This document shows positions 1-64,000 of a stretch of 64,000 nucleotides of DNA, in pieces. Within the stretch, counting starts at the first letter, position 1. The number at the start of each line of letters is the position of its first letter. This DNA comes from Blepharisma stoltei ATCC 30299 (Eukaryota > Protista > Ciliophora), in assembly GCA_965603825.1 (NCBI GenBank), contig CBFDEM010000047.1, positions 620,001-684,000 on the forward strand, read 5' to 3'. The notes under the pieces are model-generated. The model made no database searches, had not been told where the DNA came from, and saw only the letters and a program-made list of their open reading frames with translations. Both the position numbers and the translations under genes were made by a program.

Positions 1-2237
1 GGAACAGAAACCATGCATATTTACATGTGAGTTGTTTTGTTGCACAGTATCCTGAGTATTTGCATTCACTTGTTGACCATTTGGTGGAGGTAAAATTAAA
101 GCATTGGGATATCATTATAAGGCAACTGGCTGCTTGCTCTTTGTCTGTGCTGGTTCCGTTTGACCCGAATTATTATATACAAGTGGTGATACCAAAACTT
201 CTGCCGGAGGTATATGATAATAATTTAATAACAAGGCATGGAGCTATTTTAGGGGTTGGAGAAATTGTTGTAGGATTAGCGGGAAGAAGCGCTCTGAATA
301 ATGACCCTAAAACTATTGAAAAAATGATGTATAAGCATTCAGTGAACTATTATATGCTTAAATCCAGTGAAGAAGCCTTAGACGGCGATAAGGCAATATT
401 AAAAGACAGTGAAAACAGCAGATTATTCAAAGAATATTACAAAAAGCTCCAGAGTGTCTCACATCTAGACCTTATCCCTACTCAGCTTTTTAACCAAGTC
501 AAAGAAATCGTTCCTACAATAGAGAAAAAGAGGCTTTACCGAGGCAAAGGTGGACAGATCATAAGAATTGCAGTCTGCCGATTTTGTGAATGTTTAGCGA
601 AATCAAGCATTGTACTATCAGGGAATTTAATTATAAAAATCCAAGAAACTTTAAATGAAAGCGTCATGCATAATGCTCCAGAGGTTTCTGATGCTGCACA
701 AGCAGGCTTAAGCGAATTTAGTAAGACTTATCATAACTCCCCAGGTGCCCAATTGGTGGAAATAACGTTGAAAAAATATCTGAAGACAATGCAGGAGTTT
801 AACTCTAATAAAGAAATTCCTGCAAATATTGCTAGAGGGTCTGCGTCAGGGATAGGATGCTTGAATTTTACTTTGATAAGCACGATGCCAAAAGAAGCGA
901 TTTTTGCTTTGATTGAAGCTACAAAAATAAGAGGGACTGAGTTAGATGACCCAGAGACTCGTAGAAACGCAGCTTCAGCGCTTGGACAGTTGATTTCTTT
1001 TATGATAGAAAATTCAAAGACACTAAATCCTGGAAATGTAAGGTTTGAGGATGAGCTGCCAGTTCATGAGTTTGATAATGAATTGGTAAATATAGTATTT
1101 GACTGCCTATATTCTTGCACAGAAGACTATACAAATGACAAAAGAGGCGATGTTGGAAGTTGGGTCCGAGGTGCCGCAATCCAATCATTACAGATGATTG
1201 TATCAACCGGAATAGCAATTTCAGAGCCAGCTTGGGAAAAAATAATTTGTGTATTACTCCGTCAGCTAGTCGAAAAAATCGATAGACTCCGACAGCTGGC
1301 TGGCGATATCATTACTAGCCTTCTACAAAACTTTACACTTCCAGCCTGGAGCCAAATTCTTCTCCCTATTTTTGTCTATAACCAAGGCTATATGCAGCAG
1401 TTCAAAGAAACCCAAGAAAAGCTGCAAAAAACTGAGTCACTTCCAGACCAGTCAGAAATGCCAATCCAATCAATTACTTCAAACTACGAGAGATCAAGCT
1501 TATGGAGTGTCCCCAATTTTGCATTCCCCTTAGTTGTCCCATTACTTAATGAAAGCCGCTTCAGACGTGACATGATAAGAGGAATTATCGTCAGCGTCGG
1601 AGGAATCACTGAGTCCACCGTAAAAAGCTCCTCAGAAGAACTCGTAAAATACGCAAAAAGAAATAAAGAAATCGTGTGGGATTTATTGAACATTTTTAAA
1701 GAAGCTGAAGAAAGGCTGCAGATTCCATTTATGAAGACGTGGAGCTTGCTATTTAAGCATATTCCAAGCATCAATGAGATGAGCGAGTTTGGCCATCAGC
1801 TGCTGCTTGTGACGCAGGAATCCATAAAAGCAAGCAAAGATATCCATAAATGGCTGAATTCGTTAGGAGTTTTTACAGCGCTGCTGGATAATCCACAATG
1901 CTCAAGAGAAGCCTTGAGAATTATGGTAGGAGCTCTTGGGCAGGCATATCCAAAGGTAAGGGCACAAGCGGCGCAAAATCTGTATTCATTTTTCTTAGGT
2001 GTTGATTCACACAGTACTTTTTGCAGCTCGGAAGAAGCGTTTAATAAGATGGTTGACATGATTATCAACACTTCGTGGATTTTAAGTCTAAAAGAAGTAA
2101 GGCCGGTGAGAAATGAAATATTTTTGCTGTTAGGGATGGAGCCACCTAAGGTTAAAGTAACAGCCAAAAAAGATGAAGATTCGAAGGAACAAGAAGACGA
2201 GAGCTATAAATCACTAGTGAGAGAAATGGGCTATTAA
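1..2237 (+). CDS. TBCD: Tubulin-specific chaperone D (tubulin folding cofactor D), 5'-truncated by the window edge
   Basis: The frame is open from base 3 (NRNHAYLHVSCFVAQY). TBCD hallmarks: KLKHWDIIIRQLAACSL, RHGAILGVGE, RLYRGKGGQIIR, DYTNDKRGDVGSWVR, LVEKIDRLR, VSVGGITES. Ends TAA at 2235-2237. Confidence 0.93.
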   Translation, partial: NRNHAYLHVSCFVAQYPEYLHSLVDHLVEVKLKHWDIIIRQLAACSLSVLVPFDPNYYIQVVIPKLLPEVYDNNLITRHGAILGVGEIVVGLAGRSALNNDPKTIEKMMYKHSVNYYMLKSSEEALDGDKAILKDSENSRLFKEYYKKLQSVSHLDLIPTQLFNQVKEIVPTIEKKRLYRGKGGQIIRIAVCRFCECLAKSSIVLSGNLIIKIQETLNESVMHNAPEVSDAAQAGLSEFSKTYHNSPGAQLVEITLKKYLKTMQEFNSNKEIPANIARGSASGIGCLNFTLISTMPKEAIFALIEATKIRGTELDDPETRRNAASALGQLISFMIENSKTLNPGNVRFEDELPVHEFDNELVNIVFDCLYSCTEDYTNDKRGDVGSWVRGAAIQSLQMIVSTGIAISEPAWEKIICVLLRQLVEKIDRLRQLAGDIITSLLQNFTLPAWSQILLPIFVYNQGYMQQFKETQEKLQKTESLPDQSEMPIQSITSNYERSSLWSVPNFAFPLVVPLLNESRFRRDMIRGIIVSVGGITESTVKSSSEELVKYAKRNKEIVWDLLNIFKEAEERLQIPFMKTWSLLFKHIPSINEMSEFGHQLLLVTQESIKASKDIHKWLNSLGVFTALLDNPQCSREALRIMVGALGQAYPKVRAQAAQNLYSFFLGVDSHSTFCSSEEAFNKMVDMIINTSWILSLKEVRPVRNEIFLLLGMEPPKVKVTAKKDEDSKEQEDESYKSLVREMGY

Positions 2238-2508
2238 TGAGTTAAAGCTTAATTTGAGTAAGATTAGAGTAGTAAATGAGTGTTTAGATTTATGGTTATC
2301 ATAGTTATATTAGTACTAAATATTAGCCCTTATTAAATCAATTCATAATTTTTGGCCTGGAATGACTTATATTTGCTGTTAACGATATCGCTCTTGATAT
2401 TAATAATCTTTTCTATGAAGTCCTAATTTTTCCATATTAAACATCTGTAAACCATTTATTATAGGGAAATTAAATAGAGTTTTTTTTTTAAAAAATAATT
2501 AACGTATT

Positions 2509-5500
2509 TTATTCTACTGACTTAAGCGGAACAATCTTCGAGCTTTTCCCTCTGAAACTAAATGCAAATTTAAACAAAGTGCTCGTATTTTTTACCGTTT
2601 TTCTAAAAAGTAAACTTGGGTATTTTTTCCTTTGAACTATCCAGCCGATCATTGCGATAACAATATACCCAAAAATTAATATAAATATCCAAGCAATGCT
2701 TGAATTTTTTTGAAGGCCTATATTAATTGTTGCCAAAAATGAAGTTCAAGTTACAGCTATTAGGCTTAGAGAAAGTCATCAGCTGAACCGAGGATAATTA
2801 TAAGCTTTATGCTTAAATGTGAAGATCACAAAACTGATAGCTACAATTGTAAATAAAATCCCATGTATTAATTCCTCAGCTCTTTTGACTGTTTTATTCA
2901 TAAGGATAAGAACGACTTGGAATATCGTTTTTGCCATTAAATGCAATGGGGTATATTTCACATGGATTAAAGGCTCTAGTTCTTGTCAGAGCGGCCTACA
3001 AAAAACAGCTAAAGGCTCATAAATCAAAAGACAGAGCCCAGAAATTGCGGCATATATTATATGACTATCTTTTCAGCAGAATTGGTAGCAGTCTTTTACC
3101 ATATAGCTGTCTGTAAAATTATTTCCAATTGATTTATCACATACAAAAACATCCAATAAGACTGATACTATGGGGATAAACATCAGATTTCCAAGAACTG
3201 GCATCAATAAATCTGCTAATTGATTCAAAAATCTTAAAAGAGGAACTGAGGGAAATTTTTCGTCAAGTCTTAATAAAACATTGGTCGACAAAATAACCCA
3301 TAGCAGCACACAGGCAAATATAAAATCAAGGAAAATCCAAAAGACCCCATTTGTTGCTTTTATTACGTGGTTAAGGTCTAAAGATACCATGTTTCCTATA
3401 TTTTCTATTAAAGAGTTAATCGGTGTAATATCTGGCCCCATCGCTAGCAATTGAAAAAACTCTATTACAACGGTAGCGCCCATCATAAAATCTTCAATAG
3501 AAATTTCCTGCTTTGTTGTCAGCTGGTCCACTTTTATATTCCATCATTTTTTCCAAATATAAAACGTCAGCAATGCGGTATTCAGACCCACAGCAATACA
3601 TATGCCAAAAATTAAGTATCTCCCTTTGCCAAAAGTTCTAATTAAAGTATCTGGAAATGGGCAATCTCCATTAATCACCCTCAGCAAATGAATAGAAGTT
3701 GTATTTCCTGGATACAAGAGAGGTTTAAGAACTTCAAGAATAATAGACCCAGTTGGCCTGAAAAAAGCATTATCACTAATAGTCACATCGCCTGTATCAG
3801 GATCCATTACAGCGTTCTGCAAAACAACAAGTTCAACAATTCTATTATTTGTTCCATTATCTATTTGCACCTTGCCAGAGCATCCCGTGAACTTTTGTTT
3901 TCTTACATTCGATATCATTTGGGTTCCATTCCTATAATCCTGACCTCGATGAATCATAAATTCAAGTGACAAAGCGCCTAAATATAGCGCGTCAAAATAC
4001 CAGCACGGTGGAATTTGGCGGTCAGTTTTGTCAATCCCATATCTTGATTGAAGCAAATCTGCTACCATTGCCCCAGTGCTTCCAATATAAGCTGGCTGCT
4101 CAAAAGCCATTGAGGGAATACTCACTTCTTTTACTTGTTGAAGATAAGCTGCGCCTGAGGAATACATAGACGACATAACTCCAGGAATGCAATAATAAAT
4201 AAGAAGGTCTCAACTCCTCATGCCTAAGTCGTAAAACATTTTTATACCGTCAGGGGCAATATTGGGAAAAACTGCGAAAACTATTAATCTTGCATTACTA
4301 TTTATAGCTTCTTGAAAAACATGGGAATAATTCGCTTTTAAAGTACTGTAGTAAGAATTTGCAGGGAATGATCGAGAGTTAGGGCTGTTGAGAATATCAA
4401 TTTTATAGTCTTTAGCTTCGTGTACAAAATTGGTAGCCCACTGGCTGGTAAAAGCATCTACTTGATGGATAAGGGCGCAACTATTTCAGCCAAGGGTATA
4501 GAGCATTTTGACTGCCAAAGATGCGATATAAGTGGCATCAAAGCTCACCCTTGCAAAATATGGGTAATTTGCGCTTGAAGAAAGAGTGTTTGAACCTATT
4601 CTTGCTCCTATTTGGGGGATAGTTAAGTTTAGCTTCATAAAGGTTGATATAAGGCCTAATAAAACTGTTGTGCTGCTTGGAGGGATGTAAAATAGCCCAA
4701 TATTGGTTATGTTTTTGTTTATACAGCTTAACTGATATGACGAGTTTAATGCTGTTGCTCCACAATCGAAATCATTTCCTTGAATTTCAAAATTCTCAAG
4801 AATTCCTAGTTTTTCTTCATTTAGTAATGAGATCGCTAAGTGGCTGCCTGTAAATTCAATTGCATTGTACGGATAATCTTGAACTCCATTAGGATTATGA
4901 ATCCCACTGTTCAGGCCTACTTGCAAGATTTTTTTTTTAGATGAAGGTATTATTTGTGAATTTTTTCCTATAAAAATAATATCGCTAAAATGATTTTCCG
5001 ATGTATCAGCAATTAGCTCATGAACTCCATTTTTTACATTGACTAAGCTAAAAGCAGTCACACAAAAATGATTTGGGCACATTCTTTCAGCAACCTCTTT
5101 AACTATGAATTGATTATCAATTATTATTCCTCTATTGACTTCCTCATTCTCAAAAATTTCAATTAAAATGGATATCTGGCAAGAGATATGATCTTCTTTC
5201 GAATCAGTAAGCTCTTCAAATCTGGGAGTAATAATTAGCGATCCTTCTAACGTAGAATTATAGCTGCTTTCAATATTCATCAAAACTGAGCTACCTGCTT
5301 CTAGCAAGTTTTCTCTAGTTAAATTATCCACTATTTTTCATGCGACATCTAAGTCCGTAAATAAATAATATAAATTTGATCCCAAATTAAAAACCTCTCT
5401 ATTAACTATTTCCGCTATATTTGAGCAGCTCTGGATTAAAAAATAATTGAACTCATTGGAATAACTACTATTAATAAGATCTTTTAAATAGAAAAATTCC

Positions 5501-5943
5501 TCAGATAAGAAGAAAACCCCAGTTGTCCAATTGAATTTTTTTAGTGTGTTTATAATAGCTTTCAAGTAACTGCTTTTCTCAAAGTTTAATGAATAGGTTC
5601 ATTTGTTGTAGCTTTCTTGGTAGTCGTCCATAAGAAAGTGAACAAAACTATTTGTTTCAGCAAGCTGAGATAAATGATAATGTGTGTTTCAGTCATAGGA
5701 TGCATCAATAATTGATCAATCTTTGTCGCTGCTTTGAATTAATGAATCAGCTGACTCTTTTACTACTCATGTTAATGTAAAATTATTATATGTTGGCTTT
5801 ATTTTTGAATTAAGCTTGCTTTGTACGATGCTTATGTCAAAATCTTGGTTTTCGCTGTACACAATTAAGAAATCAAGAGAATTTGAAATCGCAATTGATA
5901 GAAGTAAGACAATAAGCAATACCATCAATATATTTTTATCCAT
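2509..5943 (-). CDS. ~1144-aa membrane receptor-like protein: signal peptide, ANF-receptor/Venus-flytrap (type 1 periplasmic-binding) ectodomain, multi-pass C-terminal TM region
   Basis: Six track ORFs (5338-5565, 4486-5331, 3544-4176, 3073-3531, 2779-2961, 2509-2736) lie in one frame and are separated only by TGA. N-terminus MDKNILMVLLIVLLLSIAIS. VFT motifs: LSSSANYPYFARVS...KMLYTLG-W(TGA)-NSCALI, FDALY, KFTGCSGKVQID. Confidence 0.8.
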
Positions 5944-6380
5944 AATTTTTGCACGGATCTTTTATCTTAATTCATGGAGATTATTTAGCAGGTGCTGTTT
6001 TTAAAAGAAAACTTAATAAGTTATTTCTGATTATCCACTAAAGCATATAAAATCAATTTTTAATTTTATGATACTTAGCTTTATTTTATTAGGAATATTT
6101 AAAAAAAATAATTAAGATATTTCACTTGTTTAGATTTTTTAAAAACCCATATTTTTTAAAGTTAATAATAATTATAATAATTGATTGCATATCAACTCTG
6201 AAGATATGATATAAAATATTAAACTAATAATCCAAAAATCGTTTATAAAGGAGAAGTGATAATTAATATATAATATCATTTTTATTCGTTATTAATTCAT
6301 TCCCTACTTATAAATAAAATAGCAAACGCATCAAAGAATTACCTTATTCAATTTATTTAGTAGAATTTTCAAGAAAACAT

Positions 6381-6896
6381 TTAAAAGATCTTAAGCTGAT
6401 GCATATTTTCTTGTGGTACTTTTTTGTCTTCTCTTAAACAGTTTTTCCACAATAAAAATGATTTTTGTGCAACAGTATCGTATTTATACGATAATTTTCT
6501 CAAAATATTAGCATATCTTTTATTTAATCTATGGCTCCTTATTTTATCTCTCTGAGTTTTAACAAGATGAATCGTATTTATCATTGTAGTGATTTGCTGC
6601 TTTGCTTGAGTAGAAGCTCCAGTCAATCTATCAGAAGTTGATTTTAATTCCAAGTTTTTCGCTTTTAGCTGTTTACATTTGTCTTTTTGATTTTTAATTT
6701 CAGTTTTAAGTTTTCTGTTGTCGTCTGCTAATGATTTGATTTTTAGGATTAATGTTTGAGAAAGCTTGCTCACCTCGTTTATTTGCTTATTTTTAAATAG
6801 AACATCACCTATTTCTTTGCATAGTTCGTCTGATTGTTCTCTGATTTGGGTGAAATCGTCAGCATTATTTTTTTCTTTGCCTTCTGAACACCCCAT
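6381..6896 (-). CDS. 171-aa coiled-coil protein with an N-terminal MGCS acylation motif
   Basis: ATG..TAA ORF with heptad-like K/E/Q/L composition, starting MGCSEGK. Confidence 0.7.
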   Translation of the reverse strand: MGCSEGKEKNNADDFTQIREQSDELCKEIGDVLFKNKQINEVSKLSQTLILKIKSLADDNRKLKTEIKNQKDKCKQLKAKNLELKSTSDRLTGASTQAKQQITTMINTIHLVKTQRDKIRSHRLNKRYANILRKLSYKYDTVAQKSFLLWKNCLREDKKVPQENMHQLKIF

Positions 6897-7123
6897 TTAA
6901 AATTTATATGAGTTTCGGCAGTTATTAAATTTCAAAAGCAATTGAATATTTCTATTAAGCTAACTAAGGAGCTATGGATCAATATATAATTCTAATTAAT
7001 TATTGTAAATATTTCATTAATTATATATTGTCCATTGTTGTTGATAAATTTAATTATATTATCTCGTAAAAGCTTCCTTATCTGCTTATTAGATATTTTT
7101 TGCTTATATTTCTCTAACTCTAA

Positions 7124-7759
<636 letters not shown>

Positions 7760-7973
7760 ATAGATAATGCTGTATAGTTTTGTGATCGAAGAAATTTTAT
7801 AGAGATGTGAGCTCTCATCACAAGTTCTTTGGGTTAAAGTTAACGTCTTATTTAGATCTTTATATAAGCATATCTAAGAAAAATTAATCTCAATCCTTTA
7901 CTGAAGATTAAGCAATTTGCATGATTTACCGAAGAAAAATTTTAATTTGATATTTTCAATAATGAAGTTTTGC

Positions 7974-8360
7974 TTAGTCACTTTCTTGCTCCTCTTCATG
8001 CGTCTCTTCTTTTTTCTTTCTCTTTTTTATGCTAGGCTTTTTTGGAGGCTCAGCAGCAACGAGCATCGGATTTTGGAGGCATTTTGTTCGAATTGCTTCA
8101 AACATTTTATCGTTTTCTATAACTTGAGCTCTGAATGTATTTTACATATGTCATAAAGTTAATTTTGAATCTCCTTGCTGAACTGCTAGATCACTTGACA
8201 ACAAAGTTAGCTTTTGAATGAATTCTTCAGTGATTTTGCATATAAGATAAGGAGTTGATGAAGATAATTTTCCAATATCTTGATTTGATTGGACAATTTT
8301 TTTGATACGGTTCTGTATATATTTTACAGGTGGGAACGAGAGATTGTTCTTATTTTTCAT
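7974..8360 (-). CDS. DRAP1: Histone-fold NC2-alpha/DRAP1-like protein (118 aa, two 15-nt introns)
   Basis: Removing introns 8313-8327 and 8131-8145 gives FPP|NRIKKIVQSNQDIGKLSSSTPYLICKITEEFIQKL...KLTL-W-HI|AQVIENDKMFE...KKRKKKEETHEEEQESD*, matching the DRAP1 'FPPARIKKIMQ..DIGK' histone fold. Confidence 0.8.
8131..8145 (-). other. 15-nt spliceosomal intron GTAAAATACATTCAG
   Basis: Contains an in-frame TAA; removal restores the reading frame to the charged C-terminus. Confidence 0.88.
8313..8327 (-). other. 15-nt spliceosomal intron GTAAAATATATACAG
   Basis: GTA..AG with A at position 10. It is in-frame and stopless; removal restores the FPPxRIKK motif. Confidence 0.8.
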
Positions 8361-8823
8361 AGCAATATTTATCTGACTTATCCATAATGATTCCAAAGAC
8401 TTAAAATATGTCGAATTCGTGTCTAGAATAAAAACTATTCAAGCAGAGATATTATAGAGCAAATACTTAGCAAATTTTCTGCTCTCTTGCTAAAAAAATT
8501 GAATAATCTAATTATTAAGAATTGATTTAGTTATAAATGTCAAATTTTTTATATGCTTATAAAAGGCTTCTCAAAAGCACACCTAAGGTAGAGCATAAGG
8601 CCGATTTAAAGGGTTTCAGCATATTCCAAAATTAATTATCTTGAGATAAATTCTATTTTGCCGAAAGGTTTATTGACCCTCATCCTTTGCCATTTTTAGG
8701 GAAAGTCAGCGATAGGCAGGATAATAACCAAAAAATCTACGGGAAATATAAGATTTTCTCAAGAGCTATTCGATCTTAAACGTTAGTATTAAATTTAAAG
8801 AAAATAATTATAAGTTTCATTAA

Positions 8824-9249
8824 CTAGTTTAGCCCATCATGCTTCGACACTATATGCGATTTTATATCAACCCTCTTTATTGGCTGCTCATCTTCACAGC
8901 TTTCACATTTAAATAGAGTCGCAATTTTCTCTGCAGAAGGCTGTTCAGCCACTAGTCTGAAGAAAATTGTCTTGCCTGTAGACTTATTTTCTATGCTAAG
9001 TCGGCTAGGGCTTGTATTGTGATTTTCGTATGTAGTTAGATCAGAATCCACTTGTTTTCCTTGGGAAGAATTATAAGCATTTTTTATTCGAAAGAAAAAT
9101 TCTGAAGCTTGCTTTGAGGTTAGGCCAAGGTCGTCTACAATTGAAAATAGATCTTTTGCTATAAAGAAGAGGGATTCTAAATCACAGCCAAGCTCATCAA
9201 GTTTTCTGAGGCTTGATGTGCTTCTGTTTACAATATACTTGAGATCCAT
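8824..9249 (-). CDS. 141-aa hypothetical protein, possible C-terminal C2H2-like Zn site
   Basis: ATG..TAG ORF with CESC-x(13)-HIVSKH near the C-terminus. Confidence 0.6.
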   Translation of the reverse strand: MDLKYIVNRSTSSLRKLDELGCDLESLFFIAKDLFSIVDDLGLTSKQASEFFFRIKNAYNSSQGKQVDSDLTTYENHNTSPSRLSIENKSTGKTIFFRLVAEQPSAEKIATLFKCESCEDEQPIKRVDIKSHIVSKHDGLN

Positions 9250-9796
9250 CTTATTTTTATCAGGGGGATCCTTAAATTAATACTCAGAATAAATTTATCT
9301 CTAAAAATTTGCATATCATATATTTGATAAAGATCAATTATATTTTAAATTTGAGTATCATCTTTAAATTTATCCTGCTGGGCTATCTTTATTGGCTAAA
9401 AAAATGCCTCACTAACTTCATGGTCCTATGGCAGGTTAAATATAAATAACTTAGTAATTAATAGTAACATGATAGATATTCGTGAGTAACATTTTCCATT
9501 AATTGAACGTGAAACGAGTAGCAACTTTTATCAGTTAAAGAGTGAATCTTAATAACTCTGACAGAATTGCTTTTTTGAGTCTAGACTAAAACCTTCAAGG
9601 TAAATCAAAAATAAATGAAACTCGCAGAATACCTTTATTTATGACAATAACTTGATAAGATTATTAGTATTTATACAATAAAAATAAAATTAATAGAATA
9701 TTTTTCTATTTAAAATATTGCAGCAGAAGCTAACAGTTTTTTTCTTCCTGCAAAACAATTTTCACTTTTTCTTCCATTTATAATCTTGAGACAGCT

Positions 9797-11113
9797 ATGA
9801 AACCACTTGCCACACAATGAAGATCCAAATTAATGCTTTTTCTTCCTATAAAACTGACATTTGTATGCCTTTCGATCATGATAGTCTCAATTCTCCAAAA
9901 ACAATGGGCAACTGTTAAGACTGGAGATGAATCCTACCATATGAATTTCCTTAGATGCACAAATTGCAAACTTTGGACTCAAGATTGAAGCTGAAGATGC
10001 TTTAGAAATTACATGTGCGAATCAGATCCTAACTTAGGAAATTGCGCAGTATATTCAGACGGATGAAATGCTACCAAATACTTTTTGATTTTGGAGATTC
10101 TAGCATTCATTTTTGGGCTTGTGTTGCTAGAAAAGCTTATTTTGGCTTACAGAAATAAATATTTTGGCAATACAGTGATAGTTCATTTAGCAGCTGCCTC
10201 TATGGCCCTTTTCCATACAGGCGCTGTATATGTATGGTTTTCGTTGAACCACACTAGCTGAATAAGAAGCCACACCAATCGCCCTCACGTTGTTGCCAAG
10301 AATGGCCCTAAACTTGCCCTTATAAACACTTTTTTTGCATTTTCTGCATTTATTAGTGTTTTATATTTACTCAAAAAGCATGGAAATGAGACCTATGCTT
10401 CAATGTCATTAGACACAAAAATAGGCAAAAAAACAGCAAAATATTGACTAAAACTTTCAGGCGCTCTTTTTATTCTCGGATTTCTTTCTCACGTAATAGT
10501 GCTCGGCATTGGGAGATGGGCATTGAGATATACCTTTGAAAACGACACTATCTGGCAAGGTGGTCTCCTTAACTGTTACTATTGTGAAGAAGGCATTGAT
10601 AATATCCATTGGGATTGCTTAGCTTCAGTAACTTGCCATTTTGCTCCGAATTCAGGCACTTGTGATTTTTATAAAGACTTATGAAAAGCTTCAGTTTCTT
10701 ATATAATTTTCATACTCATTGCTCTGATAAATTTTATACTCTTAGCTCAGTCATTTTATTCTATATTGAAACGAAGGGATTACGGAATTCCTTTTTTGAA
10801 TTATCTTTATGCAGTTTTATTGTGCGGTTTTAATTTAATTGCGGCTATATCATATATATGGATAAGCCAGGCTAAGATGTTTTCTATTGAGTGCAGTGAA
10901 AGAGTTGGGTATGATGATAGACCAGCTTTATGCCCAACTGGAGGGCCATATACCATTTTAGGGTCAAATTTATTTACTTTGCCAGCTACAGTGATTTTTT
11001 TAATTGTGTATTACAGAAGGGTAGAAGTGGAATATGAAATGAAGCTGGAAGAGTCGGTGATTGATATGAATTCAGAAGATAGTGGTATAGAACTCAATAT
11101 AATAACAGAGTAA
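9797..11113 (+). CDS. 438-aa multi-pass membrane protein with two tandem claudin/PMP22/amastin-like units
   Basis: One frame once TGA is read as Trp (track ORFs 10499 and 10766 are in frame with ATG 9797). Each unit is TM1, a W...CxxC...WxC...C...GxC..Y...W loop, then three hydrophobic segments. Confidence 0.72.
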
Positions 11114-11762
11114 ATAGTTAATATTATCTTTTAACAAATATTTTTAAAATCGTAGTACCCATTTGCCTAATTTTTAAAAAATTAGCACATGCAATAATTA
11201 TACAGGTAAATCTGCTCATCCTTAATTAAAACTTATTTTAATTTTGATAGATTTTTTAATGATTCACTTATTTATTTACTTATATTATCTACTCCAAAAT
11301 ATCTTTCAAAGCTCTTATTTCAAAAAAGAGAATATGAAGAAGGTTCTTCGAAGCAGGAATTTCTAAAGATGCATAAAAAATTTGATGAAATTCTTTAAGG
11401 GCCGACTTCTCTAAAGGCGGAGTAATTCAATTAATTCTATCCAATTCTATCTCAAATGACATTTTATGATTAATTTTTCAAATAATTCTTTCTTTCTTCG
11501 ATTTCCTAATCATAATAGAATTTCCAATTTCTTTAATAAAACAAAAAATGCAGTATTGAGGAGGAGAAAACAATCATTTTAATTTTTAAAGAAAAATATG
11601 CGGCCCACCAAATGCCCATCAGAAATCTCACAACATATCGGGAACATTCGTAAATAAATAGGAATCTGCCAATCGTTTCCACAGAAAATTCAAAAGATTT
11701 CATTAATTTCGAAAAATGGATTCTGATATAATTGTTTAAATCTAATGGTATTAATAATAAAA

Positions 11763-13916
11763 ATGAATTGCGAAGAGTGCGGTTTAAGAAAAGCCAGTGC
11801 AGTATGTGTTGAGTGCGAGCAGTCACTTTGCCCAGACTGTGACGAAGCTTTACACAAAGGTGGCAAAAGGAAAAGCCATCTTAGGCATCAGAAATGCATG
11901 CTTTGCAAAAATCTTGCATCCATTCAATGCGATACCTGCACCCTCATGCTTTGTTCATCCTGCTCCTCTCCACACATGGCCCATATTTACCAGCCAGTCA
12001 GCCAGTCAAAAGGTCTTGAGGTACTATCATCTCAATACCCACAGCCTAAGTCGAATTTTCCTGACTTTCTTGCCCCTTCTAGAATCCTGCCACCTGAAAG
12101 CAAGCCTAGATCAGTTGAAAACGTCTATGAAGTCAAAGAAATTAAAAAATTGCAAGATTCTGACATAGAAACCAAAATTTCTGCAGTGGACCAAATTTCA
12201 GAATACCTCAAAAACGAAGCAAGCAAAGGATTTTTGCTGCACGAGGTGCCTGACTTGATCCAGTACCTCTGTGCTCATTTAGCTGTCAACAGTGACTCCA
12301 TTATTAAATGGCTAAGACTTGCTGAAAAAAAGAAAATAATTCATTTCACAGTGAGGGAATTCGAAGATACCTCAATTGAATTTGTAAGCTTATGACTTGA
12401 ACAAGTCACCTTAGAAATTCTACTATGGACTTTAAGGTCACTAAAAAACGACGAAATGATGCCGACTGAAAAAGCGATCCAATGCAGGATGAGAGAAGTT
12501 TTTGACTTAAAGCCAACTGATTCGCAATGAAATCAGCTAATACAGAAGGCCAGGAACCATTCGAACTCGAGCTTCTCAGAATTCAGCTTATTCTCTCAGC
12601 CTTCACAAGTATTGCCAAAATTCAATATAAGGGAAATCAGTGACCCTTCGACTGGGAGTAGAACTCTTGTTATTTATCCAAACAACGAAGAGTGGATAGG
12701 GCTCGACCAGCACTCGAAGTTCGGGGACTATTTAAACATAAAAAGTACAGAAACATGGGACGAATTTTATAAATTCTTAGAAGATTATTTTACTATTAGA
12801 AAGCCGAAAAGATCAAGGCAGGCTGACAGTCTCAGAGCAATCCCAGGTGGCCGCTATGGCTGTGCCCAGTTTATCAAGCTCTGTGGGCCGAGATCAGTCA
12901 AAAACTGTTCCCTTGGAAAAGTAAGCTATATGGTGCAGCTTGCAATAAACGAAGATCTGCTCAGGTACCAGAGAACTTTGCTGGTATGGACTTCCAATCA
13001 CCAAAGAACAGTCTCTAAAGGAGAAATTCAGCGGAAAATGCAAGCGATTGAGCAAGCAGTATTATCAATACTTTCAAAAACTCCACAAGGAATTTCCCTA
13101 GCTCAGCTTCCTTTATATCTCAAACGAGCTTTGAAGTTTCAATTAAACATTGCTGAGCTAGGTTTTGCCAAACTCAAGGATCTCTTGCTTACTTTTCCCC
13201 GCGTCACAGTCGAGCTGAGAGGCACAAACCACCCTTTTGCGGTCCTAAAAGACCCAAAATCAGATGATAGCTTTGATTATCACCCAAGTCCAGACACCAT
13301 TCTCGGCTATGTCTACCAGATTTTCAGAGACAATAAATTTGGGATTTCTGAGTCAAAACTTGAGCCTCTACTTTACGATAAAATTGGGAAAAGCATTGAT
13401 TGGTCTATTTATCAGACCACTAGCCTGGCTGACTTTATAGGGATTTTTGCAGGGTCCCAGTTTGAAGTAATCAGGACTAAGGATACAAATATGATATTCA
13501 AAATTGAGAATCCGTCATATAACTACTTTTATTCACCCTTTAGGGATAACTACAGCTCTGTGATGATGGAAAAAATGCAGCACTCTCCTCATCTTCATCA
13601 GACTTCGTATAGTCTTGATTTTCCAGACAGCAAAGGGAAAATCGTGAATATTTCAAATATCCCTCTTGATTTTGCAAAAAATGAAGAGCTGACTGATGAA
13701 ATGTATCGTTATTTTGATAACTTCTATGATGGGAGCACTGATGTATCAAGTGCTTGGAATAGTTTGAGCATGAAAAATGAAAAAATAAATTGTGAAAAGA
13801 AGTCGCACTTAAGAACACATAGTGAAGGGCTCAATGATGTGATTGAAGCTAAAAATCCACAGCATGCAAGCTGGCTTAGTACTTCAGAAATTAAGCCACC
13901 TCCGGGATTTGAATAA
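11763..13916 (+). CDS. 717-aa B-box zinc finger + OST-HTH-associated (OHA)-like + LOTUS/OST-HTH protein
   Basis: ORFs 11745-12395 and 12612-13916 are joined in frame through two TGA codons. B-box CEEC..CVECEQSLCPDCDEALH..SH followed by a second Cys/His cluster; GGRYGCAQFIK..SLGKVSYMVQLAINEDLL (OHA-like); PQGISLAQLPLYLKRALKFQLNIAELGFAKLKDLL (LOTUS). Confidence 0.78.
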
Positions 13917-13953
13917 CTAAATTAAGGTTAGTTAATAATAATTTGCTTATTAC

Positions 13954-14700
13954 TTACATATAAGATTCAAAGATATCATCAGTAATTGAGTCTTTTGGAG
14001 TCTCAAATCATTCGTTTACAACAGTTATTTTCGAGTCTTGGGATAATTCTTTATCGCAGATAATGCAATTGACCTCAGTTCCTTTCAGGTCATAAGCAAG
14101 CCTTTGGAGAACGTATTCATTGCTTTTATCTTTGCAGTCTTTACATATTGGGGAATGAAGGATCCTAGCTCCCACAATTGTGTCTTGTGACACAATTGTT
14201 CTGCCTATTTCTTTAACTTTTTCTATATGACTAACATTCATCTTTTCTAAATGCTTGATATCAGCTGTAAGAATGGTGTCTCTAATGATATAACTAAATA
14301 CTGACGCAAGACCTAGCTGGCAGGCTAAAAGCACCCGTAAAGCTCTGACAGCCATATGATCTTGAGTTGAATCTGGATTTGCGATGTGCTGAATATCATC
14401 TGCACCTTCTCGCAACACTAGAGTCATGCTATAACAAATTGCGCTAAGTAAAAATTACAGGACATTGAACATGAGAATGCGGGTTTTATAGCGAGAATAA
14501 ATCGAAAACCCTCCAAATATAAGTAATGAAATCGTAATGACAGCCTAAATAGGAATTACATTTTCCATTGGATTTATTTTATCCTCAATCGGAGACAAAG
14601 TATAAGAGAGATATAAGAGCACTGTGAGGTTTGCAAGGGTCGTCATTGCATTGAAAATGAAGAGCTGCTTTAAGATCCTTTCTTTGGTTTTGAACTTCAT
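13954..14700 (-). CDS. 238-aa membrane protein with a C-terminal partial RING-like Cys cluster; two 15-nt introns
   Basis: ATG at 14700; introns 14545-14559 and 14444-14458; TGA 14008 read as Trp; stop TAA at 13954. Several hydrophobic segments, then HSPICKDC...VNCIICDKEL. Confidence 0.68.
14444..14458 (-). other. 15-nt intron GTAATTTTTACTTAG
   Basis: Contains an in-frame TAA; removal joins ..FNVL to AICYSMTLV. Confidence 0.8.
14545..14559 (-). other. 15-nt intron GTAATTCCTATTTAG
   Basis: Its terminal TAG is in frame; GTA..AG with A at position 10. Confidence 0.8.
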
Positions 14701-17700
14701 TATCAATATTTTTCCATATTGTGAAGAAATTGCTGAGATAAAGTTCTATTTCACGTCTTCTTTATCATAGAACTGATACTTCGATGTATCTATAATTACG
14801 ATTAGTTGACTAATTAATAAGCACGCAAAATGTCAGTGATCTTACATTTAAACGATCGAAATTAGCTTTTTCAATACATCTTATTAATAAATAAATCATG
14901 AGGCTTGAAACTATAAATTTAATTAATTATGTTTTTATGAAATTAACCATGATCTATATTTAAACAAGAACTTTAATCTTTCATAAGTAAAGATGGCTAT
15001 TTGAAGAGCAATTATTTTTACTTGTATATAAATTTATTATCCTAGAATTCTCAAATAATTAAGGAATGAGTTAATATATTTTATTTATGCATTAATTATA
15101 TTTTTCAAGCATTTTTCTTAAATTTACATTGTGAAAGCTCCCATCTTTATCATATCTTTTTTTATACTCAAAAAAAAAATTCAAATATTTTTCATAACGG
15201 CAATAGAAAGATATCACTCATTTTGCATAAAATTTGCTTACAAAATTAAGTACTTTACCATAATGGCTTCAATCCTCTTATAGTTTCACCATTAGTTTTG
15301 CAATATCTAGTTTTTTGCTCATTTAATTCGTTATGAATTCATATTAAATATGAGTATTCTCTATAATTAAGATAATTTTATGATTATTTTAAAAATTTTC
15401 ACTTTATTTGTCTATAGCCCTCATAGATTTATTGTGTTTTGCGAAATAATTCTAAAAAAATGAGTATTTATTTAAGTAGTTTCTTATCGTTAGTATAGTT
15501 TTATAGAATTTAAAGCCTGATCATCATCCTTAATTCATGTATAACTATTTATAAATCTTAAACATGCAAAAGTTTAAATAAATATTTAGTGAATTAAAGA
15601 AAATTTCATCTTTAATTCATGATATCCATTTTTTCCTCATTCAGCTAAATTTTATAGTGCTACATATATCAAGTATGATAAAGATTTTATTATTATAATA
15701 TTTAATAGAATGGTTCGTTCTGAAACTATAATCATAAATACGCTTATTTAGTAATATGCTATGCTGATGTTCTTTTCTGCATAATTAATTTCTAATTGGT
15801 TTTTCAATATAATCACTGTCACTTAAATCCAAGTTAAATCATATAGACTCTAGATCAAATCAAAAATTTAATTAATAATTCATGATATCCATCTTTTTCT
15901 CCTAAATACACTAAAGATGCTAATGAGTAAATAGAAGATATCACAGCTATTCTAAACTGGCTTCATTAATTAACTTCTCATCTATCCTTTTTTTTGTATT
16001 AAGGAAAATATTTATATCAAAAGGAATTTGTATCAATAAATTTATGTAAGATTTGAATTATTATTTATTGGAAAATATAATGTTTGCTGGCTATTTAAAT
16101 AACGCTTGCCTATTATTTAAGGTTCAGCCTTAGTTTAATGAATCAATTTTGTCAGATTAAAAATTGAAAATGATAAATTTTTAAAGTTTAGGAAAAAGTG
16201 TAATAGATTAGGCTAAATTCTCAGCATGAAAAATATAATTTAAAAGTTTGAATCATAGATGATCTGTTTAATTATTAATCTTATGCTTATAAAAGAAAAT
16301 CTAGAGAATTTTTAGCAAATTATTATAATTTTATTTAATTGGGTTTTTATTTGAGTAAAATATTTAAAACAGTATCGATATGGTGTGTTTTATTAGTTCT
16401 AATCAATAGGAGGCTAAAATTCCTTAGATTAATTCAAAAACAAATATTTTCTATTTTAACCATCATAAGTAACAGACTAGTCAAAAAAATTATTATCGTA
16501 TTGTTGTTTTTTACTTATTAAAGTAATAAAGCTCGGTTATGTGTGTTTCATTGATGATTTGCATAAGCACATATATATTAAAATCAGAAAAAGCATAAAA
16601 TCTTCAATAATATTAAATAAAAAATTAGATATAATTTTTCTTTTATTAGCTCATTTTAGTATTATTTTTTTGCTTTCATAAATAAAAGATATGATAACCA
16701 TGCCAAATCCCATAAATAGTGTCTCTAGACAAAAATATCCTTTTTTTCTTCATTTAACTGCACTTTACATTTTTTTAGACAAAGAGCAAAAAAAAGATAT
16801 TCTCTTATTATAGAGAAATTTATATCTATATTAATTTATAGTTCTGAGATATCTTTTTTGTGAAAACTATAATTGTTTATACACAAGATAAAAAAGAAAA
16901 GATAAGCTGTTTATTTTTCAACACTCTACAGGATAATTGTAACAATTCGTTACTTGATTGCGAATTATAAAATAAAATATATTTTTATTTAAATTTATTA
17001 AAATCCATAATTTCTTTATTAAAAACTGAATCTATACTCAGACAATATTTTTTTTAAAGCTAAATCACTTATTTTAACAATTTACTCAATTTTATTGTTT
17101 GATTTTCAATTTTTGATTTTAATTTTATCAAAAGGGAGAAAAAATTTAATAAAGCAATTTTCTATAGCCAGCAGTAACCCAATTAAGCAATTTCAATTAT
17201 AGGTCTCGCAATTTTTTATAATATACTCTCCATATCCATTTTTTATTCATGATTCATCATTTTATTATCAATATTAAAAAAGCACAAATAGAAAGATATT
17301 GAGTTTTTTACGAACATTCAAAAATTTTCCTTTGGGCCTATTAACAGCTTAATATTAAAGCAAATAATTATGCGAAAAGGTTTTATATTTTTAGTTCTTT
17401 ACTTCTATAATATTATTTTATAAAATAAGTAATTTTATCGGACTATAAAAAAACTTTACTAACAGGGCAAATTGTATTTATAAGTGATTAATGATTCAAA
17501 ACCTAATGTTTTATAAAATTATAAGTAAGCCCTAATTGCTGGATAAGATTATATTATTCCCTTAACTCTATAATTAGAAAAATCGAAAACAACAGCATTG
17601 TAATTACTATTTTTATATGATATAAATAGCAGTGACTTTGCATTTTTATTATTTTGAATCAAGAATTATACAAATATCAGAAGATAAATTGAATTTATAC

Positions 17701-18412
17701 ATACAAACTCTTCATTTTGATACAAAAATTTCCTTTTTGATTCCTTAAATAAAGCTGGGCCTCATTTCCAAGTTTATAAAAATAATAAAATGATAGAAGT
17801 GATAGCTTTTCTATTGCTTTAGATTAATAAAACATTGCATGCGCTGCATAAAGAAAGACTAAAATCATAGAGTCAAGAGATAAGTCCTTGGGAATGAAGC
17901 AAATTTCCAAAGCCATCACGCTTTGAGATTTTTACCCTGAAGCTTATAAGATTGACACAGTAATTAAATCACAAAACCTAAAAGCAGATGCCAAATCTCT
18001 ATGAATTTTAATTTTAAATCCCTGCAATAGGTATTTATGAGAAAGGATTGCTTATTCCTTTAATTTAAGTGCAATTCAATTCCAACATTAATTAAACAAA
18101 TTTTTGCATTTGATAAAAATTGCTTTTATAATAAAGATTTAATAAATCGATACTTAAGCAATCAACAATACATAATCAATTTTCCATTGAGCTAGAATCC
18201 ACTTAAAATACCAGATATATTTTATGTAAAAATGCGTTAACTTTTTATTTTCACAAAAACTCTTTCCTTTAAAACCTATAATTCTCATTTTATGCTAATA
18301 TTATCATTAATTATTAATTCAGAATATTAACAGTATTTTTTTGCTTTTCAAGTCATTAAATTACTTACGCGTCACTTATCCCTCTTGATTCTAATTCTCT
18401 GCATAATAAATT

Positions 18413-19393
18413 ATGGGACTTAACACAAAGAAAATTTCGCCTCTATTAGAATTCACTGCAAAAGCAGTGGAGTTTATTTTTCAAGCCAAAGCCATAGGCT
18501 TTAAAAAAGACCCATTTGCGAAATCTCCAGCAAAATCAGAATCCAATGATCTCCAGCCAATTCGTGACCAAGTTTATAGCATTTTTAGCGAGAACTCAGA
18601 CTATCAAGAGCTTATTATAGAGATTTTAGAAACCTGTGAAGACTGCAATACCCAGTTAATTGAACTGTGGAGATTTATCAGTACAGCTAAGAAAAATCAC
18701 AATAAAATCAAAAAATCAGACAGCGAGTTAGAGCTTGCTACTAATCTCAGAGTCCTGATGGCAGGCAGTCTATTGCTCCCTTCGAGCTACAAAGATAAGT
18801 CAAGGCTGAGGGTAAATATCAGAAAGCCTTCAGTTAAGCCAACACTTTGAAATTCAAATCTATCACAGGATGAAATCCTGAGATTTCCTGAGCAAGGGCT
18901 TATGGTAACCGGAGAAAATAGTATATTAACAGTCTACGTGGAGTATATAGAAAGAGACATAAAGCCAGAATTAATAGTCCAGAACTTAGGAAACAGAATC
19001 AGAGCATTTTCTTTTGACATAGAAGATACCAAATATATGGCCGATTCACTTGACTGATCTCCTTCATCAGGGAAAAAAGGCAAAACTAAAATGCTGTCTT
19101 TAATTGACTCAGAAAGCTTTTATGAAGATAACGAGTCAGGAATAAAACTTATTTCAAGTGTCTATGATTCCAATAGTGAAAGTTCAGAATCAGAAAAAAA
19201 TGAATTTGCGAATAACAGCTTTGAAATGAATTTTGGATCAGATGGACTGGAGGAGGATCCAGATTTGCTTGTGTCGAATTATTTGAATAAATGTGACAAG
19301 GCAGGAAAAACACCTTTGTTTATAGGCCATGACACAGCCCTGATAGAGGCTGCTGCTTTGGTCAAGAAATGGAGACAAACACATGTAAAATAA
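18413..19393 (+). CDS. ATG13: ATG13-like HORMA-domain autophagy protein (326 aa)
   Basis: ORFs 18413 and 19091 are in frame through two TGA codons. EFTAKAVEFIFQAK..LIIEI..LIELWRF..LATNLRVLMAGSLLLPSSY resembles the ATG13 HORMA pattern (F..KA..I.QxR; LLExW; LRSL...LLPAY). An acidic Ser-rich tail follows. Confidence 0.6.
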
Positions 19394-19891
19394 CCAGAAT
19401 ATTTAATTTGTTTTGTACTTTAAGTAAAATTCTTATTGAAGCAAACAAGTATAGCTATTTTTAGCTGTTATAAATAGCAATAAATTGAGCTATCTGTATG
19501 CAGCTTATTTGCATTGCAAGAACTTCTCCAAGACTATGGGAAAATTTTAAAGCATTAAAATGTCGCACTTTTCTTCATTTATTTCGCAGCTAATTTCTAT
19601 ATGAGTATATTGACTAATACAAAATCTTCAAAAAATTCACCTATATGGTGAAATAAACTGAAGCCAACTAGAAGCTTCATTTGTTCTGTTTAAATTTACA
19701 ACAAACCCTCCAAATACATTCTTATTTTTTTCAAAAGCACTCTTTCATATTTGTCAACAAATTGTTATAATAAACCTAAATGCATGAAGTCGAATGTCAT
19801 CAATAATAAGCGTTAATTCATTCTTATTTATGCTAATGCATTATTTATTTTCAAAAATAGCTTAAAATACAACTATCATGTAATATTAAAA

Positions 19892-21787
19892 TTAAATTTT
19901 ATATTCCTTGATATTTATCTTGAAGCAAAGAAATGCAAGAAGCAAGCATACAGCAATATAGACTAGCTGATACACAACTACCAATCATAAAGGCATTTCA
20001 AACCCAAGCACCTCAAGAGGATCGCAATTTATTCCTTCAATACTGCAGTCAAAATTAAAATCTGTAAATTGATTCGTACATAAAGCTTGGAAACTCCACC
20101 TATAAGGGGATATATATTGCAGCCATCCAAAGGCTTCGTTCATTTTGTTAACTTTAACAAAAAATCCTGCAAACATAAGGAATTGGAAAACTATTGGAGA
20201 TGCAAATACTAAAGCAACGTGAGGACTTTTGAAAAAAATTCCAAGACAAAGACCAATTGTAAGTCCCATAAGCTGAGAAATTAAACAAATAAGCCAGAAA
20301 ATCAAGAATTTTCCTGCAGCCATGTTAAAATCAAGCCAAAAATACAGCACCAGCGCTGAAATTAAAACGCTTACAGCGTGACCTGGGATATCAGATATAA
20401 ATGTAGCAATAATATAAGAAGCTATTCCATATAAATCCTGGCTGATTTCTTTAATAAGTACCCCTTTTTCGCATGGTATATCAATAGCCTTGCTTGCGTT
20501 TCCTGCACAAACATAGTCCATCGCTATAAGAAACATGATTCCTTCAACAGTCTGAGCTGAGCGTAAATCGCCTTTTCCGCCTACCCCATGAAAAATCATA
20601 CTCAAAAATAAGCCAATAACCGCAAAAAAAGCGATTCTTATATAAGTTGCCATAGGATTTCTGATATTATTCATAAATCCTCTATGACATAATAATAAAA
20701 ATTTCCTGAATCAGCTTATATGTCTAGGTTTCGACAGATTTATATACAATGATTGTGTGAAATTATCAGTATTTTTTTGGCAAACTAGATTTTCCTTATA
20801 TGACTCAGTTAATTTTTTAAGGACTTCTTTTTCTTTGTCTGTTTTTTCATATCGATTCACAATATGAGTAATTTTCATATAGAAATCTGAAGGATTCGTT
20901 AGCTTTGGGCAGCTTAGCCCGATATTTTTAAAATACATCTTTGACTGAGCTGCATCGCCTTGATATATGATGTTTCCATCTGTGATTAAAATTAGCTGCT
21001 GAAGCTTATTGAATATTTTAAAACTAGGCTGATGAATAGTAAAAATGACGGTTTTTCCTTTAATTGCTTGTTGCAATAATAAATCAATAATAATCTCAGC
21101 AGTAAAGGAATCTAAAGAAGAAGTGGGCTCGTCTAGGATAAGAATTTTTGGATCAGAAAGCAGCTCAATGCCTAAGCTGACTCGTTTTTTCTCCCCTCCT
21201 GAGATCCCTGGATACATAAAATTGCCAATAATATGGTCAGCGATTCCTTCTAGTTTTAATTCCCCTATAATACTATTAACTTTCTGTATTACTTGCTTTT
21301 TTCCTCCTCCAAATTTAAGTGAAGCTGCGAAAAAAAGCGTTTCTCTGACAGTCAAGAAAGGCAGCAAGAAGTCGTCTTTCATGACATATCCTCTATAACA
21401 CTCATAGTCCAGAGATTTTATATCTTTGGCATTGAGCTTTATAGATCCGTTTATCTTTGATTTCGAATGAGTTCTTAATCCAGCTAAAATATCTAGCAAA
21501 GAGGTTTTCCCTGAACCAGAACTACCCATTATGGCGAGTAACTCACCTGGGTTTGCAGTTCCAGAAACCTCTTTGAGAATTTCTTTATAGTCTTTTTCAA
21601 TTTTGACATGATAAGAAATTTTCTTTCACTCTAGCTTGAGCTTTTGCGTTTCAAAAAGGGAGCTTTCTTGTGGCAAAATTTGAAATTTTTTAGGAATTAA
21701 GGTGAAAAGTGTGTCTGACTCAGTTGAAAAATCTTGATTATTTGTTGAAATCTGCTTAATTGTGGTTGCTTCGTATGAGCTTTTCAT
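19892..21787 (-). CDS. ABCG (white-like) half-transporter, 631 aa
   Basis: NBD-TMD order; GSSGSGKTS, ISGGEKKRVS, LDEPTS, TIHQP; C-terminal WLQYISPYRW. Joined through three TGA codons, ends TAA. Confidence 0.92.
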
Positions 21788-22761
21788 ATTATTTAATTTA
21801 TCAAATCAATCAAGGCGATATCAAAATATCTAAAAGGTAAGGCTTATATTCACATTTACATAGGAAATACATCAAATATGAAAAAGCCTTACCAATATGA
21901 CATATTTCATATATAGTTTTAATATCAGTAATAAGTTTTGACAAAGAAATAATGAAAGCTATAATTGCGATTAATTTACTTATGGAAAGTTAATTTAATT
22001 TTGATGTATTTAGGTTAATATGAAGTATGCTAGTATTTAAAATCGTTAAAATAAATAGTGAGCTTATGATTCTTCATTAGCAATTTTACTCAAAAATAGC
22101 CAGAGAAGAAGTAGAGATACGTAAAACTCCTATGCTTGTCTACTAACCATGGGACATAGGTCTATCAGCTAATCACTTTAAGAAAAAAAAATTGAATGAA
22201 ATATTTGCTGAGAGATAAGCTGGAAGATGATATAAAATAAAATGAAGTTAAATCCATAGAATGAAAATTGCTTGGGATGCTTCTTTTATACAGGAAATCT
22301 ACTTTGATTTATAATTTGCTTTTGCGTACATAAATGGCAAAGATAAAATTTTTATATATTATAGTTTCATACAAATAGCAAATGACTTAATGAATTTTAT
22401 ATCTAAAAAATAGCACTTGTGGGCTATCAGAGTATATATGCACACATGCTAAAATTAAAAAAAGATTTATTTCAAATGTTCACAAAGTGATTCATATTCA
22501 CCTTAGAGATATAATTGCTAGCCTATTCTAGTTTGCAGGCTAGATTATTTACATAAACGCCCTGAAAGAATAAAATCTGCCTGCTACACAAGTTAAATGC
22601 TATTAAGGTCAGCATTACTTCAAAAGTATGAACTTAAGTAAGCGATAGATAAATATCATAAATCCTCATTTCTAATTTTTCTAAAACAAATTTCTATTTA
22701 AAATTCATAAAGATTCTGATTTTAAATTAAATAAGTTAAAGACTAGCACGTACTAACAGTC

Positions 22762-23565
22762 TTAACTCTGATTTATTGCCTGCATCAAGCTCATTAATGA
22801 CTCTTGCAGTAAACATTGCAACTTATTTCTGTGTGGGTCAGGCGTTTCTCTATATAGCTTTCTCACCAGCGATCTTTTGCATTCATCTAATTCTGCTACA
22901 TCCAGCTCAATTTTCGAGTTCAAGAACTTCAATCACTGATTCCTAAACCCATTTTGTCCATGCTGCTCCAGCGAACAAATTACACTTACAATCGCAATGA
23001 CAAGTGCCGAAAATTGTGACAAATAATAATCCGTATAACAAATCATCGCAAAAGCGTCACTTCTATCAAGAATTTTTGAAAAATCATATTCGACGCCAGT
23101 AACATACAACAATTGTCGTGACAATTCAGCAGCTGTAGGGAATGATAAAGTCCAGCCGAACTTTTGTAAGGCAAATAGCTCAGTGGTCTGGATGTCTTCT
23201 TTTCTATACATGTTGCTTGTGTGGAGCACTGCGTGCTCCAAAGTATACATGACACTTTCATGAAACTTCAAAGCGACCATTAAGCAAACAATCCCGACTA
23301 ATTGTAGGACTGCTTTTTTGGTCTTGACTTGGGATAAAAAGCGATTTATGAGGGTAATGGCAAGCTGGATTGTTTCGACGCTGGCCCCGATTTCTTCTGC
23401 GTGATTCACTATTCAATTGACGAGCTTATCGTGCATCCAGACTTCAATTTCTTGGTTTTCTCTTAAAAAGTTGCCCATTCGGGGCAGCTTTTGTTCAATT
23501 TCAAGGAGATAAGTGAGGACCTCAGAACTCCAGTCTGTAACCAGCCTTTCACGTTTAGAAATCAT
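22762..23565 (-). CDS. Divergent cyclin (267 aa)
   Basis: EVLTYLLEIE..EIEVWMHDKLVN-W(TGA)-IV..ETIQLAITLINRFL..LQLVGIVCLMVALKFHE..TELFALQKFGWTLSFPT is a cyclin box. Ends TAA at 22762. Confidence 0.88.
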
Positions 23566-23874
23566 GAAAGTTCAAGTTATGATATTATAAATAGGGCTAA
23601 AAGGAACTGGTATTTTTAATTTTTAAGAAAAACCAGTAAACGAGGAGAAATCCAGGTAGGTTGTGAATTTTATTATAAAAGGGGATTTCTAGAAGAATTT
23701 AAAGAAAGAAAAAAAACATTTTTCACAAAATATAAAAGAGTAGAAACAAATCATTAAAAGATTGATTGATATATAGCAATGATTATTTATTTTAAGATTT
23801 TTTAGGTATTATAATTAACCAGGATTTAAAGACTGAATATTTCTGCTGATTAATTTATTACGAAAATATTTACT

Positions 23875-25002
23875 TTAATCTATTAAAATCCCAAGGGCAT
23901 TTATGAGCTGTGTAATTTTATCTTCGAGTCAGTCTTTATGTAAGAGTTCTTGCACTAAATTTTGAGGAAGCCCTGAAAATCCAATTTTGCATCCTAGCAA
24001 TGCTCCGCCAGCAGCTGCATTAGTATCTGCGTCTCCTCCTTGAATGATAATTTCTCTGATAGCCTCTTCAAAATTATCTTGCCTTAATGTATGAAAGGCA
24101 CATCCTAAGCAAATATAAGCATACCCCATATCTTTCCCATCAATTGGCAAGAGAGCTGGAAGATCAATATTCATATACCTTCTTAACAGCTCAATATTAA
24201 ATCTCTCTTCAAAATTTTCCTTTTGCTCGTTATATTCTGCTATTTTTTCAGGCGTACAGTTTGAATTTACTTCACTGTCTAAAGAATTCGTATAATTTTG
24301 AAGAAAATTGGATGTGAGCTCATAAGAAGCTTCTATAACTGTATTTATATCTCTCAACCCTTGCAGCATTAATGAAATTGCCACTGTTTGAGCTATGCTT
24401 GCAGAGAGACTTCTAGGATCTGCATGAGTGCACTTTCCAATATCTTTTGTTTGTCTAATGACTTGCTCGGTGTCGTTATAATTAATGATTCCTAATATGC
24501 ATGATTTCATAAGAGCTCCATTAGCTGCCAAGTTGCATTTCCCTCCAATTCATGCATCAAGTGCTGCTAAATGGGGATTATTAAGAAACTCTTTGTGGCT
24601 CATTGTTCGTCTTACAGTTTGGCCGCATCCAAAGCCGGATTTGTCACCTAGCTCACGGAAGCCTTTGTTCCTCCAATCTCTTAATTTTGCTGCGAAATCT
24701 TGAAAATTCCAACCTCTTGACTGAAGATAGGAATTAAGGATGACAATCATTTGGTCTGTATCATCACTTCAATCGCCTTCAGGAATCTTTCTTTTCTTAT
24801 TCCAATTTAGCAAAGACAGAGGAGTGTTATTTCAAACATTAGCTGAATATTCTGCTTTTTTAAATTCTGTGCGAATACCAATAGCATCACCCAAAGCTTG
24901 CCCATAAATGCACCCACGAATTTTATCAAGAAGTTCTTCTTTAGATAAAGGCTGTAGCTGCAGCAAATATTTCGCTAAAATTTCTGATGAATTTTGATCC
25001 AT
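23875..25002 (-). CDS. ADP-ribosylglycohydrolase (DraG/ARH family), copy 1, 375 aa
   Basis: KIRGCIYGQALGDAIG, GD-W(TGA)-SDDTDQM, AANGALM, THAD, GGDADTNAAAGGALLG. Confidence 0.92.
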
Positions 25003-25190
25003 ATTAAAAACAATAACTGAGGAAAGTATTTCACTAAAATTTCTGTTAAGTTTTGATTAATGCTAGTGATCTTTATTAACGATTATTAAAAATTCTCGTA
25101 TTACAGTTAAATAAAGCTTGATAAGGATATCATAATGCCAGAAATATTTCTTTTGAGGCTTAATGAAAATTCTTTATTGCAAATATTAAA

Positions 25191-26318
25191 TTAAACTGTT
25201 AAAAATCCTAGCCTGTTAATGAGGTGGGTAATTTTTTCTTCTAGTCAGTCTTTATGTAATAGTTGTTGGACCAAATTTTGAGGAAGTCCTGAAAACCCAA
25301 CTTTGCATCCTAGCAATGCCCCTGCAGCAGCTGCATTAGTATCAGCATCTCCTCCTTGAATGATGATATCTCTTATAGTGTCTTCGTAATTATCTTGCCT
25401 TAAAGCATGAAAAGTGCACCCTAAACAAATATAAGCATATCCCATATCTTCTCCATCAATAGGTGCCAAAGTTTGAAGGTCAATATTCATATACCTTCTT
25501 AGTGTTTCACTATTAAAATGATCACCGATGTTCCCTTTATGTGTATTATACTCCTCTATTTTTTCAGGCTTACAGCTCGAATTCACTTCTCCATCCAAAG
25601 TATTTGAATAATTTTGCAAAAAATTAGATGTAATTTCATATGAGGCTTCTGTAATTGTGTTAGCATCTCTCATCCCTTGTAGCATTAATGAAATTGCAAC
25701 TGTCTGGGCTATACTTGCAGCTAGACTCCTAGGGTCTGCATGAGTGCATTTCCCTATCTCTTTTGTTTGTCTAATGACTTGTTCAGTGTTATTATAATTA
25801 ATAATTCCTAGGATGCATGACCTCATGAGAGCTCCATTAGCTGCTAAGTTACATTGTCCTCCAATTCATATGTCAAGAGCAGCCATATGAGGATTTGTAA
25901 GAAACTCTTTATGACTAATAACTCTGCTTACTGTATATCCGCATCCTAATCCAGACTTATCGCCGAGCTCACGAAAGCCTTTTTTCTTCCATTCTCTTAA
26001 TTTTTTGGCGAAATCTTGGAGATCCCAACCTCTTGACTGAAGATAGGAATTAAGGATGACTATCATTTGGTCTGTGTCATCACTTCAGTCACCTTCTGGG
26101 AATTTTCTACGCTTCTCCCAACCTAATAAAGTTAGAGGACGGTTTCTTCAATTGTCAGATGCTTCATCTGCTGATAAAAATTCTGTCCGGATACCAATGG
26201 CATCACCTAAAGCTTGCCCATATATACATCCACGGATTTTATCCAAGAGTTCCTCTTTAGATAAAGGCTGAAGCTGAGATGAGTATTTTTGCAAAATTTC
26301 TGATAGGATTTGATCCAT
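25191..26318 (-). CDS. ADP-ribosylglycohydrolase (DraG/ARH family), copy 2, 375 aa
   Basis: Tandem paralogue of identical length, with the same catalytic motifs and TGA at the same four Trp positions. Confidence 0.92.
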
Positions 26319-26549
26319 ATGCAAATGATTAATATAATAATTAGTATTAAAAAATAAATCATTAACAGTCAAAGTATAGATAAAATTTTTTTTAACCATA
26401 GGCCTTCATTATATTAAACAATTATCATATTAATTCAAAAATGAGCACTGTTTTTACAAAAACAATATATTATTTAAATTTCCATTTATTACAGTTAATA
26501 TGCATGCCTTATATATGCATATCAATTAAATATTTATGCAATGCTTGAA

Positions 26550-27527
26550 TTAAATTTTATCATTTAAATTATCTATACTATTTTCTTCCTTCAATGTAAC
26601 TATTTCTTTATTGATTTTCTTATACTTGTTTCTAAACTCCTTGCAATTTTTGTACAATTTATTTTTTTCAATCCAAACCCTGAAAATCCTTAATGAAGGA
26701 CTGATAGCTCTCATAAATTTTTTTGTCCCTGTCTTAAAATATTCAAATGGTACTAAAATTAGCACAACGACCATCCATATTTTCTCAAAAATTAAATCCA
26801 GTCCTTCACATAAATATGAAAGCAACACTCATAAGCACTCCAAAGTGAAAATAAATGGAGTAATGCATATATTTATCAGTGTAAAACTCCTTAAAAAGCT
26901 AATAACCATGCTGATTACTGCATCATTTCTAATACCTCTTATTAAAACCCCACACAATTTTAACCCGAATATAAAAAAGGTTAAAAAAGCAATAAAAGCA
27001 GGATAAGCCACTTTTGTCACAGAATAAGCTCATTCTCTAAATGCTGAACAATTATATATAAATGCTGGCATAAACGCAAACAAGAATTTTTCAGTGTGTT
27101 CTCCAAAGATAAATCCTCGCTTTATCAGCTTTTTACCATAATGGTCTTGAAAAATGTCTTTTTGCAATTTTGCAAATGATACTACGTCATCAAAATGATA
27201 CTGCTTAAACCCTATTTTATTGACTTCTTTGTATTTTCGCCAATACTTTGGGAATATTTTGAACATAGAATAGAGTGCTATTATATAGGCAACTGAAAAG
27301 GAAAAATAGGAAATTAATAATTCAATTGGGATTCCAAAGATTAACAGAAAAATTAGGAGCCAAAACTGAATTCATGTGGAGGTTTGGTCTGTTTTTTTGA
27401 TCATAAAGGATACTTTTGAGGATTCGTCAAAGTTTATAGTAAATGAAATTGCGAGGATGTCTGATATAGCAAATATTTGGCCTTCTTTGTCAATTAGATA
27501 CCCTTCAGAAAGGTATAGAGGTTCCAT
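26550..27527 (-). CDS. 325-aa hypothetical multi-pass membrane protein
   Basis: Track ORFs 27030, 26829 and 26550 are in frame with ATG 27527 through TGA codons; several hydrophobic segments. Confidence 0.65.
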
Positions 27528-27655
27528 TAGGAGATATTTAATGAGAAATTGAGTTTAAATAATAAATTTAATATTAAATAATTATTTCAGCATTTTAAGG
27601 ATATTTTAGTATAGAATGCTAATGTGGAAAAATCTACTTAACAATAGTTTTTAAT

Positions 27656-29449
27656 CTAAGGTTTGACAATTTTGCCTTCTCCACCTTCTGAATAGGTTCC
27701 AGTTTGGCCTTTCTCTTTTTCAATGGATTTTTCTCCTGGCGTTGTATAAGCTTTTTTACCTGTTGCATATTCTACCTGTGTCATTTCAGTCACAACTTTA
27801 ACTGTCTCTTTCACTATTTTTCCTTTTGGCTGGTCTTGGTATCCTTCCTTTGGCCTCTGAGTTACATCTTCATATCTTTCTTGGCTGCTTGAGATTACGC
27901 CTTCCATTTTTTCGACGCCTTGCACGGGTTTTGGCTTTGCCTCATATACCTGTTTTCCTTCAGTTCCTACTCCACTGTGATAAGATCCTGACTGAGCGGG
28001 CGGCATATCATATACCTGTTTTCCTTCAGTCCCTACTCCACTATGATAAGATCCTTCAGTAAGAGGGAATGCCTGCTTTGATTGAGCTGGTGGCATATCA
28101 TACTGCCTTGTTTCCTTCTCTGGATAATTAGTATGGATTTCCGGCTGTTTAGTATAAGTTTCTTGTTGTTTTGGATAATGGCTATAAGTTTCTTGCTCAG
28201 GATGCTTAATATAACCTTCTTGATACTCTGGATGCTGCTTATGGGCTTTCTCAGGATAAGCTTCTGACTGTTCTGGGTGCTTGGCTATGCTTTCTGGATG
28301 TTTAGAATGAGGTTCAAGCTCAGAGCGCTGCGTATGGGAAGGGACAACTTCTGGGGATTCTATTCCTATGTATTTAGGAGATGATTCTTCATGGACGTTT
28401 CGAGATTCAGTTCCAAGATGTGCAGCCGGCTTTGAGCGGGGGGGGAATTCTTCAGGATTTTCATATGCACTGCGCTTGGGAGAATGCTCATAAGGCCGCT
28501 CATGTTTTTTTGATTTTTTGACGATGGGGGCTTTTGGCTCACCTGGTCTTTCTTCTTGTCCTTCTATGTCATGCTTTTTTGATTTCTTGACTTTGGGAGC
28601 TTTTTGTTCACCTAGTCTTTCTTCTTCTCCTTCTAGGTCATGCTTTTTTGATTTTTTGACTTTGGGAGCTTTTGGTTCGCCTAGTCTTTCTTCTTCTCCT
28701 TCTAGGTCATGCTTTTTGGATTTCTTGACTATGGGAGCTTTTGGCTCGCCTATTCTTTCTTCATCTCCTTCTAGGCCATGCTTTTTGGATTTTTTTACCA
28801 TAGGAGCATTTTGTTCTCCAAATCTTACTTCTTGTCTTTCTGGTCTGGATTTCCCTATACCACCTCCTATTGGAATCGCTCCAGCTTGCATTTCTTGTTC
28901 AGGCTTTTGATGCAAAATTTCTTCATGCTGTCCTTTTCCTAGTCCTTGAGGCCTGTTTATATCTTGTTGAGGAGTTTGATGCGAAGTTTCTTTATGCTGC
29001 CCTTCTTTTCCATGACTTTTTGATTTATTTAAATATCCAAGCCCTTCTCCAGTCCTTCCAGTAGACTCTTCTCCTTGGTCTATATCCATAATTAGTCAAA
29101 CAGCCCCAGCTTTTTCATCTTTATAGAAGATTTCAACCCATTCATCAAAGATTTTATCACGAAAGACTTTTGATAAAGGTACATTAGCGCTTCCGATTTC
29201 TTGGTCTCCGGTGAGTGTTCGTTTATCCCATAAACTGATTAGAATATTTTCTTCTTGAGCTTCTGGGTTGAATTCAAATCTTTCGTCCCAGCGTGGGGTC
29301 ATGCCTCCTTTTTCACTAACGTGAGAAATTTTTTCCTGATTCCCAATTCTGATTACGCAATAAGGGTCCATTGAAGTCAGACCTAAGTCTCGCTCGAGTT
29401 TTGCTCCAAGAGGGCGGATTCTTAGCGTTCCTTGATTATGTGATGCCAT
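27656..29449 (-). CDS. 597-aa C2-domain protein with a long charged, repetitive disordered tail
   Basis: C2 domain: GTLRIRPLGAKL..MDPYCVIRIG..TPRWDERFEF..ISLWDK..IGSANVPL. Continues via GAV-W(TGA)-LIMDI into the 477-aa ORF. Confidence 0.85.
28499..28819 (-). repeat. Coding tandem repeat, ~4.6 x 69 nt (23 aa: GEPKAP[IK]VKKSKKHDLEGEEERL)
   Basis: Directly visible in both DNA and translation. Confidence 0.9.
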
Positions 29450-29849
29450 TTTTATTGTGTATTAAAGACCAACCATGTTGGAAACTAGTCTGATGGTCAT
29501 TCCTTATTTGTTAATTTCGAATGATTTGATTAATTATTTTATAAAATAGTTTTGATGATAGGAAAAATTATTTAAACGGTGTAGGCTTATAGTCAAACAA
29601 ATTTTATTAAAAATATTCTCTTTCTACCCTTTATTTATATATATCACAATAAATTAATTAATGAAACATGTTTTTTAAACTAAATATCAATAAAATATAA
29701 TTAATAAAAGGGCTTTAAACTTAATAAACAATTTTGAATCAATTTTTAAAAAAATTTCGGCAAAATTATTTTTAATAATCCAGACCAAATCTGGCTTGAG
29801 CTATTTTCTTCTAGTTCACGATATTCTTCGCCCACTCAGAAACTCATAA

Positions 29850-30917
29850 ATGGCAAGCAAAACAGGATTTGAAAATCAATCTTTGCCCACGTTTAGAATC
29901 GACGATCCTCCAAGAAGGCGTTACTCCTGTCCAAACGCCCCACAAAGAAGCCGAGTTAACTCTTCATTCAGTTCTTTCTCAACCTCTTCAGATCTACCTA
30001 CTAAAGACGGCTGATTAAAAAAAAGGTCAAAAAATATATTCCACCGCTGACAATGGAGATATTTTGTCTTGCAGAACAAAAAGTTGTCTTATTTTCGTAA
30101 GAAAACCGACATCCAGCCTGCATATGTAATTAACTTTGACTTAGTTACTGTTGATGTGCAAGTTATAAACCCAAATGATCCAAGCTCACTAATGATAGTG
30201 CCGCTGGGGTCTAAACGAATTTTAGAACTTAAAGCAAAAACTTCTCAAGAACTAGCAGACTGAGCTTTAGCCTTGCATTTTCATATAAGTGTGTCAGATG
30301 GTAGGACTAAAGATTTAGTGACACTTAACCAAAAAAAGGAATTTTGAAAATTTGATAGAATTTCAGATTACCAGTTCAGACAATCAGCTTCTACCGGCGA
30401 TATTTTGCTTTTTAGAAGCAAAAATATAGCTGCGAAAATACAAAGAAGCTTGACTCGAAGCAAATTTGACCATGTCGCTATGCTTTTGTGCTATTCTTCA
30501 GGCAAGATTGGATTACTAGAAGCTACTGGGCTGGATGGGGTTAGCATAGTGTTTTGAGACGATTTTTTAATGTATAATTGGAATTTGTTGTATACAAGAA
30601 TTGTATATAGAAAACTAAATATCGAAAGATCGCAAAAGGTGCTGGACATTTTGAGTGATTTCGTTGACAAAGTTAAAGGAAAAGAATATAAAATAACAGC
30701 ACAGAAATTATTCAGAAAACGAGAAAATTTAAAGCCGGGATATGAAAAAAATTTCTTTTGCTCTGAATTGATTGCGTCTGCTTATAAATCATTGGGGTTG
30801 CTTCCTGATAACGTACCTTCATCTCATTATTGGCCTGGACATTTTGCAAATGAAAATAAAATTGAACTAGTCGGAGCGTCACTTAGTCCAGAGTTGCTTA
30901 TTGATATGGAATTATAA
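29850..30917 (+). CDS. PH domain + circularly permuted NlpC/P60 (YaeF/YiiX-type papain-like amidase) protein, 355 aa
   Basis: PH: KDG-W-LKKRSKNIFHR-W-QWRYFVL..LKAKTSQELAD-W-ALAL, with those three Trp encoded by TGA. Catalytic domain TGDILLF..FDHVAM..LLEA..FFCSELIASAY, with His preceding Cys. Confidence 0.85.
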
Positions 30918-31972
30918 TAAATTTATTGCTATTATATTTTTTAAATAATTTATGTCTTGGTAATTAAGATTTAAACATATATGATTGAAGGAAAAATTAA
31001 AACAATTCTAATTTATGTAAATTGTAAATAAAATTTGACGATTAATGCTGCTTAATTTTAAATTTATTTTTTAATAAGTTAAAGCTAATTTATTAATTTA
31101 ATGATTTTGTGAAGTAGTTTTTTTGTGAATGCAAGCCTATTCTGTGAATAAATCAAAAAGCAGAGTTAAGAATTTGAGATATGGAATAAGCTTTAGACAT
31201 CTTAATTGGCAAAATAGCTTATAGCTTCAAAAAACTCTTATATTCAGCCTGAGTAAAATAATACTTTCTTCAATGGTTAAACTATACAAAGAGAAGATTA
31301 GGTGTTTGCTGCAAGGAAAATAAAGGTGAGATATTCATTTCATAAATAAGTCCAGTTAACTGCTTTTAAGGAATGCAATAATCTTCCAAAATCAAAATTT
31401 CATTAATATCATTATTTAATCTTAAGTCCATAAAGCTGCTTATCTTTATCTGACTGAACTATTTCTTTAAGATTCGAGTTCATAGATATTTAAGCTATTT
31501 CTTTTAGCAACAAATAAAAATTTAGCTACTTAAATTATTTTCTGTAGGAATAATAAATTCAAAATTTCTTTGTCGTAATGCGTGATACTTATTTAATTTC
31601 TGTTTTTTTCAGATATAAGAACGTATGAAATTAGCCATAGAGATCATTGCGACTCCTCACCTAATTTCTCATAAAATATGAAAATTTAAATATTAGGCCA
31701 TATTTACTATTACTGAATAAGCTTCCAAAAAACTCTGTAAAATAAGAGTTGTGACGATTTTCATTGAAACCTACCTCCTAGAAATATTTTCGCATTATAA
31801 TTTTTAAACATAATATAATTCCTCTTTACTGGCCAAAAATCGAACTTTATTTCACTAATTCGATTTTACCATGATAATTCCTCTTTGCAGTATGAAGCCA
31901 TCGGTTAAAGCGCAAAACTTAGTCATGGGTTAACTAAATAATTTTAGAATTAAATTATACATTTCAAACAAA

Positions 31973-32245
31973 TTAATTCCCATACAAGAAGGAATAAGAA
32001 GCAGATAAAGAACTCCTTCCAGCAGATGATAAGCTGGATCTGCTGCTTCTTGTAAAACTTTCTATCATTCTTTGTCTATATAATGGGTTGGAATTAATAT
32101 CAAGCAAAGGTGCATTTTTAGCTTTTTCTATTCACATTTTCTTTTTGATTTCTTGTCTTTCGTTATCACGAGGCGAAATTTGCATATGAACATCCATGAT
32201 GTAAGGCAGAATTTTTTCTTTGCCTTTGCAACAGCATGAACCCAT
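31973..32245 (-). CDS. Acylated microprotein family member 1 (90 aa)
   Basis: MGSCCCKGK..KKKM-W(TGA)-IEKAKNAPLLDINSNPLYRQR, Ser-rich tail, TAA. Confidence 0.82.
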
Positions 32246-32852
32246 TTTTGATTTTATTTGTAATCCAATCAAACATGTATTAAGGGTAGCTAGTGTTTTA
32301 TAGGAATCTGGCAATCTTGATACATGAATTTGATTATGTAGTATTTATGATTGCTCAACAAAATATGGTTCTTCTAATTCTTTAAATTTCTGCTAATTTT
32401 GAGGTATTTTTATTCATTTTTTATTAATAATGCTTAAAAATAGTTTTTTAGCTTAATGTAGACTTGGCACTAATATACATATCAAATTTCCATTTATTTC
32501 AATCCATTATTCAATAATTTTATTTTCCATTAATACCAATTTTTAGAACGATTTCACAGCAATTCTTAATCAATGCTTCTTTGAATTACCAATTAACGCC
32601 TTTTAATTTTCCAATTTTCTTTAATTGATAATTTAATTATTCATAATTAATATTTATCAATGCTTATTATGCAATCTAAATTTTTTTGTTAGAAATCTGA
32701 TTGAAATAAAATGAATACTAATCTTAATTATCGCATTAATCTCGCTCTTAAATTTTGCATAATTAATCTTCATCATTCATTTTCGCTAAAGGTCTATTTC
32801 AAACTAAACTACTCATTATAATATAAATATTTCCTTTTTCATAATGGCCTTC

Positions 32853-33122
32853 TTAGAAGACGCCAATTGAAGATGAAGTGCGAGCACATAGCAGTTGCCG
32901 GTCTGAGCCAAAACTTGCAATATTATGTAGTTCTTGGTTTCTTAAAGCCCGCTTTGTGTATAACTCACTGGAATTTATATTAAGACGAGGCGCTTTTTCA
33001 GCTTTTTTCTTTCATAATTTTCTTTTATTTTCTTTTAGACTGTTCTCAGGAGAGAGCAATCCAGTGCTATATTTCATATTCGGAACAGCCTTAACTTTAT
33101 TAGCACAAATGCAGGAACCCAT
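32853..33122 (-). CDS. Acylated microprotein family member 2 (89 aa; absent from the ORF track)
   Basis: MGSCICANK..KRKL-W(TGA)-KKKAEKAPRLNINSSELYTKR..TSSSIGVF*. Confidence 0.82.
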
Positions 33123-33992
33123 GATTTGATTTATAGCTCTTTACTAATAAGTAATTCGATTAAATGGATATGTTAGGCATTTTCTAGAAAAGAAAAAAAA
33201 GAAGCTGAGGCCTTTATGAAGTTGGAATCAGTAAATTTACGAGGAAAGGTTTCGAAAAACTATAGCAGCCATCACATAGAGTTCATCGTGGATATTTTTT
33301 TATTTTTAATTTTTTACTCAATATATGAATATTTATACTTGAAAGTGAAATAATTTTATGATTAAGAAGTATAAATTTGAGAAAAAACTAAGAATTAATT
33401 GTATAGATAGCATGATTTAGATTTTAATCTTATCTTTTTAAAAAGGTTACATATTTGAAATAAAATCCATTAATAAGGGTCAATATTTTACCAAATAGAT
33501 ATGCATCTCATAAATTAGAAATTTTTTAAAACTAATCGAGGAAAACAATAATATAAATATATGAGATAAACAGAGCTCAGATTGATTTTTCCAAAATTTT
33601 TTGAGCATTGTGACATATTTATTATAAAATTTATTATTTAATTTAAATAATAGAGGCCTAAATAAAATATTGACTATAATATTCACGTTTGAAGCAAAAC
33701 AAATAAGCTTGAAAAATTATCCGAGCTTAGTTTTTCAGTTAAATTATTGAGTATACTTTCATTTTTTAGCATAAAATTATCCACTTTCCAATTTGATTTT
33801 CAAAGTCAAGCGAATAAAATTGCATTGTTCGGACATAGGATGTATTGGCGAAAAATTCTGCCATTTCAAAGAAATATTTTGCATATCTTAAGGGATTATG
33901 GAAATAATTAGCATTTGAGCTTAATCTGAAATCAGAGTAATTTAAATTATTAGAAAACGTATTTAAAAAGCATTTAAAATTTTATCTTAATT

Positions 33993-34280
33993 TTAATATA
34001 AAATTTGGCTTAATCTTCCAGGAGTAGATTGTCCATAATTCAAAGGAGAACAGATTTCCGTCGAACTGCTTTGAGTTTGTGGCCTCTCCTGAATCCTCTG
34101 CTTTCTTTTCAAAAGCAAAGAATTTTCACCAATTTTTAATAGAGGTGCCTTTTCGGCTTTGGAGTTCCAGAATCGAGTAACTTCTTTTATTTTCAGTTTC
34201 TCATAGTCAGAAAGGGTTTTTTCTGTATGAATTTCTATTATACATGTGTTTCTTCGAGTTGTGTTGATGCATGAGCCCAT
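33993..34280 (-). CDS. Acylated microprotein family member 3 (95 aa)
   Basis: MGSCIN..RFWNSKAEKAPLLKIGENSLLLKR. Confidence 0.82.
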   Translation of the reverse strand: MGSCINTTRRNTCIIEIHTEKTLSDYEKLKIKEVTRFWNSKAEKAPLLKIGENSLLLKRKQRIQERPQTQSSSTEICSPLNYGQSTPGRLSQILY

Positions 34281-36582
34281 TTTATTACCACAAATTTTAG
34301 TAAACTTACATGAAATTAACTATTTGAGAATATTCGAAAGAAAAGAAATTTTAAACCGAAAAGTTTTTGTAATCAAATTATTCAATTATAAATAAATAAT
34401 AATTATTAAGCTAACTAATTAGTGCAAGAGCTCGTTGCTAATCTACTTTTATTTAAATTATACAAATTGCTTAAATAAGAGCTTCGATCTTGGCCGCTGT
34501 ACCTTTAAACGTTGAATCTAAGTAATATATTATAAATAGCCGTCAACTTGACTTGAACTCTGCTAAAATTTTTAAAATTGGCTAAATATGCTGTTTACTG
34601 AACACGATCAGGAGAATCGAATGCTCAATAAGATGAAAATTTAAGCACGAGCAGTTAATCCGAATAAAAATAATAAGCTTAATCAAAAAAGCCGATAAAT
34701 TAGCTCTATTGCAGCGGTTACAAAATTGGCGATTTTGTTATTGCTGTTGTGTCTTTACTAGACTTCCATATTCAAATGAAAAATGGTCTATCTCAATTTT
34801 GACTTCAAAAAGAAATTACTCAGGAAATATTTTATTACATAAGCCGCTTGGAAGAGCTTCATAATTTTAATTAAAATAGGAAAAAGATTCTAAATAAGTT
34901 AGCCAATTAAAAATATACTTCAAAATTATTCTGTGTATTGAGGCCAATTATAATTTTAAATTGTATAAAATTTTGTTTTTTCTTTTTAAGCTTGCAACTT
35001 TAAAAGTAAGTATTTTATTTATTGCAAAATGAATTAAGGATTGAAAGAAATCCATAAAAAGATAAAATTCATTTTCTGCTCAAAATAAAAAACACATAAT
35101 TTCTGACTTATAATTGATTTAAATTTTGCCTGTTTTGGTCAATTCTTATCACCCACTTGAGCTTCTGTTCTTGCTTAGTATTTTCTGTCCATCACCTATT
35201 GCATGTCGCTTGGTCTTAATCTGAAAGGTCTTTGGCTTCAGGATTCGGATTTTACGGCTGCCTTCTAGCTCGAGTATCTAAGTTAAAAGTAATTTTCTGA
35301 CTAACTCTTGGCAAAGTGGAAATTTGAGGCACAGAATAATCCTGATATCGCCCAGAGCAATGCTCTAAAAGTCAAGAAAGCATCTAGATAATACTGGAGT
35401 CTCCATTTCTATCTAATTCGAAACTTAACATTTAAAATTCAACTCTGAGCGTGAATTAAGGATGGGCTTTGAACATTACCACGATGCTTAACTAGCATTT
35501 CTGTAATTTTTGGATGCATTTAAATAGCTACCCATAAGAATGTTTTAATTTATTGAGAATAGGTAAATCAATTCATTAAATTCAAATTAGGAACAATGAT
35601 ATTATTTTAGGCATGATTAAATTATATCAAATAATATAATTCATCAAAATAGAACAAGACCTATTTTCTTTATAGTTAGCTATTAAAATATTGGTGCCGG
35701 AATAATAATTAATTTAACATAAATTGTCATTTTAATTAAAGGATAAAATTCTTATATGAAGAGACCAGAACTAACTTAATGATAAGGAGCATTTTTGAGT
35801 AATTATCAGAATCCTTTCAAATAAACTAAATTTTAAGTATTTATCGCGTTTTCAATACTTTTTAATGCACAAAGCTAGTTTTTTATGATATATTTTCATG
35901 CTAAAAATTCTTCCAAAATACTGAGTAAGAAGAGAAATATAAGTTGATCTGATTATCTTTTAAAATCAATTATTTTCTTTAAACTAATAAGAGGGTTAAG
36001 GGTACTAATATTAATATTTTAAACATATCTAGCAGCCAAAACAGTGTTTTCAGGCAGATAGTTTTGCGTAGCTTCAGCTGCCTATCAAAATGTCTACAAA
36101 ATATTCCATCTCAGCCTTATTTATAAAAAATTATGTTTCTATGCTATCATTGCTAACATTGCAAAGAATTTTTATTTAGCTGCACTATTTGTCATAACTT
36201 ATACTTTTGGTGCGCATTTATAGTATCTAAGGCTTGTCATTTACAAAAATTTGAAGGTTTAACTCATCTTATTTAATATGTAAGCCAATTTTAAGTTCAC
36301 AAATCCAGGCATTAAGCCTAGTTCTTAAATTTAAGCCTCTGATTACTAATCAGCATTAAATTGAATGAAAAACTTTTAATAAGCTCACAATATAGAATAA
36401 TTTTGATTTCCTTCTAATTCAAAATAATTTATTTTATGAGTTTCTATGAAAAATGCATGCTTTAATTTTTATATGATTAAGTATTGGCTTTTTATCAAAT
36501 TTGTATATAATTGGCATATATTCTTTTTAATTTCAAGCCAAAATAAAACAATTTTTTGGTTTAGGTTATTAAATTAGGAATT

Positions 36583-36831
36583 CTAAATCAGCTCAGACTT
36601 AGAGAGGGATCATTGCCCAGTGCTCATTTTGGAAATTCTATATCAAGACTGCCGCTTGATGTATAACTGATTCGCTTCAATATTAAGTTGAGGAGCATTT
36701 CTTGCTTTAGATAATCAAAAAAGCCTTCTTTGGTTTTTATTCTGGCTTCGAAAGCTTATGGTCAGTTTCTCGATTTTATTTTCTTGATTAGATAATGATT
36801 TAGCCTTGGTAATGCCGCAGCACAAGCCCAT
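36583..36831 (-). CDS. Acylated microprotein family member 4 (82 aa; absent from the ORF track)
   Basis: MGLCCGITK..RRLF-W(TGA)-LSKARNAPQLNIEANQLYIKRQS-W-YRISKMSTGQ-W-SLSKSELI*(TAG). Confidence 0.8.
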
Positions 36832-38608
36832 AATTTTTCTTTAAAATAGAATTATTGGTTTATCTATATTAATAAATGCGATAAAATATTAAATAAACCA
36901 TGATAATTAAGCTATTTATTTTTATAAATGATAATGCAATCTTAAAATCAATTAATAAATTTTCCATATCCATAAAAACTCTGAAAAAACATTTTAAGAC
37001 AATAAAAAAATTCAAAGTAGTATTATAAATTGCGTGATTTTTTGTGCTTAGGTTTATAGGGGCTACAAAATTTATATCAAATAAAAAAAATTGAAATACC
37101 GGATTATGAGTAATTAATAAAAAAGTAGCACAGCATTTAAATATTGATAAAGATAAAATTTTTATGGAAATTTTCGATTTTTAAGCAATAATAAGAGTTT
37201 AATCCTAGTTTAGAGTGCTAGCTCATTATGAGAGTTAAAAACTATAGCTCATTGCTTTTTTATATGGAAAATATAAGTATGACTATTGGAGAATAATTTT
37301 TTATTTGTTTCTTATCGATCTAAATATTTGCAAATTTTATATAGTCGTATTATTATAATAGCTTATAGGGGCATTTAGATCGATATAAGGCATGCATGGG
37401 TCTTTCATATATAAATTTATTTAAACTGCATGCTTATAAGGAATTAGAATTAAAATGAATTGAATGCTCCCTTTAATATTTAGTATATTAAATTAAGCAA
37501 ACTTATAAAAATTGAAAACTTATCTTAAATTACTAAAAATCATCTTTAATAATTTAATTATAACACTCTGTTAATCCAAATTTATAAGATTACTTTTTTC
37601 CTAAAATTAAGTATAAAACTATAAAAAATGATTTTATCAGCTAGCAAAGCTTAATTGATAAATTAAGATAAACAATTTTACTCCCCATAATGCAACTTCT
37701 GTATTTAAAGCTATTTTCTATTTTCTCTGTCTAAAATTCTACTTCTGCTGCCAAATAAAGCTGGAAATAATTGATATCTCAGATATTTCTAAAAGCATAA
37801 CCCATTTCTCAAAAATTTTCACCTGTGTAAGCAGGAATATAAGTCCTGCATTATTCTAATTCTCATAATTAAAAAACAATAATGTCCGATCTCTAGATCA
37901 TGAGTGCATACTTTTATCTCATGGCAATATTGATCTTAAAAATTATTTTGTATATGCATAATTTGCAATACAAATTTTGAAGTATTTTCTATGGCATTTC
38001 AATGTGATGAAATTTTCTTCTAATAAAGAAAATGTAACAGCCATTTTTACTGAATTTTTAATCAGTGCTAATACCTTTTAAATATTACAAGATGAAATAT
38101 ACCTTGATTTAAACTGATAAGCTGCTACAAAACTTTTTATTGCTGTTGCTTTGAGCATTCAGCTTTTCTATTTTAAAAGACTCTTAAAACTCCCAATAAA
38201 TCGATATCATAATAAAAGAGAAAATGGAGCAGAATAAATAGTTGTGGAACTGAGAATTATTGTTTTTCATTTTGTTCATAAGCTGGATTTAATCTATTCA
38301 GTATAATAATTCATTCTCAAATTAACTGGTTTTTAAAATAATCTACTTTAGGATTTTTTTTAATTGTCCACATATATGGTACCATTTCTCAATTAGGCAT
38401 GCAAATTAATTCTAGAAGTTTTCTCTAGCATCCGAAATAGGATTTCTAATTGTAGGCTGTTATAAATTTAATCCTTAATAAAGCAAAGTTTATCCAAGTC
38501 AATCGTAAAAAAAATAATTATTTAATATCGATTTCAAACGTAAAAAAATACTTTCCTTTATTTTAAACATCAAATTTATCAAGTGGACTTTACTGGAATT
38601 TTTTACTC

Positions 38609-38869
38609 TTAATGAACAGTTAAGCTGCCACTTGATCCTGTTTTATCTATCTGCATACTGGTATCAACTGTTATAACATGATGATTTAAGCCTCTTTTTG
38701 TATACAATGTGCTGGACTCTATGTTCAACACAGGGGCTCTCTCTGCTTTCATCCTCCAAATGATATTCTTTTGGTTTTTTAAGTCTTTTTCAGCAAATGA
38801 TATCAGTCTATGTTTATTCCGAAGTTTTTGAGACATTTTGCCATTGCAAGTACAAACGCATACACCCAT
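38609..38869 (-). CDS. Acylated microprotein family member 5 (86 aa)
   Basis: Probable start ATG at 38869: MGVCVCTC..IIWRMKAERAPVLNIESSTLYTKR. Confidence 0.82.
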   Translation of the reverse strand: MGVCVCTCNGKMSQKLRNKHRLISFAEKDLKNQKNIIWRMKAERAPVLNIESSTLYTKRGLNHHVITVDTSMQIDKTGSSGSLTVH

Positions 38870-39240
38870 TTTTAATTTATAACTAATTATTATGTAAGTA
38901 TTGTAAGTAAATGAAATAAATGGGATTCCAATGCAAAAAAACAATTAAAAGCCCAAGGATGTTTTGACAATAGTAAGCAGAAATACTAATAATGATTAAA
39001 TCCTATTATTATCATTCAGGCTTTATTATAGTATATTTATGATATCTTATACTGCGTTTTTGCCAACAAGTCTTATTAAAAATTACCAAAAAAATACTTA
39101 GCATTTCAAAATTCAGTCTATTTCTTGAAAGCACTATATAAAATTTAAATTAATCTCTATATATAAAGGGCTAGTTATACTAAAAACTTATATGGATCGA
39201 AATGATAAGAAAAGAAAGGATAAAAATTATTTAATATTTT

Positions 39241-39597
39241 TTAATTTAAACCGCTTTGAAATTCATTGATTTCATTTGCAGTGCAAGTTGAGGGCGAGAT
39301 TCCACTTGTTAATGGTTCATTTGTAACATTTACAATTTCATCTTTTTCTTTAAGTTCAATCAAATTCAATATATCTATTTCAGATGCTTTTCTTCGGATT
39401 CTTTTGTTGTATAGATTACTGTTTTCTATTCTTAGCCGCGGAACATACATCAATTTTTTGATGTTAACAAGGTAATTTTGAGCAAATAATTCTCTTTGCA
39501 TTTCAAGGGTCGTATTTAGCTTTTGGGACGGAATACTTTCAGAAACTGGGGTTTTGTAATTATTGTGATGATGATTGATCCCGAAGCACGATCCCAT
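39241..39597 (-). CDS. Acylated microprotein family member 6 (118 aa, divergent)
   Basis: MGSCFG..IKKLMYVPRLRIENSNLYNKRIRRKAS. Confidence 0.78.
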   Translation of the reverse strand: MGSCFGINHHHNNYKTPVSESIPSQKLNTTLEMQRELFAQNYLVNIKKLMYVPRLRIENSNLYNKRIRRKASEIDILNLIELKEKDEIVNVTNEPLTSGISPSTCTANEINEFQSGLN

Positions 39598-40609
39598 AAT
39601 TTAAATTTATCTCGAGGTGTATCATCACAAAGATGAAACGATGAAAAATGGAATTATATTTTGAGAGACAAATTTTACAAAAAATTATTATCTTTTACAC
39701 AGTTTTTATGGGTTTTAAGGCTCAAGTTAATTAAATCACCAAGTTTTTAGGAAATTTTATAAAAAGATTATAATGGGAATGATAAAGTTCTTGAAGCAGA
39801 CTATAAGCTGCATGAAAAATTGTTTGAGAGTAAGAGAATAATGAATGAAAAGCTAAATAATTAGGCTTTCTAAGCAAATAGAACTTAATTTTATGATTAA
39901 TTAATTAGGTGTTCTTTATAGAAATATATATACAATAGGAGTAGGAATAAGAAATGCTAATTATCCATTAAAAAAGCTCGAGCAGGCAATAAAAAGAATT
40001 ATGATTATATAAGCTATATAAAAATTGCAAAAAGATTGAGAAATATCTAAATAAAAATCAGACTTTTTTTAAAATAGTGCCTGAATTTTTAGATTTTATA
40101 AGGAAAAAATTTTAATCATAATGGATTATGCTGGCCTCAAATAAAATTGCCCTATATAAATTCACCATTTTGACTTAATCATTTTGCAAATGGCAAAACC
40201 TATAATAATTTTCGAAAAATAATCAAATCAAGCCAAAATAGAAGCCATTTAATCAAATAATAAGTATTAGATTATAAAAAGCCGAAAATACAAACCTTAT
40301 AAAAATTATAATTTTATTTCGCTGAATTTTTAAATGAGATTTATAAATTATTTTAGATTTTCTAATATCATAATAAGTTTTCGAAGTAAACTGGCCACGT
40401 AACTTTTTTTTTGGAAGACCCAGATACAAATTCAAAAAAATGGCCATGCTTGGAGCTGATTTAAGTCTAGAATCCTTAAGGATAAATGAAATACCAATTA
40501 TAATAAAATAGCAAACAATAATAGATAATTTTAATTATCCAAAAAATAGTTGATTAATTATGATGAACAGTTGATCTGTTATTAAAGAAGCAATTAAATT
40601 TACATACTT

Positions 40610-40873
40610 TTAAACTGGACTTGCAAGCGTAGCTGACTGGTCACCTGAGGAAGAGAATCCATCCATTGTAGGAAGTGATTTTTGACTTACAAATTGGCAT
40701 CTCTCTAGTCGATGAATAAATAAAGGATTTATTCTTATATTCAGCTGAGGAGCTACCTTAGCCTTATCTTTCCACAATTTCCTCCTCATTTGGGCTATAT
40801 TTTCTTGATCAGCATCCTTATGTCCTTGAGGACACGTAGATGAGACTTTGAAAGTGCCACAGCAAGATCCCAT
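40610..40873 (-). CDS. Acylated microprotein family member 7 (87 aa)
   Basis: MGSCCG..RRKLWKDKAKVAPQLNIRINPLFIHR. Confidence 0.82.
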   Translation of the reverse strand: MGSCCGTFKVSSTCPQGHKDADQENIAQMRRKLWKDKAKVAPQLNIRINPLFIHRLERCQFVSQKSLPTMDGFSSSGDQSATLASPV

Positions 40874-41508
40874 TTTAGTAATTTATAAGAAATTTGCAGC
40901 ATTAAAAATATCGCCACTATTAATAAAAATAGATTAATATGCCTTAAAAGTTTAACTGCTTTTTTATATAATTATAAAAGGCGAAAATAATAAATCAATA
41001 TCTTTATAAGTCATATGATGTCACATTTTTGTTTTCATAAGTCCATTTTGTGTCAGCAAAACCAGTAGCCACACACAAAAAACTTTGAGATTTTCTAATT
41101 TTGATTATTGAATTGGTAAAAATATATAAAATAAATAATAAATTCGAGATTTATTTATTTTCTTCTGAATATTTATGTTTGCTCAAATTTATAATAGACT
41201 CACTCTTAATTAAGATGAGATAAAAGAGCTCATTTAATTCTTTTTTCAAAATGTAGTGTTATGATGTAGAAATCCTTTGTGAAACTATTTTAATTGCTAA
41301 TTTTATTGAATTTAACCTCTTTTTTAAGTAAATTTATACTAATTTACTATGGATAGAACAATTTATAAAATTTTGGCGGTAGAGCTAAAGCTCTTTCTGA
41401 CTTAAATTTTCACCTTTCGAGCTATTTATGAGAAAACTGCATATAGTAACACTAACCTAAATTATGATAGAAGACGTAAACATTTATACGTAACTTTTTA
41501 CAAATTAA

Positions 41509-41784
41509 TTAACTTGAAATTGATAGTGTACTGTCTATAGTAGAATTTGCATCATTTTGATACAAATTCTGCTTTTTAATCTGCGATTTAGCCACTCTTT
41601 TTTTATATAACTTGCTAGCGTTTATATTCAGCATTGGCGCACAAGCAGCTTTTGTTTCGTAAATTTTCCTTTTTTGTATTTGAATTCGTGTTTCAGCATC
41701 TATAAATAGGCCTGTCTTGAATTTATCCTTTCTTCGAATTGGAATATCAATATTTTTGAAATCTCTTCCACAGCATGAGCCCAT
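41509..41784 (-). CDS. Acylated microprotein family member 8 (91 aa)
   Basis: MGSCCG..KRKIYETKAACAPMLNINASKLYKKR. Confidence 0.82.
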   Translation of the reverse strand: MGSCCGRDFKNIDIPIRRKDKFKTGLFIDAETRIQIQKRKIYETKAACAPMLNINASKLYKKRVAKSQIKKQNLYQNDANSTIDSTLSISS

Positions 41785-42258
41785 AATAATTTTTAATAAA
41801 AATCTCCAAGTTTATAAAGAAATCATAAAATGAATATGGCAGAAACTCAAACTTAGTGGCTGATTTTTTTATGCAAAATTACAAAAAATAATTCGAATTT
41901 AGGTTAAAAATTTTTAATTTTTTTGCAATTTGATACCTTATTCGCTTTAATTTTTATATTTTAAATTTTCATATAAAATGGATTACTGAATTTGAAGATC
42001 TTTGGAGAATTGTGATAATTCTTTATATTTAAATTTGCCTCATTAGTTATAATCTTTAGACATGCTTTATCTAATGATTGAATTCAATCTATGTATCAAA
42101 ATAAGAAAAATAAATATTAGTGGCTGATTTTTTATTTTTTTCATAAAGTGGTAATTCAAAAGTTAGATTAAGATTTTTGAGATCATTGATGATGCTTTAT
42201 CACTGATCATGCTTTTAAAGCTAAAACTTCATATATAAATTTAAATTTTAATGGTAAA

Positions 42259-42552
42259 TTAAATTAAGACTGATGATACACTAGACTTCGTTGAATAAAC
42301 TTTATCAAACTCTATGTCTCTTGTGTTTTGTTTGCACATTAGCCTTATTGTTGCCCTAGATTTATAAAGACTGCTATCTTGGATATGCAGCTTAGGAGCA
42401 TTTTGAGCTTTCTTTTTATAAATTTTTGTTTTTTGCTTAAACAAAGTTTGGTTATTAAGTAAAATTGTTATCTTTACTTGTTTGTACTCTTTCTTATGCT
42501 GTAAAGCTTGAGGATTCTTCTTATTGATAGCTATAAAATTGCAAGCGCCCAT
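42259..42552 (-). CDS. Acylated microprotein family member 9 (97 aa)
   Basis: Probable start ATG at 42552: MGACNF..KIYKKKAQNAPKLHIQDSSLYKSR. Confidence 0.8.
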   Translation of the reverse strand: MGACNFIAINKKNPQALQHKKEYKQVKITILLNNQTLFKQKTKIYKKKAQNAPKLHIQDSSLYKSRATIRLMCKQNTRDIEFDKVYSTKSSVSSVLI

Positions 42553-42872
42553 AAAAGAAAATTTTATCAATTCTAGAGTTTTATGGAAAAATGAAAAATT
42601 ATGGCCTTTATGTAATATGGCTAAGGTATATCTTTTGGAACAATTAAGATTTTCATTTTTAATTTAGATCTCTACTTTTGTTAAATGGTGCTAAAGTTTA
42701 GATCTATATTCCTGGTTTTAAATAAACTTCTAAAATTGTTTTAATTTCCTAGAAATTATCGAATAAGTCCATGGAAAGGAAGAGTAAATATTATCTTAGT
42801 TTTATAATTTCTGATTGAAAGATTTATTTTTTAAAGCATTCTGTTATCAAAATGATAAACTATTATTTAAAA

Positions 42873-44204
42873 ATATTTATTTTGTTTCATTATTAAATAA
42901 ATATGGCTTTGAAGTATAAAATAATAAATTGATATTAAATTATTTGATTAGAATAGTTATGGTAAAAAAGCGTCTTTATTGCCGTTAGCTGTTTTTGGTT
43001 AACTCATGCTATAGCAACTTGATAATCTCTTACTTATATCTTCAGATTTTTTAATGAAGGCTGTTTTATTAGCTTGGATTCGTTTATTTATTGATGAGCA
43101 ATTCTTTTCAAAATGATCCTTTAAATAGTGTACAATAAATGTAGTTTTATTTTAGCAGCTAGCTTATTATGATAAATTAAGAGGCTGTTAATAATTGCTC
43201 TGAATTATTAATTATTATAGCCTAATGCATAGAAGCCTTCATTATAATATTAATTATTTAAAATCATACTTGCATTGCTATAAATTACGTTCTTAAGATT
43301 TTCATCTAATTCAGAGAGTTTAATCAATATTTCTTTACGAATTTCACGTATCTCTTGTGTTGATGTGTTGGGGTATAAAACATTAATGAATCTTTTCAGC
43401 ACAAAATAATCGTCTTTTTCTATAGCTTTGATTAGTAAATTTATTGGTATGTTTTCAATCAAAAAACTTATTGATTCAATATTTCGTGCATTTACACCAG
43501 CTTCGTAAAAAGAGTCAATGTATTTTTCAATAAATTTAAGAGTTTCGACTTTGGGATATCTTTTCATAATCCCTTCAAGAAATTCGACGTTTCCACCGCA
43601 TAATGCTCAGCGAATTTTGCATGCAATATTAGATTCGGAGTCTCGGCGCATCATCTTTAATTTTTGAATCTGATAATTTGGATTTTTTCATTTTATTTAT
43701 TATAAGCTAAATAAAAACTTGATAATAAATGGTGCTTCTTTAATACAACAAAAATATATGAAATTTATGTTTTCATTCTTTAATAAAAGTGCCAAGAATT
43801 TTTTAAATACTGCTGGAGATGGCGAAAAATAAAGCAATTTAGCATTTATCAGTTTCCTTTTATATGATATTAAAAATAACTTATGCTTATAAAAAAATTT
43901 AGGGAATTTTTTTATGAAAGAAGAGTCACGGACCGGGCTCGATTGAGGTGGCACATCTGCTAAAAATTAGCATAGACGCCTAGCATTTAAAATGAAAACT
44001 GAAATCTCTTTCAACCAAAATGGAAAAAGTCACTTAAGTACTAGTTTAAATAGAGAAATTGTGATCTATCGACCTCTCGATTTTAATAGTCTTAAACAGA
44101 GGCAAAGCATGACTTATCACTTTTATAAGCAAAAAACTTATATATTTATTTTGTTTCAGTATTAAATCTAATAAATATAGCTTGAAGTAGAAAATAATAA
44201 AATT
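42873..44204. repeat. Pair of ~60-bp imperfect direct repeats (42873-42930 and 44142-44204) flanking the orphan ORF
   Basis: ATATTTATTTTGTTTCA[T/G]TATTAAAT..AAATAT[G/A]GCTT(T)GAAGTA[T/G]AAAATAATAAA occurs twice. Confidence 0.7.
43250..43654 (-). CDS. 134-aa orphan helical protein
   Basis: ATG ATG CGC at 43654 is in frame through one TGA with track ORF 43250-43567 (MMRRDSESNIACKIR-W-ALCGGNVEFLEGIMKRYPK..). Confidence 0.5.
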
Positions 44205-44411
44205 TATCCTTTGGATTGCCAGTTGGTGTTGTATTCCTTGCTGTGATCGCTAGATAGGCAAGTGAAAAATTGCTATAAGCCATTAGATCCATCATTTTAA
44301 TTATAATTAATATTAAAAATTAATATTTTAATATTTTTATTTATGAAGTTTTAACAGCTATAAAAGTTATAAGTATTTAAATATTAATTACGTTAGCTAA
44401 TGATTACAAAG

Positions 44412-46556
44412 CTAGATAATAATAAAATTAGTAACTGTGTTTAGAATGAGATCCGAGTTAATAGGCTTGGCTATGTAAAATTTCATCCCAGATGAATAGC
44501 ATTTAATCACATTTTCATCTGACAGATTTGCAGTAATCCCAACAATATTCGGCATCGAGCTTATTTTTCTATCTTGATACAGATTTTTTATTTTTTTCGA
44601 AACTTCCCACCCATCTAGGCTTGGCATAACGCAGTCCATTATTACTAATTTCACCGGCTTTTTTCTATCATCTTGCCACAATATTTGTTTTATTGCTTGT
44701 TTTCCGCTTAAAGCTTCAATATATGGAACATTTATTTTCCTTAAAAATGATGCAATAACTTCTCTGCTGAAATCACTATCATCAACAATAAGGACTTGAG
44801 GGTGGGAGCTTTTATTATATATTTTCTGTGGAAAAGAGTTAATAGAATCAGCTTCACACACTGAATTTTCAAAACTTTGGTCAAGAGAATTGAAAAAAGA
44901 GCACCCCTCAAATAAATGCAAGGTAAAATAGAAAGCAGAGCCTTGAAAAAGTGACGATGAAATATGAACTCCAGATCCTCCTAGCTTTTGGACGAGTATT
45001 TTTGAAATATGCAAGCCAAGCTCTCCCGACTGTGAATAATTGCAGCAATAACCTATTGATGGCGAATTCAGCTGTTTAAGCCTTTCTTTTGGTATACCAA
45101 TTCCTGTATCTGAAACCATAATTTTAAGCCCATTATTTTTATTCAATAAAGCACACAGTTCAATTTGTCCTCTGTTGGTAAATCTAAATAAAAATTACTT
45201 CAAAGCATTGCTCAAAAGATTTATTATTATTTGGCAAAATCTTTGGGAATCCGTATTCACAATTTCAGGAATGCCAGGGTCTATTCTTAAAGACAGTTTT
45301 ATATTTTTCTTCTGAGCCAGTATATTATATAAATTATAGCATCCCCTCAATATAGTCCGGATATTGAATTCTTGCTTGTGCAATTTAAATTCTTCTTGGA
45401 TAATTTGAGAAAAATCAAGCAAATTACTAATAAAATGAGTTAAAATGTTGGTGAAAACTCTTATTTGGACCAGCTTCCCTAAAAGTTCACTTCCTAATCT
45501 ATCTCCATGATCATCAAAAATCTGGTCAATTAATTTTAATATTTCGGTCATTGGATTTTTAATTTCATCTGAAATTGACCCTAATATCAGAGTTTTGTAT
45601 TTATTTTGTGCTGAAGTTTGCTCAAGCTCTATAATCTGATTGGCATTGCTAGCACTCACTAAAAGCGCTTCTTGATCTTTCCACAGAATTTTTTTGGCTT
45701 TTCATTCTAAATTAATGGCCCCAATTTTTACTATTCCTAAGGACAGCTCATTATTAATTGGCAAAGACTTTAATGAATGCAGGCAATCAATTAAAAATTC
45801 AGAGTTAGAGTACTGATTTTCAAATTTTTTGCCTTCGACATACTTCAAGCCCCTTAACTTTGCTGTGACGTTTTCTAATGATGCTCCAACGTAGAGTATC
45901 ATTTTATCGTTGATAAAAGTTGGAATAAATTCATCGTTGAACACAATCAATCCATCTGGGAAAGCTTGTAAAATTACTGCAAGGCTTTTTTCAGCTTGCT
46001 CTAATTTTCTTCTAAATGCGTATCGGTCAAAGCTTTTTGATCTTCTATAGGATTCTTCATAAATATGAATAAAAATTATAAGGAATGGCCCATAGATTTC
46101 ATTAGGAGATGATAATAAGATTTGGCCTGATAGAAGCTTTCAGCCATGCCATATAAAGACGTGTTTTCCTATCAAAAATAAGAGAAACCATAAACTTTTG
46201 ACAAAATATTTTTGAATGCATAGAACCATTGTTGACTCTATTATGATAATTGCCTTGTTTTCTTCTTTTAAAGATAAGGAAATATAATAAAGCCCAAAAT
46301 TCATTATTTCTGTCGCAAAAATTACAATTACTGATGAGATTGGATTATATTTTATTACATTAGACCTGACCATAATAATAGAAAGCACAATCGTTATGGT
46401 CATCAGAATGCTTGGAATTGTCCACACAAAGTCAAAGCCTAAATAAAATCCTAAAATCAATTTGTATACAGTCGAAGTGATAGCAATGAAATAGGCTGCA
46501 TTTTTAAAAGCTGTGACGGAGATCTCAAATTCTTCTTTATACCAATTATCGAACAT
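44412..46556 (-). CDS. Membrane-bound hybrid histidine kinase-like protein (TMs, PAS-like, HisKA, HATPase, receiver), 709 aa, H-box His replaced by Asp
   Basis: Four track ORFs joined by two TGA codons and the 15-nt intron 45184-45198. N-box TDSQRFCQIIINLLSNALK|FT; G1 VSDTGIGI; G2-like GELGLHIS; receiver VLIVDD..VIMDCVMPSLDG..ITA..AKP. Confidence 0.88.
45184..45198 (-). other. 15-nt intron GTAATTTTTATTTAG
   Basis: Contains an in-frame TAA; removal restores the NALKFT N-box. Confidence 0.92.
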
Positions 46557-47135
46557 ATTTATTAGTTTATAAAAAAAAGAATTTTCATTTGTAAAATATA
46601 TTTACTTTCAGAAATGCTGAGGATTTAGGCAAATCTAGGCTATTTTTAGATTCATAAATAATTTTTTTTAATAAAAGATGTATAATTCATTTACTTTGCA
46701 ACAATTGATTTATGAGAAAATTCTATTTGAATTAAAGACCCGAATGCATTAGAATGATACTTAAGTTGAATAAAAAATTAAAATTTTTATTTTATTAATA
46801 TGGATTAATTAAATAAAGTATTCCGAATCCTATTGGGAAGTCGTTTAATTGAAATATTATCAATTATGATACTGAATATATTTTAATAAGTCTAATATAA
46901 TTAAAACTTGACAGAATTTTGAAAAAATACTTTTCTTAATAAAAATCTATGTTGCAATCAAAAATATACGATTTTGTAGGCATCATAATCTTATAATATC
47001 TATTACTGACAAGTAAATTGAAAATTTATTTTATTTTCTGATAAACGAATATGGAGTTTTTGAACCTAAAATAAAAGCAACAAGTTAAGATTAGTAGATG
47101 TTAAAAATTATTTAATTTCAATTGGAAAGCAATAC

Positions 47136-47402
47136 CTATACCACCACATAAGCATTGTTCATGCCAATAGTTAGATCTTTACAATCTTCTTTAAGCCTAT
47201 TTAGGCGTTTGCTATACAAGCTGTTTTTGCCTAAATCCAGTTTTGGTGCATGAACAGCTTTTTTAATTCTGATTAAATTCATCTGTATTAAGAATTCATT
47301 TTTTGATGTGATTTTAGTGTTGCCATTAGTTTCTTTGAAATGATCATCAAGATCTGCAATTGTTCTAAAGCGTTTTTTTTGCTTAGAGTAACACAAGCCC
47401 AT
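47136..47402 (-). CDS. Acylated microprotein family member 10 (88 aa)
   Basis: MGLCYSK..NLIRIKKAVHAPKLDLGKNSLYSKRL. Confidence 0.82.
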   Translation of the reverse strand: MGLCYSKQKKRFRTIADLDDHFKETNGNTKITSKNEFLIQMNLIRIKKAVHAPKLDLGKNSLYSKRLNRLKEDCKDLTIGMNNAYVVV

Positions 47403-48174
47403 TTATTTTTTTGAGTATTAACTTAACTGTTTAATGGCGTTCAAAAAATATGAAGCAAGGCAGTTGTTTTATAAGGCACAATAAAATTCAATTCGAAATC
47501 GTATTAGGTTTGACACAATAATCTTATTCACCAAGTTTTTAATTAATCAATTTGTCAAAAACTATTTAAAAGAAATATATTATTAATAGATATATAGCAT
47601 ATCTAAAGTTTAAACTTATGCTCAATCTATGCCTTTTAGGATTTTTGACCAAATCACATTTGACATTTTCAATCATGATATACACAAAAATGGACTGTTT
47701 CTTTTTGGTTTCAGAATTCATTTTATTTGATGAAAATGGATTTTAGCTTAATAAATTCAAATTTATCACAAGCTATTTTATAAAAAATTTCGAAATAAAA
47801 CTGATAAGTATCATTTTCAAATAATTAAATAAGACTTTTCTGTATTAGAGTCAATAAAGTTAATTTACTTTACAATTAGTTTTAATTTATTTAGATTATA
47901 TGAAGTGCTCAATTCTAACAGAAATAAAGTTATTGTATTGTTTTAGAACAAAATAGCACTGATATTAAGTCATCAATCAATTTCAGACTCCATAAAAATT
48001 TTGTCAATAAGATTTACAATATTGAGAATTTTTAACAAATTTTATGAATCGATAACATTTTAAATTATGCATTTGAATTAAAAGAAAATTATGATTTTAA
48101 ATTTTCTTCAAAAGTCCATTTTTTAAACTTTCCTTTACGGTTTCAGCAAGTAAAAATAATAAATTTTATTTATT

Positions 48175-48444
48175 ATGGGCGCGTGCTACGGATCTAAGCC
48201 AAAACCATCTAACAACAAAAAAATTTGCCCTTTAAAGATTCATAATGATAATGAAAACATGTATGAGAGTCTAAAAATCGAAGGCCAAAAGAAAAGATTA
48301 TTTTTGAAAAAAGCTTTGGAAGCTCCACTGCTTAATATTACTGAAAATGATTTATATCAAAGAAGAGCATCACGATGACAGAACGAAATGTATCAATCCT
48401 GCAGTAATCTTGAACAATCAACCTCAACAAACTCATTGTGCTAA
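48175..48444 (+). CDS. Acylated microprotein family member 11 (89 aa; only + strand member)
   Basis: MGACYG..FLKKALEAPLLNITENDLYQRRASR-W(TGA)-QNEMYQSCSNLEQSTSTNSLC*. Confidence 0.85.
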
Positions 48445-49340
48445 AACTAAAAGATAATTATAAGATTAATCAAAAAATTGTATTAAATAATGTTTTATTT
48501 TAGCAAAAGCTAAATATTTTCAGTTGCTTTTTAATTTGGAGCAAAGATGATAGGGATAGACAATAGTTGATATTATTTTTATGTTTAGTAAACTGCTAAA
48601 TAAAAATGGAAATAAGTCCGATCAGAATGCATTATTTGAAGTATGGACATAATAATTGATTAAAAATTTAAAAAATATTTAAATTTATCATAAAATCGTG
48701 AAAAAATTTGGGCTGAGTTTAAATTCAAAAAAGGCAATAATTCTCGTATATTTGTCTCTTAAAAAGAAAGAGTATTGTAGCCTTATATTGACGAAAGCAA
48801 ATTTCTTTTTATATCGGAGTAAAGTAGAACTGAAAAGAGCTGCTATGCTAAGCAAATAGGTTTCTTCAAGAACTTTTCTCTTTTCATCAAAAAATAATTT
48901 TCGAATTTTTGGTATAAATTTTTGCGAGCTATGTAAAAATTAAAGGTTTGAAGATTTTATTATCTGTAGCAAATTTTCTTAAAGGCTACAAAACTAAAAA
49001 TTTCATAAATTTAAGATCGTCAAGAATAAAAAGTTTTTTAATTAAATTTTGATTTAATTTCACTCTTTAGAAGATGGAAGCTCTATTCCTAGCCTTCACT
49101 AAAGAAAATTTAGCTTGATCTCAAAAAAATAATATTGTTTTTAAAGCTTTATATTTGCATAAATATAAAGTAATTTCATAAGTGCCTATCAAATATAAAT
49201 CATCATCAATCATGATTTATTGTATATAACCTTCTTTTCTGTCGAGAATAAATTAGCTTTATTTTTTTGGTAACTTAAATGGAGCTATTCAAACTTAAAA
49301 ACAAAGTTATACAAATTAGTTATTTAGTTTAGTCTAACAC

Positions 49341-49500
49341 TTAAGCTCCGCATAAAGAGCAAATCTTTTGGGAGACTATTCCCAGCCTAGCCAAGCGCCT
49401 ACTGTATAAGAGGCTCTCATTGATAGCTAAAATCGGAGCATGAGCTGCCTTTTTGACTCTTATTAAGCTTCAAATATTTTTTTTATCATCATCTTTGAAG
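49341..49500 (-). pseudogene. 5'-truncated remnant of a microprotein family member (paralogue of members 10 and 12)
   Basis: KDDDKKNI-W-SLIRVKKAAHAPILAINESLLYSRRLARLG..CSLCGA*. There is no in-frame ATG or MGxC upstream before a TAA. Confidence 0.65.
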
Positions 49501-51516
49501 TATAGCACAAGTGCGTATGATGCCCATAAATGGGAGAATGCTGACAACTCCAGAGATCGAACAACTTGGGAGTTGAAAATGCTCCAGATATGAACTTTTA
49601 TGTCAAAAAAATATTTGTTCAAAAAATTTCAATTAGGAAATTAAAAATAGGTTATTATATTAGATTTGTAATTTTGAAACTATTATTGTCATAATGCTTT
49701 ATTAGTTTCATTATATTTTAAATATTCCAAGATTTTAAGTTTTAAGCGCTTTTTCCAGCACAAAGAATATATATTTTGCTTCATAAAACTTAATTTTATA
49801 TTGAACAAAGCAGCATTCATTAAAGTAAAAATAATTTGCATTCATCATCAGATACCTTTGATAGTTTAGCTCTCCGCTTTTGCCAACTGGCTGGCTCTAT
49901 TTTTTTCTGATTTTCTCTCTGGATTGTAATACTCTTTGCTCCAGAAGTTGCTTCCTGATCTTTTCACTAGTGAAAATAACGATGGCATCTCCTGATAGCA
50001 GCAGCCTACACCTTAGAAATTCCCCTGGCTTCATGTAATCTCCAGCGTAACTATCAGTCTAGGTACAGTTCTTTCTTCTCTCTTGAATATTTGTTTTTAT
50101 TTGGAAATACTTTCACCGAATTTCCTAAATGGTTGGATTCCTGAATTTCTGGCAGTGTTTCTGTTGGAGTCGCAAACCCTTAGAACGCTCCGCTCGCGCT
50201 AAATCCCAAATGCTGAATTTCTTCTTCTTGGACAGCCTTGAGTGTAACTGTTTTCCTTTTTCGCTGGCTCATATTAATAAAAGTAAATAATTTGCATTTA
50301 ATTATGGAATTATCCAGCACAAATATCTCTTATTTTATATTAGTCAAATATTTTTACAATCAAAAGCAAATTTTTTTTCCAATTAGAAGTAAAATTTTTG
50401 AACAAGGGCGTTTGGGAAGTGTTACTATCTAATATAAAGAATTTATATAAATTCTTAAAGCCATTGTCAAGCTTAGTAAAAATATCGGGGAAAGGCATCA
50501 TTAATTGCTTATTTCTAATATTTTAGCCTAATTTGCAGAAATGCTGTTGCACATTATTGTTTTAGGCTTAATCAGTTCGCTAAATTTAAACTCTGCTCCT
50601 TTCGAGATTCATTTAATCCTCAATCTTAATTTTTTCATATAATTAAATTTTCAAAGAATGTCAATTTTAATTTTTAGTCCTTGCATAAAAATGGGTCATA
50701 AAAATTGTACTTGCAAAAACCGGAATAATAACTTAAATTGGCCTATAAAAAAAGTAAAGATTGCAACCTAATTAGAAAGCTACTTGCTATGGGCCATGAA
50801 ATTTGTTAACGGGCAAAATATTTCTAAGCAACTTATAATAATATTTTATCGAATAAGAATATCATCCTCGAAGTATCCAGCACTTTTTTAGACTTTAATG
50901 TATCAAACTGGAATTTATTAAACTATTTTATTTTGCCAGGCTTTTATCCTCGCTAATTATCGCTTTTTAAAGCATTTTCTGTCAAAAATTCAATAATTAA
51001 AGTTTTTTAATGACTTGCAAATTAATAGCGATTTTGGCTTAAGTATTTCACATATGCTTATCAATCTAATTTAATGGTAATTAAACTAAAAAAGCAGTTA
51101 AAGCAAAATACCATAGCCTTCATCTCTAATATTAAAGGGTTTGCTAATAGCAGTTATCATAGTGTAACAGTATGGCTAATGGTGATTTAATACTTACAGA
51201 TAACTAAAGGAAGTAGTAGTGAGAAAACACAACAGTTTTGCCTGCTACTAGGGACGCAAACTATTAATATATAAATTAAATCTTATGATAAATTAAAAAG
51301 GAAAAATATATATTTTTGTAAAATATATATAAAACAAGCTTGATAGAGCCTTCTAGAATATATAAATAATGATTTTATTCTTATAATGCTTTTTTTTATC
51401 GAGAATTGATTAGATTTATCTTTATGGTTACCTAGGTTGTGTGTTGAGAACTAAAAATTGAGAGAAGCTTACTTGAAAAATTTATAAATATTAAGTTATT
51501 TAGTTTAGTGAAAAAT

Positions 51517-51783
51517 TTAAACAACGCATAAGGAACTTATCCCAATTATCTTTATCTTTTTTGAGACTTCTCTGAGCCTAACTAAACGCTTGCTGTATAA
51601 TATGCTTTCATTTAGAGTTAAAATAGGAGCATGGGCTGCCTTATTAACTCTTATTAAATTTCATTGCATTTTGAGGTCATTTTTAGCACTATCCTTGGAG
51701 GAGCTGTGAGTGTCTTTTAATTGGTCGTCAAGGACTGCAGCTGTTTTAAAGCATTTTTTATTCTTAGTAGAGCAGGAACCCAT
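51517..51783 (-). CDS. Acylated microprotein family member 12 (88 aa; absent from the ORF track)
   Basis: MGSCSTKNKKCFKTAAVLDDQLK..Q-W(TGA)-NLIRVNKAAHAPILTLNESILYSKRL; colinear with member 10. Confidence 0.83.
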
Positions 51784-52728
51784 TTATAATTGAGTATGAA
51801 ATATCAGTTTAATGGTGTTGAAAATTTTATTGGAAAATTTAATAGCTTGATGATTAAAAAACTAAATTTTTCGAAATATAGGTGGATAAAGATAATAAGA
51901 CTTTTATATAAAAATTAAATTGGATAACACTGCCTTAAATTGTCTTGGGCATGGGATTAGTAATAGCAAGTAAAAGTATCTTGAATGGGGTTATTTTTCC
52001 ACAATGGTTTTATCTTCCTAGTGAGCTTAAATTTTTAAGTTTTTAATGCTTTGCAAATTTTCAACTTAAAAAAGAATTTTTCTAGAATTTGTGAAAAAAA
52101 TTTTCATATCAGAATTCGCATATTCGAAACTATTTTTACTTTAAGGCTTATTTTAGATCTATTGGTCTTTTAAATGTTCTAGGTTTAAATTTTAAGCTCA
52201 TTATTTGAAAATTTTGAAAGGAGCAATATTTCTGAGATTTCTTAAAAAATTACATATGATAAGGAGTCAAATCATATATAGGAAAAATTAAAAAGAAGTG
52301 ATTTTTAATTAAAATTATCATGCAAAAGATGTTTTTAATTGTATATTATTTCGTAAATACTTAAAAATTTTTCAATAAAATTTTCATAAATATTTTTTCA
52401 GATTATCGATTCAAGCCTAAAGATTCTTGCGAGAATAATATAGAAAATATTTAAAAAAATTCAATTTTTAAAGTGCTTTCATATATTTCTCATCCTTAAT
52501 CTGAAACTATTTTAAGATTGCATAAATGATTTCTTTAGCTAATTTGACATTATTTAAATTCATATCCTGACCAGATTTTCTTCATTTTTATTCTAAACCT
52601 GTTTAAAAATGCAAATTTAATTATTGATATTATTCAATATATATAAAACAGCTATTAATCTATATCTTAATAAAGCATTAATTATTGTTATCGGCATTCT
52701 AATTATGTCATTCAGATCGCATAAGAGT

Positions 52729-52998
52729 TTAGCAAGATGAAGTAGTCGATGTTGACTGCTCAAGGTTGCTACAAGACTGATACATCTCATTTTGTCATCG
52801 GGATGCTCTCCTTTGATATAAATAATTTTCGTTAATATTTAGCTGAGGAGCTTCCAATGCTTTTTTTTCGCAAATTCTTTTGTGTTGGCCTTCAGCTTTT
52901 AACTTTTCGTATATGCTTTCATATTGATCGGTGGTTTTGTGAGGGCAAATCTTCTTAGCTTTAGAAGTCTTTGACTGAGTTCCATAGCAAGCACCCAT
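52729..52998 (-). CDS. Acylated microprotein family member 13 (89 aa)
   Basis: MGACYG..EKKALEAPQLNINENYLYQRRASR-W(TGA)-QNEMYQSCSNLEQSTSTTSSC*; close paralogue of member 11, with the sequence after the TGA conserved. Confidence 0.85.
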
Positions 52999-53197
52999 AT
53001 TGAAATAAATTTTATTAATTTAACAAATAGAAACCGTTATGGAGAGGTCAAATTAAACTTATGTAAGAAATTTCGAAAATGAGACCCAGCATGGGCGTGA
53101 TATCACTGGAATTTAAATTTTAATCGCTTTAATTATAAAATTCTGGCAAATATTTTAGAATTAAAATATTATTAAGAATAAAACCGTTTATTTTGGC

Positions 53198-55069
53198 TTA
53201 TTTCTGCTTGGCTCCAAGAATTTTTAAGACTATAAGGGAAATAAGTCTTGTCAAAATTGCATATATAATAATTGCCATGATACACATTTCTATTGAGAAG
53301 TCAAATTCTAAATCATCCAATGGGTCGCACTTTGGTCCATTTGGGTCACAATTAAAGTTCATGTCTGTATATTGATTCACAGTAAAGGCTTGAAAAGTAT
53401 AATAAAACGGTGAGAAGTATGTGATCCAGGAGAATATATAGTTCAATCGGCTCATGCTAATCATCCCTCCGTACGCATTTAGCGGAGCTACAAAAATCTG
53501 TGAAATTGCTAAAGCAATTTCTTGAGTTTTGCACATAGCACCTACAATATATCCAAGTCCTCCTCCCATTTGATGCCCTAAGAAAAAAATCAAACAGAAA
53601 ATAAAAAATTTTCCTGCATTAAGATTCAGATCAAGGGCAAAATAAAGCATAAGAGCAGTCATTGCAGCTCCTAATAAATGGAAAGGAAGCTCTGAAATTA
53701 GCTTTGCTAAAATGTATATAAATGTCCCATATATTCCTTTATTGTACTCTTTAAGGTATATTGGCCTTTCAGATGGTATTCCCATTGCTGAATAAGCATT
53801 TCCGCTCATAATAGCGTTCATTGTAATAAAATACAAAACTCCATTGATGTTTTGAATAGAATGAAAATCATTTCCAAGATCATGGAATAGTAAATCAGTC
53901 AAAACCCAAATCACGATTAAAAGCATAAGCCAGGCTATTAAAGCTCCTGGATTTCTCCTTGCATTGATAAAGCCTCTATCACAAAGGATACAAAATTTAC
54001 GAAAATTGCTGATTTTTTGAGGAGATTTTATGGCAAGACTATTTGAGCTTGGGATTGGGATATTTTGGATTATGTCTTTAGTTTCGTAGACAGAAGTTAG
54101 TGTATTTAATATGTTTTTTTCTTCCTCTGTCATATTTTTACGGTCAATTATATGAAGCAAGTTCATATAATAATCAGCTGGATTCGTTAATTTTGGGCAC
54201 GAAAACCCAAGTTTCGAAAAATATTTTCTTGATTTCGATGATGGGCCATCATAAACTGTACACCCATTGCTGAGTAATATCAGTTTATCAATTTTATTAA
54301 AAATCGAACTGCTTGGCTGATGCAGAGTCGAAATAACGATTTTTCCATCCCTTGACAAATCTAAAAGCACATCAATTAAAACTTCAGCTGTAAAGCTGTC
54401 TAACCCTGAGGTCGGTTCATCTAATATAACAATCTGTGGGTCAGAAATCAGTTCCATTCCTATGCTGACTCTTTTTCTTTCTCCCCCAGAAATTCCTTTT
54501 ACAATTACACTTCCAATTAAATTATCAGAAACTTGACCCAATTTGAGTTTCTTGATAATTTGGTCTACTTTTTCAGTTATTTTTTCAGATGGTCCAGGCA
54601 TTGACAGTTTTGCTATAAAGCTTAATGATTCTTTTACTGTAAGATAAGGCAACAAAACATCCTCTTGGGTCACATATGCAATAGTGTGCTTTCTGCTTAA
54701 TACATTTATGGCTGCTCCATTCAGCAAAATTTCTCCACTAATTTTTGTATTGTCCGAGGCTCTGATTCTCCCCGCAATTATATCAAGTAAAGTAGTCTTA
54801 CCAGCACCTGAAGAACCCATAAGGACTGTAAGTGTTCCAGATTTGGCATAGCCAGAGACACCTTTTAATATGGTTTCTTCATTATGGTGAAGGTCAACTT
54901 GATAAAGAATATTTCTTCATGACAAGCATAAGGAAGACTCAGAGTCTGCGTAAGAAATATCTTCACTTGTAGGAATTAGCTGATTAAAATCCTGGGATAA
55001 ACACTTATCTGAAGAAGGGTTTGAGGACATTTGTAAGGCAAAGGATTCGAGAGCTGGCAAATTATCCAT
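53198..55069 (-). CDS. ABCG half-transporter, 623 aa
   Basis: ATG 55069 is in frame through LS-W(TGA)-RNI; GSSGAGKTT, YVTQED, ISGGERKRVS, LDEPTSGLDS, TLHQP; TM domain. Confidence 0.93.
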
Positions 55070-55230
55070 TTATGAAACGCCAGATTTTAGGCGAAAATTG
55101 TATAAAATAATGAAATAAAATACTGAAAATTCTATGGGGAAAATAACAGCGTTTTGCAAATAATAATTTATTATTTTTCTTATTTTGAACAAAAATCGAT
55201 TGCATATAGTGGTAAATTATTAACTAATTA

Positions 55231-57096
55231 CTATTTAGCCTTCATCCCAAGCAGCTTTAATATCCAATACGCAATAATTCTAGTAATAATAACATACAAA
55301 ATGATTGGAAGTATATAGGCTTGAATTTGGCTATCAAATCCTAACTGATTAAGAGGATCACATTCTGGCCCATCAGGATCGCAGTCAAATTCCATATCTT
55401 TGTATTGATTTACACTTAGTGCCCCAAATGCATAAAAATAAGGTGTTATATATCTAATTCAAGAAAATGCTGAGTTTAATCGATTCACATTGACAACTAG
55501 GCCGCCATAAGTTATTAACGGCGCAATGAACATCTGTGATAATCCAAAAGCTAACTCCTCAGTTTTACACAAAGCGCCTATAATATGTCCAAGCCCGCTT
55601 CCCATCAGATACGACAACAAAAAAACAGCAAAAAACACAAAAAAATTGCCTGCACCATTATATAACCCTACTGGAAAATAAACCATTGCAGAAGTCACTA
55701 TAGCAGCCAAGACTTGTAAAGGAAACTCCGATGCCATTTTGGCTGCCACATAAGTCAAAGTCCCATAAACTCCTTGGCTATATTCTTTCACATAAATTGG
55801 GCGCTCACAAGGAATTCCCATAGAAGACGACGAATTTCCATTCATAACCGCTACAATTGTGATGAAAAATAAGATACCATTGATATTTTGAATAGAGGTA
55901 AAGCTATTCCCTAGGTCATGGAACAGAAGGTCTGTCACAATTCAAATTATGATTAATAAGCTTATTCATGCCTGTGAGGCTCCTGGGTTTCTTCTGCTAT
56001 TAATAAAGCCTCTTTCACACAAAATGATGAATTTTTTGGCTGAACTCACATGCCTAACCCTACTAATTGGCTTAGACTCTAAATTTTCAAAAATTGGGAA
56101 GTCAGCTTCTTTATAAGCATCCTTAAGAGTTTGCAAAATTTGAGTTTCTTCTTCTGACATATGCAGTCTGTCAACAATATGGAGAAAATTCATATAATAG
56201 TCTGCAGGGTTGGTTAATTTTGGGCATGGAAATCCAAGTTTTGAAAAATATTTTCTTGACTTTGATGCTGGGCCGTCATAGACGATATACCCGCTGCTCA
56301 GCAGCACAAGTTTATGGATTTTATTGAAAATGGAAGAGCTAGGCTGATGTAGCGTCGAAATAACTGTCTTTCCATCTTTAGCTAAATCTATTAAAACGTC
56401 AATAAGCACTTCTGCTGTAAAACTGTCTAACCCTGAGGTCGGCTCATCTAAAATGACTATTTGTGGATCAGAAATCAGCTCCATTCCTATGCTTACCCTT
56501 TTTCTTTCCCCACCAGAGACCCCTTTAACAGTCACGCTACCTATCAAATTATCAGCAATATGGCTTAATCTTAATTTTCCCATAATTTCAGCCACCTTTT
56601 TATTTATCGTACTAATTGACCCACAAAATGTCAATCCTGCTGCAAATGTTAAAGACTCTTTTACAGTAAGATATGGGAGCAAAATATCTTCTTGTGTGAT
56701 GTATGCGCATTTTTTAGTGAATTTTGATGAGTTAATGTCTATGCCATTTATCATGACTTCTCCTGTGACCTTTGAATTAGGTGAGCATTTGACTCTGCCA
56801 GCTATTATATTTAGCAGAGTAGTTTTTCCTGCACCTGAAGAGCCCATAAGGACAGTTAGTTCTCCTGGGCTGGCGTATCCTGATACCCCTTTTAAAATTA
56901 TTTGACCTTTATTTTTGATTCTGACGTGGTAAAAAATATTTTTCCATGATAAATACAGCTTTGAGGATTTTGCATTATCAGATTCAGTCTGAGGAATTAT
57001 TTCATATACTGATGATGCATTATCTATGCTAGCTGACTGTTCTGATAAGGTATTAGAAGAAGCTTGCGATACGGTAATTTCATCTATATTATCCAT
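55231..57096 (-). CDS. ABCG half-transporter, 621 aa (tandem paralogue)
   Basis: Same motifs; its TGA codons align to TGG Trp codons of the neighbouring paralogue. Ends TAG at 55231. Confidence 0.93.
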
Positions 57097-57363
57097 ATTT
57101 TAAATTCAAATACTGTTGATCTGATCTTTTTAGTGGGATTAATTAGAAATGAAAAAATAATTATCAATAATAAAAATTATATTTTTTAAAAAATTATATT
57201 ATTGAAACTTATTTTTCATATACAAATTAGATGAAAAGTAAGAAATTTAATAAACTTATTTTTAAACTCAAATAGAAATAATAGATCATTATAGCTGATT
57301 GGCAAGTCTAACAGATTGTTTCCATGAGTTTATGAAAGTTTTGTTTGAAATTGATATTTTACT

Positions 57364-57511
57364 ATAGCTCAATGAGGCCTTTCAGTGTGCTGCTCCTCTT
57401 GGAAAGGTCTGAGCTTGCTACCCAAGAGCAGATTGGGATGAGCCATCATGGGTTTTAAAGTCTTAATCCAGTGATGAGTCCTAAGTAGCTTCCCAACAAT
57501 TCTGAGGCTAT
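57364..57511 (+). ncRNA. Candidate structured ncRNA (box C/D snoRNA-like)
   Basis: Terminal stem ATAGCT/GGCTAT; imperfect C box ATGAGGC (57372); CTGA (57409); GTGATGA (57471); CTGA (57502); locally raised GC; no clean ORF. Confidence 0.25.
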
Positions 57512-57668
57512 TATAGGAAAAATGGGATTTCTTAGATTGATCAATGCTGGCATCCACCTAAAACTCAAGCCAAACAAGCCCATAGCCCCCGTCCTCAAAA
57601 TTTTATAAATCTATCTTTAGGAATTAAAAGGACAGCTTGTATCACTTAGTCATTTAATGTATATTAAA

Positions 57669-58253
57669 ATGAGTGAACACTTCCCAAAAATCCAACCAAA
57701 CAAAAACATTTCCAAAGACGTTTCATTCCAAAGCTTTCTCCCTTCCTTCCCAAAGCTTCCAAATTCCAAGCCAAAAGTCCACAATCTTTTCAAAAAATAC
57801 TCATGCAGGCGTTCAAGTGTCCAAAAAGGAAACATTTCTTGAGAAGCTGACTCAAATTTTCCCACATTTGGCTTAAAAGATGAGCAAAAATTAAGAAGTG
57901 CAAGTAGACAAACTGATAGCAAATTGAGTGTCAGAAGAGACAGCAGCACCTCAGCTGAGAGAAATGTTTTGACTGAAGAAAGTGAGAGAATAAATAGAAA
58001 ATACAATAGAAGAAGCCCAAATTTGTGCAATCAGGCGACAAAAATACCTTTTATAACAAAGCAGCCAGCAATTATTGAAAATATTATGAGAAAACATAGG
58101 AAACTTTTTCAGGCGAATGATGAGGGAATAAAATCTGTAATCGGGCCTTCTATACATAGCTCACAAAGTGTGAATAATTTCAGGCTGTTTAAAAGTAGAA
58201 GGAATTTTAGCTCAAAATGTATATATAGAATTAGTAGCAGAAAAGATATTTAA
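57669..58253 (+). CDS. 194-aa basic, Ser/Lys/Arg-rich hypothetical protein
   Basis: ORFs 57657 and 57924 are in frame through TGA 57840; ends TAA. Confidence 0.6.
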
Positions 58254-58655
58254 ATAGCTTATTGCTAAATTGTATAATGATAATACAGTTTTTAGTCACA
58301 TTTATTTTTAATTAATATTAAAACTGTGATTATTTAGCTAAACATCAACAAATTGAAAGTTTTTTACTAAATTCATAAATTGAGATTATTATAAGCCGAT
58401 AATAAAATTATCATATTATTTATAAATGCCTTGATCACCTACTAAGGTATTTTATTAAAGTTCTTTATAATAATTTTTATTTTATAATATTTCCTCAATA
58501 TAATCCTTCAAAATTATTTAAAAGATTTGCATCGATTTGACGATAATCGTACAGCACTTTTAGCAAGTTCCTTTTCGCACAATCTTTCCTCTTTCATTAT
58601 AAAAATTAATTTTCTGACAAAGAATTAATCCTCTAACATTTTACTCCTATTAATT

Positions 58656-61600
58656 ATGAAGGAAGAAAAGAACGATGAGCCTGCTTTTCAAATAAATTCA
58701 TTAGAAAAGCCACACTCATTTATCAAATTTTTATGGAAAATACTCAAAGAGTCTATTTTTGGTGGATTTTCGTGCCTTTATGTTCCAAAAAAAAAGTCGT
58801 TTTCAAACCTGAATACACAAAAAATCATGGAAATATTGATAAATATTATTGTTTTCTTACAAATTTCAAGACTTAACTGAAGAATTAACCTGAATCCAGA
58901 CAACCAAATTTTGAAGCATTGAAAAATTATTGGATATGCAAGTTTTGATCAAATTTGCGCAGAGTCAGGGACTTTATATACCTGCTTTGTAGGGTTTTCA
59001 GTTACAGTTTGGGTATGTGCCTTATTTATTCTAATTTTTTCAATTATGAGCTATTATAAAAAAAACACTAACGACTACCTGACTTTTTTTCCGAGATTTT
59101 TAGTAACATTTTTATCAACTATAGGATTTGTCCCTTTTGTGCTAACTTTTATGCTTACTCTCAAATACTCAAGCAAAAATGATAATACAGTAGATGAATA
59201 CCAAAACTGTGAAAATTGCAACCTAAACTGAGGCAATTATGGACAATTCGCCTCAGTTTTTGGCTTGATATGAATATTTGCAATAACACATGGAGACAAA
59301 ATTTTTGGTGCAAGCTTAAGACATGCTTTTAAAGACCAAAATTTGAGGTCGAGGTCACATTCAAAATTAAGCATTGAGACGAATTTTTTTTACTTTTTGG
59401 CTGTAGTTGTTTACGCTTTGTTTAATTCTTATAGTTATTATCTACATCAAGCTTTGCTTATTATTTATCCGATTATACTTAATTACAAGTATATTAAGTA
59501 TATTCCTTATTACAATTCAATAGAAAATGAAATTTCTATAACTCAAAATACAGGGATCGCGACTGTATCTGCAATATTTGTGCTTGGGAATGCTACAGAA
59601 AATGATTATATTACGGTTTGGCTATTCTGGATGGTTTTGCCTCTTATCGTATATTTTGCTTTGAATTTCTCAAGAAAACAATTTAAGCTGCGCCTTGATA
59701 TAACTGATAAGGTTTTGAAGGATCAGTATGATTTTGAATATTTTATGAGGGCGAGACTGTTTGAAAATGAGGTTTCGAACCCTAATGATATCATAAATAA
59801 ATTTTCTGGGTCTTCAAAAATCGCAGGATTTGACCCTGATAAGCTGTTTGCTGTGTGGGAAACTTATTATTGCATAGATGTGCTATCAGATGAAAGATTG
59901 GGTAGAATTAAGCTAAATAAGGCATTTTACATGAGATCAACACTTGAAGGCGATTTTCAAGTCTGAAAATGTAAAAATACCTTAGAAGAGCACTCAATTG
60001 GGTTCTATGGCGACATAAGCATACTTTATTATATTTTAGAGCTAGAAAGCATTAAGGAAAAAGACGAATTTTTATGTCACAAATTGCTCGATTTTTGAGG
60101 AGAAATAACAGCTGATAAGCCAAGAATGGGAAAGCTTTATTATCTTTCAGGAGAATTATCAAAGACTTTAGACGAAGTTAAGAAAAGGTATGCAGACTTG
60201 GTGAAAAGCTTCCCAAATAATATATATTGTCATGAACTTTATGGGTCTTTATTAATGGATATACTTAGAGATAATGCTTCTGGGTTTAAACTTATAAACA
60301 AAAAAGAAAGCTTTGTTTCGTTACATAAAGAAGCCTCCAAAGCGAAGTTTTGGAAGTTTTCTGAAATTAATGGGTTTCTTATTGTATCTGCTGACCCTAA
60401 ACTATTCGGAATAGTTGTCTATGCGAATTCCTGTGCAGGCCAGATATTATCCCAACCAGCAAATCATATAATAGGATCCAAACTTAGCAATTACATACCT
60501 GATCCATTTTCTAGGAATCATGATGAATATTTACGTAGATATCTTATAAACTGCAAAAGCCCAGACGTAGAATCTATTATGTCTTATTTTTTAAAAAACG
60601 AGCGAGGCTACCTAGTCGGCTGTGACTTTAAAATCAGTCTCGTTTCCTTAATAAATCACGTCTACTTTGTTGTATCATTGGATGCAAATGCAAAGCACCG
60701 AGAATTTGCGTTAGTTTCAGAAATTGGAGAAATTTACGCTCATAGTGAACTATTTCCTCAAATTATTTCCCAAAAGAAAACAAGCGTCACCAAAGAACTT
60801 ATCGATAATTTGATACCTGGGGTGACTTATTCTTCAATGAAGCCTCTTGAGCCTTGAATTGTTTCTCTTCACCACAAAGAAATTCTGATAGTAAAAATCC
60901 AGCACCACATATTGTCAACTTCGTTTAATTTTTTAATATTAGTCAATGACCGTTTTGAAATTGAAATTTGAAAAAGAGGAGAGGATACATTTCAACTAGG
61001 AAATACGGAAGAGAATTTTTCAAGAGAAATAACCTCATATACTGATATGAAAAGAGTTTTGCACGTAAATATATGCTCAAAAGCGTCTAAGATGTCAGCT
61101 ATTTATTCAATGTCAATGTCAGAGCTAGGTATAGCAATTGATAAAGAAAAATATGAAAATGAGGATAATCAAGAAAATAAGAGCAGCGTCAAAACCCTAT
61201 CAGTGTCTCAAGCAAGCAACGCTACATATATTATTTTAAGTAATAGAGATTTAGGTATAAGCCAAAGGTTGGTCAAAGAATCAGAAGTAATGCTGAAGCT
61301 CTTCAAATGGATTTTATTTTTTTCTGTAAGGCTCATGCAGACTTTAGCTATTATCAGCATGAATATAATACTTTTGGTATATATTTATCAGCAGATAGCT
61401 CATTCTAATAACCTCAGTATTGTTAAAAATTTTGCAGGGATAATGCAAGAGGTGTCTGTAGAAGCTTACCTAGCACATGCAATAGATTTAAGTACTAATT
61501 ATACAAGTATGGATCGGTCTTATTATAAAGCTCAGCTTATTGATAGCTTAGAAAAGCTACGAAAATTGCAGCCAACAATTTTAGATGACTATAGCAGATG

Positions 61601-62906
61601 GAGTTATTGTGATCACTCAGCTGTGGTAACAGAAAACATAATACCTGTTTATAATCAAGGTCATCCAAATTTTGTGTCTTTTTCAAATCTTTATGACTTT
61701 GTTTCTGAGGTACTTAAACATGTATTTTTTATATAGGGCAATGCAATTGTAAACGCAATGGACTCAGGAGAAGACTATATTTATGATGAATTTTTTATAA
61801 TAGACAATGGAATAGGAGGAGCATCAGTTATGCTAAATTATACTTTTGAAGGCCTCATTAGCTGTGAAATCGAAAAATTAGACACCAATGAAAGCGGAAC
61901 AAAAATTTGTGTTTATATGGGTCTGCTATTTTTATGTATTCTTGGCTCAATCCTTATTTTCTTCTCTTTCAAGCTCGATAAGAAATATGATGCATTATGA
62001 AGCTATATACAAAATCAGGCAAATTCTGCATATATCGAGCTTTACCAATCCTCTCTAAATAGACTGTCTACTTATCATAATTATTGTTCAGAACAAGACG
62101 AAATTGAAATTCGAAAGAAGAAGAAAAAAATAAAGCCGAATGGTTTTAAAACAAAAATTTACATAAAGTTTATAGGACTTTGTGCAATTATTGTAGTATT
62201 GACGTCAGTTTATTATTTTGTGGTTGGGTATATATTTTATCCTTTATGCAAAGAAAATCTGGTTAAGCGCTATATTTTGCTTGGGGCTTTTTTGCATAGA
62301 ATTTCTGTAGTTTCTGAGATGACATACTGGACTAGTGAATTAGCCTTCCATGGTGATGATTCTTTTAGAACAAATTCCGGCTTAGAATATCCATTTTCCG
62401 ACCCTGACACTATGTTTGGCGACTCAATCTTTCGATTTAACCTTTTAAGCAAAATTATTATTGATCCATCCTATAGAAACATGTACTCAAAGACCCTAAA
62501 ATGAAAATTTTTTGAAGGGAATTCAAAAGACGTTGACTCAATTTTTGCACAAGGGACTTATGCAGCTTCAAATGCGCTGGTTTTTGATGCATCGTTTATG
62601 TCTTTTTCTAATGCCGATAATTTAGACTTAAGGATGACGAAATTTATACAAAGAATGAGTTCTCTTCAAGGATCAATTCAAGAGAGAACTATAGTTGTAG
62701 ACCATGATTCAAGGTTTTATGTCGAAAATCAGTTCAATTCTTTTTTCTTTATTACTATTTGGTATTGCGGGTTTTGCTTGGTTTTATTTTTGTGCTTGTA
62801 TTCGCCTATGATAAATAGAGAAAAAAGAAAATTGAATAAATTGCAGGAAATATCAGCATTGATACCTCCTTCTTTAGATAATAAAAATAAAAGCAATAAT
62901 AAATAA
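58656..62906 (+). CDS. ~1406-aa PAS-domain multi-pass membrane protein (TmcB/TmcC-like architecture)
   Basis: Eight track ORFs in one frame joined by TGA codons and 15-nt introns. N-terminal TMs with PYYNSIEN; helical region ELYGSLLMDILRD; PAS GIVVYANSCAGQILSQPANHIIGSKLSNYIPDPFSRNHDEYL; C-terminal TMs. Confidence 0.82.
61326..61340 (+). other. Probable 15-nt in-frame intron GTAAGGCTCATGCAG
   Basis: GTA..AG with A at position 10; removal deletes VRLMQ from the middle of a TM helix (WILFFS|TLAIISM). Confidence 0.6.
61722..61736 (+). other. 15-nt intron GTATTTTTTATATAG
   Basis: Its terminal TAG is in frame; removal joins LKH|GNAIVNAM. Confidence 0.88.
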
Positions 62907-63409
62907 CGAAAAAATAGAAAATCATAAAATTAGATCATGGGACACTTTTAGTAAGCCCTTTCATTCAGTTCACATGTGCAAGCTGCAAAAAATTGTAAGA
63001 CAACCTCAATCTATAAATAGGTATAATAATAGAGATATATAGACTTAACGATTGTTTTTATTTTAAAAGAGAATGCATTATACCCTTATACCAATTGTTT
63101 AAAAACAACTTCTTTGTAATCATAATTTTGATAGATAAATATTAGGCAATTTCATATTAGAATGCTCTCATTTATTATGTTTGTAAAATTTTTATATTAA
63201 GTAAATTTAGATAAAATTTTATATGTATTTAAAATTGATTAACTTTAGATATAGTCTATTTTCTAATAAAAAATATGATGCAAGCTGCTTAAGGCAATAA
63301 ATGAAAATTCATAGTTAAGAAAATTAAAAACAGTTTCTTCTCATATGAAGCTTAATAAAATTGATAGCTTATAAATAAATTTGTTCCTTAATAAAATACT
63401 GATTTAATT

Positions 63410-63988
63410 ATGGCTGAAGAAATGAATGATGGGCTTGCTCTTCGAACTAATTCATTTGAAAACTCACATTCTTTTGCCAATTTTGCATTAAAAATAGTAA
63501 AAGAGTCTATATTTGGAGGATTTTGTTGTCTTTCTATAGCAAAAAAAAAGACTGTCTACAATCTATCCATACAAAAATTTGTGAAAATCTTGAAAAGTAT
63601 AATTATTTTTTTACAAATATCTCGGCTAAATTGAAAAATTGATGCAGACCCAGAAAATCAAAAGCTAGAGCATTGGAAAATCCTTGGATATGCGAGCTTT
63701 GACCAAATTTTTGTTGATTTTGGAAATTTAAGCCTTTGTTTTATAGGATTTTCTATTATAGTATGGATATGTACACTGTTTATTGTAATTTTTTCACTTA
63801 TGAGCCACTATAAGAAAAATATAAGCGAATATTTAACTTTTTTCCCAAAATTGCTGGTTATATTTTTGGCAACAATAGGATATATTCCTTTCCTATTGAT
63901 TTTTTTACTAACAATAAAATATTCAGTTAAGGATCAAAATATAGTCGAGGAGTTTTGAAAATGTGAGAACTGCAATTTAAATTTATAG
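63410..63988 (+). pseudogene. Paralogue of the PAS-TM gene N-terminus, ending at a premature TAG (192 aa)
   Basis: Colinear with 58656-59230 (KESIFGGF, FLQISRLNW, GYASFDQI, CENCNLN). The in-frame TAG at 63986-63988 is not inside a 15-nt GT-AG intron. Confidence 0.55.
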
Positions 63989-64000
63989 GAGTTTTCCTAT

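Follow-up and report, generated by a model that had tools for sequence, protein, structure and literature searches.

Organisation of the gene array

The window analysed here is a 64-kb stretch of MAC DNA from Blepharisma stoltei in which TGA encodes Trp, as has been published for the genome of this species (PMC9942806). When TGA was read as Trp, 13 intact ORFs of 82-118 aa with a common motif and an MG-[SLVA]-C start were found within about 21 kb (Table 1; members are named by the first position of their ORF). Twelve of them lie on the minus strand, 48175 alone being on the plus strand. A scan of the whole window, translated in six frames, with a family HMM recovered these 13 ORFs with E-values from 1e-13 to 1e-20 and one extra fragment, 49344-49640 (E 3e-9); beyond these, no hit below E=2 was obtained in that translation. 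In-frame TGA codons occur in six of the 13 members. At the conserved aromatic position -8, counted from the proline P(0) of the motif, members 31973, 32853 and 36583 carry TGA and their paralogues 33993, 38609 and 40610 carry TGG. An earlier note on this DNA had listed 13 ORFs (12 minus) and one remnant, all ORFs starting with MG-[SLVA]-C, and both points hold for the ORF calls and the HMM scan. Its claim that the TGA=Trp code had hidden three members and shortened three more is consistent with the six members that contain in-frame TGA.

Table 1. Members of the microprotein family in the window, with the position of the module and observations on single members
Position	Strand	Length (aa)	Start	Module	Support	Remarks
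31973-32245	-	90	MGSC	32066-32146	HMM, E 8e-19	64% aa identity to counterpart at C48:118101
32853-33122	-	89	MGSC	32946-33026	HMM, E 3e-17	RevD regex matched by module
33993-34280	-	95	MGSC	34101-34181	ORF + HMM	SP and TP sites in tail; counterpart C48:113710
36583-36831	-	82	MGLC	36649-36729	ORF + HMM	Three in-frame TGA codons, one at W(-8)
38609-38869	-	86	MGVC	38690-38770	ORF + HMM	Identical, nameless protein in public collections; contig of run X1 restricted to 38561-38853
39241-39597	-	118	MGSC	39397-39477	ORF + HMM	Divergent module, VP replacing AP; SP site in tail; 39227-39663 covered by contigs of 4/4 runs, adjoining DNA uncovered
40610-40873	-	87	MGSC	40706-40786	ORF + HMM	40577-40908 covered by contigs of 4/4 runs
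41509-41784	-	91	MGSC	41593-41673	Top HMM score	41494-41801 spanned by X1, X2 and X4 contigs; short X3 contig within
42259-42552	-	97	MGAC	42352-42432	ORF + HMM	No contig found among the four runs compared
47136-47402	-	88	MGLC	47202-47282	ORF + HMM	Paralogue of 51517 (48% aa identity) and of C48:110795
48175-48444	+	89	MGAC	48289-48369	ORF + HMM	72% aa identity to 52729
49344-49640	-				HMM profile positions 32-74	Truncated remnant that retains the module half but lacks an MG start; 110 nt are 79% identical to the DNA of 51517, upstream part unrelated
51517-51783	-	88	MGSC	51583-51663	ORF + HMM	
52729-52998	-	89	MGAC	52804-52884	ORF + HMM	Counterpart at C48:108452

Family range, selection and expression

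The family extends beyond this locus and this genome. At least 42 hits were obtained in B. stoltei, some of them in a colinear paralogous array on a different contig, and 172 cluster representatives, all of 59-118 aa, were found elsewhere. The relatives include 'hypothetical proteins' of Stentor coeruleus as well as environmental ciliate-like contigs, one of them with an array of eight genes, and the GC content of unrelated environmental contigs carrying the family ranges from 29% to 54%. Between paralogues the synonymous sites are saturated and dN lies between 0.03 and 0.64, with the lowest values in the module. In the module of the C2/C47-56k pair, 20 synonymous versus 2 nonsynonymous changes were counted, and in the tails of 48175 and 52729 the figures are 15.5 versus 2.5. 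These results support two earlier suggestions, namely that the family is expanded and diversified and that a short module is under purifying selection.

Absence of transcription had been named in the earlier note as an argument against function. Four members (38609, 39241, 40610 and 41509) are apparently transcribed, as judged by RNA-like contigs from four runs of one study, whose RNA nature is guessed. The contigs are confined to four of the five ORFs tested, with flanks of at most about 15-66 nt, and leave the spacers uncovered.

A conserved module behind an acylation signal

A module of 27 residues is common to all 13 members: [RK]xx[IVL]ΦxxK[A]xx[AV]PxLx[LI]xx[NS]xL[YF]x[KR]R. Among 155 family members, conservation is 100% at P(0), 99% at [NS](+7) and R(+13), 98% at L(+2), 96% at [LI](+4), 95% at K(-5), 93% at [YF](+10) and 87% at L(+9), so that the shared motif described earlier is both longer (about 27 residues) and more strongly conserved than had been stated. 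That P, L, N/S, Y and R hardly vary and keep a fixed spacing argues for a stereospecific protein interface. AF2 modelling of member 41509 with the family alignment gave block-mean pLDDT values of 95-98 for residues 31-70 and placed helices at 30-47 and 58-80 with a linker between them; the single-sequence ESM pLDDT was 0.35. The module is thus predicted, very confidently, to be a conditionally folding helix-linker-helix element. No named family was matched in Pfam, among solved structures or in fold searches, in keeping with the earlier note, which could assign it to none, and profile searches with a limit as lax as E<=10 linked it neither to MK2 or RSK nor to any solved chain. The microprotein family is undescribed so far.

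With regard to the N-terminus, Gly2 is present in 151 of the 155 members and Cys4 in 143 of these 151. The PROSITE-type rule G-{EDRKHPFYW}-x2-[STAGCN]-{P} is obeyed by 114 of the 151, with a preference for Ser6 and Lys7. The N-terminus therefore fits the signal for myristoylation and palmitoylation that had been proposed for it, and Gly2 is probably N-myristoylated and Cys4 S-palmitoylated.

Resemblance to MAPK docking motifs

The ELM DOC_MAPK_RevD_3 regex (as given in PMC5753338), a class resting on six instances that are all metazoan, is matched within the module of 112 of the 155 members, compared to 5.5% of shuffled sequences; among the 13 members in the window, 10 match. A forward basic residue and RevD on a common hydrophobic core were found together in 109/155 members and in none of 3100 shuffles. 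Other forms of the docking rules gave less clear-cut results: the loose general D-motif consensus (PMC4670726) fits all 155 members yet also 76% of the shuffles, a stricter revD form taken from a review, with X2 as its spacer, occurs inside the module in only 8/155, and the strict HePTP regex fits only 29/155. The segment [NS]-x-L-[YF]-x-[KR]-R-[K] aligns residue for residue with MK2 NPLLLKRRKK and MK5 NPILRKRK, and the P-x-L core is similar to RSK1 PQLKPI...LAQRR (sequences from PMC4705221). Furthermore, the tails contain more [ST]P sites than their shuffled versions do (39 against 24.4 +/- 4.2), although only 25 of the 72 long-tailed members and 3 of the 13 in the window have such a site.

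As for candidate partners, the B. stoltei genome contains 34 'TRWYRAPE' TxY kinase loci, among them an ERK-type MAPK at L059:1018-2088 on the minus strand (matching ERK2 and plant MPK6 at E 1e-113), and two MAP2K-like genes with classical N-terminal D-motifs. A single complex prediction, for the ERK-type MAPK with residues 30-72 of 41509 and by a method untried on peptides, gave an ipSAE of 0.02, a value rated by the tool as no answer. Linkage between family and MAPK genes did not exceed chance (one pair within 5 kb, about 0.3 expected). From these sequence comparisons, we tentatively propose that the family may consist of membrane-tethered MAPK docking decoys or scaffolds.

Alternative readings of the module

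The same architecture could serve another conserved cytosolic partner outside the motif catalogues, such as a CDPK, PKA or NDR kinase or a cytoskeletal or trafficking protein, which we regard as a real though rather doubtful possibility. The module exceeds the usual length of D-motifs, and its ten strongly conserved positions include A(-1), [NS](+7) and [YF](+10), which are as well conserved as the others but lie beyond the MAPK rules; together the ten speak for a dedicated interface some 27 residues long; the very confident helix-linker-helix model without a match among known families or structures points the same way. However, no specific alternative is indicated, and the coincidence of RevD and forward D-motif on one core would then have to be due to chance.

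The P-x-L-x-[LI]-polar core also resembles a docking strand of the PxIxIT type, to which calcineurin (PP2B) would bind, in which case the microproteins would be membrane anchors, inhibitors or substrates of this phosphatase, roles for which AKAP79 and RCAN provide animal examples. The broad pattern P[^PG][IVLF][^PG][IVLF][TSHEDQNKR] is found in as many as 133/155 members against 7.9% of shuffles, illustrating how promiscuous linear-motif regexes are. AF2 models the core as a non-helical linker, and palmitoylated calcineurin anchors exist in animals. Nevertheless, this reading is unlikely: the strict ELM form, with Ile at position 3, occurs in 1/155 members, and this position is Leu in 98%; only three to four of the ten conserved positions are explained, leaving K(-5), L(+9), [YF](+10) and R(+13) over; and a second, LxVP-type motif is absent from the family alignment.

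Slightly less likely still is that the two helices, both basic and amphipathic, are a binding site for Ca2+-calmodulin, centrin or some other EF-hand protein and thereby couple Ca2+ signals to membrane association, in the way that MARCKS and NAP-22-type proteins are myristoylated calmodulin targets. Helix 1 does carry [RK](-12), R(-11), K(-6) and K(-5) beside hydrophobic residues at -16, -13, -9 and -8, the model is helix-linker-helix, and EF-hand proteins are abundant in ciliates. Among the many weak structural neighbours is also the two-helix calmodulin-binding region of 2ygg, but its Z of 3.7 is within the noise of helical matches. Moreover, calmodulin targets are usually ill-conserved, so that a spacing which stays fixed across very divergent members, together with an N-cap residue and an invariant Pro, would be unexpected, and the family alignment has no conserved 1-8-14 or 1-5-10 anchor spacing.

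We give little credence to a module without a protein partner, that is, a basic helix-kink-helix that binds acidic lipids and clusters or shapes membranes, possibly the cortical or pigment-granule membranes of heterotrichs, or self-associates. The strong positive charge beside the lipid anchor, the long helices and coiled coils among the structural neighbours and the expansion in pigmented, contractile heterotrichs (Blepharisma, Stentor) are compatible with it, but lipid-binding basic regions tolerate a sequence drift that is not seen in this near-invariant module, and the hydrophobic positions are too few for insertion. Lastly, that the ORFs are chance or decaying ones, or that the N-terminus is unlipidated and the basic clusters form a bipartite nuclear localisation signal, is very improbable: the runs are guessed to be RNA, and the MK2 segment that the module resembles also serves as a nuclear localisation signal, but the 'not a gene' reading is largely refuted by the HMM scores, a dN far below the saturated dS, conservation in Stentor and on unrelated environmental contigs and contig coverage limited to the ORFs, while MG-x-C, needless for a nuclear signal, is kept in more than 90% of the members.

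Comparison with known systems

Like the revD motifs of RSK1, MK2, MK5 and PEA-15, the module combines Φ-x-Φ-x-Φ, a short helical linker and L-x-x-[RK][RK], placed in a disordered region that folds, or in the case of the module would fold, upon binding. Its linkers of 1 and 4 residues are the minimum allowed by the RevD regex. In contrast to the family, the known revD motifs are found in C-terminal tails of metazoan kinases or of a death-effector-domain protein, not in lipid-anchored microproteins, and they lack the invariant upstream Lys and the conserved upstream helix. With classical D-motifs/KIMs (MAP2K N-termini, HePTP/KIM, MEF2A) the module shares a basic residue, a linker and φL-x-φA-x-φB with 1-residue spacing, as well as a helical N-terminal end, and K(-5)-x4-P-x-L-x-[LI] conforms to the general D-motif consensus of PMC4670726. 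The family differs from classical D-motifs by an extra conserved C-terminal basic helix.

In overall architecture the family, with its predicted acylation, resembles LAMTOR1/p18 (MGCCYS), which is small, largely disordered and lipid-anchored at its N-terminus. Known as the Ragulator anchor, LAMTOR1 is myristoylated and palmitoylated and holds a signalling scaffold at membranes, with the MP1-p14 scaffold for MEK/ERK as a part of it. There is, however, no sequence similarity, and LAMTOR1 has a single-copy gene for a protein of about 160 aa that wraps around roadblock-domain dimers, whereas the family comprises at least 42 paralogues with one short module. The dually acylated smAKAP/C2orf88 and AKAP18-alpha, which place a kinase on membranes, likewise combine an MG-C type lipid anchor with a single short docking helix. 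In these proteins the helix is amphipathic and binds the PKA regulatory-subunit dimer, a pattern missing from the family module with its invariant Pro-containing extended core. SH4-type N-termini of Src-family kinases and G-alpha-i have the same M-G-[small]-C-x-[STG]-K, but the likeness covers only the first ~7 residues, the large catalytic domains being theirs.

Proposed mechanism

For the MAPK docking reading, we envisage small proteins, disordered outside the module, that would be lipid-anchored at the cytosolic face of membranes, where myristoylated Gly2 and palmitoylated Cys4, both probable, would hold them. A variable linker of 25-45 residues separates the presumed anchor from the module, which is predicted to fold as a helix, an extended P-x-L-x-[LI] linker and an N-capped helix and would dock in the D-groove of MAP kinases. 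Its hydrophobic pockets would be occupied by P(0), L(+2) and [LI](+4), and the acidic common-docking site would be contacted by basic residues from either flank of this core, K(-5) before it and [KR]R(+12,+13) after it, so that the module can be read as a docking motif in the classical as well as the reverse direction. The fit to MAPK docking rules gives the earlier idea of adaptor or inhibitor peptides a concrete, testable partner. Members with [ST]P sites in their tails may also be MAPK substrates, and the paralogues, at least 42 in number and differing in their tails, may recruit, sequester or present subsets of the expanded MAPK set (at least 34 TxY kinases) at membranes.

Genes of the array

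We searched every stop-to-stop segment of the window (30.6% GC; C47:620001-684000 in an assembly with 64 contigs and 41.46 Mb) with an HMM of the family and recovered 13 ORFs, with E values from 1e-13 to 1e-20. All of them start with MG-[SLVA]-C when TGA is translated as Trp, and exactly or nearly exactly matching proteins in NCBI and UniRef carry the label Blepharisma stoltei. The same scan gave one additional fragment (49344-49640), and no other segment of the window scored below E=2. The fragment has 79% DNA identity to member 51517 across 110 nt; since it contains only the module (the conserved 27-residue motif of the family) and no acylation-type N-terminus, it is regarded as a pseudogene remnant. 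In-frame TGA codons are present in six of the 13 members. In three they specify the conserved aromatic position -8 (numbered from the invariant Pro = 0), for which three paralogues use TGG, and in 48175 and 52729 they stand at an identical tail position. Microproteins are under-annotated; gene calling with the standard code would lose or shorten these six genes. The translation, the HMM scan and the TGA positions agree, and the array of 13 ORFs and a remnant described in the earlier note is thus right in all checkable details.

Positions of the array, contig-covered stretches, neighbouring genes and related loci (window positions unless a contig or locus is named)
Location	Strand	Feature
324-2234	+	637-aa TGA-free ORF, tubulin-folding cofactor D C-terminal domain (E 7e-33)
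23878-25002	-	375-aa ORF, tandem with the next two
25194-26399	-	402-aa ADP-ribosylglycohydrolase (E 5e-31)
26553-27527	-	325-aa ORF
29850-30914	+	355-aa ORF adjoining the low end of the array
31973-52998	12 of 13 ORFs -	Array of 13 family ORFs, 82-118 aa
38010-38028		Spacer site touched by a contig
38561-38853		Contigs: ORF 38609 and short flanks
39227-39663		Contigs: ORF 39241 and short flanks
40339-40363		Spacer site touched by a contig
40577-40908		Contigs: ORF 40610 and short flanks
41494-41801		Contigs: ORF 41509 and short flanks
43253-43654	-	134-aa ORF inside the array, no Pfam match
44415-45119	-	Hybrid histidine kinase, mid-array
45198-46556	-	Hybrid histidine kinase, mid-array
49344-49640	-	Module fragment
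53201-55069	-	ABCG-type half-transporter, tandem with the next
55234-57096	-	ABCG-type half-transporter
C36:570-573 kb		Array of 3
C48:108-118 kb		Array of 6
G000:C48:119387-120451		Paralogue of 29850-30914, adjoining the C48 array
G000:C30:373929-376957		MAP2K-like gene L067
G000:C34:398094-401122		MAP2K-like gene L068
L059:1018-2088	-	ERK-type kinase
L065:4898-13640	same for all	Eight tandem members, ENA metagenome scaffold

With regard to the surrounding genes, the two histidine-kinase ORFs are 78 nt apart, possibly because of an intron or a frameshift; the upstream ORF is membrane-rich by eye, and the downstream one carries the HATPase_c end and a response-regulator receiver domain (E 9e-18). 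The half-transporters (ABC_tran plus ABC2_membrane) adjoin the high end of the array. Identical spacing of four in-frame TGA codons indicates that 23878-25002 and 25194-26399 are recent paralogues.

Family size and range

A profile of nine window members (E<=0.01) found 42 places in the B. stoltei genome, a number to be read as at least 42, all in open frames of 134 codons or fewer. Three arrays account for 23 of these, 14 being in the window, six on C48 and three on C36. The C48 array is colinear with the window array in inverted orientation: a 52729-type and a 51517-type member are followed, with others between, by a 33993-type and a 31973-type member, and then by the paralogue of ORF 29850-30914. 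Because the two arrays are colinear and share this neighbour, the array must be older than the block duplication. The neighbouring paralogues (79% identical) mark a duplicated block, the C48 copy of which lacks the ABCG and histidine-kinase genes.

When 1.84 billion cluster representatives were searched exhaustively with HMMER, 172 proteins scored at E<=1e-3. Among the matches listed (150 of the 172), all are 59-118 aa long and the match starts at residue 1 in nearly all. The named relatives are hypothetical proteins of Stentor coeruleus (OMJ79068.1, OMJ75075.1 and OMJ67161.1) and unnamed products of B. stoltei, the remainder being from metagenome or run assemblies. Only this search revealed the breadth of the family, as opposed to a word-indexed homologue search that returned B. 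stoltei proteins only (small alignment) or nine proteins (large alignment). Environmental members lie on gene-dense eukaryotic contigs beside genes for kinases, PP2C, DHHC, EF-hand and dynein light-chain proteins. The eight members on the metagenome scaffold L065 (28.6% GC) fall within 9 kb, in a source genome that is uncultured, AT-rich and ciliate-like, and two members stand side by side on a contig with 54% GC (L034). These cases show that tandem arrays are a recurrent property of the family, across genomes of very different composition. Mini-introns of 15-16 nt (GTAA..TAG) showed no excess even in the Blepharisma window, and their count gave the GC-rich contigs no taxonomic placement. The family is large and old: the 41-Mb genome holds at least 42 copies, dS is saturated in the two colinear arrays, and unrelated environmental genomes have arrays as well.

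Selection and expression

In the ten closest paralogue pairs dS is saturated, with values from 0.7 to undefined; dN lies at 0.03-0.64 and is, for most pairs, lowest in the module. The earlier note had named a dN/dS near 1 across the motif as an argument against function; with these values the ratio is clearly not of that kind. In the C2/C47-56k pair the module shows 20 synonymous versus 2 nonsynonymous changes; between 48175 and 52729 the tails show 15.5 and 2.5, respectively.

Four sequencing runs (X1-X4) come from a single 2022 study and are guessed to hold RNA. Mapped on window positions 38000-43900, their contigs coincide with four of the five family ORFs there and their short flanks, and part of ORF 43253-43654 is covered as well. 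No contig covers the array spacers of this stretch, apart from touches of 19-25 nt at 38010-38028 and 40339-40363, and member 42259 received none in the four runs. Since a library made from the organism's DNA would extend over the spacers as well, we infer that the contigs represent short monocistronic transcripts. Both spacer touches come from one long contig (about 1.8 kb) of X1 and X2, which suggests a short sequence in common with an unrelated transcript. ORF 43253-43654 is probably expressed, as an X1 contig covers 43486-43640.

The N-terminus

The consensus of the 155 members used for motif counts begins M-G-[S/V/I/N/L/A]-C-[V/I/C/A]-[S/G/T/C]-K-[K/Q]. Gly2 follows the initiator Met in 151 members, including all 13 of the window; in 138 of them this start is residue 1-2 of the protein as called. 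N-myristoyltransferase follows the rule G-{EDRKHPFYW}-x2-[STAGCN]-{P}, according to which position 3 is uncharged and non-aromatic, position 6 is S, T, A, G, C or N, and position 7 is not Pro. This pattern is matched by 114 of the 151 Gly2 members; Ser is the commonest residue at position 6, as Lys is at position 7. Cys4 is present in 143 of the 151, and any Cys at positions 3-6 in 147. By Gly2, positions 3-7 and the nearby Cys, the N-terminus is SH4-like, with predicted N-myristoylation and S-palmitoylation. Inspection of the member sequences revealed no signal peptide or transmembrane segment.

Module and predicted structure

A variable linker precedes the module, and the tails are variable and Ser/Thr-rich. 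Across the 155 members the module opens with [RK](-12) x x [IVL](-9) Φ(-8) x x K(-5, 95%) [A/D/I/V] x [N/K] [A/V](-1), continues with P(0, 100%) x L(+2, 98%) x [L/I](+4) x x [N/S](+7, 99%), and ends with x L(+9) [Y/F](+10) x [K/R](+12) R(+13, 99%) [K].

The single-sequence ESM Atlas model of member 38609 is disordered (pLDDT 0.35), whereas AlphaFold2 with a 150-sequence alignment gave block-mean pLDDT values of 95-98 for residues 31-70 of member 41509. The latter model has a helix at 30-47, a non-helical linker with A-P-x-L-x-I, and a helix at 58-80 that starts directly after the [N/S] position; in this model [N/S](+7) would act as a helix N-cap. Models that become confident only with an alignment are commonly seen for segments folding upon binding, and the module may be one of these. 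The pLDDT contrast and the lack of a signal peptide or transmembrane segment fit the accessible, disordered cytosolic placement expected of reverse MAPK docking (revD) motifs.

Relation to known families

Pfam gave no match for nine window members and no consistent match over 150 aligned members, with scattered sub-threshold hits only. Sequences of solved structures gave no profile match at E<=10. The ESM Atlas had no usable match by features and generic rows (TM < 0.45) by structure, and with the AlphaFold2 model Foldseek pdb, VIA-align wide and the Atlas by shape returned only generic long helices and coiled coils (Z <= 4.1). The earlier view that the family cannot be assigned to any named one therefore stands. 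Its database entries are unnamed or hypothetical only, and we found no paper on the family, none naming the Stentor locus tags and none combining Stentor with myristoylation and palmitoylation. The general type is known: LAMTOR1, smAKAP and AKAP18-alpha are likewise small, dually acylated, disordered anchors with one docking element. What is new here is the module, the copy number and the array organisation, and possibly also a two-way docking motif.

Candidate partners of the module

Quite probably the members of the family are anchored by lipids and dock, through the module, to a conserved partner in the cytosol. MAPKs are the favoured candidate, tentatively, as the conserved positions agree with the rules for peptides of the MAPK docking groove. 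The ELM pattern DOC_MAPK_RevD_3, [LIVMPFA].[LIV].{1,2}[LIVMP].{4,6}[LIV]..[RK][RK] (PMC5753338), lies inside the module in 112 of the 155 members versus 5.5% of composition-matched shuffles, and is present in 10 of the 13 window members; the stricter review form (X2 spacer) lies inside it in only eight of 155. Linear motifs published for the MAPKAP kinases RSK1 (PQLKPIESSILAQRR...), MK5 (...NNPILRKRK...) and MK2 (...SNPLLLKRRKK...) (PMC4705221) follow N/S-x-[LI]-Φ-x-[KR]-R-[KR], a register that recurs in the second half of the module. The loose general docking (D-motif) consensus (PMC4670726) matches 76% of shuffles; a forward and a reverse reading on one hydrophobic core were found together in 109 of 155 members and in 0 of 3100 shuffles.

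The genome also encodes a MAPK system. The signature T-x-Y...TRWYRAPE occurs at 34 loci, and the kinase at L059, which is free of TGA and introns, matches human ERK2 and plant MPK6 (E 1e-113) and has an acidic D-E-E at the common-docking position. Two MAP2K-like genes start with the classical docking motifs KR-x-LxL and KK-x-LxL, placed in a short first exon that is followed by a 15-nt GTAA...TAG intron and the kinase domain. The tails of the family contain more [ST]P sites, which serve as MAPK phospho-acceptors, than shuffles do (39 observed versus 24.4 +/- 4.2), and about a third only of the long-tailed members carry one. A complex prediction of the L059 kinase with residues 30-72 of 41509 gave ipSAE values of 0.02 and 0.01, from a method unvalidated on peptides and run without controls or family alignments; the values speak neither for nor against docking. 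Genomic linkage to MAPK genes was set aside as support, being a single pair, a family member and a MAPK locus 4.5 kb apart on C56, versus about 0.3 such pairs expected.

The MAPK rules cover seven of the ten best-conserved module positions; A(-1), N/S(+7) and Y/F(+10) are equally conserved and lie outside them. The revD class itself is built on six instances, all metazoan (PMC5753338; PMC4670726). Since this is a pattern argument, short linear motifs (SLiMs) are promiscuous, three positions are left uncovered and the revD set is metazoan only, we propose a MAPK as the partner only tentatively and with low confidence.

This promiscuity is illustrated by calcineurin docking: a broad PxIxIT variant in which L is allowed matches 133 of the 155 members, but it accounts only for the P-x-L-x-[LI] core. 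The strict form,.P[^P]I[^P][IV][^P], was found in a single member of 155 and was rejected as fitting poorly. PP1 docking through RVxF, [RK]-x(0,1)-[VIL]-{P}-[FW], was rejected (inside the module in 10 of 155; anywhere in 23 of 155 versus 11% of shuffles), as were JNK-type motifs of JIP1 and NFAT4 (0 of 155 inside the module), the cyclin RxL motif (background level) and a conserved basophilic phosphosite following [KR]R (just 24% of members have S/T at +16).

With a MAPK as partner, the docking-pattern match, the MAPK system of the genome and the [ST]P sites suggest that the family could act as membrane-tethered MAPK docking decoys, scaffolds or substrates. The docking element would be two-way, one P-x-L-x-L core having a basic residue on either side, and dozens of paralogues with different tails would divide an expanded MAPK repertoire among the membrane domains of the giant cell. 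Taken as a whole, this reading, in which heterotrichs and related uncultured protists have a large, ancient family of lipid-anchored microproteins with such a two-way element, is doubtful. If true, reverse-type D-motifs would have their first instances outside metazoan MAPKAP kinases, and also their first free-standing instances tethered to membranes.

Significance

Giant, highly patterned ciliates are models of single-cell morphogenesis, regeneration and photobehaviour. Since the family is large and old, and 27 residues are very sharply constrained across it, it almost certainly contacts a conserved piece of the cell machinery of these organisms. If the partner is the MAPK groove, reverse docking motifs would greatly exceed metazoan MAPKAPK tails in age and spread, the family would be a natural case of membrane-tethered docking decoys, and its members would be a source of short peptides with which to disturb MAPK signalling in ciliates. 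With another partner, the module would be a ready-made bait for finding it.
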